A stretch of 64,000 nt of DNA. Source: Iphione sp. A-MEVVRFRX5. Taxonomy: Eukaryota. The DNA is taken from NCBI GenBank assembly GCA_976226885.1, contig OZ320319.1, positions 38,130,001-38,194,000 on the forward strand, read 5' to 3'. Below are positions 1 through 64,000 of this stretch, in pieces; the first letter of the stretch is position 1, and the number at the start of each line of letters is the position of its first letter. Both the position numbers and the translations under genes were made by a program. Below the pieces are notes generated by a model. That model worked only from the letters and a program-made list of their open reading frames with translations. It searched no databases and was not told the DNA's origin.

Positions 1-2065
1 ATTCCACAGAGCTCCATACTAACTGCTGCGGGGAAAAGACTGTTTCTTTTATTCGCCAGAGGATGTGTCTTCATGAATCAACCTCTATTGAGCTTACGTT
101 TCTGTGCAAGCAAGCCTATGGTATCAGTACTTAGCTTATTTTTAAGTAGGCTTTCATCAGTGCTAAACGTTGGCGTTATTCATAAAGAGGTAATTTCTGC
201 TGTAGGAATCGACGAGTATCGTCAACAGAGCGCTCGTACATATTCGATTCGACTGACGCCCGAAACGCTGTAGCTTTGTGGGCACTCAGGTGGCAATACT
301 ATATCAAGAAGCTAGATTGTTATTACGCTACCTGTTTACCCGCAGCAAAGACTAATATCTCTCACTTAATAGGAATCAAATCCATTGCTGTTTCATGTAG
401 AAAAGAACGAACGAATAGAAGGTAGCATCAAATGATCGATATAACCGAAAAGTCCCTGTAACATCCAACTTTGGCTTCATGCACCTGCTACAGTGAGATC
501 GAAAGTGCACAGGGTACATTTTATTCAATTCGATCACAGTAAGAGCAGCCTTTACCTCTTTGACTAACTATTGGTGTGCTGTTCCCAATAACAGTATTAT
601 GTCTCATTTGCCAGACAGGACTCTGCGAATTATTTACTCGTTTATCATAAGTAAGAACTGGTATCTAAGTTTCAGTCATGCTTTCATTGGCATACTCTGT
701 CATTTTCCTACCCTAGCAGTAGAGGGCATGACCAAATCCAACAATTTCCTTCTAATAATGGCAATAAGTTCCTTCATTCGATATTGGTGTTCTGAGAATT
801 TTGAGCTGGAAATAGCAAAATTCAAAATGACATCTGATGAAGCCCATATTCATTTTGATATATCTGTGCTTTATGCGAACAGGACCGTACAATACAACCT
901 ACAGGTACTTTATCCTTTCTTATAATACCCGTTGCTCTGGAATGCGACAGCAGCAAAGGTAAGCCCCTCGCGCCATCCGTCATTCCCTCAGCAGTGTGAA
1001 AGGTATTTGGCATCGCGCCAGCTGACAGTGTCCTCACCAACCAACGTTTGGTGGAGCTGTATCCTCGTTAGCTCTCGCTGCAGATCTCGTTATGACGAGA
1101 ATAGTCCTGAACCACCACGACACCTGTACACAATAGGCTCTTCCCAGATTGGCTGCTATTGGTCTAAAGGTCAGAGGTCAAAATCTGACAAAATAGAGGA
1201 CAACGTAGTGGTCATTTAGTTACATGCAGCGAAAGACGACGGACAGGAAAATAACTGCTCAATTGCACTCCAAACTGGTCATTGAAAGATGTATAAAAAA
1301 TACATTTATATTCAAAAGAACAAGTTGGAAATACTATATATCGCTCTTAGACTTCGGTGACTAAATGCCATTTTGTTGAAATAATGACAAGTGTTATACC
1401 TTCAAACATGATGTTTTCAGAAAAATACTGGCTTTTATGATGTGATATTCTTATCATCGAGCGATACAAAATGACTTGACCGGAGCGATAAACTAATTCA
1501 AACACAGATCAATACGTCTGCTCGTGATATATAAGATCTCGCTGTTACACACATTTCCGTCCGGTCTTTTAACTGCATCTTAAATATTTAGAAAATTGTA
1601 CATGTATTCCGACGTATCGAACGTTGTAATTCATTTTCATAAAATGCATTCCACAACATCACTCTTTTTCCTGCACCACATAGCCGAGGACTATGTGAGA
1701 TGCTCTACGGATATGTCTGATACCCCATTAAGGAAGAAGTAGTGAAAAAGATGTGGTAATTGATTCGATAAGATATCACCACTTCTTCCGGATAGCCCCT
1801 GCAAGTGGAGGTTCGCATATGCATTTGTCACTTGCGTCTGGCCCGCTCGGGGACCCAATTCAGTCCACCTGGCGGTGATCCGATGAACTATGGATCACGT
1901 GACCTCAATCGGCCGCGGCCGCCTGGCGGCGATTGGTGCGGGTAATTAGCGAGGCAGTAACAACGTGCCGAAGGCTAGTGAAAAGGATTAGTCGACTTAG
2001 GCTGCTGTCATCTCTCTGACAGCATGGCGGAGGCTGACCAGGATAGAAGCCCCAAACAGCTACCA

Positions 2066-2090
2066 ATATATATATATATATATATATATA
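2066..2090. repeat. (AT)12 microsatellite
   Basis: Direct read. Confidence 0.95.
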
Positions 2091-2596
2091 CATTGAGCCC
2101 ACATTGAAGTTATCGAACGATTGCCTCAACTCACGTTTTATGCATATCTTTACTTCTTCACCTTCCTAACTGTTTACCTGTTAATGTGTGTGGCACGGGT
2201 CGATATTGGCATTCAGGCGAAAAGTGCCATCAAATGAGCAAAATGTTTTTGTCAAAAGTGAGGTTTCTTATTGAATTTTATTTATTCATAAGAAGGAATT
2301 AAAGTACAGTAGGTTTTATTTGAGTGCATCTAAAAAAGCGTTCTTATAGAAATGCATGACATGTGGATGAGGAGAGGGACCCATGAAAGTGCCATGACGC
2401 TGAAGCATTCAATGTACATGCAGTTTGATTCAGTTTAAACGCAGATTGTTCCTTAATGGACCCATAAAGAGGCACTGCATGCAGTTATGCCTTTCATAAT
2501 ATAAATGAAGTTTTGACTGATCTTTGAAGTATATGAAACATTTAGGCAAAAATATTTTCCTTTTCAGTTCCCAAAAGAGACTACATGTGTACTAAC

Positions 2597-2663
2597 CTTC
2601 AGATGTAACAGAACGTTCGCCGGCACGTGTAGTCCAACAGTACTCGACATCCGTCGGTAAATC
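2597..2663 (-). CDS. PDE1: PDE1 internal exon, 67 nt, (K)IYRRMSSTVGLHVPANVLLHLK
   Basis: Acceptor ttttcattggattctcag|G and donor AAG|gttagt; phase 2 to 0. Continues exon 7072-6890 in frame and resembles mammalian PDE1 MYRRTSNMVGLSYPPAVIEALK. Confidence 0.93.
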
Positions 2664-5269
2664 CTGAGAATCCAATGAAAAGATAACAATCAGGACGATT
2701 CAAATATATTTTACCTTGATAAGAGGGACAATAAAATGCTCGTTTTTTTTAATCATCGCCTTCTTCATATATTTACATGCCATCCTACTTTGTATTAATG
2801 TGAGCCTATGTTTATGCCTTTGTAATGCCTACTATGAACTTAAAGAAAGACCTACTAAATGTATATACACACAGGGATGACATACGCTGTATACTAATGC
2901 ACCTATAATTGGGTATATAAGGCCCAGTCTCTATTGACTTCCAGAATTGATTATAATTAAGCGCTATATATGCATCGTATGGTTGCTATTGTATCGAGAT
3001 GCAGGAAACAGAAAATATGTTTACTTTGGGGGTCTTTTTTTCAGTATCACGGGACAAAGCGTAAGAGCTACGTACAATGTACATGTATAGGTATGTTTAT
3101 GTACAGTAACCCTTTGATATTCCAACATGCCTTGGTTCTAATTAATTATGCCTACAATAACGAGGGGTTGGAATAACAAGGGATTTGTATTTAACAACAT
3201 CATTCTGTTCAAGTTAAACTTGTTTGGAATAGTGAGGTTACTAGAATAGTGAGGTGTTCGAAAAGGAGTGGTTCCTCTACATATTGTACAACCTACAGCT
3301 GGCTCTTCAAATTTATCTTAAAAGGTATATTTAGCAACACGATGTACTGGTTCTTTAAAACTATGAACACCAATAATAAATGATAATTGATAAATTGGCG
3401 GATAAGAATTCATATGTCTTGTACTGATATAAATAAACGTAGAACTTCCCCCAAAGCCTAATTTCCATGTGCACATCTTGGTGTCTAGCATGTTTCAGCA
3501 CTGTGGAGCACCATATAGAGTTTATACCCTGTTTTCAACTAATTCAGTAGTGCTGACGTAACAGGCAGCCTTCTATCACCCTGGTGCATTAGCATTGTTT
3601 CCCTAAAAATATGCCAACACATCCACAAAATCAAGGCAGAACGATATTTTTCCGGTTCTAAAAACACAGCAATACGCTCATGAAAACAGGGTTCACCGTA
3701 CATGCACGCATGGATTCAGTCTTGGTGAAAGCCAATATATCAAAAAGCATGTTGAAAACAAGTCAATAGTCCTGCGAAAACACTGGCACGTGTCATTTAA
3801 GCCTTAAATGCCCATACTACTCTAATTAACAACATACTCAAAGGTGAAGAATCTGCTCAACTCGACTCTTGCAGCTGGCATCATCTTTCCTGTATGGTCG
3901 CGCTAGCTTTGGCTGGCAAGTTCGTAGTAGCTGGTCATCAAAGGGACAGCGGGTCAATTGTTACCTACCGCAGGCTTTTTGGCTCGTGTCTAATATATTC
4001 GTGGGCCTCCCTCACGTCACCTTAGGCGCACTCTCCTCCTGTTCCCCAAAAGACACCTCAAACAGGAGAGCTGCCGCCCGCCCGGCCTTCATTAGCTTCC
4101 CAAACTCTGATTAGTTTTGTAATTAGTGTATTGAAATGGGATCATTAGCATTTGCCAATGTGCCATTTGAAGTTTTATAGTCACCATTACACTGGCGCCT
4201 CTGCAAGTATGAGCTCTGTTAACGCTCTGATCGCGAGGAAAGTCAACCACGACGGATTATTTGTCAAGGCCATCGGGTTTGTTTTCTAGAAGCAGCCTCC
4301 GTCAGTGCATAGTTGTCAAAGTCTACGGCAACAGCAAAGGATGTTTTTTTCCCTCCGACAATAACTCGGACACAGAATATTGCTGACGTACACGTTACAT
4401 TTCAGCCATTGCTCTATTTCATCCAGAAATGCTGCGGCCGTTTCTTGCAGTAATGAAACTGGAGCATGTTTTCGATAAGAAAAGGAAAAAAATGAGAAAT
4501 TATCTTCAGATTTTATGTGTTAATGCCGTCTTGCCTGATAACCAATTAAAGCATCACGGAAAAACGGTATAGTTATTTGTCAGTAAGCAAGGGAGGCTCT
4601 TCCATGACGTCTGCATTTGGCAGGATGCCAGATACGTTCTTCAGGCGATGATGCCTGATTCCTAACTTGGCTGCCAGGTGATTCGGCTTCTTCCTAACTC
4701 TGATTCTCCGCCAAACCAGCCCACACTATTACCCTTCGATAGAAGCAGATTGCCCTCAGATAGCGCCCTTGGAAAGAAATAGCAATCTTCCGGTCACACC
4801 TATTATATCCGTCCTACCATCGTGGTAAACTGCCTTAGAAAAGAGGGTGCAGCTTTTCGCGCTAAAATGTGAAGATCCTCTGTGGTGTAGACTCTTAAAA
4901 AAAGATCACGTAACATTTCTTCCCGTAATGAGAGAACACGGGGAATTCATGAAGACCTAAAGGGCAGTGTTTTGGAAGCGATCATTCGAGGAATCAACAG
5001 AATTGGAGGGGAAAACGTTTACGTAAGATTAATGCCCATAATCTTCAAAGAAACTTTCTCCACTCTAACGATCTCCAAACAGCCGATCCTCCAACAATAA
5101 TAACAGAATTTCGAAAGTTCTGTACCGCTGTGTGGCTTTGAATACATTGTGAACTATTCGCTGGGCAGCCCTCGATTGGCGTGGCCTTTGTAAAGGAGAG
5201 GCGGTGGTTCCCTTCAACGGTCAATCCTTGCATCGATTGCCCCACTCCCATCTAATAACATCACGTGAC

Positions 5270-5364
5270 CTGCTCGACTCATCATTGTGGGATAAGACGT
5301 TTGGAATGCATTGGAGAGCTGAGCGGAAGTGACGTATATGAAAGAGACGAAATAGCGTTACCAT
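5270..5364 (-). CDS. Candidate alternative first exon, MVTLFRLFHIRHFRSALQCIPNVLSHNDESSR|
   Basis: ATG inside an X-box, open to a weak phase-2 donor AG|gtcacg that would fit acceptor 2663. Confidence 0.15.
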
Positions 5365-5370
5365 GGGGAC
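5357..5370. promoter_or_regulatory. RFX X-box motif
   Basis: Minus strand GTCCCCATGGTAAC is an exact fit to GTYNCC-AT-RGNAAC. An ETS-CRE-like motif (5324-5335) and an E-box (5260-5269) lie nearby. Confidence 0.55.
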
Positions 5371-6889
5371 GCTGTTGAGGGGGGCGGGGGGCCGGGAGAG
5401 GAAGAACTACGAGTACCTGGGACGGGCAGGACGCCATCGGAGAGGTATGCAACAAAACTGAGTGATTTATGTGATTATCCTGTCAAAGGACGGGGCCGCA
5501 TGCACAGGGACAAAGGTAATTGGGCCGGCCCGCCATCCTGGAGCTGTTGTCGCGCATGGCCAACGTCAACGGCGCTGACCAACATAACGGCTAAGCAGAT
5601 CTATCTCGCTTTAGCAAAGCAAACTGAAAAAAATCGCAGGCCGGAAACCCGCGGCGGCGGTAGTAGTAAATGGCTGACGAGCCGTGGGAATGCCGAGAGG
5701 GAAGATGAAAGGCTCTAGACTTGGTCCGGCATCATGAGAGACTCAGAGAGCCACTATTGATTACCTCCGGTCACATAAAAGTTATTTGGCCTTCATGCTG
5801 CGCCATGTTCAGAAAACTGTGCACCTTCATCGGTCTTAAGACGGGGAAAATTGGGCGTGCTTTGCTGGACAATACGCGCGTGCCATTCCATTCATGAAAA
5901 CGGGCGTCAGTGATTCGATGTTTTATGCGAATGACAGTCGCTTTCCACGGACGAGCCCATTTGCAGCACGAGCTTGAAAACTAGCATGAATCGTGCTTCA
6001 TTGGATTTATCATTCGTCTATAGAGGAGCTAAATATATTTCCTTAGGACCTGCGCTGAGATCAATTGTCTTCGTATTAAAAAGGACTAAGTTATACTTTC
6101 GGTAACTCATTACAGAGATGTTATCCTTTGCACTTATTGAAATGAAGAATATTTGAAGGTGGTTCTTTAAATAATGCATAATGACAGGTTCAGTGTCCTT
6201 AGCACCTAGTTAAGAGAAACGTGAAAAGAAACCCCATAATATAAAGGGATCATTCTCTACAAGCCAGCATTAGCGTTAGATCAAACAAACAGATAGACTG
6301 ATACTGTTGTTGAATATAAAGAGTTGGTAATTGTTTAGTCCTGTAAGCATTTTTCCAGCATCTATCTGAATTATTTAATAAAACAAACAGAGCACTGAAG
6401 GAGAGTGTCTGATAGATTGCTTACAGAGACTCGAGAAATGAATACTAAAGTGTAAAAGTAAATGCTGCCTGAATAGAGGCCTACTGGGACACACTTAGAA
6501 TCGCTCCTCCTGAATCAAGGAAGCCGTAGAACACCCCTTCATCCGCCATTATGCACGACACTCTTGATTAGCGAAAATCGATCCTCCAATTTGCATTTTG
6601 CTACTCCCGATGGAGGCCAACCTTATGCATGTTGAAGAGTAGGTTAGATTATGTCTACACGGTCTACTGTGAATTGCAATCGTTTTATCTTCGGACGGCG
6701 AAGGTTTTGGGGCATTAAACTTGCGGCCCCTGTTAGATTTATTGACGTAAGAATGTTTTTTAGAAGACGATGTCGAAAAATGACTCACCGTTTTGGTACA
6801 GTATAGACTAATACTGAAGAAAACTTCGTCATTGTATAGTGATTCAAAGTTGAAGATATTTTAGGATGTTATATGGAGAGTTTACTTAC

Positions 6890-7072
6890 TTATCGACCAT
6901 AATGCCAGCGCGTATGGCGTTGGCCACGCTGCGGAACTTTGGCTTGTCATCGCCTCGCCGTTTGATGTTGGACATAGAACGGGTGAAGGTGAGCGCCAGC
7001 CAGTCGCGAACTTCGCTTGGCACGGCGTCCGGCTCCACCTCGGACAACTCATCCTCCTCGTCACACAGCCGC
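6890..7072 (-). CDS. PDE1: PDE1 internal exon, 183 nt, RLCDEEDELSEV...KPKFRSVANAIRAGIMVDK (autoinhibitory segment plus second CaM-binding region)
   Basis: Acceptor ttttccccctttgcag|G and donor AA|gtaagt; phase 2-2. Strong match to PDE1 RLLDTEDELSDIQSDAVPSEVRDWLASTFTR..KPKFRSIVHAVQAGIFVER. This frame is absent from the ORF track. Confidence 0.96.
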
Positions 7073-10000
7073 CTGCAAAGGGGGAAAATAAGAATCCAGA
7101 ATGAGCAGGGAAGGTGGAAGAGTATGAGTGGAGAGACACCCTGAGCTGCAAAATAGAGATCCTAAAGAGAACAAAATTTGACGTCCGTGAGTCTATTTCC
7201 CACAGAGCTTTCAGTAATGCACGGGGAGATTGAAGGCGAGTGTAATAAAATGTGAGGTATGTGCCGTAATGACGGCAAGAAAAAAACTTACATTCGGCAG
7301 GGCAAACAGGTCAATACATTTCAACAACACATTCGTAAAAGTAAAAAAATTACACTGACTCGAATGTGTTTTCCTGAAAAAAAAGAACTTTATGCATACT
7401 TATATATGTACTACAATTGCACAAAATGAATATCAAAAGGAAGAGATCGATCCATAGAATCTGTATCAGGCCTTAAACCCACAGATAAATATACAATGTA
7501 GCAAGCTGAAACACACAACATGCCGTACGAAGCCATTTCCTCCCTCAAATTCATCAATATGAAATCCTCAGTAAAATATGAGAATAGAAATGGCACGTTT
7601 TGCCAAGTTTTTGTTCGCTCTGTAAAATGACAAATGATCAATATCAGTGGTAACATGTGCGCCAGAGTACCGTCCGAAGCCTTGCAGTCAACACAATAAA
7701 GGGCGCCGAGTCTAAAACAGCTGCTATCCACAGGGGACCTAGTTTGGAGTAAAGAGATAGTAAAAAGTCAGTGAACTTAGAGAAAAAGAATGTCACAGTC
7801 ACGCATATGAAAACCAATAGAAAAAGGCACGCCAAACGTTGTTTGTCGCGTTATCTTGTGCATCGATGAAAAGGAAAGCCACATGGTTTGTATTGGTTGT
7901 TAGTCTTTGTTGGTTAGTTTGCGACTTGCGATTACCATATAATCTGGATCTCCTGCTGGTAACCGTTGTGATAGACTATGTTACATAAGCCAAGAAGAGC
8001 TCTAGAGAGAGTGGTTCTGAACAAAACAACCTGCAGCTAAAGTAGGTGGTTCCCGTCCATGCCTTCGGGTATGTGTGTATATATACAACGTACATGTACA
8101 TGTACATGTATATGATCTCTGTCGTTTTACGAGGGTTTTGTAAGAAGACGAGACTGGAGATAAAGCCCCTTTTGTAAAGAGCATCTGCCGCAGTTCAAGA
8201 TACAAAACCAACCAAAAACTCATCAGCTCATGAGCGCTTGCAATTCTAGAAATTACAAATAAATATATGACGAAAAAAGTAGCCCTACAAGAGATAATAT
8301 GCCAAAAACCCAACCCCTACCCCCACCCACCCCATAAAGGAAATACAGCTCTCGGGACTCAAAATCCACGGTCATGAGCCGAGGTCGGTAAACCCTGTGC
8401 TCTACGAGGCCAACCCCGCAAGCTATCTCGTGTGAGGAACCGACCCAGCACAAGATCGAGGTGGCACGCCTAGATCAACAATAACGTGGCCGAGTCGCCA
8501 GGCGGCGCAGTGCGGTCGACGAGAGGCCGCTAGGGGACGTCCGCTCGCATCTGCTTGCTTGGTTCCCACAGGGCCTGCAAGCGTAATTACAAATAAATCC
8601 CGCCATCATTCTCAGCTACTTGTGGATGAACTGATTGGGCTCCTGCTCCGTCATATTTTTTTCTGCCGTGCTCGGGGGACAGGAGACTCTCTTTTTTTCA
8701 ACCGTAGGGTGGTTATCAGTCGACATCGTTTTGATGCCCGGGAAACGCCACCGATGAACGCACACTTACGACAGTCTATGGCGTGTAGCCTAGGGAATTC
8801 GAGCTACGAAGGCTCATAGGTTCATCCTAGTCTGAAGAGAGTTCAAAATAATATCAACCAATCGGTAGTGTTGCGGTTTCTTTGTAAGGGTAGCTCAGAT
8901 TCTTATGAAACGGTCAATTGTTTGAAATCAATGTGTGTCAGCCTTGCTTTGTTTTTAAAAGCGAGGGGCTCTAATTGTACGAAGGATGCAGATGATCTTC
9001 CTTGTATATTTCCTAAAGGGTGGACATTCTACCCAAATTTCAGAATATATCGCATCCTCGCATGTGGTTACAAACACGTTGCTTCTTTTTGCAGGCTTGG
9101 TGTCACTGCTCATACCTTCCGGCAAACGATCGTATGGTAAGACAATTTCTACTAATAAATCATATGAACTAATGCAGTTCGTAATATCTTGAAAGATGGC
9201 CCTTCACTTTTGCTCTGGAAAAATGATTATTAATGTTCAGATACCCTCCGAATTCCACAAAGGTCTTAGTCAATCGCTAAATGAAGTGCCAGATGGTATA
9301 ATGCTAAACACATTTGAGAGTAAATGTTATTAAAGGCTTCACACAAGACCAGCTGTTATGATCCATCGGCCTGCCCCAGGCCTGATCGCCGTTTGTCACA
9401 TCTAAGCCTGAAAGCACTTCATATTCTGTGCTCATCATTGTCTTCGTATTAGAAGCAAGCAGCAGAATATGCGAAATGAAAGGACATTATGATTAAAAGT
9501 CATTTAGCAAGCCAAATCCTTCAAAATTCCTTTTTAATCGAGAAGCTTCTCCTAGTTTCAGAAGCTTTGTTAATAATGTAGCTAAAAATGACATATTAAC
9601 ATGAAATTCGTGACCAAATCCAGACAGGAAATGCCTCATTTAAGTTCACCGTTATTCCATTGTTCTGAAAATGGGCCATGCTTAAATTGATTGCAAAGGT
9701 TTTTTTTCACATGGACATGTAACAATGTTTCTAAAGAAAGTAATGCCATTGTATCTCCATGTCTGTAGGTCTATATGCCTTGAGAATTTATTCCCAGTAG
9801 GCAATAACTGATCTAGTAGTGGTTGTGGCGGGTGGTCGGAGGAGGGGGGGGGCGGAGTGGCGGTCACCATCCTTGCCATCGCTGCTAGCGTGCAGCATCC
9901 TTGGAATGTCAATTAAGTGTGTGGCTCTTGCGGATCGAGGACAATTCCGCCGCCTCCAAACCCCACACGGAGCCACACTCGGCTTCCCTCTGCATACGAT

Positions 10001-11745
10001 CAGAAGTGCAGCCAGCCATCCTAGTGTAATAGGACGGCAGTGAGAAGACGGCAGTGAGGCCCGTGCTGCATGCCCTGCGGGTCGGTCAAAGTATGCATGC
10101 AGTTGCAAATTTATGGCTCTCTTCCATGATACTTGATGATAGATCCTCGTATAGACATGAGGGGGAAATAATATCCTGTGGGTATTGCAGACTGTATGGC
10201 AAGACTATTCGCGCCTGGACTCAGCTGAATACTGTGCGTGTCTTACTGACATCACTACATTGTGGCATGTGTCAAACGAGGCTTATCAACATAGACGCCG
10301 ACATTTGGCGCCAGTCCTCAAAATAAAGGACAACTACAAAAACCGACCGCTCAGAAGAGCACAAGGGAAGAGGGGAATATATAAAATTAGAAAAAAAAAC
10401 AACAAACCCTAAAGTGCAACATATGAAGGTTTCGAATGTTTGGGGGAAATACTAAATATATACACATATGAAACGAGCTAAACTATCGATCATTCATTAT
10501 CAACAAAGAAGCATTTCTGTTAAGAGGTGTTAATTTTAAAGAACAGCAGAGCAAGAGTCAGCGCTGCAGAAAACGCCACGTTTTCATATACTACTATCTG
10601 CTGTAAAGTTCCTTTTCCATATACTACTCCCCTGTCACAGACATTGGAAAGTATACGATTATCAAAGACCAACATGTCAATGTCAAAAACAGTCTATAGC
10701 TCGCAGGGAGTAACCTAGATAGATATATGAGTGTCCTGTGATCGTTTCTTTCTGTCTCATGGGGGTTTTCGCGTCAATAGATTATCTCGATATCCCGTGA
10801 CGAGTATGGTAGGCTGAGATGTATGGAGTAATAAAAAAAAATGATACAAATACAAAAACACGAAGTCCATCCTGTGAATGGGTAAGGATATTCGGTGTGC
10901 GATCTGAAATAGCACATGTGGGATAGGCCTGTATTCAGGGACAGCCAGCACTCATATAACTCCCGCCTTGTCTGGTTCGGGACCCATCTACCCTTCTTTT
11001 TTCCCCCAAAGAAGCAATATCAGCCAATCGAAACGCCACAGTCGGGTCACGTGGCAACGAATCGCCACTATATGACGGATGACCATTACTGGAAGTGAGT
11101 TCCAGTTCTGGAGCAAATAAATTGGGTAATCAACGTGTGACGAGCAAGTAATATTCTATAGGGCCGTTGTCGGCGACGCGACCGACCGGCAGCAGGCCCG
11201 ACATGCTAGGCCCGGAAAGAGAGAGAGAGGTAACTAGACGTTTGGAAAGGCAGGTTCGTGCAGGGGGTTAACTTCATTTCCTAGACGGACGTCCAAACTT
11301 TCGACACACGAAAGTCCTTTCGATGTATCGGTAAAATGTGTCACTTGGTCGTAAGGGAGGAAATGGCTGGAGCTCATGTGTTGGTCATTTTAACTAATCA
11401 TACGGAGCTGTACATACAAAGGATTATCACACATGAAGGATTTTCACGGTAACATAAAGTAGATGGGGAATATATAGAGCGGCAACCTTTTCAAATTAAA
11501 TTAAATTTCTCTTGATTCACCTCTCAGCGACCACAATGTCATAGAGATCGTCCAGTGAAATCAAGTATGGTGAGAAATTTATTTCAGGATACAGCCAATA
11601 TTCTAAAACCGAACGATCGCCTTTTCCGACAATTTTCTTCGGATTTCGGATAGTTCGGATTTCGAATTGTGGCCTAAGGCTACTTTTCAACATACTCTTA
11701 ATAGTGTAGGATATCACCAGAGTTATGACTGCAATGTTTCGGGAA

Positions 11746-11840
11746 TATTTGTCTGAAAATCGGCAAAATTTAGGTGAATTCGTCCGAAAATCGGCGAAAC
11801 CCAGGCGAATTTGTCCGAAAATCAGCATGACTCAGGCAAA
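11746..11840. repeat. Degenerate 31-bp tandem repeat, about 3 units
   Basis: gaaaatc(g/a)gc recurs at 11755, 11786 and 11817. Confidence 0.75.
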
Positions 11841-12910
11841 TTCAGGCAATTAATTTGATGATGTTAACAAAATTGATAGTTACAAAATCAGCTGGTTAAC
11901 AACTTAGAGGTAAAAGAACTTATATACAACCTTCGGACAACGAAATGCATAGATATATGTGTACAGTATGTACAACTATATGATATCAGGATGAATCTAC
12001 TCCATTGAATTCACATAGTTTTCTCCTTGCACCCTGCACAATGGTACATTCGATACTCGGCAAGTTGGATGCTCGGCTTGCCTTTTCATGTTAGCCTGAG
12101 GAATATCATCGATATGTTATTCCCGGTAATCCTCCGGGAAAAACCCCTAGGTCACTAGGCCCGTCGGAATGTCAAATGATTCCTGGTCAATACTGCACCC
12201 CGCCTGATAGACAAGTAGTTCCTTTGGCAGCATTGCTACGACAAAAGGGAAAGGTGTAGCCTTCTTAAAATACTGCAACGTGGAGCTCCGTTTCGTAAGA
12301 ACAATGATAAATATATGCAAGTTACAATGTTACTTTTTTACATAAATAAGCACCTTCACATACAGAAAACCCTCTAATGCGACCACTAGTATTGGTTCTG
12401 GAAAAAAATGCCCTTAACTCTGCCCACTTCGTCGAACTGCTCACAGGGTGAGCTGCTATTGTATGTTGCGTATAGACACAAACATATGGGTGTCGTGGCG
12501 TTGTAAGATAATATGAGATCTACACAGTCCTTTACATGAATAAACTGGAAATCTGGTAGCAAATGACGTGCTTCTGTGGAAGTTGCATGTGCATATGGTA
12601 CAAGATGTTTTGTCATATGCAAATAAGAACATGACTGTTAATGGTGAACGCGAATGTGCGTATATCTCAGTGATTCCTCTTCCTGAAGCTCATCGTAAAA
12701 CCTGATCTATTTTAGGCTCTGCGAGCACCTCGCACAGCCCTAACGATAGCGATCTACAGCGCCGACGGAACTGTGTTGTGGGAGGAATCAAATAAAGATT
12801 GATTCGGCGGTGTCAATGTAAATGGTTTCCCTCGAATCAAAGACGCCTGATGTTCTGTCTGAATGTGACCTAAAGACATTTGTTGGGAGTGCTGTTATTT
12901 CAGGATGCCT

Positions 12911-13056
12911 NNNNNNNNNNNNNNNNNNNNNNNNNNNNNNNNNNNNNNNNNNNNNNNNNNNNNNNNNNNNNNNNNNNNNNNNNNNNNNNNNNNNNNNNNN
13001 NNNNNNNNNNNNNNNNNNNNNNNNNNNNNNNNNNNNNNNNNNNNNNNNNNNNNNNN
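12911..13056. other. Assembly gap (146 N)
   Basis: Run of N. Confidence 1.
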
Positions 13057-15767
13057 GTTTACAGCATGTTCATGTGCAGGTTGTTTTCCCCTGTCGTTTC
13101 TAAGCGGAGTTATATTTCTTCTCTATTAATAACTGTACCAACGGAGGCAGGAAAATCAAACGTCACGAGGAGAACACTTTTTTTAAAGCTGCGGTAATTG
13201 ATGGGAAAAAGCCTTCAACCTCGACTCTCCCCAGACAGACCTATAACGTCAACACATGATTCAGAAACAGCCAAGGATCCCCACCCCCTTCCCCCTCAGC
13301 ATTTTGCATCCTGTTGTTCACCCCTAGTACGGGAATGAAATAAACTCGAGGGGTGGGATTAGGTGCGCAAGGGTAAACAATGGAAATACGAGAACCGACT
13401 CCCGTAACGGATATAAGGAATGAATGAAGACAGGTAACCAAGTATTTTATCCATAAACGGCTGGCAAAGGCATGCTTAAAATACACACAGCGGTAATCAT
13501 TCATACAGGGAAAAACGGAAAGAGTGTGACAATTGCAATGCAAAAAAAATAGAGGCTGGTGACTTCAAACCAAAACAGAGGATATAATCGACCAGACTCG
13601 TGGAGTCTTGGCAGCAAAGATGAAGAAATCCAAAAGCTCAAAAACAGACTTCATAGTCTGACTTTGTTAGACACTAATTATATTATAATGCCTTAATTAT
13701 ATTTTCGCTAATTGCTTCGGAATAGAACCCCACCATTTCAGCGACCAAAGAGGGGCATATTGATTAGTCTCCCATCGGCAACGCAGCAGCTACTAAACGT
13801 GTGTCTCCTGTAATTATTGTATGCCATTTTCACGACACGTGCCACAATGCAAGCGTGGGCAAGAAGTGCTGTGTGATTTTAATGGTTTTAATCAAAAGTA
13901 GAACAATGCAATGAAATATATATTACTTAAAATATGTTTTTCGAAATTAGAAAAAAAATCAAATTTCTCCATTATAATAAAAGTACTATGCATAAAATAA
14001 AGACGATTGATGAATTAACAAGCAGGACACACGAATATCAGCGATTTCAATTTTGCCATATCAACTTGGTATATCGAGCAAAAGATTCTAATGAATATAA
14101 AATATCTGGGTATGTGTGGAATGTAAAGTAAGGCATTGCATTTGAAATGAAATATGAAACAAGGACAGTTTCTTCAATAATAAATAATCCTTTGATTTGA
14201 GCTCCATATTCTTTATTCTTTACGCTGTCGAATGCATTTAAGATACATGTATAGCTTCAAGCGTCATCAATACCAGCCCACTTGTGGCTTGGCTAGTGAG
14301 GAATAATCGTGCATTTCTCTCCTCCTTCCGAAAAGGAAAAAATAGAAATGTAGTCACAGGTCTATATCACGGGCCAGTTTGCAGGCGATGGTCGGAGAGA
14401 GGCACATACGATAAAATGAAGTCATATGCAATAAAAGAGATTTAATGCAAGAAAAATGTTATCTAGAGTAAGGGCTAGAGAATTGTTGAAATATGTCCGT
14501 ATATTATGACGGTTAGTAAAGAGACCTGTAGTGTATCGATGATGACCAGGTCTATTATGGTCAAATGAAATATTGTGGTCGTGGACTACAAGGTGATAAG
14601 GATCGTCAATGAACATATCAGATAAAGTGGATAAAAAATTAGAAGGAAGCAGATTAATTCATGGTCTTGACTAGCATCAGCACAACTGCAGGATATATAA
14701 TTATTTCTCTTTTTTCGGGTCAGGCCGTGGAATAGTTTTGACCATATATACAACAGCAGCTAATGAACCGAACGTCTAATAGGAAGTTTAACTTGGAAAA
14801 ACCAACAGCTACACACGTGGTTCGATCAAGACATGGGTGCATCCCGTAGGACCCGTCAAATTTATCTCACTCAAGTTTTGTCATGTGAATGCTGGGACGC
14901 TGTCCGTAATATTATTCGTGGGCCGGCCCGTACGGATAGGTAGGGGCACCATTTGCCCCGGACTGCAGCCGCCTGCCCAGGCTCTGGCACTCTCGAATGA
15001 CACGACTTGAATATTAGGCCGCAATCTATTTCGGCCTTCAGAGCTGATAGGCCGACGGTCCTTGATGGGTCCCAGGCAATGTTCCCGGGACAAATCCCAA
15101 TAACCGCCCGAGCCCCCTCATGCCTCTATGTTGGCCCGCATGGTCGTTATGTGTAGTCCTGCCTCCACGCGGGGCATTGAAATCCAGAGGATGGCATATC
15201 ATTGGGCCTCAGCTATTGCTACCGTACCGGTGGCATATAGAATTTGAGGACTTTCTGTTTAGCTAGTCATAGCGGCACACAGATTTCATTTGACTGCAAC
15301 CGGTTGATGTTTTCCGGGGTTCAACAGGCGGTGCAACTTCCCCATCAATCTTAATATTTCTTATCGGTGGTCGGCTAATAGAGCAACTAGAGCAAAACCT
15401 ACGCCGGATCCATAATATTTTGGTGGCCTTATCCAAACGTTTGATGAAAAGTACCCATGCTGGGTACCGCCCATGCATGAGACGCGAATAAAAATTACGG
15501 GTTGGAGCCGCTACCTCACATAATCGGTCGTAAATTATGCTTAACACCCTCTCTGTTTGTAATATTCATTAGAAATACCACAGATTTCAAACACCCCTAA
15601 TTTCCACGACCACTGACGTCCCATGGCGATGTGGCTATATGTATATCGAGGTGGGTTTACACTGAGCAATATGCACAACATGTATGATAAAGCCAACCAA
15701 AAATAAAGGCTTCCAGAAAGCAGTGTACTATGGATGAGTCAAAAGGAGAAAAGGATACAGTAAAGAG

Positions 15768-16317
15768 CTATTCCCATGTAAGTGGGTTATGAACCTGCCA
15801 CCAGTTGTGTGGTGTAGACTGCCTGGACCTCCCCGCCACCTGATGCAGGGATTATCCCCATGTACATGGGTTATACACACTCTCTTTCTTGCCTTTGAAA
15901 ATATGTAGAACATATCTTAGTTCTTTAGATTTGGTACTAATTTGCATACCATTTGCATAAAATATTAAAATTAACCTTTTTTGAAAGAGGGACATATTAG
16001 TGGAAATTTTCCAGCTTTTTGTTGAAAGTGGGCCATATCGGTGGAAAATTTGTGGCTTTTCATGCAAATGATATGTAAATTTTAACAATGTTACATATGC
16101 TACATATGTTTTACACCTGTTAGATCTCTTTTCCTAGCATGCATGAGGGGGTGTGCTCCAGGCAGACCGGACCATCCCAATCGGCCTGCATGCATCAGGT
16201 GGCAGGTCCCAGCAGCATGTATACATGGGGATAATTATGTCTTATTACCTTCAAGTGGTTCTCTCACTCTTCACACAGAGGGTGGCAGGTTCGGAAGGTC
16301 CGCGTACATGGGGATAA
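15768..16317. mobile_element. Degenerate inverted-repeat element (MITE-like) with duplicated subterminal motifs
   Basis: tat(t/c)cccatgta...gaacctgccacc at left and its reverse complement at 16281-16316. A second inner inverted set (gccacctgatgca, attatccccatgta) surrounds an AT-rich core. Confidence 0.55.
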
Positions 16318-17793
16318 CACTTAAGGGTTGCAAAGAAAGAGAAAACGAGACGGAGAGATCTTGGTAGAGGGAGGGAGAAAAAGAGTGAGCATGAGAGGGT
16401 GAGCTGAATTTGTTGGAAAAGGATGGAGGAAAAGAAGGAGAAGATTGACTAAAAGGCAAAGTGAGTGACTCCTACCATCGTGTAAGCCAATCGTGCATCG
16501 CCCAGTGGACGGTGACCGACCTTGGTAACCATGGTTTCACACGCCCGCTGGCCATGACTAGACTACTAGGGTGTGCTTCAGCCTTCCCTCCACAAGCTCT
16601 TACCAAGCTGATGATTTGGAGACGGGTTGGTGTTAATTCAGCAACACTAGATCTAAAGATCAAGAAAGGCAGACAGGCTGTCTATACGGCTCCCATGTCA
16701 CGGCCAGTTAGGTGTAAGAGACAGCATCCCAAAAGCAAAAACGAGGAAAGCAATAATCATGAACACTCGTGGAGAAATACCACTCGCTGAAGATGTAAGA
16801 GAGGAAAATTGACAAACGTACAATGCAAACAAATGGCTGCTGAACATCGTCCATTCCAGGTCATTCCACGTTACGGGCTAGGTGGTTAGCACGGTATAAT
16901 TACACGAATTCTCAAATTCCCCCGTTGAACAGCAGAACGAGACGGGCGGGACGGTTTGTAATATCATTTCAGTGGGAGGCGTCCTTTCATGATGGGGGCC
17001 TAATCCTCCACTTTCTGGGCCACATGGCCCACTTCGCTGAGCCCTGTCAGAATAATTCATTGAACAAACATCTCCGGCCCCCGCGAGGCCTACTTTTCAG
17101 CTGACATCCCCATACACACGCACACTGATAGAGCACTGACCACAGATGCTTCATGATATAGAAAAATAGGGTTGAGCCTCCATTAAGGCAGCATTGGCAG
17201 ATGGACAATTACTAATGCCGCAGGAAGTACAAAAGGCACCAAGGTTTGATTGATACATAACAAAGTGGTTGCATGGAGTGAGAGGAAAAGGGATGGGAGA
17301 TGGTTGAGAGGTAGCGTGAGTCCTCTTGCTGCTCCATATAGCTAGTAAAGGAATCAATGTTGAACAGCATGAGTGGCCAGCACTAAGGTGGTAGGCTGAG
17401 CGGGGCCGGCAGTCATTCACGACTTCTCTCCTTCTAACCGTTTTGTCAGCAACATCCTCGGCGAATTGTTGCTTCTGAAGATGGATACCATACTATACCA
17501 CAGACAAAAATTCCGAACTCTTATCGAATGACCCAGCTGCAAAATAGCTTTTGCCATGATGAATAAATAATGGGAATTCCGCATGGTACTAGGCGACAAA
17601 GCGTAAACAATGTTACAAACAGTAATTAAAAACCAATGCCCCATAGGTCGTTTTTAAGGTTAACAGCATGGATAGAGTCAGCAAAATCTTTACTCTATTA
17701 ATACGATTGACAACCTGTCGTGATAAATTCATATTTGCGCAGCTATGGACAGATAAAACATCAAAGCTGGGTTGGGTGTGTGGCCCCCATTAC

Positions 17794-18089
17794 CTCTTAC
17801 AACGTTCACAGTCTAGGAGGTTACCACGAAATGTCGCATTGGCACACCACAGAGAAACGGCCCCTTGGGCTGTTCTCCTAGTCTCGTGGCTGAGATTAGG
17901 TTTTGGTCGCTCATAGAACCTGCCGCAGTGTGCCGTTTGATACGGTTTCTGAGCAATTCTCAGCAATTCATGGCTATGTGATCGGCAGAGTTGCTCGAGG
18001 CATGTGGCGCCTTGGATGCGATTCAATCGCGGAGAGTATTTTTTAAATTTGATCCTCGAAACTAGTTTATACGTCCCCATTTGTTTCAT
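17794..18089 (-). CDS. Candidate alternative first exon, 98 codons, MKQMGTYKLVSR...LLDCERCKR|
   Basis: True ATG at 18089, open to donor AAG AG|gtaatg (phase 2, fits acceptor 7072). No homology recognised. Confidence 0.25.
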
Positions 18090-19671
18090 GGATGGATACA
18101 GTATACCTTCCTGAGATTCCTGTTCTCAGACTCCTTTCATGCATAATGGAGTTGCCATTGTAATGCTGTCTTAGTCCCTAGTTAGGCCATGATTGTAAAT
18201 ACAAAAAAGCAATTCATGATGTACTTCTGTCAATTACTTAATAGCAAAGTAGCAGTATGTTGTAACTCAACTAAATTTGAACACAGATATCCGCGGATTC
18301 TATCATACAATCTTTTATTTACCGCTAAGAAACAGATAAAGTATGTTACCGAATGCACATGTCCCATACGCATTTCGTCTTGCATTTCTTGTGAAGCCCA
18401 AGATTTGATAATGGTATTAATGTTTGTCGTTGCAGCTTCAGATAGTCACGAGCGAGTGTATTTGCTCGGCTAATTAGCGCTCCCATGCCTCTGTAACAGA
18501 CCTTTTCTTTTCCTCTTTACATTTAAGCTCACCTTCTTCCCATGACCTTGACTCCTACAAGCGGCTATTTAGCGCTGATTGATGAGACGTATATTGAACA
18601 GACCAAATGACCTATCATTGGCCATATCTACGGATACAATTACTGGTTACTGTTCTGTAACTCACTGGGCATGCTGAAAGGGCAGGGAGGAAACAGGACC
18701 TAATCTGTCCTTTGAAACACTATCTGTTAATAGATATCGGGAACCTTCAAGCAGAGAGGCACGACACAAATAACGACTATGCAGTAGCCTAAATACTGAA
18801 GCAGATGGCTACGTCCACAGCGTTTCTGCATTATTTGAGCTGAAATACAGAACATCTGAGGAGAACCCTCATATTTACGCCATGCAAGCCAGGTACACAT
18901 AGAAGACGGAATACATGTATAATGTGGCATGATACTCCTCCGCAGGGTTTAGTTGCAGGGGCAAGAAGGATTTCGCTTTTTTTTAGATTTCGATATGATC
19001 TAAACTCGATGTCTCTACTTATGATAGTAACAACGTTTTGTGAAAGAATAAAAACAATTCACTGGAGCTACTAGTAGACTGTAGCCTATATCCTTTCTAT
19101 GGTGCTGCCGTAGCAAATATTCTGTCCCGAGTAGCTCAAGTTTGACATGTGAGCTGTTCTTTCCTTGGATTCACGTCACCTCCCATCGGACCACACCTTG
19201 TCTCAGGCAAGGTAGGCTCGACAGGTAGCAGTATACGGTGAAACTGGCTAGTGCATACTTACTATTGGAGCTGTCTACAATTCAAATAGTTCAAACCTCT
19301 GCCATCTAATCTAGCCTTAAACCTCTTCGTTTGCTTCACCATAGAGGGGAAACCGAACAAGTGAATATCCCGCTCGACAACAGAACCCACTAATGTGAAC
19401 AGATTAATTTGGAACATTTTCTTCTCCTTTTAGCTTTATTTAGTAAGAAGAGCAAGGAATTAATGTGGAATATTTGAGCTAAGTCGCCAAGACTCGCATA
19501 CCAGCATTTATTCCTCGCGGACAACATAGGAACGAGTACGGATATAGATAACCAGTCACCGAATTATATAAGGGAGAATGATCACGTAAGGAAGCTCATC
19601 CTCTTATGTGGGAACATTGATAAGAATCTAGGGTTCATGTGATGGAGAGGGGGCGGGGGGTTACCATATTT

Positions 19672-19899
19672 CTCTTCTGGCCTGTCCTCATATCCTCCAT
19701 AACATCTCACCATTATTTCGGTGATACGATGCTGGGCACTAATGGAAAAAAATGCGGAGAAAAATATGTTGTTCCATCTAGAGGGGTCTTTCTTGCGAAG
19801 TCAAAACCTATCCGCTCATGATCTTTCCGTCTCTTCCGGCCTGTCCTCATATCCTCCATAACATCTTACCGCTATCCCGGTGGTACGATGCTAGGCACT
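19672..19899. repeat. Two 69-bp direct repeats, 159-bp spacing
   Basis: 19672-19740 vs 19831-19899, 61/69 identical by manual count. Confidence 0.85.
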
Positions 19900-21622
19900 G
19901 ATTGTGTCCCTGACTGCTAGTGGAGACAATTACTTTCTGCCCATGTAATCAGCAGGTAATTAGCATAGATCAGATTCGATGGGAAAAGGCAACGGAGGCC
20001 GAAATACGCATTTCCAATCAGGACACGACGGGCTTCAAGCACAGATGAAGTACCTACTAGGAAAGCATCGTCCTGTTCGTATACAAACATCTATCATATA
20101 GATATTTATGTATATCTACAAAGGATGTCACTATGTTCACAGGTACATAACTTGGGCAAGGTTGAACCAAGATCACAGGTAAACATATTAGCAGCAACTA
20201 ATGGCGTTTGGAGAAAGTATAGATACTTTTTGACTTTATCAAAGGAGGCCATTTGTCACATAAGCTGTGCGAAGGAAGCGGCCGACCTGGTGACAGTATA
20301 CTAAAGGTCTTCCCAATGCTGCCATGGACCGTCCTTAAGATAAGTCTAATCCTCTCAGATTTCCTGTGATTACACATGCCCTTGCTAATCAGCTTACTTT
20401 CCCGTATAGTCGCTCACCATCATATCTCTAGTTGGAGTAATCAGCGAGTTTCTACGTACGTCCTGCATGACAGGACCGCGAAGACAATTCACTGTGGACT
20501 AATGTTATTAGAACTGCATCAGTAAAAGGACTATTCGAGCGCTCTTTGATAATGCAAATGCCATCTTCCAATGGATTTCATGACGAAATTATGTAATCTT
20601 TATCAAAAGGACCAAGGCTAGCTAAGTCAGTATAAATTTGAGTAGATTAATCCGTACGGAGACTATGCAACAGGACACTGATGCGTATTTCCCCTCGAAT
20701 GATATAAAACAGGACAACGGTAAGCATTCCGGCATGGTTTCGTGAAGAAACAAAACTGAATTTTATGAGCTTCACACGTGTATTTCCCACTTTATTTATA
20801 TTGGGTTGATTACGACGATAATAAATTGACTCACTGTCCTAAATCAGGCAGAAATAGGTCACTCAAGAGCAACTCGTCCCATGTTGCGAGCCTTGTATTG
20901 AGTTGGCCCTGGGCCAGCTTGGTACGCGCCCTATATCAAGGCCCCCTCTCGGAGAGGAATCAATAAAACATTGTCTTTCTCTGAGAGCAAAATCACGAAG
21001 CTGGATTCGGTGTGTGAAGTAAGGCAGCAAATCATTCCCACGTACAAACAAATATCACTGAATCAACGCGAGAAAAGTGCATGTAACAAAAAACATGCCG
21101 CCGGGACAAAATGATCAAAGGCATTCCCGTAGGGCTTTCTTTTTGGCCATTGCATTTCCGAATGATTGAGATCACTACGTAGGTCTCCTTTAGAGAAAGA
21201 CTTTAAGATATAACCCTACTTATCGAAAAAAGTGACAGTAATTTCCTTTGCTCTAATCCTATAATTCTGTGTAAAAACTTAAAATCCCTTCTCAAGTCAC
21301 ATTAGACATCGTTCGGTTTATATGTGTACTCCTAAGTTTCTCTGGAAATGAACTGCTATTCATGAACTGTCCTAATCCTAGACCACTTACTTCCACTCAG
21401 CAATCTATTTGGCAGGTGAAAAATGAAACACACTGGCCATATCGCCTGTCGCACGTACGCAATGAACTTTCATTTAGGCCATAACGTGACTAGCATACGC
21501 GGCCTCACTAGACAGTCAGCGCACGCTTACATTGCTTTACCTTTGCTGCAAACATGTAAGCAGTAGACCACACCTATTATCATGCATCATAAGTATATGC
21601 TTGAAGCCTTTATGCATTGAAA

Positions 21623-21640
21623 TTTTTTTTTTTTTTTTTT
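21623..21640. repeat. T18 homopolymer
   Basis: Direct read. Confidence 0.95.
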
Positions 21641-21883
21641 ACAAGATACAAGAAGGTTTGCCCTAGCGGCAGTCATGTGTTAGGAATGCGCAGGGTTGAC
21701 ACCCATAGATGAGTAGCCATATGCTGAACTGCTCCGCCTGAGTACACACACGTCCTACAACGAGCCACTCTATCTGGCCATAATCACGACCCCTCTCCTC
21801 CCAGCTTTTCGCCTCCCTCTAGTTTTTTTCGCTTCGTCACTCTTTCCTCAACCAGCATTTTCTCTGCGATGAACCAACGTTAC

Positions 21884-21936
21884 CGATCGGTCGGCCGCTC
21901 GGTTACCATGACAACCACCAAGCCGTGGCAGCGCCA
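21884..21936 (-). CDS. Candidate alternative first exon (coding part), MALPRLVVV-MVTERPTDR|
   Basis: aaaatATGGCG start at 21936 and a second ATG at 21909 inside an X-box. Donor CG|gtaacg is phase 2 and fits acceptor 7072. Confidence 0.4.
21902..21915. promoter_or_regulatory. RFX X-box motif
   Basis: GTTACCATGACAAC (minus GTTGTCATGGTAAC), one mismatch to consensus. Confidence 0.55.
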
Positions 21937-24900
21937 TATTTTCTGGCTGAGAGAACGGGTGACAAGCTTAAGGTAGAGCATAACCTTTATAGTACAAAGA
22001 ACCCGAAAACGCAAATCTCAACAGGACAAAATGATTTCCAAGATCCTGAAACGAAGAACACTGTTCATCAAACAATAATCAAGGTCATTAACATGGTAAC
22101 AGCAAGAATCTTCACTGAAATGTACAGTTCTTTAGTGACTTGCCTCTCTGTTATTGAAGGAAAAGGCATCGGAGAAGCAAGGGCAATATTCTATGTCACA
22201 ACAGACACAATACTGAGAATTCTATGTGGCAGTCTCACAACTGACAGCATTTGCTAAAAAAAAAAAACCAAGAATTATGAACAGAACTTAGTATGACGTG
22301 CTAATGCCGCATTGTCATGTGAAGAGGTAGAATTTGTATTGAAATTCTCTGGATGCATATAGAATTCGGGAACACTGTCCAAAACACCGTGCATAGAGGA
22401 ATACATGCAAAGTATTCCAGTTAGACTATTTGAAGTATTACATTTACCTTTAGATGCCCATGATGATGTATGTCGATTACAAAATAGGGATGTATTTTGT
22501 ATGCTAGGAACTTAAATATGAAATACCTGTCCACGTGATTCCTAGATTTCATCATGGTAGGATTTCCTCTAAGGACTTTGCGACGACAGAAACCGTGGAT
22601 GCAGGAGGAGACAGGTTTCTCAGCAAGAGGGAGCTCACCAGATACAGCGGCAAAGCAATATCGAGTACCTATCCTTCGTGTAAAGCCAAAGGTGTACCTC
22701 CATTATAGCAGTTGGCTGCTGCCTTGGCGTGTACTGAGAATTGTCCGAGGGTTAGTAGTAATGCTCGTGGTGAGAGCTTGAACGCGGCGGTATTTACATC
22801 ATATCAAGATCAAGTTAATGGGATGATATAACACACGGAACCTGAATTTCTGGATTATGCCACCTCTGTATCAAATTAACAAAGTAATGCTCAAGTAATG
22901 CAAAAACTTGATCCGGGGAGTGTAATTTGAAACAGAACTTGACTGGTGTATTCGTTGGTGGTATTCCCGAAAAGCAGTCGTTCCTTATTAGAGTAAAAGG
23001 GCTGAGAAGTATCGAATAGACCTACTGTCTGCAGGAGTGAGTAGGTAATAATGACCAATCATTTACTGTTTTGCATGGACGCCCTTCATTGTAATGACCA
23101 GATAATCAGCCCTGGTTCTTCTGCATGGTTGAAGACGACCTTTATCAGGTAGTGTATGACTCACTTGCGGCTCTAGGTCTTACGGTACTTGGGACGCTTT
23201 CCTTTCCCCATGGCACCCTATGGCACCCTAATGGCATATTAGCATCATTCATGAATGCCCATCGCCGTCCCCAGAAAACTGACATTTACACAGCCGACCT
23301 TGATGGTTGTATATGGGGGTTGTCCACTAGTGTCTACTCAACATCCACTCGGGATGACCTATTGGTGGCCGCAAAAAACCGTCGGGTCTAGGCTATGGCT
23401 GCAATTTCATGCTGGGGAATGTTTACTAGTGTCCGGTGTCACCTATCAAGGGGACTACATAAGTGTCACTTTGTGAGTTATTTGTTTGTACGCGAGCACG
23501 GCCGAAATATATTGTGGGACGGATCCTGTAGCATGTCCAGGCTGCGATCGTCTAGCCGTCCACGGAGTGTTATTCCTGCCACAAGTCTATACCTTCTCCA
23601 CGTTTCTTTGACACTGCCAATGGGAGCCAAATGCCTCCCTGGAGCCCCGCCACTCGACTCCAGTGCCCATCCATCGCCGTAAAATAGGCGCTAGGAAGCC
23701 CGTCCTACATTAATCCGTGAGAGAGGAGACGATGCCACACCGTGCTCACTGACAGTGCCAGGACGGGGCGCCCCGGAGTCTCACCAGCTCACAGACTTGT
23801 GCAAATACAATGGTGGCGCCTGGCTCGTTCGGAACCGTGGCTTCAGTATTTGCCAGGAACTGCAAAGGCCGTCGAGTAACTCGGAGAGGGAAAAGTGCTC
23901 TCGGCAGCGCCCTACTGACCCGTCTGTTTGGTCTTCGTCCGAGGATTCCTGCAGTCGCCTTCTTCAAGGGCGAGTTTCTCCATATGGTGCAGCCAGCTCC
24001 TTCCCCCGAGCTTGGCACACAGATAGACCCTTCTGTCGTGCCGTCCGTCCTCCAGCGTGGCGCCCTGTGCGACAGCCGTCGGCAGCGGGGCGCCGGCGAG
24101 CAGGAGATGTGCAAATGAGTAGCGCATCCAACTCTCAGTCCAGGGATGCCAGCTCGCCAAGCCGTAGGCAGCCGAGCGCAATGATTCTACCGCTTCTCTG
24201 TTTCCGAACCTGTTGTCACGTTACGCAATCTTGAAGAAAAGCTTTCCTGACAAGCGCTAAAGCGTTAGGGCGATGGGAGGAAAAAGAGAATTGCGCTGGC
24301 GTGTAATAAAAATGTTTCCCCTGGCCTTGGCGGGTTGTTTACCGTGTGTGCTTTCGCATATGGACAGAAGTGAGGAATCCAGAGGTCTTATTTATGTTGA
24401 GCAAGAAGGGCAGGTTAAATCCAGACTCTATTTTTCTTGAATGCGAGGTTGTATGAGGACATCCTGAATGGGATCCTTATACTGAAAGTAAAGAATGTGA
24501 ATCAGAATTACGCTAATGATTAAGGCCTGATAGTGTCCTATATTTGTATCCAAAATGATTTCCATCCATAGCTTCTCCTATGCGTGTCACACACCCTCTG
24601 ACGATGGCACTTGTATTTCTCTCCGCGTGATTGACTATTTGGCCCGACTCGAACGAAACTTGATGGAGGAGTTGTACCCAGCGAGCAGGGTACCTAAACT
24701 AAATCCTCCCTTCTTCCTGCTACATATGGGAACCACAGATGTTAGTGTGCCATTACGGTTCGTGACAAGGCCTTTCTGGTTGCTTCCGTCACGGCAAACA
24801 CATCCGAAGGGGCGTGGCGATTACCGTGTTCTGCCCTCGTGTCAGCTGCATTTTACCAAGGATACACACGTCCAGGTGAAAATGCACATTACTCCGATAA

Positions 24901-27562
24901 ATTAGCGTGATCCAAGAAGTGCTAGTAGTATGATGAAAGTCGGGTTAATGACTGGCATGCGTGGATGGTGCCTGCTTAGCTCTAGGAGACGGGAGAGGGG
25001 AGCGATGCGGCCGGTCCAGGCCTGACACTCACAGCCAGCGCTGAGACCACAGAGGCAGATGTGCAGAGGGAGGAGGAGGAGAGGAGAAGGAGGAGGAAAG
25101 GACGGCGGATACAGAGGCTAGAGACAGCGGGAAGCGCTGAGGGAACTGCTCGCAGGTACTCCGATCCAATCGCCCTGCTGCCGCTGCTTTCGGCCCACAG
25201 AATCGCTCGCACCCGGCAGCATCACCGCCATCGGCATCAACCTCGGCGGAGGCGGCGATGTTGGCGTTGGCGGCGTCCGCTTCCAGCTGCTGCTGATGCT
25301 CGTCTTCCCTGCCTGCTTGCTCCTCGACGCAGGAGAACTTGCTCACCTGTGCTCAGGGCTGCACCCTCCTCTTACGGGAAAGCTGTCACCAGAGGCGTGT
25401 GGACTGGGCTACTAGGACTGTGAAAGTAGTAGTAGAAAATGCCGCCGCCAACGCAGCAGGCAGAATTGTCGTCGGCCCAAGCGCGTGTCAAGTGTGTATT
25501 TCAAGAACTGTCCTGCAACTAAAATTGACATGCGGGGCCCCTATCGTCATTCGGTGGTACCACGTCCGGCCAATGTACAGTTAATACCAATCGGAGACTA
25601 GTAAGCTACGAAGCTGATAGCAAAGCCTGCTGTCCAAACATGCTTCTGGCAAGTTGCAAGGACGGAATTCAGAGAGAAGAAACACCAAGGGCATTATTCT
25701 TACGCCAGGTGTGTTGCCATATAATCATTGATATTTAGCATGTTACTGTTACTGTTACGGCAAGTCATGGTCACTACTTTTACTTCACCTGCTCTGAATG
25801 CACGTTGTGACGTAAATCAACATTTATTATTTTAGTGGCTTTTTCTCCAAGGATTCCTTTGATATTTATTCTGCCCCATATATTGATCGCCCATTTCCCT
25901 CTGTATTATTTGTAGTCATAACATGTTCAAGCCTCAGAGCAATAATCGAACAGCGAAACCAGTCTTATTGAGCCAGGAGCCAGGATGCCACATCTCACTA
26001 TACACGAGTGTGATCACTGAGATTGGCATTAAAATCAGCCTTCGCGGCCATTCTCCGGTGAGCAGCTGGATTAATCAAAGCATGAGCATTAGCGACAGCA
26101 GCGGAGACGAGAGAAGGAGCACAGCGGGCGACTAGTGAGGAGACAAGGCGCCACCAGCGGCGCCAGCTGCAACGAGCGGAATGGGAGCAAACGCCAGGGT
26201 AAATGGAGAGTGGCTCAGGGCTGGCCTGGTTTGCTTAAAAATCCCCATTGGCCTGTGGGGCTAAGTAAGGGGCCAGCCAGGCCGGGCCAGTACTTTACAC
26301 GTCTATCTCACGAAGAGGGGGCGAGCGGCTCATATATAATGGGATACATGATGAATGTGATATGTTTTCTGATATTGCATTTGCAAGCAGCGGCGCGTCT
26401 ACTGTACGCCGAAAAACAAATCAGTTAGGAAGCATATGCTAACGTGCGTTTGTTCCCATTAGATATCAATATTTGTTTATGATCCCATAGGGAAAAGGAC
26501 GTTTCGTATTTGGCTGGGAACAATTGAGTAAATTATGTCAATGTAAAGTCCATGGTGTTGATGCTTTGCTAACTGGAATACCTATTTGTAACTGAGTGCA
26601 TACAACAGAATAGCCGTGTTGGTGAGTCTACGGTCGTTTAGGAACTATTAACAGTACATGCTCACTTTGCTCCCGTCGACAGTCTGCGCACGGGGACATA
26701 CGAGTTATTGTCAATCACGGAAAAATAATAGAAGAGAAAGGGAACAGAACAAACGTCATGTTTTATCATAGAGATAATTACCACTGGATCAATGACAACC
26801 TATTTGTTTGGATATGGAAAATATTGATGATTAAAGTCTGCATCATTATATATGCTTTACACATGTACAATATTGCATCTTGAAAGCAAGACAGATTATG
26901 AAGCTAAGCAACTAGATGACTTCAAAGTAGAAGGCCCTCTGTCAATATACGGTTTGTTTGGTCAATAGTTCTAATAGAATGAAATTATTTGTATGCGCAA
27001 TGTTGGATTCCAAATGCAAATCAAATGATAACAAGAAATCTGGAAAAACTGACATATTACCCTGTTAACTGTCCAAATACAACTGGATATGTTTGCTAAT
27101 GATATAATGTTAAACAAGGTTTTCCACCAACCAATGCAACATTATGAGTGCAGTAAGTTCTCTGCGTACCTTCATTCAAATGGTTTCAAAGATACATAGG
27201 CACTTGTTCTGCTCAGGTAACAGAATGCAGGCACATGTAATAATCCATTATTAGTGGTGAGGGTTGACCTTTGGTTTACATGTTTTTACCTCGGCCGTCA
27301 CAGACAGCAGAAACCCTGTAAGGCGACCACAAAGGGGGCAAGTTTATTCTACCCTAAGGGTCGGTTGCCTTACATGCGTTGAGGTGTTTTCATCTGCATT
27401 TCCCGTCTGTGTGCATTAACATGTGCATTTTACATGTGTTTTGCTTTCATGCAGCCTTACAGATAGGGGTGTCTATTGACAGTGCATTTATGATCTGTAA
27501 AATCTATGATAGATCTTTGATAAATGTATGAAAAAGGAGAAAATGTAGAAAAACTGCTGTTT

Positions 27563-27750
27563 CATGGAGATTGTGGCAGATCCATGGAGAAACTGCCCTG
27601 ACAACAGTGAATTTCAGGGAGAACATGCTGCAAAATGGCTATTTCATGGAGATTGTCGTAAATGCCATGGAGAGAGTGTTGAAAATTGCAAATTTCAAGG
27701 AGAAAGTGCTGAAAACGGCAAATTTCATGAAGAGACTGTGGAAAAGTGGT
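27563..27750. repeat. Degenerate 30-bp tandem repeat, about 5-6 units
   Basis: Units start at 27600, 27630, 27681, 27711 and 27741 (gaaaa..gcaaatttca.ggaga); gives a 10-aa periodicity in ORF 27564..27752. Confidence 0.7.
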
Positions 27751-27979
27751 AATGAGCAGAAATGTGCAGTGATCAAGTTTTTCCATGTCTGTTAACATGA
27801 TCTTATAACATGTCTGAATAACATGATGTTATTCTCCCCTGCTTCAAAGAATGTTTCAGGTATAGCACTGTCCGTTTTGCATCCATGAGCTTTAAATTAT
27901 CTATCAGGGACCGTTATAATGACCAATGGACCAAAACAAGGAACCCTAACGCACTCCAATGCACACCCCCACATTAGGC

Positions 27980-28106
27980 ACCCTCTATTAGAACAACAGG
28001 ATCAATAAAAATGGACCCAAACGGACCCAAAATGGACCTAAAATGCAAGGACACCAACGCAGGTAAGGAAACTGGCCTTAATGCAGGGTTGCCCTTATTA
28101 GAGGGT
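27980..28106. mobile_element. Degenerate inverted repeat related to the 44.5-kb MITE
   Basis: accctctattagaacaac vs reverse complement accctctaataagggcaac; adjacent gggaacagaac is the reverse complement of gttctgttccc in the 44.5-kb MITE. Confidence 0.35.
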
Positions 28107-30557
28107 TGATTTCCTCATAATATAAAATATAACTTTGGGAACAGAACGATTGCATTTAATTCTGAGTTGTTTGCTTGGTTGAGTTACCTGCAGAATGAGT
28201 GGCTGTGGATCTCAAATAGAAGAATCATATATTTGACCAACATGACTACATTGATCACAATTAGTTTTTCTTAGATCAGGCGCATTCGACCTATGGAGTA
28301 AAATAGCTATGCAAATGTCGAAACACTGGATAGTCTTAATATTCAGATTCTGAATGGAGCACTGGAACACGTTAGGCCAAGTCAACGTAACACAGTAGTT
28401 TTGAACCTGTTAGTCAACAATCCCCTTCAAGAGGAGCTCATTTTAGTAACGCCTGGTATAGATCTTCCCCTACCATACTTAAGAGTTATGAGCGTTCCGA
28501 ATATTCAATTGTTTCGATTTAAGATATCCCTGCCTAACGGTCATACTTTGTTTTAAAATAACCGGTTATTTTTATGTCGTTGTCGGGAGGCCAGACACGA
28601 TAGTTCTGACTTTCTGAACAAAGATCAACTGAGAATGGGAACATATGGTTCTCAAGGCTACACTGACGACGTCCAAACAATGTACACGGGGTGTTATTGC
28701 ATAAACGAGCCCACGTGTAAGTATAGTCAGTGTCCCGAAATTCACCGCCAGAGACTCGGTAGTATGTCTCGATGATGGCTGCTCTGAACCTCAGGCCACA
28801 CTCGTCGTATGCCTGCCACGCCTCATGCACGTTTCGAATATGAAGTGGACCCAGTCGGTTCGGCCTCGCTCCGGCATGTAGTAGCAGATTTTTGATATGT
28901 AGAGATTCCAAACGTTATGTCTGCAATACTTCGTAAAGCCCCGTAGACCCTCGCCCCTCTCCTCCTCGAATATATCACATCAGCACCTCTGTTGTTTTAA
29001 CCATTCCCAGCGTGTGCACTTAAGCAGAGGAAAGAGACGAGAACCATGAAGACGAGTTCTCCTTGGCTGGTCTTCAGTAAAGCGTCCCGTTTCATTATTC
29101 TACTCCCTTTAAATATGCCAGCCACAATGACAACCGGCCATCACCCTGCATTATTATTACACACGCGCGGATTATTCATGCAAAATGGACTTTTTGCCCC
29201 TCATTCTGAGGCACCTCCCTTCAATCTCCGGCCATTCATTCGACCATCTATAATATGGTCCCAGTCATCATGTGGCTGTCAGCGTCATATTTAATTGGTA
29301 ATTTTCTCAGACACAGTGTATGAATTAATTAATAGGAAGAGGCCCGATCAGTATTTAATCAAAGCTGTATTTAGGATTTCTCTCTTGAGAATACGTTGTA
29401 ATAACCAAAGAAACTATTCAAGGTACAGGATATGCAGTAATGTGAGGCGATAATATCAGCCTGTTTCCTAGACAGTTCTTCTTGGTGCAATAAAACGAGT
29501 TACTACCAGCCTAGCTGCTAAGCAGGGGTGATTGCCGAAAAAATAGATAACATGAACGATGAACAACACTAATTCTCTCTCCTCTCCGCTAAACTAAACT
29601 CAACGCACCTCTGAAAACCATTGTAGTTGACCTGCATGTTCAGTGACAGTTGCTGCATGAAAGCTCCATTATGCTCAATAGTATAGTAGAAAGGCTGCAC
29701 AATATTTAACAAAATGCCCTATACTGGCGACAAGATGATAATGATGATTAACGTGATCCAAAAACCCTGAGAAATCACAATCGAGGGATATGGCACCTAC
29801 ATTTAAATACGCACAGACCTCTAAATCACGTATATTCTTTGATGGGCTTTCATTCTAACGGAAATTACGTAGTGACATCTTCATCAAGATCATCTAATTA
29901 ATTACTCAAACGTATATGTAAACATGTACGACCTTTCCATAAAGACACTATTACCCCATCTATAATCTCCATATCTTAACATCCAGTTACTTCAGACGTA
30001 CTGATACACATTATATCACTAACGTCTCTTAAAGACAGCTGTCTATCGGACAGAGCAGCTCCGACCAGCTCATAAGTGGCTCGGGAGGAGGACAAAATGA
30101 TTGTGGCAGCCGATCGATATTTTTACTTATCTTAGGCTAACTGTCTGAAAATGCGACCACATTGTCTAGAACGCCTCAAGTAGAACGCCATGTTGATGGC
30201 TGTGGGCCGTTTCAGTTGCTCTTTACCACAGTATCCTCACCTTGCCAAACGCTAACCTCTAGTCCCGTATTCTTCATACAATGCAATACTTTGGGTGCTG
30301 CCTTGAACGACAGGGCGCACACGTCTTGGTTCGGGCTGCAGGCCCTTCCCTTCTGACTCTCCAGAGCAATCTGTACATGGCCATTGTCCGTGTTGGGAGC
30401 TGACACACAATGGCCAGAACCACGTGTTTTACCTTCACGGTTTTAGAACGATGAAAAAGCCACAGCATGGGATGGCTTTGAAGCGACAGTTAACACGTTA
30501 CAGCATCTACCGTGAAGAAGACAAACTGAACGACAGCCTCAGCACGGTTGGCAGCTT

Positions 30558-30592
30558 CAGGTAGATCCATCACTGCAGGTAGATCCATCACT
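30558..30592. repeat. 18-bp tandem duplication
   Basis: caggtagatccatcactg followed by caggtagatccatcact. Confidence 0.85.
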
Positions 30593-33452
30593 CGTTCTAA
30601 CAATCAGCCAGATGCTGTATGTATCACATATTTTAAGTAAATCTACAGCCAAATAAAATTTTTATCAAGGCATGGGAGTAAGGGGTTCTTCAAAATAGCT
30701 TCAGTGGCGTACTGGTTCCACCTCTTTTTTTCTTTTATCTGTGTACAATCTATATCAAAGGAATTCTGTTTTCCGTATATATTTTTCCCTTCATTTCGTA
30801 TTGAATGGTTCATTCGTTAAAGGGCGCGTCCTGGAAACCATTGATATGCATTGTGTATAAATCTTTTCATTATAAACTTCTCTCGGCATTCTATTTACTT
30901 TTTGGAACCTGGTCTTGTATATTTTTGTCGGAGGCATAGCTTCAAAGAGCCTTTTGAATCCAGGAAAGGCATGGTCGCTCTATAAATAACCTGGAAAGTG
31001 ATTGATACAGATCAAAGTGGAAACAATCAATAAACAATACCTTTATTTCCAATACTTGCGTTCAGAATCACCTGGAATTTCATAAGTACCTAGATATGTT
31101 TGCATGTGTTCTGTGTAAGCGGCTACGTGAAAACTGTAGTATTACGAATTATGATTGCTCTCTGATGAGGCCAGTTTTGCTTAATCCATCAGTGTAGGTC
31201 ACTGGCATGAACCAATTTTCAGGACCTTGCCAGATGCGTGCTGAAAATTATGTACAGAAGATTTGGATCGAAGAGTTATTTCGAATAACAGCGTCTATGG
31301 GCTGGTGAGGGATTAATTAACGTTCAATGGCCCATACCTGAGGATTTGCGATGCAGACAGACAAAACCTTTGATTAATGGGCGTTGGGGTCCTCTATTAA
31401 ACGATCAATGACCGCACTCGGCAGGTGTCACCAGGGAAACATGTACTATGTACAAGCTAGTTTATGGCTACAAACTGCCAGTACACGATGCTGCATATAT
31501 TGAATCAGAGTGGAACATGTCGTCAGAGGGGAAAGTTCCATGCTGCTCACGATCGATGGGTAGTTGTAAAATCTGTACTTATATAATTATATACATATAA
31601 TATTAGACTTAGGTTTAAAAAAGAGGACCAAGCTCAACTGACAACAAACACGTGTAGGTTTCCGAGAAAAAAAATAATCCACTCGTCGCAAACAAGACAA
31701 TTGGTCGGATAGCTCCAGGGGCAGTAACCAATGCAACGGATGTCCCTTAGCGAGCTGGTGAGAGTGGCTGGGCGGTAATGAGTGGCTCATTTGGTGGGTC
31801 ATGGGTGGCTCACATTATGAAGATTGGATTAGTTCAGGTTATTATGGACGGAGATTCTGCAGATGAGTTGTCGGTGGGGATGGTGATGGCGAAAGGGAGC
31901 ATGTTGGTGATTGCTGCAAGGTTACCACCAGCTGGTGTTGGAGTGCAGCGGTCAGGTTCTGCGGAAGGCTACGCGAAGGCGAATTAACAGGGCCATTATA
32001 GGACTGAAGGACGGTATCATTTTGAGTGAGCGTGCCCTGTGAATAATACGGAGACTTGCTTAAATATCGTGTGACAGGCTTGAGAGGACAGCTGTGAGAA
32101 TGCCACTCTCAGGTTAGCCTAACTACGTCCTGTAATACCTTGAAGACCTTATGGAGAGATATCATTTAGTCTCTGACAGCTATTAAGAGGAAACATGCCG
32201 CCAAGACTAAACTGATTAATTGCAACAGTGCACTAGATAAAGGTGTTTTAGAGTTCATCCTACAGTGATTGAAAATTCTAACGATTAAGGTTCGCTTCCT
32301 CAATTTTGAGGAACACGCAGCTTTGCTAGATAGGCCAAGGACTGTCACGACGGCTAGGCTGCCCAATCAGAGTGGACAGTTGCATCCTTTGGAGACCTGA
32401 TACAGACACTAATTCCACAGGATGCTTCGGGTCGAAGGTGGGGGCGGTGGGAGGGGGAATGCGGGGAGGGTGGGCGCCAGTAGGACAGCACGCTGCGTAT
32501 GTAGCGGTGAAGCTTTCGAGCCGGTAGGCGTGGTGGTATGTAAGGGTCCGATGGAGGCCGAGTAGGCAGTGGATGTCTTGGTGGCGGATGGTGGGTGGTG
32601 GTGATGTTTGTAGGAGGCATTTTGGTGTTGCGGCAGTCCGGCATCGAGCATAAGGGACTTGAGGCGCGACAGTTGCCAATGCTTGAAAACGATACGTCAG
32701 GGCATATTGGCAGGAGCTAAGGCAGCAATGCCACCAGCTAGGTGTGATTCACGCCAACTAGATGCAAACAACAACGGCCGCGCCTCGGGCAGTAATGAGA
32801 CTGCTTCCATCAGTCCAGGAACAGGTCACACTCATGGCGAGGCAGCGCTATCGATGAGGCAGTGCAACATGAATGCATCGGAAATGAAAGGGGCGGTCCT
32901 GACGTACCCCATTCCCACATGAAGTTCCAGAGACTTATATCTATGGTATTTTGTGACTGAGTAGTTGTAGAGTGCATGGGTAGAGACATATCATGTGTAC
33001 TGTGTACATTTCCGTCCGGGAGTATACTTGCGAACCCCCCTCGAGCGGGTTTCTTGCTTTTAAGGATCAAATATACCAAGTCAATCGGGACCTCACAGCT
33101 ACCGCCGTAGACATATGATTAGCGTGTCAAAGGTCTCCGATTGCTTTACATTGGAGTTCAGCGGAAACGGGTATTGGCTGGTACTCCGGAAACATTAGTG
33201 CAAGGGAACCAAACAGATGACGCAATATTTGTATGTGAATGTCAATATAGTTGCAGTACAGCAAGGTGTCTATGATGGGTGAATCCTTTTAAGGGACTGA
33301 GATCTTGAATAACCCAGGTAATTAATATGGCTCTGGTGCAAGGGGACTCTCCTGAATTGATTATGATTGTTATGACTACTCTGAGTCAGCTTATATGAGA
33401 TGAAATATTCAGTCTTCCTGCTATCAGATAACGTCCCATAAAGGGTCAGTAT

Positions 33453-33796
33453 ATTCATTCATTCCATTATATCTTTAACCAGGAATATATTCACCTATCA
33501 TCAGGGCACAGCTTTTTCATATCCTCCTGGGGTAGCAGACAACAAATTATTATTGAGAATTGGGAGACCAGAACACCAAGGGTTGTCTCCAACTTTTATT
33601 TTGAATAGGTTTCTGGGATCTCTTTGTACATAGGGGACAGAATCGTATATACACACAGCCTTTTAACGAGTTGTGCACTACTCTGAGTTGAGGCTACAGT
33701 ATAACTGTCTGGTCTTGATCAAGAGTCCCAAGCCCTGGATGGAACCTGCGACCTCTCAGTCAGTGGACCAGTGCTCTACCACTGAGCCAACTCCCC
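33453..33796 (-). mobile_element. tRNA-derived SINE (possibly Deu-domain type)
   Basis: Head GGGGAGTTGGCTCAGTGGTAGAGC has an A-box (33789-33779) and a B-box-like GGTTCCATCC (33746-33737). It is followed by about 270 nt of non-tRNA body and a short (GAAT)-like tail. The 3' boundary is approximate. Confidence 0.75.
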
Positions 33797-36700
33797 ACTG
33801 CTGAACATGACCTGAGTGTTTATGCAGGTCTGACCTTGAGCAATATTCATCCTGGAAGCATTTATAGTACAATGAATCTACAGCAAAGATGCTCATAATT
33901 GTGTAGCAGAACATAATTATATGTATATATATATACTGTTGTATCTAGGAAGACCCAGTCGGATTTTATCGATAACTCCTATTTGGATCATGGTATGTTA
34001 TCATCGTGGAGGCCTATACATGTACTAAAATAACTTTAATTCATATATTGACATATCTTTTTTACGAATGAACTCCCTAACCGAATCAATTACATGTACA
34101 TAATCGTACATATGCACGTATTTGAATATCTTTATGCATAGTCCTTTTCCATCGGACAAGACTGGCTGTTAAAACCGTCTAGAAATGCTCCCACATCGGT
34201 AAGATGTAAAACTATCATTTCAAAGGTCAAAAGCCATTTCCTGTAGGAACCTGAAGGTATTTTTCCTTTATGTCGAGACAATTGCATAGTCCCGGGAGTA
34301 TCATTCAGATCTGGCATGAATTATAAGATTACAACTATATTCTCTCAAGTAGTGAAAATAATTATACGTAAAACTATTTGCTTAAACGGGACCCCATCCG
34401 GATAAACAGAGATGGTTCTGTTGACATTCTGCAGTATGGTTACATGTGTATATCATTTTCTAATATCACCTCATACATGGTTATAGCTTCCTACCCCCTC
34501 GCCTTAAAAGAGAACGCGGATGAGTTAATTAATATATCCTCGATATAGTAGATAATTAAGGCCGTTCTATAACCATAACCTGTATTCATCAGCCTGACAG
34601 CGATTGCTCTTAAGATGCGCAATACATGAATAACATATACATGTACATCTAATTTTATCGAAGGTCACCCCTGCCTGCCGTACAATCTCCTCGAATCAAA
34701 GGGTTTCGTCCGTAGTTAGGATTTCTCCTTGAATGACTCGATGGGGTGACCGAAGACTTTGTTTCATATTACTACATCACTGTGCAGGAAATAATCTATA
34801 CAAGTGGGTATTACTAGTGATGGGTGGCCGTTGAAATTCTGACGTATCCTGACCGCCATAACATCAGCCCATTCACGTCTACGCTGCCGTTGGTGGAATG
34901 CCTTCCGGCCCAAGACTCGTATGACGTCAAAATGTTCTTTCGCCATGACAATGAGCGGTGAAAGGAAAAAAGTCGACCTACCTTCCTCGGATTGGTGGTT
35001 AGGCAGGTATAGCCAGTTGGCAGTTGGCGGCCTCTTTTTGCTCAAAAGCTGTAAGCGTACAATCCTCCAGCTGTTTGCTGTGAACTGAAAAGCTCCGTTC
35101 CCCCAAATTTGTTACCAATCAGAGAACTAGTTAACGGTAGGTGAGTGCATTGTTGGATCATCGTGTTTCTCAAGTGTCAAAAAGAGCTGAAATAAACTTA
35201 AAGAAACAGACTTTGAACTGTTATTTTCATTATAAAACCAAAAAACCAGTCGACGAACAAAGCGTAAAAGTAGATAGGGTACAAGATCATTGACTGTACA
35301 AAAAAAATCTGTAGGTAGCATAACGTGCTTACATACAAATATGAAAAACATGCAGTCTGTAGAACAAATGCCTTCTATGAGTCTCCATTTCAGAAGGAAT
35401 GCGTCGTCAAAATTTCACTTAAAACCGTACTGTAAAACATTCGGCATGAAGAGGTGTGCACCGTTCATCATATTGTATGTGTACACGTGTACATGTAGTT
35501 ATCTAAAACATGTATATATTAATATTGGACGCCGGATCTATCAATAAAATTTTCCCCTTAGACGGCACATTGGGAACAAGATTAACAATGAAAGAGCAAC
35601 AGTCTGTCCTGAAATAACATAAATCCATTAACATCATTTCCAAAAGCAAATCACAGAGAACAGAAGTGTGGCAATTGGCATAATAAATGAGAACATGTCT
35701 GGATGCGAAGAGCCCTCTGTCGGTGAACGGTCATCTAAATCGCTGACTGTCTGACACCTGGTGGAATGGGTGGAAAGTATGGCAACTATAAAATCTACTA
35801 CCAAGTGAAGCGATATAGTATTATTTGTTATATAATGTGTCTCGTCGTTTATCATATAAACATATATTCATTTCACCATATCATACGAGTGTTTTAGCGT
35901 TCAGCGACATATATATGCATACACATATAAATTTAAATGTATTCATACATCTACGAAGATCATATGTTATATTCAAAAACTTTATTTGCATGAGCTATTA
36001 TTCCAATATATACACTTGATATCAGTGAACTATTTGCAATGATACTATTTTCATCATATAACGTGAAAAATCAATTGCTGTATCTCTTAATATACCTTCA
36101 TCTGCATCCGACTTGGCTCCTGACATAAGGCAGAAATAGGAAGACTATGTACAATGCACAACATGCACACAATGCAGAGAGAATAATTGTTACCAAAAGG
36201 ACACAGACAAACAGTTAGCAAAATATAAATCCCACTCCTCAAGTATTGAAAATTACTGGTGAGGATATTAAAGTAATGTTAGATGACTTCATCATCTCAA
36301 GCGGAGGGGCCGTATACTAATGCATCTATTAATTTGGTGATTATATATTTTTCCTTTGGTGTACTTAGGATGCATGTGAATCGGGAGTCCAACAATGAAA
36401 CACAGTAGTCTATCTCCAATTTAGTGCTGTTCAGCGGGACCGTCATTCATTTATTGTAAATTCACGTTCCATTCCAGACGAACGTGATTTATTTGCAAGA
36501 GACGAGTGCATGGGATTTTCGTATTTTTAAGAGGAAAGGTGATTTTCGGAACGCCATCTTGAGAATCATTATAAAACTCTGATGTTACCTCTATCTATAT
36601 ATTTATCAATGGGGTTCCTCTAAGTAAACGGGCCAAAACGGTCTTGATGTGGTACGAAGTGATAAAATACGAGTTCATATCAAAATATCACTACAAAATA

Positions 36701-37467
36701 ACTCGATTTTGGGAGCTAGCTGCTATATTTTATCATATCAGAAAGAAAAAAATATGACTGCAGAAGTTCAGGGTGTTTTTACAAAAAGGCACGATCACAG
36801 CCACTGCCTACACAGCTCATTCAAAAAGAAACGTTTAAAAAACAAAAGGGCAGGCAGGGAAGGCAGCATCTGCTTGCACAAAGAGATCTGCTTTCAAAAG
36901 AGTAATTAAAATAGACATTACGATGCTAAGCATGCATATGGTAAGAAATTTGAATATTTCCATTCGTATTATAGAACTAACTTTAAAGATGGTGAAAGAA
37001 AAAGAATTTTGACGTAGTAACGACAACGTCTTTTCGCCATCATACTAACAAATGTTTCCTATCCCAACAAAGATAGATTGGAAAAGATATCAAAATATGT
37101 TCTACCAAAAGTATGTTTCAATCAGAACTTTAATGTGGTGCAACTATTTTTCTGTAATAACTCATAAGCCTACCTGGGGCAATGGACCAATACTTCTAGA
37201 GGTCGGTGTCTTTTAAGACTAATGAGGGAGGGTAGCCATGGAGCAGTGTAGCAGTATGATGGGTGGGTGGAGGGTTGGAGCGCAGGCCATGTTTAATGTG
37301 AACAAAAAAGGAAGTGGGCAAAATGCATTTTTTGCACGTAGTTCTCAAAAACTACGTATTAATTTCAGGCGTATTAGAGCTCTAAGGGTGGTTGGTAGTG
37401 GTGGTTGTGGTAGTAGGGGTGCTGTAGGTAGCGGCATTCGTTATACGTGTTACTCTGGATCTCACAC

Positions 37468-37602
37468 CTGGACTGGGGTTTCTTGCGCCGGTGTGTCCTC
37501 GCATTGATGTGGGACAAACTGACTGGGCTTAGGCTTCCATTCGCCGGCTGGTCAAACTCGTCTCGACTCGAATCCTCGAGGGCCGAGTCCGGATTAGACT
37601 CC
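37468..37602 (-). CDS. PDE1: Probable symmetric cassette exon of PDE1, 135 nt, (R)ESNPDSALEDSSRDEFDQPANGSLSPVSLSHINARTHRRKKPQSR
   Basis: Acceptor tgtttgtgttatcgtgccgtag|G and donor CCAG|gtgtga. Phase 2-2 matches both flanking exons; open and coding-like (inside ORF 37374..37625). Confidence 0.6.
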
Positions 37603-39348
37603 CTACGGCACGATAACACAAACATGGAGATGATACTGAGATGACAATATCAAGAGAGGCAAAGAATCATAGACGGATATATATACATCTGGGAACAAAG
37701 ACAAAGTAAAAAGAGTATATAGATTACGCTTATCAGACATATATATATACATTTCAGAATAGTATGAATGGCAGAGCTGGAGAGAAGGCAAGAAGAGACA
37801 GGGTCAGTTCAGTATAAGAGTAAGAAAGAACAGGGATAGCGCGAAATGATCTTTTACACAGCCCGGATTCTTTTCTAGGTCCGATATTTTGTACTACAGA
37901 GCTCTTGTTTAGTCTGTTTATTATGTGAGAGCCTTTGAGGTGATATAGTAAGAAGAATTTCCGGACTGTGCAATTTCAGAATGGCGCACAGAGCGGATCA
38001 CGCTGACAAGGTACGTTCATTTATTTTTCCTCCCCACTTGAGGGCAAAACATCTAGTGTAGGTAAGTTTCGTCTCTTAAAATAGAACCTCATTTCCTTGT
38101 CAACGTAGATACACACTCTTGTAGCTTATACCTTTGCTAGTGAGACGCTTTCAAAGCAATTGTAATAATGACATCACGTATGTATCAGCTAGTGTAGAGG
38201 AGGAGCTTAAAAGTGGGCATGTGCGAAGTGAAATAACCTTGAGCTCGTGAAACATATATACATAAACTTGTGCATTGGCGAAATACAACAGAATTGTGCA
38301 AATCAGTAAAGAATGATAAAATGCCATAACTTGCACACTGAACAAAGGTTTGTGAATGCATGTCCACGCTGCGATTTCCCGCAAAAGAATTATAACATAA
38401 TAGAATCATGTTCGATGTGGAATTAGAAATGATTAAAATCTCTTTAAAATGTAAGTTAACCAAAAGTAAACAACCAATTTTCAAATAGGAAATGTTGATG
38501 ATATCAAGGATTTGCTAAAACTGCTATCATGCATTTCTATTTGTCATGCGTTCATAAACCTTTTCTTCTATATTATGGAGATATTTTGGTTGTCCGTGAT
38601 ATAACGCTCCTAAATAAATGCCCATTGCGTATTCACTAAAATTACCTATTGTATTGGTCAATTTCAGTGATCTTTAAATTACAACAGTTACCCTTCTTTA
38701 TTTTACCTGGAAGACTGTTCTCACTTTACATTTGTTTCCAGTAATTCCTAACTTTATTTCAATTTTACAGATGGAGGCGCGTTTAGTTTTAGATTTAAAT
38801 ACCACCGTCTATATCTTATGATCCATAAGTTTGAAACATGCAGTACTTTGATCGACTTTGATCGATAGACGATGTGCAAATATTTCTACTTTTATGTTTG
38901 CCAGACTGCTTGATTTTATGGTTAAGCATTCGAAAATGATAACTCTGTAACTTAAGACCACTGTAACTTAAAGCATTGATGGAAACTTATATGGAAAGCG
39001 CTTGAGTCTATTATGCAAAAAAAACGTAAAAAATGACTTGTTTTCATTACAACACTCCATAGCACATGTAAAATGTGTCTTCATAGCAATTATCTCCACC
39101 GACTAACGGGCAATCCAAGGAAGTTAGGCAAATGACCAGGACAACAAAAATATCACCATCACCAACCTTACCTGACCTACTTCACACTGGCTGCTCGGGT
39201 ATGTAGTTCTTTGCACGAAAATACCGACTTAGAAAGCATAACCTGGATCCTAAATGGTATCGGAGGAAGAACGGTTCTATTAACGTGCTGGGGGTCCTTT
39301 TCCAACGGCAAACATTTTGGGTGAATAGGACATGTCTTCTGTACGTAC

Positions 39349-39462
39349 CTGGTCTCATCGATGTAGACGGTCTCAAGGACAGAGGCGGCATACTCCAGGT
39401 TCTTGACGAGGTCTTCCTTACTAATTTCATCTTTCTGGAGTTTCTTGATAATTAGTCGCAGT
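39349..39462 (-). CDS. PDE1: PDE1 internal exon, 114 nt, (R)LRLIIKKLQKDEISKEDLVKNLEYAASVLETVYIDETR
   Basis: Acceptor cttttcaaactgttgcag|A and donor AG|gtacgt; phase 2-2. Matches PDE1 LRSLVKQLERGEASVVDLKKNLEYAATVLESVYIDETR. Confidence 0.96.
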
Positions 39463-39975
39463 CTGCAACAGTTTGAAAAGGGCGACACGCTGTTAATATT
39501 GATGACATACATATCATTAATTTATTGGTGATATTTGTTTACTTTGTCACTGCAACACTTGCTTTTGCTATTACATGTAAAATAACTCAGAATAAATACA
39601 AATTATTTTCTAGAAAACAAACCTTTAGGCACTCTTAATTCTAAGCTATCCTCCCAACTGAGTTGCCTACAGTCTGAGTTGCTAATGTACATGCAAATCA
39701 TAGACCAAAAGGAGAGGTCACCATTAAGCATGAATTGCTCCGGCCTTGTCAGTCAAAACATTTCAGAGCCATATAGCTCTGATACCGAATAACCAAAGTA
39801 TGAAAGGTATTATTCGTTATATCTATATCAAGGGATGCTGACAGTGAATCTATGTATTATCATAAAATGTCATATTCTAACAGAAAAATACGTAAGCATA
39901 GAAATGGAATGCTCCTGCCAGCGTTCGATCATGTGGGGGTCTTAAGATCGTAGATATCAGCACGTATTTAACAAC

Positions 39976-40079
39976 CTTTCGACCGCGTTCTTGGGGTCTT
40001 TCTCGTCCGTCAATGTTTCCTGCGATAACTTCTCGGCGGGCGTAATCAGAATATTGATTTCCGTTTGCACCATAGTCAT
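39976..40079 (-). CDS. Candidate alternative first exon, MTMVQTEINILITPAEKLSQETLTDEKDPKNAVER|
   Basis: ATG at 40079 and protein-like composition, downstream of a GC-richer UTR-like stretch. Phase-2 donor AG|gttgtt is weak. Confidence 0.3.
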
Positions 40080-42653
40080 CCGTCAAGCTTCGAAACGCCT
40101 CGACGTTTACAGGCGCAGAAAAACCCGTTAGATGTCTGGGCTCAAATGAACTCGTCCAGGGCAATGTCACTAAACTGGTGCCCAGCGCTAGGAGGTAATG
40201 GCCCAGCCGGTGGTGGTCCCGTTCTGCTGTTAGAGATAATTCACCAAGTCCAGGCCTTCAGGATGCACGTGGCAAGTCAGCTGCACAAAGCTCAGGCTCC
40301 AAAGTCTTAGAGATAAAGACGTGAGAAAGGGTGAATTTGAAATGAATAGCCAAACAGATGGTTCCTGTTCTCCTCGCTGAATGGCGTGCCACGTGAATGG
40401 GCTGTCCGTTGTATAAGCCGGTGCCGGAGACGTCGCAGTGGGTGTTGTTTATACCGGCGCCGGTAGCCTGTGAAGACCGAACCGAAACTAAAAACACAAC
40501 TAAAAGAGAGTACTGAACCCTATCATCCCTCTGTTCGATCCAGTTCTAGTGATTTGTTGAGTGAGTTAACTTTCTTCTACTGGTCCATTTTTCAAACAGG
40601 TAGAACGCGCCGACTGGACTCTGTGGTAGACAAACTGTTTGTTTCCAGTAGATGCGAGGATTACTCCAATTGCTTGCGTTGCTTATGAGCTCTGCTCTCT
40701 GCTTCCGTTCCGTTTGAAGTGAGATGTCGTCTGCTCCGCGTTTTTGCCACAATTGGCCCCGCGTCATAGTAAGAGGATCGAAAGTGGAAGGAGGGGGGCT
40801 TGCAGAGAGATGCTGGCAGGGTAGTAGGGGACTTCCTGCCCATTTCGATCGATCGACACCCCTCCTATCTGGTGGTGACATTCAGCTGGTAAATGGTATA
40901 CCTCGGCCTCCTCATCGACCATCACTCTCTCTCTTCCTCATTTCTTTTCCTATCTTTCTTCTTTCTATCTACATAACGTTTATCCGTGCACTTTGTTTTC
41001 TATTTCCAACAGATATGGTAAGATATGGAAGGCCAAAAGGGCTAGGAAGCATTCGCATGTAGTCCATTAACCATGACACTGGCTGTCATTTTCCCCTTAG
41101 TCGTGTGTCAGCATATTCTATCTTTAACTCTTTCAAATACCTCTGTGCCAATAATCAAGGCCATTCAGTTATTCATAGCCAGGTGCTTATAGGACCGACT
41201 TACCCCACCGGCAATAGTGTCGCATTACCCTAAAAACATGAATTTCTGTGTGCAGATGGTTCATAATTCGCTTGTAGAAAATTGCTCCTATCACTAAAGG
41301 CAGCCTTTGACTGGAATGGAATTATCTTTTGACGCCTAATACCTCTTGTTGTGCTCAGTTGCTGTTAGCTCAAGTTTACAGTATAACAGGTTCTAAATGT
41401 GTTGATAGGGCAAAGCTTGTTCAGTATAAAAAGCTTTGGCTTAACCGTGTAAATACGTTTTATGCATTTGTAACATTTTCTCTGTACCTATTAAATGTGA
41501 TTTTTACGAGAGTTAAAAAGTGTCATTACGTGTGTGCTGCTTTATTCATTTTTCACTGCAACTTTTGGACATGTAACAATTTGAATGGCATTTTCAGGAA
41601 AACGTCCCTCATGGCGTCCGAAATCATGAATTCGGTTGTACAAACAACTCAGAGCATATTCGATGATCTAGACATTCAGAATTAAATTTTGTTCGTGTAC
41701 TACCGTCCCGATAAATACTGCCCATGGCGATGTCCCCTAAATGGGTATGTCTTTTTTAGAAGTTGATTTTCACCTGGCAGTGTCCGTTGCAGACAACAAA
41801 GCGTGCTTTATTGCCAATCGTAAAGTGTTATTCGCTAGCGGGCAAGGCCTTGGTTATATGCGATCTGAGCAGTGATCTGCCCGGGGACCCTGAAACTGAG
41901 CCAATTTGCCTTTCATCACTACTCCAACAAAGGGAAGAATATGCTAAGGTCGATGTAGAAGCTACAGTAAGATAATTAGAGAGACCGATTACCATTTAAC
42001 CGACTAGTCCTATTTAACCAACTCATAGTCAAGTTTACCATATATCACGACGCAGTTAACTTATTGAACGTATATCGCAACGGTTGTGATACCCAATTTG
42101 GTTGAACTGTAAAAATGATGGCAAATACAAGTCTTCTTGTGCATGGTTTATTAGGGGATAACGAGATTATACTCAGACTTCAAGATCAATCAGCCACTGA
42201 AACGTTGAACAGTTCCTCTAAGACTAGCTCTAGAAGAAAGAATGAGAATAATGTAAAGTTGAAGAAATGAAGTCGGTGAGTGAAGCAGATGCCTAGCAGA
42301 ACAATGCGGAGGTCAGTTCAACCCTGTCATTATAGGACGGACATATCAAGGACATCCGTCAGAAAAAACACCTAACCTTTTAATTATAAACGATCGTGCT
42401 GTCCATCACCCACGCACGGATTGAAAGCCTAAGGACGGACTAAGATGGGGATCGCGTGGGTGGGTAGAAAGCTTCGGCTGCGGGTGGCGGTATTGTGAGA
42501 TAGTAGGTCGCCTGTGATTGGTGGATTAGGGGAAAGCTAGTGGCTGTGTTGAACCTCCAACAGGGGGGAATAGCTAAGTAGGAGGCAACGAGGACACTGA
42601 GGAGGGGCAGAAAAAGACGGTACAGGGAGACTCAGGTAGACGTTAGCATTTAC

Positions 42654-42781
42654 CTGTGTCTGAGCAAGATACGAATGGAACTCACTTGGCTACCTGACTC
42701 CTGCATGTGGGAGATCAAAGGCGTGGGAAAGCGATGAAATGTTTTACAGTGTTTGGAAGAACGGGAGGGCAATGTTAACAT
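42654..42781 (-). CDS. Candidate alternative first exon, (MLTLPSRSS...)MQESGSQVSSIRILLRHR|
   Basis: In-frame ATGs at 42781 and 42706; donor CAC AG|gtaaat is phase 2 and fits acceptor 39462. Confidence 0.3.
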
Positions 42782-43138
42782 GTATCGTTGAAGAGGTTTA
42801 TAGTATATTGATGTAAGTGCTTCGTTAGTAATGGAGGCTCTGGGTTGAACTTGGCTGCCGTTGTTGGATGGATTCAAAGTTGATTGAAGATAATCATGTG
42901 CTTTATTATCCCTGGTTCCACGAAAAAGGATATTGCTATCCACGAGCCTTTGATAACTAGATCTGAGGCCTAGTACTATTGTGTGTGTCTCTTCTTACCA
43001 AAAGCCATTATAACAAAGGTCCATGATTGATTGGTGGAATGTGCAAAAAATAACTTACGTTGACCTCGTCTACTGACTGGCTGGAAGTTACTTTGAAGAA
43101 TCTCACATTGTTTTTTTCTACAGTACCGTATAATTGCC

Positions 43139-43160
43139 TATATATATATATATATATATA
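43139..43160. repeat. (TA)11 microsatellite
   Basis: Direct read. Confidence 0.95.
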
Positions 43161-43592
43161 TTCATATTTGCGCGTACCGAGCGCAGACTAGTTATTATCG
43201 ATTAACAGCTCGATAACTCACTAAAATTCAAAGTGTTTGTGCCAGGTGGACCCTTACAATTATAAAGCCAGGGTAGATCATTGTCTGCTTGTCTGATATC
43301 TGGTTACTTCTTGACATGTCCGTACTCAGGGTTTCGGTGTAATTTGATTCGCACTGGGATTACATCGATCTTCTATGTACCAAATAAAGCTTACGACGCT
43401 GGGTACTGCCTCTCAGATTTCAACTCAAGGAACGTTTGTCATCAGAACATATGTCGCTGTTCTTTAAAACTTGTTTGTTTTCTAACTTTGTAGTTCGCGT
43501 AGAGAAATTTCAATTTCATCGCCTTACGTCAGAGACTAGTAAAGAAAATACTAAGTGCCTTAGACGAAGGCGTCAACTCTAGTATCATCCGA

Positions 43593-43619
<27 letters not shown>
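43593..43619. repeat. (AT)13 microsatellite
   Basis: Direct read. Confidence 0.95.
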
Positions 43620-43626
<7 letters not shown>

Positions 43627-44490
43627 GCTCTTACATTAAAGTTCTATGCTAACCTACGTGCTACCTGAATGTTGCATGTACCCCGCATCAACTATGATAA
43701 AACAAAATGCAAAATACACTGTGAACTTTCGTTGGATAGTTATGCAAACAATGAAGTTTCCTTTTGTAATCTTAAGAAACATTGGTATTAAGAATGTTGA
43801 TGGAAATGTTTAAGAAATTTGAGGTTTCGTTTTTTTCGTTAAACTGAGTCTCTTTCAAATACGGGCAAAATGTCAAGATTTAATTTTGTCTTTATCCGCT
43901 GAAAGCTAAATGGAAGGCAATCCCAGATTTAGGGGAAAACATTTCTTAATATAGATATTCAAAGAAACCATAATGAAAGGCACTTAATTGAAACTTAAAG
44001 GAAATGTTCTTATCATATTTCCCTGGCACTTCCTGATTATTTCTCCACGGTTCGCTTTACTGTTTTAATTTACGGGTTTTTTTTACTTACTTGGGGGGAA
44101 CTCAGGGTATTCCCAATAACGCTTCACTGAGAATTCAAAGCACCCATAACGCTCAAAGAAAGGGTATATAATGCTTTACCAAGCATGGATTCTTTCATAG
44201 CATAATACCAGTAATAATGGAATAGCGTTTAGCACTCACTTGCTTGGGTATTTAACGATTCACAGTGTATTAAATCCTGATAACGCTTCATCAAAATAGT
44301 TGTCCTCCCTGGTTTACCAGCCTTCTTAACCAGTAGTCAAAGGCCCCATGCCATTTTCCTCAATAAATCAATCCAACTGAGCCAAGACTACATATGATAA
44401 CCATTTATATCACTGTGTTGCTACATTGAGAGGAGAGAAGTCCCTATACTGAGGACATTTTCTGCTCGGACGTGATCGTCTTTTAGTATA

Positions 44491-44668
44491 CAGTGGAACC
44501 TCTCTACTACGGACAGCAAAGGGCCTGACTAAAAAGTGCCCATAAAAAGGGGTGTCCTTTATAGCTGGGGTATTTAAACATGATCATATAGATTTGGTTC
44601 TGTTCCCAGCCTGTACATAATGTGAGGTGTCCTTTATGGAGGGTGTCCTTTGTAGAGGGGTTCTACTG
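44491..44668. mobile_element. pogo/Tigger-like (Tc1-mariner superfamily) MITE, 178 bp
   Basis: 24-bp TIRs match at 20/24 (cagtggaacctctctactacggac vs cagtagaacccctctacaaaggac). TA on both sides (44489-90, 44669-70); no ORF. Confidence 0.85.
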
Positions 44669-44973
44669 TATACATGTGCCGTGTACCATCTAGAAAAGGG
44701 AACATCTTCTAAAGGGGGGCATGTCTATTTGCCACAAAGTCCCCAGTCACGAGGTTCTGCTGCACATACAGTGGAGAACAGTGTAGGAGATCAAGCTTAG
44801 GACTGAGCGATTTTAGTCTCTCCAACAGTTTAGTCACACTAAACAACACCGAATGGAGCGATATAAATGATTTGGCGTAAGAAATTTTAGTCCCTCCCCC
44901 CCAGTTCGGTCTCCCCTTTGATATGACTTTTTATTAGGGCTCTACTGTTTATGATCAAGTGACAAACATTTAC

Positions 44974-45151
44974 CGAAGTGACGAGACGTGCGAAGCCTCG
45001 GGCGTGTCGATGGGCGGTAGTTTCTCCGTGTCGGTTAAGTCGATGGATGTGACGCTCTCTGACTCCAAGCTTGCCTGGCTGGGTGTCCGTGATGTGCTGC
45101 CCGTCCGTCGGGGTGACGAGGTGCGCTTCACCACCGTCAACGACCCCGTGC
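44974..45151 (-). CDS. PDE1: PDE1 exon, 178 nt, (G)TGSLTVVKRTSSPRR...EKLPPIDTPEASHVSSLR
   Basis: Acceptor tgtgtgttcactgcag|G and donor CG|gtaaat; phase 1 to 2, in frame with exon 39462. LPPIDTPEA resembles the LPAVDTP.A motif recalled from invertebrate PDE1. Confidence 0.85.
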
Positions 45152-45422
45152 CTGCAGTGAACACACATCGTGCACGTGTAATAACAATGGAAGCGAGAGG
45201 GAGACAGCTAGAGGTCAGTAATTTGCATTACTTGGTGGATTTCAAGTAAACTGTAGGCTCGTAATGAGAAGCTATATTCAACATGTGGAAAGTTCTTTGT
45301 AAGTACGTTCGTGTTAACGATTTGGAAAACGTTTCAACAGGGTTTAGGAAGTAATGGCGCTTAATACCAGATGTCTAGCAGTAAGATTACAAACAGCTTT
45401 GCTTAGAATAAAGCGTGGAGGA

Positions 45423-45585
45423 GCCACCTGGTGGAAGACGGTGGAAACAAGAAGTACGTATGACAATATATTGCAGTGATGCGCTTAAAGGGGGCGCTGG
45501 AAGCGAGAGCAAACCACTAGGCGCCACCTACCACTGTAAAGAGGAATTGGGTATCCGAACGATAGCCTAAGCGTCACCTAGTGGA
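45423..45585 (-). promoter_or_regulatory. Cluster of CTCF-like motifs
   Basis: Minus strand CCACCAGGTGGC (45434-45423) and TCCACTAGGTGACGC (45585-45571), plus partial AGGGGGCGC and AGGTGGCGC between them. Confidence 0.35.
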
Positions 45586-46836
45586 CAAGAAGCTGATATT
45601 TGGAAAGGTTTTCAAAAATAGATATAAAGACAATGGATCTTAAATGGCCCACTGCATTTTTATTTTATAAAACCGTACACATGTACACTTATTCTCTGTC
45701 CTATCTACCCTCTGTTTTTCTCCCATCTTTATGAATACAAAGTGGGCTATTTTTCTTATTTAAAGGGACGGCCATACCATCTCTGTTATAGTTCCCTTGG
45801 TGACTTCATGTGTGGTCATTTCAATAACAACGACAGGAAGCGGTATTTAAATAAACGTATCCTACTGTAATGAAGCCTTCATATAGTTCTCTGTGTAGAG
45901 ATGCACGACTATATATGGCTTAAACCGAATTGTGCTGGAATAATAGCCCAACCGATAGAAGGTATAGAGGATGCTATCTACAAACAACAATCAACCTGGA
46001 GGATTGGTATATTGACTGTGCCTAATGACGACTCTAAACCGAACTGTGTTCATGTCACGGCAACTTTAATGTATTTCGACAGTAGTTATCAATGTTTCTG
46101 TGATATGCTGGAATTAGTTAAGGTATCTTTCGTCAAGAGTCCCCTGGGAGATGGTAGGGGAGAGTATTCTTCATTGCCTGACAACCCTTTCAGGTATATA
46201 CGTCAATTAGTGGTCAGTCCTGCATATATAGAGAAGAGATTCACTTCCGTTTGACGGTTTCTTCCATCTTGACAACACCAAAACTATTTTGAGATGACCT
46301 CGATGACGTAAATCATTGATAACTTGGAAAAAATAAGCAATTGGCTATTTATTGCACGAATCCCTTCAAAACTATTCTTCTATAATAGAGATACCTTTTT
46401 TGCATTTTACTTTACATCATACATCGAATGAAAAGTGAGATAAATACTTGGCAAGAGATTGGTTTCAAGTTAACCTATCTTTGAATATTACCCCTCTTTA
46501 TTAACTGATAATACTTTAGTGACTTGCTATGTAGTTGCGGTATATGATCATGTTACTCTCCCACAATTATAGAAAACCGTTATGGACTAATGCGCATTTT
46601 CTCAATTTAAACCGTTTAATAAACTTTCTAAACATTACTGGCAAATCAAAATATAGTTGTACATTTCACCCAGTGGCACATCAAAACCATACTGGAAATT
46701 GGAAATACTGGAATTGTAATAGAAGTACTTCTAAACCCTTTTACAAATAAGCCCCGATGTCCATTTAGTTTGAATGGACAGGTTACAGCCAAAGGCATTA
46801 AATTTGGTCTCTGCTTCTCATGTGCATGTTTTATAG

Positions 46837-46920
46837 TGAGCGAGTGAGTGAGTGAGTGAGTAAGTGCATGTGTGTTTGTGTATGGCGAGAGAGAGAGTGA
46901 GAGAGAGAAGGAGAGAAAGT
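46837..46920. repeat. Compound (GAGT)n/(GT)n/(GA)n microsatellite
   Basis: Direct read. Confidence 0.85.
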
Positions 46921-48690
46921 GATTAGTTGTCTCTGCTTTTAGTGAGAAAGCACGTATGACCTTTTCTTATACAGTTTAATTAGAAATGCTCTCTTCTTAT
47001 GTCACGACGCTTTGATACTGAAACTGTAGTCAGGAGAGATGGCTATTTGATATTCTATTCATAAGGTTCAATAAACAATGTGAGGGCAGAAAACTCTTGG
47101 AAACATTTTGTGTGACAAAATTTACGCGATTAAAAAATTAGGCGCAATACTTATCATTACAAACAGTCTTACATATATTTCATTTTTCAGGCATTGTTCC
47201 TTTAGAGGAACTTTCGCCCCTATTTGACTGAGTACAATAGTAATGAATGAAAAATTTACGAAATTATATCTAATAGCGAACACTACTGCTCATTCTCTCA
47301 GGATAGCATGCTGGCACGGGACACATCGAGCATACTCTAAAAATCACTATTTCATTTCTGATTCAGTATAACAGAATTAACGTTTGATGAGCATTCACTA
47401 GACCTATATTACATGTATTCGTGTATGTGTGTAATATATATCGAAGGTACGGAAATGCGTTTAAGTGCAAAAGAAGCAAAATCCTAATTATTGGACAAAT
47501 CATTAAAGCAAGTATTGAATGGTATAGGGCTAGAAGCGATAAAACATACTAAAAATGGCTACTCAAAATCAAAATTAGTCTATGATAGTAAAAAGAGGAA
47601 AATACTGAATGTAAACTGTTCTAATTACGCATATACTTAGTAAGTGCGCATTATTTTAGGTACAGTGTTGGAAATGTATCTAACAGGAAAAAGGCATCGC
47701 GTATAGGGATTAGAAAACCGTGCAAAATTTGCAGACACCTTTAAAACACTCACGTAAATCTTTGTCCTGATCCTCTTGAGTAGCTGAAAGGACCAAGCTC
47801 ACTATTAATATAAGATAATCTATGGCAATGCATGACCTTCTCGCGCAGAAGCACGACATATTTGATCTGAGAGCAAAAGGCTTGCGGTAGTTTCCACTCA
47901 TCGGCGTGCGGAAACCTATTTGTTTTGGAGAAGACAACTTATAGACATAACGGAATATCAAAACGACGATCGGTATAATTAGAAAGACATCACCTGAGGA
48001 GATCAACAACGTTCTGGGAGAAGCCTCTTGTATAACGTACATAGGCAGTATATTTTTGCTAATGTTATACAGTTTCTATTACTCTGATTAAATGTGCCGT
48101 GCCGGACAAAAAACTATACAGACTACCGTTGTGACAGTCTAGCTCTTGACTTTTTGGATCGCTAGCGCCTCTTTGACTATATACCATCGAACCCTATGTA
48201 CATAGCCGGTGCAGCATTCTTCCGCTTTGCTGGTCATTATAGGAAGGGCTCATCATCCTGGCTATCGCCGCGGCACGATTACTCTGCCCTTGGCCGCTGA
48301 AGTTGAGTAGCTTTGTCAGGGAAGGCCCCGGGGAAGGCAGTAACGAACTAATCATGGCTGGGCCAAGAACACCCTCCTCTGTTCCACATCTTGAATGTTT
48401 TAACATGGGATGATTTATGCACATGTATTGGACTAGGAATGTTAGAAAAAATAATATTGATCTAGTCTGCATTCAAAAAACGTATTGCTACCTATGATAT
48501 AAATTTAAAGTAATGCATTTCTTTAAATATCCTCTGATGCTAATTGGTCAAGGTCTCTTACTCTCGGTTTTTGTGGAGGTTTTTGTAGAGGCTCATAGTG
48601 GTCTGTCTTCACCATTTCATGGCATGTATTTATAATGTCCGTTAGTCTCCTGTATGGAAAACTGTTCAGATTATAGCAAGCCTTATCGTA

Positions 48691-49889
48691 GGCAAAAAAA
48701 ACAAAAAAAGGGTGTTTCTTGTTACCTCCTATCTAGGGAAATCCCAATCTACCTAAATTTCATTTACTGTAGAAAGTCCCTAAGGCTGAATTTACTGAAA
48801 CGTGTGTTTTTCACGGCACATGTTTTCATGACCGTGTTTTCTCAGGCAGTGGTGCATGTTTTTATGACTGACGATATCATCTGCACAATACTTTCATGTG
48901 TTTGTTTTTGGTAAATTTGGTAGGAAAACAATCAAATCCATGCAAATTTGGTAAAAAAAATGCAAAACTCTTATAGATTGGATTAAATAAATGCAAGAAT
49001 ATGGTGAATTTCATATAAAATAGGCCAGATAAAAGCAAAATTGATGCAAATGTGGCTCAAAATGGCAAACTCGTTAAATCTTTACTGAAAGACTGTAAAA
49101 TTTATTCAAATTTAACAGCAAAATGACAAAACTGCTGAAAAAATGTAAAGAAAGTGAAGAAATATAAGGAAATATCTTGTTTCTTGCATGAAACATAGGT
49201 TAAAAAGCTATTTCAATCCCATTTTTCCTATACTACTGTGCAAAACATTTATATATGGCCATGAAAAATGGGAGCCTTTCCAAGCCCAAAACACAGCAGC
49301 ATGTACATAAAATTATGCTGCACTGTACACACTACATGGTGCATGCATGTAAGGAAACTCTCCTGGTATGATCCATAGTTCCCAAAAATACATACTGTCA
49401 TGGCCATAAAAGCTAATGTCTAAGGAAATTCACAATTTAGGTATGAGACAGAGTAAGAGGGAAATATTATACAAGGCCAAAACACAATAAAAATTAAATG
49501 TGACAACTAAGTAAAGCATTAAATGTGACAACTTGGTAAAGCATTGTGAATTATTTACATAGAGTGCAAGTGCTGTTTTGCCTATTCTAGAGAGATGGTC
49601 TGTCAGAGCCCCAGGGTTACCCCATGTGATGGCTCTTACATTGGCTGACATGATGTTTATTACTATTGTGCTGGCTCAAATGCAGAAAGGAGCTAATCTC
49701 CTTTGAAAAGTGTTAGTCTGTGTACTGTATGTAGAAGGCATGTAGTGATGAAACCAAACCATGCAAGGCCTTCTTCATTTCGTCTTTATCATTTTTGAAA
49801 ATCAGAGGAAGGAAGCAAAAAAAAATAAGATTCTCCCATTATTACCTATGTTTTGTGCTGGTACCCAGAAACACACCCATTTTTTGGCC
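48691..49889. mobile_element. Non-autonomous DNA transposon, GGC(C)-terminal TIR family (Harbinger-like, inferred), about 1.2 kb
   Basis: Imperfect TIRs ggc-A(n)-gggtgtttcttgttacc and reverse complement ggccaaaaaatgggtgtgtttctgggtacc. Internal segment aaggctgaattt..tgtgttttcac is shared with 60487ff. Confidence 0.7.
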
Positions 49890-50258
49890 TAATATTCTCT
49901 TAAACTGACTAGTATTGTGCCAAGTAAAGTGCATATATGAAGACCTGGAATCACGTTGAAATGTTGCTACTTTCAAGACATAAATATAGTGAGCTGTGTT
50001 CCCTCAATGTGTATGGATGGTGGAATATGCAGTCAGGATTAATCCATGGTGTTCAAACCCTTGGAGATCACAGTCTTCAATCTAAGGATCCACCTGCATT
50101 CGATGCATTTGTATTCTTGTCTGAAATCACTGGTGCTCGGAGTTCAGAAAAATTCTGTAATGGAAATTGATTCTCCATTTCATTTTGCTTGGGCACTCTT
50201 GGGGCAAGAGTTGAAGTCGCAAGCGACTGTCGTGACCTTGATCTCTTTTATATCATTT

Positions 50259-50445
50259 TAGTGTGAACTGAACCATACATCAAGTTTTGGGCTTTTGCGA
50301 ACATTGTTTCCCGCAACCTTAGGATTAGTGAACTTAGGGTTAGTGAACTGAACTGTAATTTAGGATTAGTGAACTGAACCATACTTTAGTCGAGTTTTAT
50401 GTTGGACCAACATATTGTTTCTTGCAAACTTAGAGTTAGTAGGGT
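50259..50445. repeat. Degenerate nested duplication with ttagg(a/g)ttagtgaac subunits
   Basis: ttagtgaac occurs three times and gaactgaaccatac twice, about 105 bp apart. Confidence 0.6.
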
Positions 50446-51481
50446 TATGGGTATTGATCAAATAGATGTTTTTTTTCCTTTCTCTTAATGCTCTATCCAT
50501 CCTTATGTGTCTTGGAGTTTTGTGATAATTGGTCTCTGTCCAGGCAATTCACAGCCATTAGGGTGTCTCACAATTTTTCTCGAGATAGCCTCTGCGTTTG
50601 AAGTGAATACAAAGACTGAGTGACTTTAGTCAGAAGTCCTCATAGTGTGTTCCCTTATAATTATGAATGGCTCCTTCAAATAGTATATGAACATTGTTAA
50701 ACACATGTAAAGCACACTATCATTGTCACGCCGAGGGTCGTGCATGTTAAGTTACGGCTCCCAGGCAGAAGGATAAGTGTGTGTTGTAAATACAACATGC
50801 ACTACCAGGCAAAGGACCTTTCTCTGCCTGTGTTAATAAAATCGTTATCGTTTCCCAGGGCTCCAGTCAGACTGAAATGACAGAGAAGGTAAACCGAGAT
50901 TGCCCTGCAATTATGGCGTCCAGCACAGTGTGCCTCCCGGTTAATAAAACGTTTAAATTTGAACAATGATGGTCCTACAAGATCTTGCAGGTTCCCGCAA
51001 GCTCTACCGTCTTCATGATTTAGGGTAGGAAGTCGTTGTAGGGAAAGTAAAACTCTCATCGTTTTTGCTGTCCTCGCTCATTCGTTAGTTTTCATTGAAT
51101 TAACTCATCAATGTTATGTACGCGGATTTTATGAGGTAAACACTATTTTGATTAGTAAATGGACGTATGCTTGGGAATCACTCGTATTGTCAATCTCTAT
51201 TGACATACAGGACCCCGTTGCCATACTGGCAGGAAGACTACAAGTACATATTCACAAATGCTCTACAATATGTTTCATTTAAATAGGAGATTTTGGGGAG
51301 GTAAATCTGGAATGATCAGTAGACCAAGGAGCGATTGCTTTGGCCTTCTATTTCCAAGCCAGCAGAAAAATGGTGCGGATAAATTTGTCACATACCCCAG
51401 TTTATATGTCTCCGATCGCTGACTATAGAATACCAATAGGAGGGCATCTCAGTACACGTCGCATTGCTGTTTGAACGTTAA

Positions 51482-51807
51482 GGCCTAAACAAAAAATAGC
51501 TGTAACCCGACCGACCCTATTTTTGGTGTTAATGTTAATTTTTATTTTATTCATGTTTTATGAATATCTCAGCAATGAATAGGGGTAGAGACTCATATAA
51601 TACACCATTGTGTTCCTTATGCCATTAGCTTTCATTTGATATATATTTCATTAAGATATAACCATTAGAACATATATTATCAGATTAATTTGTTGATGGG
51701 AGTATAATGTTACATTGAAAAAGAGAAATAAAAAAAATAAACCACCGACCTACCGACCCTATATTTTTTCAGCATGTTACCGGAAACACAGAACCTTTTT
51801 TTAGGCC
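51482..51807. mobile_element. MITE of the same GGCC-terminal family, 326 bp
   Basis: Ends ggcctaaa.../...ttaggcc; right TIR tgtgtttccggtaa matches the 60.4-kb copy; subterminal ccgaccgaccctat occurs twice; flanks taa/tag. Confidence 0.65.
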
Positions 51808-53034
51808 TAGGTAACTGATTAAAAAATACTAAGAGGCAAGACATCTATGATAAAGGGAAGAAATATTAACCTCTTGCCTATTTTGTTGCCAAGACCCTCT
51901 AGCTTACTACACATAAGGACTGAGTTGTCTTCATGAGGGAATGCCCTGCTTCGCATTTCTACACAGCGAATGTGAGTTCCTTATGTTCAGCGACGCCTAC
52001 TGCCGGATGCCTTTGTTAGACTTATGCTTAAGCATATAAATCCAACCACTCCCCCTTCCATCTTTACGGTGTACACCTTGGCTCCACTCGTATACCATTC
52101 CTGTCAATACAGTTAACACGAGACGCTGCAGAGCCTTATGTACTGAGGATCAATACCAAGGAGAGTAGAGTTACAGCCAATGTGGAGAGTTGAATAACGT
52201 ATTAAGGTTACTACGTACCTGTTCACAGAGACGGTCTATTAAATCACATGCCTGTAGGGCAACACTAAGTCAAGAACTTGTGGGATGTATTTTTATCTCA
52301 TAGTTTATCTATATAGCATAATACAAGATTGTGTATACTGACGAAGAAAAATGATTCATATTCGTCCTTTTTACGGTGGTTTCATCCTGTGCTTGTATCC
52401 TTTCCAAGAGCAGATAGCTATTCGCATATCAAATACTTCTTAAATTATTCATGATCTAAAAGAGTACACTGGAATGTGCTACACGGTTCACAGAATTTCC
52501 ATATTATAATTATATTGTTTGCTGATTAGTAATTACATAAGGTTAACTTGAGGTACTTATTCAGTGAAACTTCACAAATGGCAACTTTCACAGGCTCCAA
52601 TTACACTTCATGAACGTTTGTAACGAAACATATGTCTTTCTTTCTTATGATTACTTCTAAATGTTACTCCCTTCATAACTACAACTTCAACTTCAAGGAG
52701 GCCGAAGAATTCTGCACATGTTGCTTTCCAGGACCGTTGGAACTCTACTTTCAAAAATACTATTATATTGATATATGAGACTATCAGGGCCAATATCAAC
52801 ATCACAAATTCCGCCGTGGTCTATCTAGCCCAATACAGCATGCAGTTCAGATAACAGCTAAACAGTCGTGCCCACGGTATTTCATGGACTGAGCGAGTAC
52901 TGCCCAGTTTTATCTAAATTCGTAGCGACAGGAAAAGCCTCACTGTAATATCTGGTTTCCTCAAACAAAGAGAGAGATATCCTAAACTTTTATGTTCAGG
53001 AAAAAATTGAATTGCAACGCCATATGTCCTTCAC

Positions 53035-53052
53035 ATATATATATATATATAT
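53035..53052. repeat. (AT)9 microsatellite
   Basis: Direct read. Confidence 0.9.
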
Positions 53053-56000
53053 CTTTCCATATACTTCATTCCATATCTGACACTGGATTTGATGTTGACC
53101 TGTTAATCTTTCCATGTGACAGATTAAATGTCCCTGTTGGACAGACTAATTTAAGGTCCATATCCTCACATCTCAAATGTCAAATTTCGTTTCCGTCTAT
53201 TTATTTCAGAATTATATATCTTTCTTTCTCTTTATCCTAGAGCAGTGCAGGCGATGCAGTAAACATTATTTTTCGTGTGATATTCCCAATATTAATGCAG
53301 CTTCCTATTGGCAATCGACGAACAGATATTTATGGCAGTGGCTACAATCAAAATAAGCTCAAAGTAAGTTCTAATGGACTACTGCCAAGACCAGTTTAAA
53401 CAGAAGGTATAATATCATCGGCCTTCGGACACAAGAGAGCGTGACACTCAGAATGGATTCCTGCACAGCCATTGTATTTCTGCTATTGTCATTCCTCGCC
53501 GCTGTAGTATAATTAAAATCTCGCCGGCCGGGGCGTCAGAAGAAAGCCGGGACTAGGTTAACACTGGAGACTGAGCGAGCAGGTAATTGACAGACTGTCA
53601 GTCTCCCAGCAGATCATTTGTGATAAGTCGCTCAAGGTACGGTTTGCGTGAGACAAATAAATCTGCCCGGCCAGTTACTTCTCGACTACCACACAACCCT
53701 AATACTCCTGCTCAGGTAAAATCCTTGACTAGATCGGAGCAAAGATATGATCAGTCTGGATGGGGAAGTAAGACAGGCGCCCCAGATTAACAGCATTTAA
53801 TATGTCCCCCCTGTAATTCATTATTCAGAAACCTGTATTGATACAGTACATAGAAGCACAGACCTTGAACTACGCTCATTTACGGCCATTCACACGCGGA
53901 CGATCAAGACAAGTGGAAAGTTTAGTCTCACAGGTACCGCAACGACGTTATTCATCGACCAGTATGCCCAGTAATGTGTAACATTTTCTCACGTTTCACT
54001 AAATCCACCATCACCACGAGCAGTAACTGCTTAGTTTAAACAAAGGAAACTGTTTAGCACGTGAGTATTTTAATCGAGAGAATCTATGTCAATACCCGGT
54101 GGCATAGTGCAGGAAAAAACACCCAGTAGCCACATAAATTTTCCAGGCTACAGATCCCAAGCACCTTGTGGTGTGCGTTCAAAGCGCTTGCGCGGTGGCT
54201 GACATCCTCCATTTTTCTTGGCGTCGTTCAAAGCATTAGCGGCAACTGGCCGGCATAGTGTGGTAGTCACGCTTAATTAGCCTCGTAATCAGAAGCCAGT
54301 CCATGAGAAAATTAGCCCATCATGCCAAGGTGAGCGTCAACAGTAATTAACGGCACTTTTGTTGTTGATTAATTGCAAGACCGACAAAGGATGGGCCTAC
54401 CGGCGGCAGCACGGGGTTTAGGTACTAGCGTCAAAAACTAGCTGTTTACTGGTCAAAAGTCAGCCTGGTCGGCTTAAACTGACCACAGTCCGACTTTAAA
54501 TAAATGAACTGAGGAGCCTCTGAAATCAGAGTTATTTCAGATACTTTCATGGGAAGACGCCGGGAAAATAAATCATTAATGCCGTTGATAAACTGTGTGA
54601 AGGGGATTGTTTCGAGGAGTGCACTTTCCTATCATTCTTGATCTCGTAACTGTGGTCATATCTGGTGCTAGTTTATTAAACTACCCAATGGACCCTATTG
54701 CATACCCGGAAATGGCATACATGAATATAGAATGATATGGAAATGGGAAACTCCAAGGCAGACTACTTTTTCATTCCTGCTCGTTTACTCCAAAATATTA
54801 CAGATAATATAGAAAGCTTATTCGGAAATTCCTAGATATACATTTTAATAGAAATAACATGATGCTAGAGTGAAGACAAACATTGAGGCTATTTATACAA
54901 AGAGCGGTGAATTAGACTTCCAATAAGCACAAAGAGTTGTGTTCAGTGACAGTACTTTCTCTCTTGACGTGTGTTTTTAGGACCGAAAATGTAGTCCACT
55001 TGACTTGGTTCGTTTATACAGTAAAAATTGACTGTATTTTACGACAGCTAACACTCAGGCAAAGATCAAGCGTGCAGGCAGGCGTAGGGTATCGAAGGGT
55101 GCCGAGCGGATTACATTATTAACAAGACTTAGTTTGCGATTTTTTTGGTGAGGCACTGTCTGATGTTAGTTTTACTTACGAGTGAGCTGTCCGTTTCGGT
55201 TAATGACAGTGGAGTCATCTTTTGCTCTCTCCGGTGGGTTTGCCACTGGAAAATGAAAAGCAGCGAGCTATCTAGCAGCTATCAACAACAAGTACTAGGT
55301 TAACAAAATGATGAGAAACTACGACAGCAAAAATCTATGTATATTTGGAGAGTTAAGAAGAATGCGGGATTACTTGTATATGCCATTATTATTACAGTTA
55401 TCAAACCTGTTAACGAGGACCATGTAATCGTAAGTGGTGACTTGGAATATTCATTTTATGGCATAGATCCTGACAGATAACTCATTGCATCTATTACAGT
55501 TTTTCCTAGAGACAGGTGACATGAGTTCTTGAATTAATACGGTTAGAGTAACAGTATTTTATATGTGTGGCATAAAATATTTTGATAGATTGTACAATGA
55601 TTATTTGTATTCTATCAAAGTCATTGTCCCATCAGAGCATTTCAGATGTTAGTTTAAATTTATTCAAATTGTCTAACTGTACAAGGAAGATGTTATTTGC
55701 TACACAGTAATGTATCCGTTCTAATTACTACTATAACAGCCCTTTTTAAGACATACAACAGACTTACTGCTTGTCCAGCATGATGTGATTTTCCTCGATA
55801 AGTTTTGAGTTATGATAACGCCACGATAGAAACTTTCGCTAGCTATAAAACAGTTCATGTTTTACTTTATCAAAGGTACGCATTGTTGTTTTCTTTACCA
55901 GCAAAAGAAAGCTATTGCTGTCTGGGCAGCCAATATCCAAGTAGGGAGACACAGCCGGAAACCAATGGCGCCACCAGGGCCTGATACAATTGACGGATTG

Positions 56001-56122
56001 GGTAGGAGCAATAACAGAATAATCCATTCCTATCAGTGTTCACTATGGCCTGTGGGGCACTGTCCAGAACGGGTTATTTTCTATAGGTCGCTAGGCTAGG
56101 ACGTCGGTAAGGGCTCACTTGC

Positions 56123-56259
56123 CTAAGATGGGCTAGCCGTTCGCTTCCAAGGAAAGGAAAGAGGAACACTCGGAATGGAGAGAGTAAGGGCGTGGGCCGA
56201 AGGGTAGCACAGCTAAGTTTAGTTATTGATCTTTTCCGACATGACGCCTCTGAGTCCAT
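56123..56259 (-). CDS. Candidate alternative first exon with GC donor, MDSEASCRKRS...ERLAHLR|
   Basis: ATG at 56259; AG|gcaagt is a consensus GC-AG donor in phase 2 and fits acceptor 39462. Confidence 0.2.
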
Positions 56260-57976
56260 TTACATCTCTTGACCTTTGTCTCTCCACCACAGCATAATTC
56301 TGCTCCTTGACCTCATATTTGTCGGGCTGTGCTTGTACCTTCTAAAACACAGCCTCACAGCTCACTTCAACATTACCACTGGAGCGTGCTAAAATTTCAA
56401 CTTTGAAGAGATCTTGTTACAAGGATTGGGCGGATAAGATAAACAAAACATCTCACAGAGGTCTGCATGTTCCTGATCTCTTGTTTCCCTACTGTTGGTG
56501 ATGAATAGACAAACAAAACGTACGGTCTTTTATAGACTTGACATGCAAGTATTCTTCCTATGGCATTTTACATAATGCCAGTATAGGATAACCAAAGTTT
56601 TGTGAGGGACTACTCCGGAGGAGAACAACAACGTATTATTCTTTGAAGCGGAATTGTATGAATCATGCGATATTTTAGGAAGCTCTTGAGTGCGACAGTT
56701 TTGATCTGGGAAGAAAAACTCTTTTATCCCGAAGATTAGGTTTCTCACTTAAATCAACTATGCACCGTAAAGTGGAAAACAGATAACAGTTCTCCTCTTG
56801 CCTTTGACGGTAATGGTTGTAAACTTATCCAGGCCGTTTGAAGGCAACACCAGCTCGTTGATTCCGTAAACGAGACTGAACCATACGTTTATATTTCCAC
56901 AGCTGGCACCTATCGTGTCCTTAATTCCTCTAATGAAACGTTGTTATACAAACCAGGACTGTTCAGATATACCTGATCAGCTCACATCTGATTTCTTAAG
57001 AGGCTTTTAATGATACATACAAAAATTACAAATAGAGTACTACATGAGTGCGGCCCTCACAGGAAAAAACATGTAATGAGGGAGACCTTCAATTGTTTGG
57101 CACAAAAGAAAGACAAAATGAGAATTAGTCAGTTTGCTCAGAATTTAAATGTTTACAATTACATGGACATGCACCCTTTATATACATGTATATATTAACA
57201 GAACACATCTACTGAAAGTAACAGGTTTCGATGTAGACAATCAAACTACTACGTTTCTGAGGTGACGTTTGATATGCACTATTCGGCATGGCAGCGGCCA
57301 TCAGTTGCATCAGAATGACATCACTCTCCGGATGCTCTGTACATAAGATCAAACAGTAAAACAAAGATACGCTGATAGATGGTAGGGACCTTTGGTGGGG
57401 CTAGAGGTGATTTCACAGGTCGATCACTACAGATCAGTCATTGCCAGGAAAAGTGAACAAAATGATTGATACCGAGGTCTATCTGGCTAAACTAGACGTG
57501 TCGCCCACACGAGGTATCACTCAAACGGCTCTTGCTGGCAAAAATAGCCTTTTATAGATTCCCCTAGACGAATTAGGAAAGTGAGGGATTGGAGCTCAAC
57601 CAAGATGGACGGTTTGAGTGTAGGTTCGGCTCGTACGATCTAAAGTTATTTTATATGCAACAATTCTTAGCGTAACTGCTAGTTCGTAAGAAAGACTATG
57701 ACAATGCTGATTTGAAAATTCAAACGCCGTAGAGCTTGCCCAATTCAACGATAAAGCCGTCTTTCTTACAATATGGACGGTCTCAAGTGAAACCCTGCCA
57801 TCAAGGCAAGGTCAGATTACAAGTGTATCATATATACATGTAACGGTATCACGTGTAACGGTAGGAGTCCCAATTCTTTATCACATAATATCGATTAAAT
57901 TCCTCGCAAAATGTCGCAAAACGGTGAAGTCCCTGAGAGGAATGTGTGCAGCAGTCGCGTAATGTGAGTTGCTCAC

Positions 57977-57990
57977 CGATCGGTTACCAT
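57977..57990 (-). CDS. Candidate alternative first micro-exon (coding part), MVTDR|, ATG inside an X-box
   Basis: gtttctATG GTA ACC GAT CG|gtgagc: strong donor, phase 2, fits acceptor 39462 (CG|A = Arg). Confidence 0.4.
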
Positions 57991-57996
57991 AGAAAC
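57983..57996. promoter_or_regulatory. RFX X-box motif
   Basis: GTTACCATAGAAAC, exact fit to GTYNCC-AT-RGNAAC. Confidence 0.6.
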
Positions 57997-60301
57997 TCGG
58001 CTCTGAGGGTTTGTGTACAGCATCAGATCTCTCTCCCAGTGTTGAACATCAAAGCATGTCTATCTCCGAGAACACCTGCCTACCTGAGCAGGCCTAGGGG
58101 TACCCTAAAAGCACAGACACATTCAAAGCTGACGTAATCACAGCGACTTACGGTTGGCTTTCAAATGCCATTAATCCTGACTGATTTGTCGGTACTTAAT
58201 GTGTGTTGGTCTTATCTGTGGTGTGCTACTGCCACCATTGATAAGGATCATTTTAAAATGTAAAAACAAAGTGTCTACATGCTGTGAAGGACCTACCCTA
58301 CAATCAGTTCTAGCAAACTACCTTTCCACGAATCAGAGAGAAAAGGGGCAAAAAACAAGAATTTATTGAAGCATGAGAGATCGATATTCTATCTTATATT
58401 ACAAGTGAACCAAACCCGCTGAGGCCTTGTGGTGAATGCATTGGTAAAATAATGACAGTCCATGACAGTGTGGTAGGAGAAAAATGACCAGATCTACTAC
58501 ATACCATGTTGGTTAAAAGCAGAATTAGGTCATAGTTTAAAAAAAAGTTGCCGCTGGCCGGTTTTCACACGTCAGTAACCTAGCCGTATCTGCCCCATGG
58601 ATTACATTAACAGAGGCACTCCTCCCAGGGAGAAAGATTGATTCAAACAAACGAATGCCAATTACTAATGGTCTAACGTTACTATCCAACCTGGGAACAA
58701 TCTAGGCGTCCTTTTGTTTAATGAGATCTGAAGTCTTCGACATACTTGAGCTATAGTTTTGCACTTCTGGACATCCAAGGTAGAAAGAAAGACCATTCAA
58801 GAATCTTCGTGTGTGGTCCACACCCTGGCATCTTCCCAACCGCCCCCCCCCCCCTTCCCATATTATGAATCAGCAGTTTTCGGTCGGTCTTAGTCGAAGG
58901 TTGCTGCGGCTGCTTTGATCCAAACTCCGTGTGTAGCATAGAGATAAGGCTAGAGATCAATCCTTACCTCGGCTCTGCCCTAACGGCAAGGATCCATTGA
59001 TTATAAAGCCATGGATCGTGTGCATACTATAGTCAGATGCAAGATGTTTCTATTCAAATACAATGTACCTGAAGTTCATAACTCTGTCCAGCTGCCTGGG
59101 ACACGTTCTACCGAGCTCAAGCCATTAGCATAGAAATAACATTATTGTTGAGTGATAAGATATTGCAAACTGCCTACTTAGATCAACACAGCACTGAGTG
59201 ATAAAGAGTCGTAGATATTGAATCTGTCTTGACACCGTGAATAACCCGGAATGTAACAGTGTATAAAGAACCGTACACATTGCAGGACTGTTGGCAGGAT
59301 TTATTATTTGCACCCCGAGGTAATGATTAAAAGCATTTGTGGGTCCTTGGTCATAAGGTTTCTATTAGAAAGGGAACTATCTAAAACAGAGAATGACTAT
59401 ACCTGCACAGAATAAACACCGCCCATGTAGAAAGGTAAGATTTGTTGGGCGTGGGCAAACAGTATATTATAAGCGTTCGAACCAAACGCCAATGTACGAT
59501 GGTGCAGCGGTGACAGGTGGACTGAAGTCGAAACGCAGCCAAACCATCAGAGTGCTTCGCGACCGCTTCTTTGATCTGCCTAATGCGACATGTTGGTGGG
59601 TCCATATACGACTGGGAGATGACGCATCTTGTGAACGCTTGTCTTAATCACGCTGCTAGAAGCCCTGTTTCACCTTCTAAGAGCAAAGTGTTCGAATTTT
59701 GCCGTTTGTCGAAAGGTTACGAGGCAGAGGTCATAAGATCTTAAACAAGATAATGTATTCTTAATTAGTTTTGATGTTTACCATTTGGCCCTCTAATCTG
59801 TCCAATGTAATATGTAGATACATGTATATATGTATGGTAAATACTTAGCATAGTTCAAAGGTAACAAAATATGCTACCTATATTTCTTAGATTTATTTAG
59901 TTTAAACGGTTCATTCATACAACATGTACATGCATTCATATTTGTATAAAGGTACAGGTGTGAAGATCTTTAATGGTAGGACCACACAGAATTTAGCCTC
60001 AGGGGAAACTTAGGAATTTTCTCAGATACAGGTGACTTTGCAAAGGTAATAATGACCTTCTAACACCAATTACTGTCTTCCTCCATTAATTAATTACCTT
60101 TTTGGTTAACCAGAACTGCCTTTGTATCAGATTCGGGTGAAAGCCTGGCATTTCGTTCTTTGCCTATTTTTGGTTTCTCCAAATATTCAGCAGCTGAAAA
60201 TGCTTCTTCTTACTGCATCGACATGGTAATCAAATATTATCAGCCTCCGTTGAAATGGGAACAATCTGTTAAGTCTTGGATGACCTCTAGATAGTCTCTC
60301 T

Positions 60302-60306
<5 letters not shown>

Positions 60307-60332
<26 letters not shown>
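60307..60332. repeat. (GA)13 microsatellite
   Basis: Direct read. Confidence 0.95.
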
Positions 60333-60394
60333 AGGATATAGCAATGACAATAAACTGTGATATTTCTTACTAGCTGCTGTGAAAAGGCAGCTGA

Positions 60395-60750
60395 GGGCCA
60401 AAAAAATAGGTGTGTTTCTGGTAACCCACCCCTACCTAGTAAAACCTTACCCTACCTAAAATATTTTTGGCCCCAAAGAGTTTCCAAGGCTGAATTTTCT
60501 TAGATGTGTGTTTTCACAGTGCATGTATATGTTTTTGGTAAATTAAATTGGTAAAAGTAGAAAAACAACAAAATCCATGAAATTTCAGTAAAAACAACTG
60601 TAAATTGGTCAAATTTCTTCATACTATCTTTACTATTATTGAAAACTGGGGGAAGAAAGTGGAAAGACAATTTAGAAAAAAAAGATTACCCCCTCCCTAC
60701 CTGGGTTTTTGGGTGGTCATTACCAGAAACACACCTATTTTTGGGGGGCC
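60395..60750. mobile_element. MITE of the GGCC-terminal family, 356 bp, 3-bp TSD TGA
   Basis: Perfect 23-bp inverted core AAAAATAGGTGTGTTTCTGGTAA at both ends; TGA at 60392-94 and 60751-53. Confidence 0.85.
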
Positions 60751-61457
60751 TGAGCCATTTAAGATTAAAATGGACCCTTCAATCGCTCAAACTTCCTGTC
60801 TTGATATAAATCCTCTGCTAAGTGAAAAGGAAAGGCTCTCCCCTGGTGGAAAGTCAATGACCTAGTGTCCATGTTACTGAAGCTTTCCTTTTCGTGGAAA
60901 GACACTGTAGACAGCTGTTGGCCTATGTCTGCATATTATGGCTTCAGCTTGGCTTAGAGACGTGTCATTCTCATCACCGCAAATACATGTGGCTCCTCCA
61001 AGCACCTAATCAGAACTGCTGGTGCGAAAACCATATGAATGATTGAAGGGGGGCAATCAATGCAAGTTCCAATAAGCACTTTAGTCCGTACTTCTATGGA
61101 ATGAATTATACGGTAACTCGTCTTTGTTCCATCAACCAGAAACAGACCGATATGAATAGCACTTGGAACTGTAACATTCAACAATGACAATCACTCATTT
61201 GAAGGCCACGCGTATCTAATGGAAGCCAAAAAGGTAAAGTATGGGCGTCTGGCAGTACATGTCAGATTGTTAATATTTTGGTTATTTAACTGTCAAATCA
61301 GCGAGGAGACGATTCCCTTACATTACCCCTATTTGTGACAGGCCCGGGGAGCAGCGCATTTAATACCGCTTGATCAAAACCATAATATGTGACTTTGTTT
61401 GGTGAAAGGAACCACTCATAAACCGGGCTCGGCAGCTGCATGTTCGGACTCCATTAC

Positions 61458-61503
61458 CTAAACGTCGATATGGCAACACGTTGCTCTCGGAGAGGCAGTT
61501 CAT
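61458..61503 (-). CDS. Candidate alternative first exon, MNCLSESNVLPYRRLG|
   Basis: ATG at 61503; donor TTA G|gtaatg is phase 1 and fits acceptor 45151. Contains an imperfect X-box. Confidence 0.22.
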
Positions 61504-62668
61504 AGGGTCACGCAAGGGAAAAGCATCGCTGCCAAGAATTGGTTTGTCAGGCAGGTGAGTTGTGTCAGGCCTTGAGAGCGTGTTCCCAGATAGGAAGGAG
61601 GAGTGAGATGAGAATCGCCGAGCGCTCGCTGATGTGGGCGCTGTGAAATAGGCTGGTTCAACCGCTAGTAGCTGTGTGAGTCCGACAGATATGTTTCAAG
61701 ATACGAAACGAAAGCAGGAAACGGTTGGGTTTGTCCCACCAAATTCCTCTGCCATCGCGTTTTACTTGTCAAGTGGACTTAATTGTGTCTAACTTCACTT
61801 AGGTTCATGAAAAACGGTTTATAACACATACATGGGTCTATTTTCCTATTTTATATAATTACACGTTCTAGTTAAGAAATACATCGGAAAATTACCCTTA
61901 ATATACATGTAATGTGAATACATATATTCCACTTTAAAACATTGATACAACGTTTAAATTAAGAATGTCTCCAGTCGAATCAAATATGTTAAAGCCATTT
62001 AGCATGCCATCATGGCTAAGAATATGTGAGCAGTACTAAGTCACCCGGGCAAAATACGTTCGATGCGGGATATATTTATATAATGTTAAATGTGGTTTTC
62101 TTTTTCATTATTCAATCCACATCAACGATGGCATACTGTCTCCTGGGCCTCCAGTCAGGCAATTTAGGTACGGGAGTACCATTTAACACCTGTCGCACAA
62201 AGGCAACTGACACTGGCTGTGTGCCGATGAAAGCTCGAGTGTTGCTCTGATACGACTAGCTCAGAATGTATAATCAGGAATTATCATACACCTGACAAGC
62301 ATGGCTATCAGTCTGAAATGAACGTATGACAATATATCCTGCATCCCTTCAATAATACTCGCTATTTAAATCGTCAGTACCATTGATGACTGGAGTATAT
62401 AAAGTACACTTTAGATAGCTATCCTCGATGTGAACTACAAGTATTCTGAAACAGTTAAATTAATAGTCTGAATCGTGGTGAAGGATGAAATTTATCTAGC
62501 CGATGATTTTCAAAGATCTCTTTTCACGAAAACAAATGGTTAATTCCTTCCTGGAATATTCAGAATCATATCATTAGGTATATGGATACAAACCAATCGC
62601 TTTACAAACTCCTCCCTATCATTCCCAGCCTAATCACGAGAAACAAGTAAAATATATGTTGATCCTAC

Positions 62669-64000
62669 CCTTTCTCCTGCGAGCCCACAGCTCACTGGCT
62701 TTCGGCTGGCGCACAGTAGGACCGGCATTTTTGGGGCATCCTCTATGGTGTTGATGACAAGAGTGGCCCAACGACTTGTCATGTGCGGAATCTGGAGATG
62801 TGACGTCATCATCGTCATCTTCGTTGATGGACAGGAGACGCTCATTACCGAATGGAGACGCCCTCGCCCGACGCCTACCACTGGTTGACTGTCGAGTTAC
62901 CTTGGGTTCCACGGCCCTGCCACTGCTTGCGGACCGCAGTTTTCTCTCAATGCCCTTTTGGAGTGCCTGCACATCGTCGTCGTCATCGTCTGTAACGTCA
63001 TCCGTGACGTCAGATTCGTCACTGTCATTCAGATCGCCGCCCTTGAAACACGAGTGGTTGTGTCGGCGGGAAGGATGAGTTGTTCTCTTGTCGGAATCAT
63101 TTCCTCGGGTGGCTCTGCTTACGTCTGAAGAACTTAAACGCTCCCTGAGCGGTTCTCTTAGCTCGATATCGTGAATTTCTGGGGAATGTTTGGGGTCTGT
63201 ATTTGTTCTATGCTCATCGGGTGCAATTGTCGATTTTCTAAAATTTGATTGGGGAGCTAAGCTGATGGACCCCTTTCCCTTTGGAGCAGGGGAGACGGCC
63301 GCTGTCTTTTTGCAATTGACAATGTCAATGAGAGAGACAGTGACAGTCACAATGGACGTCGAATCGTAGCTGTCATCTGATGTTTCGTCCTCACGGGTTC
63401 CCCCGGGCTCCGAGCTGTGGGGCCCTGGCTCCTGAGGCGTGGTTGGGTCATCCACTTTTGAGTCCTTCAATGCCACCAGTTTGCTCTCTTTTAGTAGATC
63501 CCCAGTAACCTGCTCAGAGTCGGGCGACCTCAGCTGAGCAGAGAGCATACTTGGTAACATACCGTGCTGCTGCTGGTCTTCCTCCTCTTTGGCTGGTTGG
63601 GTATGGACCACCTGCATGCTGTCGGCGACATAGACGTCTTCTACATGACCAGCCGTCTCCATGGTAACGCTTCTGGGAGATTCCTGTTGGTTATCGGTCT
63701 CTGCGACCGACTTATCCCCATCGGGACGCACCTGGCGATCGCTGTCGCTTGTTCGGGCATCTTCACTTTGGTAGTCTGTGTGTTCCGCAAACTCGGTCTC
63801 GTCAGGCAGCGGCCGGGCATATATTGGCTGGCGGCAGAGAGCGGCGCTTTCTGGCAGAGGCCCTTCGGCAAGAGCACTGTTTGCCATGTCCTCCTGGTCA
63901 ACAAAGACTTGGAAGACCGGAGGCTTTTCTATCATCCTATCTTTTCTGTTTGGGTCACAAACAGGCTGCGTTTCATTGGCCACCGGCGGGGGCGCCGCGA
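62669..64000 (-). CDS. PDE1: Large acidic, Ser/Asp-rich exon open to the window edge; probable long N-terminal exon of PDE1
   Basis: Over 440 open codons. The track's start at 63983 is GTG and the frame stays open to 64000. Donor AAG G|gtagga is phase 1, matching acceptor 45151 (G|GC = Gly). Linkage to PDE1 is inferred from phase and strand only. Confidence 0.7.
63655..63668. promoter_or_regulatory. RFX X-box motif inside the acidic exon (encodes V-T-M-E-T)
   Basis: GTCTCCATGGTAAC, exact consensus fit; the central ATG (63662) is in frame with the exon. Confidence 0.45.

Follow-up and report, generated by a model that had tools for sequence, protein, structure and literature searches.

The window, a stretch of 64,000 nucleotides, carries on its minus strand the 5′ regulatory half of a PDE1 gene of lophotrochozoan, annelid-like type. 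Analysis by exon-by-exon tblastn revealed five exons that align, in order, with mollusc and annelid PDE1, and the gene has both this orthologous exon series and the PDEase_I_N regulatory domain. In the direction of transcription, the exons are as follows: the conserved 'ANPP' exon (55180-55245, 66 nt, phase 1 in and out); the exon encoding TGSLTV...HVSSL (44974-45151, phase 1 in, phase 2 out); exon 3, encoding LRLIIKKLQ...YIDET (39349-39462, phase 2 in and out); exon 4 (6890-7072, phase 2 in and out), which encodes the PDEase_I_N domain including the second calmodulin-binding region and matched PF08499 with an E value of 6.3e-28; and exon 5, encoding IYRRMSSTVGL... (2597-2663, phase 2 in, phase 0 out). 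The PDEase_I catalytic domain is located past coordinate 1, outside the window. A sequence-only reading that preceded this study had the coordinates and phases of acceptors 45151, 39462, 7072 and 2663 correct; its exon set was incomplete, as the conserved ANPP exon had been overlooked. An assembly gap (12911-13056) lies in the intron between exons 39462-39349 and 7072-6890. The gap touches no exon and no motif and is crossed by no reading frame, and neither a PDE1-like coding match near it nor repeats flanking it were found. Rfam detected no RNA family anywhere in the window.

The exon series ANPP, TGSLTV, NLEYAA, DELSEVEP, IYRR is the same in mollusc, brachiopod and annelid PDE1 genes, and the exon layout of the window matches the N-terminal regulatory region of mammalian PDE1A/1B/1C. 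The mammalian variants differ in this region and in Ca2+ sensitivity and have been described without a link to RFX. For the present gene, forms without one or both CaM domains were suggested by the sequence-only reading. In the annotated isoforms of relatives, the ANPP exon is reached from many first exons, and exons 3 and 4 from some; across Crassostrea, Haliotis, Octopus, Lingula and Capitella, several alternative first exons lead to the ANPP exon and others to later exons. Judging from these annotations, alternative 5′ exons are normal for PDE1.

Four strong RFX-type X-boxes, about one per 16 kb, and approximately three to nine weaker ones are scattered over the window, and the sequence around each is unique. 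Exact matches to GTYNCCATRGNAAC, the pattern used by the sequence-only reading, occur at 5357-5370 (-), 57983-57996 (+) and 63655-63668 (+), and one-mismatch matches occur at 21902-21915, 31427 and 45791. The three exact matches and the single-mismatch match at 21902 are the four that had been reported, and their coordinates were accurate; the sites at 31427 and 45791 were absent from that list. The 63655 X-box has a CCATGG core and is inside a long coding-like ORF; on the minus strand it contains ATG 63662, which precedes the donor G/GTATGT (GT at 63562) by 100 nt. The 57983 X-box, 2.7 kb upstream of the ANPP exon, contains the minus-strand ATG 57990, and 14 nt on from this ATG comes the phase-2 donor CG/GTGAGC. 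The flank CCGNTCGG is common to this site and that at 21902. The latter, in the exon 3-exon 4 intron, has one mismatch to the earlier pattern and fits the Caenorhabditis elegans consensus. The donor proposed for its ATG at 21909, CG/GTAACG (GT at 21883), is weak; TATAAAG, one of only 12 such heptamers on the minus strand, occurs at 21991-21985, 76 nt upstream of this ATG. The 5357 X-box, also with a CCATGG core, is in the exon 4-exon 5 intron, and the donor proposed for its ATG at 5364, AG/GTCACG (GT at 5269), is likewise weak. The same motif series includes X-box-like sites without an ATG at 31427, 45791 and 57253. Of these, 45791-45804 has an AA spacer and lies 640 nt upstream of exon 45151, while 31427-31440 has an AG spacer, lies in the exon 3-exon 4 intron and is accompanied by a second near-match at 31724.

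The surroundings of the 5357 X-box, a CpG-rich hub at approximately 5250-5550, look like a promoter. Specifically, the CpG observed/expected ratio is about 1, and six rare promoter motifs (a GC box, a CRE, an ETS site, CACGTG and two YY1 cores) occur within 200 bp either side of the X-box, as compared to 0.66 expected.

The number of X-boxes was evaluated against several null models. In a scan of the window against shuffled sequence, the three exact matches compared with 0.01 expected; Markov models of orders 0-5 predicted 0.024-0.037. Across these models, 0.01-0.04 exact matches are expected, where the sequence-only reading had estimated well under 0.1. The earlier pattern was partly fitted to its own matches, and the published C. 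elegans consensus provided an independent control. This consensus is GTHNYY AT RRNAAC (bioRxiv 10.1101/2020.08.21.260547). In this form, GTHNYYATRRNAAC, it was matched four times versus 0.38-0.46 expected (P about 8e-4, for this window only), each of the four sites being a 13-14 bp imperfect inverted repeat. The preferred 2-nt spacing was also apparent: spacer 2 had 13 near-matches, and spacers 0, 1 and 3 had 6, 3 and 4, respectively. A GTNNYY partner half was present on four of the six ATGGTAAC octamers. When all 4096 six-base half-site palindromes were scanned without bias, GTTACC ranked 49th, with eight sites at up to two mismatches versus 1.7 expected. The top entries listed in that scan were all AT-rich, simple-repeat-like half-sites.

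Two alternative sources of the excess were ruled out. Alignment of the flanks of six X-box sites revealed no similarity and, because the flanks are unique, the X-boxes are not a repeat or transposon family. A composition artefact was rejected, as the excess was kept to Markov order 5 and depended on spacing. The X-box count is beyond chance, and the motifs are therefore probably regulatory sites. Given that they are X-box-like, enriched and spacing-specific, RFX-type regulation of the PDE1 locus is a reasonable inference.

It is conceivable, though we consider it rather unlikely, that X-box-like palindromes are simply common in this genome, because of a mutation bias, ancient dispersed elements or an RFX landscape that spans the genome, and that their link to PDE1 is incidental. 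In keeping with this, the equivalent introns of the PDE1 loci of Aplysia (115 kb) and Capitella (36 kb), unlike those here, contain no X-box; both species are only distantly related. In the nearest relative for which genomic sequence was reached, exon identity was only 73% and the introns could not be aligned. Set against an incidental link are the unique flanks and the persistence of a spacing-specific excess at Markov order 5, for which composition alone is insufficient. The N-terminus of a clam PDE1 also speaks against it, as described below.

The distal X-box, 63655, is inside an ORF of at least 449 codons (62634-63983, minus strand). This ORF runs open to the edge of the window, encodes an acidic, Ser-rich sequence and shows codon periodicity along its whole length. 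The frame is open for at least 107 codons upstream of ATG 63662, and the periodicity is the same before and after this ATG. Phase-1 donors follow 63563 and 62669. No homologues of the 449-aa ORF were found at 247-785 aa, and Pfam had no match on it or on the ORFs near 5357, 25.3 kb and 61 kb. The ORF is probably a long 5′ coding exon of PDE1; possibly, it is the last exon of a neighbouring gene.

The N-termini of PDE1 in relatives are unrelated to the X-box peptides, with the exception of Mercenaria. In Mercenaria mercenaria (assembly GCA_021730395.1), the PDE1 model P0201, whose gene spans 423 kb, begins with MVTMET, the peptide encoded by the 63655 X-box. This peptide could be spelled as GTTACCATGGAGAC or as another X-box match. 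A search with residues 1-62 of P0201 matched only P0201 itself, and BLASTP of its N-terminus against the N-terminus here yielded no alignment. The closest transcript, P0223, also begins with MET; this was judged a coincidence, as its DNA is without the left half of the X-box. The clam start would be consistent with conservation of the 63655 site and hints at an old link between the X-box motif and PDE1.

According to the sequence-only reading, each of the four X-boxes would hold the start codon of a separate first exon, and the resulting isoforms would lose the calmodulin-regulatory region step by step: ATGs 63662, 57990, 21909 and 5364 would splice to 45151, 39462, 7072 and 2663, respectively. 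We consider this scheme improbable. The central minus-strand ATG is indeed present in all four X-boxes, but it is intrinsic to the motif and uninformative because CCAT, read from the opposite strand, is ATGG. Similarly, all four ATG-to-GT readings are in phase, but 52-56% of the 1321 minus-strand ATGs of the window reach an in-phase GT before a stop. Donor scores were calculated using a rough matrix. The donors at 63562 (3.3) and 57976 (3.2) scored within the range of the five real PDE1 donors (1.0-5.3), and only 2-3% of minus-strand ATGs reach donors as good as these. Thus, 63662 and 57990 each have an ATG, an open frame and a normal-strength donor in the right phase. By contrast, the donors at 21883 (-0.3) and 5269 (-0.5) scored below all five real ones, and about 11% of minus-strand ATGs reach a donor as good (score at least 0).

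The proposed junctions fared unevenly. Splicing of 57990 to 39462 would leave out two conserved phase-1 exons, because exon 55245-55180 intervenes too. If 57990 is instead joined to the next acceptor, 55245, the frame shifts and a stop follows after about 14 codons, since 55245 and 45151, the two acceptors that come next, both have phase 1. The phase of 63662 fits 45151 as claimed, but this junction skips the conserved ANPP exon, and 55245 fits equally; because the ANPP exon lies there, 55245 is the likelier partner of 63662. For 21909 and 5364, the frame is kept on splicing to the next acceptor. Relatives provide some precedent for such starts, with first exons joined to exon 3 in Lingula (P0240) and Capitella (P0239) and to exon 4 in P0052 and P0007-P0009. 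The Mercenaria MVTMET start, the TATAAAG upstream of 21909 and the promoter-like context of 5357 also favour the scheme. Nevertheless, none of 276 relatives had an isoform that begins immediately before exon 5, in-frame ATGs occur further upstream at 58023 (for 57990) and 21981 (for 21909), and 63655 lies within a coding-like frame that is already open upstream of its ATG. Moreover, the ATG-less sites at 31427, 45791 and 57253 do not fit the scheme. Overall, X-box enrichment and the promoter-like 5357 region speak for RFX-type regulation of the locus; the four-rung series of start codons was not supported. Caution is warranted in general: any X-box with an AT spacer carries an ATG and, with most introns in one phase, an in-phase ORF leading to a GT is the expected result.

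A narrower proposal, which we also find doubtful, is that only 57990-57977 (MVTD+R) and 21909-21884 (MVTERPTD+R) are first exons, namely duplicated micro-exons whose overlap with the X-box is regulatory. Next to the X-box, the two share seven of eight further bases, the one difference being in a third codon position and exchanging Asp and Glu. The only two exact copies of CCGATCGGT in the window lie at these sites, the extra 12 nt at 21902 preserve the frame, and both segments end in CG/GT in phase 2, like real exon 45151-44974. However, the similarity ends within about 20 nt, with an alignment score of 14 versus a null mean of 13.2, and some of the shared flank may be RFX motif. The P value of this flank is about 0.01, an estimate that allows for the number of comparisons. 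Exon skipping remains necessary for 57990, and the 21883 donor is weak. Extended homology of the 57983 and 21902 modules, including their shared MLY upstream starts, was tested and was not significant. It is similarly a long shot that an ancient X-box within the translated start of the distal 5′ exon of PDE1 has been kept as VTMET here and in Mercenaria while the surrounding protein diverged, with the 57990 and 21909 modules as duplicated micro first exons from which RFX-driven isoforms without part of the calmodulin switch would arise; if true, Ca2+-gated cyclic-nucleotide breakdown would be tied to a ciliary or sperm programme across Lophotrochozoa.

Based on the abovementioned analyses, we propose with moderate confidence that the X-boxes are RFX-bound cis-regulatory elements of the PDE1 locus rather than a series of start codons. 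An RFX dimer would contact GTNNCC and GGNAAC, the half-sites that lie 2 nt apart, and the bound sites would act as intronic enhancers of PDE1. At least one site, in the CpG-rich hub at 5.3 kb, would be promoter-proximal, as perhaps would one more in the distal 5′ exon zone (57-64 kb). The central ATG would be a property of the motif and not evidence of a start codon. Transcription of PDE1 would thereby be coupled to an RFX programme, such as that of ciliated sensory cells or sperm. We infer RFX binding, regulatory activity and any cell type from the DNA. PDE1 links Ca2+ to the breakdown of cAMP and cGMP and, in mammals, is found in olfactory cilia and sperm.

The four sites resemble the DAF-19/RFX X-boxes of C. 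elegans ciliary genes in that all fit the consensus, with its AT spacer, and form a 14-nt imperfect inverted repeat. Nematode X-boxes usually occur once per gene, a few hundred bp upstream of the ATG; in spd-5, for example, the X-box is 181 bp upstream of the ATG (bioRxiv 10.1101/2020.08.21.260547). Here, by contrast, 4-13 sites are distributed along 58 kb, in introns and in a coding-like exon, and, unlike the C. elegans ciliary genes, PDE1 is not a known X-box gene. Among the papers searched, none linked RFX X-boxes to PDE1. Vertebrate genomes contain conserved intragenic and distal RFX sites, with X-box palindromes in introns far from promoters. Identified through ChIP or conservation between species, these X-boxes are regarded as enhancers or other RFX-bound elements. 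The sites in the window similarly lie in introns or in a coding-like exon and are identified by sequence.

Motif-centred start codons yielding Ca2+-independent forms of the enzyme would be new, and the present tests did not support them. If instead RFX occupies the sites, PDE1 would become a lophotrochozoan member of the RFX regulon. Such binding would provide a simple transcriptional explanation for cilia- or sperm-specific expression of PDE1, as well as an instance of intragenic X-box arrays that can be tested.

A gene for PDE1, the Ca2+/calmodulin-dependent phosphodiesterase, lies on the minus strand, with its 5' regulatory half in the window. Relatives (n = 276) were collected by a library-wide HMMER search with the exon at 7072-6890, which matches Pfam PDEase_I_N at 6.3e-28, and then by a word search with abalone PDE1. 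Using tblastn of these relatives and reading the boundaries, we placed five minus-strand exons in the same order as in mollusc and annelid PDE1: the conserved, 66-nt 'ANPP' exon encoding V|ANPPERAKDDSTVINRNGQLT|R (55245-55180), 45151-44974, 39462-39349, 7072-6890, and 2663-2597. Their in/out phases are 1/1, 1/2, 2/2, 2/2, and 2/0, respectively. The ANPP exon was missing from the gene model of the sequence-only reading, and its presence changes the set of plausible junctions. Closest to this gene are a PDE1 from a metatranscriptome (P0223) and that of Capitella, which have HVSS[LM]R-type motifs in common with it that molluscs lack. The best genomic fragment from a relative was 73% identical to the most conserved exon at the nucleotide level, and its introns did not align with those of the window. 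An assembly gap (12911-13056) interrupts the 32-kb intron that separates exon 39462-39349 from exon 7072-6890; no reading frame crosses it, and it has neither coding matches nearby nor flanking repeats. An exon may be hidden in the gap, and because the gap is spanned by 39349>7072, the canonical junction, as well as by the proposed 21884>7072, the intron length is uncertain. The same intron contains, at 27534-27745, 2.5 tandem copies of an 82-nt unit overlapped by a 30-nt periodicity; the repeat gives rise to artefactual short ORFs on both strands.

Matches to the RFX X-box pattern GTYNCC-AT-RGNAAC were confirmed at 5357, 57983, and 63655 (exact) and 21902 (one mismatch), and further single-mismatch sites occur at 31427 and 45791. 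The three exact matches compare with 0.01 in dinucleotide shuffles and 0.024-0.037 expected under Markov orders 0-5. Because this pattern could have been tuned to its hits, a consensus published for C. elegans, GTHNYY AT RRNAAC, was also applied, giving four matches in the window versus ~0.4 expected (P ~8e-4). When all 4096 palindromic half-sites were scanned without bias, GTTACC came 49th, with 8 sites at up to two mismatches versus 1.7 expected; the top entries listed were all AT-rich and simple-repeat-like. Identical half-sites gave 13 near-matches at a 2-nt spacer versus 6, 3, and 4 at spacers of 0, 1, and 3 nt, and of the window's six ATGGTAAC octamers, four had the partner half-site. 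The X-box flanks are unique, ruling out a repeat family as their source. Based on the enrichment, the spacing control, and the flanks, the cluster is therefore real and exceeds composition. X-box-like sites are often paired 0.2-0.8 kb apart (21902/22087, 31427/31724, 57253/57983, 18151/18952), a mild tendency resembling homotypic enhancer clusters.

Our best reading, held with moderate confidence, is that the cluster consists of genuine RFX-type binding sites through which an annelid-like PDE1 gene would be regulated; one X-box lies in a hub at 5.3 kb that resembles a promoter, and the zone of distal 5' exons has one or two. A non-specific, genome-wide X-box excess is possible, if distinctly less probable. 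Of the whole window, the surroundings of the X-box at 5357 look most like a promoter: CpG o/e is ~1, and the 200 bp on either side hold six rare motifs (a GC box, a CRE, an ETS core, CACGTG, and two YY1 cores) versus 0.66 expected. This hub (5250-5550, in the exon 4 - exon 5 intron) is CpG-rich and has CCAAT boxes as well. Transcription from it could yield a PDE1 transcript on the minus strand or an unannotated one on the plus strand; ORFs near it had no Pfam match.

The sequence-only reading had proposed a four-rung ladder, in which each X-box is centred on the in-frame ATG of a separate PDE1 first exon open to a phase-fitting donor. Several first-exon types among the relatives, the promoter-like surroundings of 5357, and a TATAAAG 76 nt upstream of the ATG at 21909 (1 of only 12 on the minus strand) favour the ladder, as do the likeness of two of the modules and the start of a Mercenaria PDE1, both discussed below, but in this form it is improbable, being largely an artefact of the motif's own sequence and of uniform intron phases. 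Because CCAT reads ATGG on the opposite strand, the pattern always gives an ATG on one strand, and on both where the core is CCATGG. The series also includes X-box-like sites that have no ATG at all (31427, 45791, 57253). Phase fit is likewise expected, since acceptors are uniformly phase 2 from 39462 onward and phase 1 at 55245 and 45151. All 1321 minus-strand ATGs in the window were scored: 52-56% read without a stop to an in-phase GT, ~11% to one scoring ≥0, and 2-3% to one scoring ≥3, on a rough donor matrix that gives the five real PDE1 donors 1.0-5.3. Thus, the proposed minus-strand donors with GT at 63562 (3.3) and 57976 (3.2) are credible, and those at 21883 (-0.3) and 5269 (-0.5) are poorer than any real donor of the gene. 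In-frame ATGs also lie further upstream of proposed starts, at 58023 and 21981.

Several of the junctions bring difficulties of their own. Two conserved phase-1 exons lie downstream of 57990, whose own donor is phase 2; joined to the next acceptor, 55245, it shifts the frame and meets a stop after ~14 codons, so the proposed 57977>39462 fails unless both exons are skipped. The junction from 63662 to 45151 is in phase, but 55245 fits equally well: the phase-1 donor at 63562 would yield the Val of the orthologues' ...I|V-ANPP. Moreover, X-box 63655 sits within a 449-codon, acidic, Ser-rich minus-strand ORF (63983-62634), open at the window edge and with clear codon periodicity. Its bias (position 1 G-rich and T-poor, position 2 A-rich) is alike in three segments, 321 nt upstream and 100 nt downstream of the X-box's ATG and 894 nt past the donor at 63562, and exceeds intron controls in each. 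This X-box is more likely inside coding sequence than at a start codon. The ORF, with phase-1 donors after 63563 and after 62669, had no Pfam match and no homologues of 247-785 aa; it is either a lineage-specific long N-terminal PDE1 exon or else the last exon of an upstream gene.

Two other minus-strand segments may be 5' exons. At 61112-61168 lies a 57-nt candidate exon (...GLFLVDGTKTSY|) with phase 1 at either end; it is similar to F.LDGT....|V-ANPP, a motif of the orthologues' 5' exon at equal distance from the junction, has a weak donor (C|GTATAA), and lacks an ATG. An ORF of ~105 codons at 25034-25346, in a GC-rich zone (23700-25500) with long ORFs on both strands, ends exactly at a consensus phase-2 donor (CT|GTGAGT) that would suit the exon-4 acceptor, 7072. 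It has neither an in-frame ATG nor a Pfam match and may be either an exon (cassette or alternative 5') or an island of GC-rich, low-complexity sequence.

A narrower version of the ladder, equally doubtful, retains only the modules at 57983 and 21902 as look-alike micro-exons: they carry the only two exact copies of CCGATCGGT in the window, agree beyond the X-box at 7/8 bases (the single difference a third-position Asp/Glu change; estimated P ~0.01 after multiple testing), and both end CG|GT in phase 2, but the likeness stops after ~20 nt.

Judging from the relatives' sequences, alternative 5' exons are the rule in the PDE1 family. At least four types of first exon join the ANPP exon; the first exon joins exon 2 in Octopus, exon 3 in Lingula (P0240) and Capitella (P0239), and exon 4 in P0052. 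In proteins P0007-P0009 and P0151 and on a relative's contig (L001, 6749-8125), the exon-4 sequence (RRLCDEEDELSEVEP...) runs on from an upstream Ser-rich ORF of 250-420 aa, which implies a putative isoform bypassing the first calmodulin-binding region.

The Aplysia PDE1 locus (115 kb) had two nematode-consensus matches versus 0.7 expected, with none in the introns equivalent to the window's X-box introns; the Capitella locus (36 kb) had none, and its two looser matches lie outside the gene body. As these species are distant, absence argues only against deep conservation of intronic X-boxes. The annotated Mercenaria model (P0201) starts MVTMET, and VTMET is exactly the peptide that X-box 63655 encodes when read on the minus strand, as GTTACCATGGAGAC; this peptide is the only X-box-compatible one in 117,040 residues of relatives, a lead to a possible link between the motif and PDE1.

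Known kinds, X-box elements and multi-promoter PDE1 genes, cover everything here. What may be new is the connection between RFX and PDE1, together with the VTMET lead.
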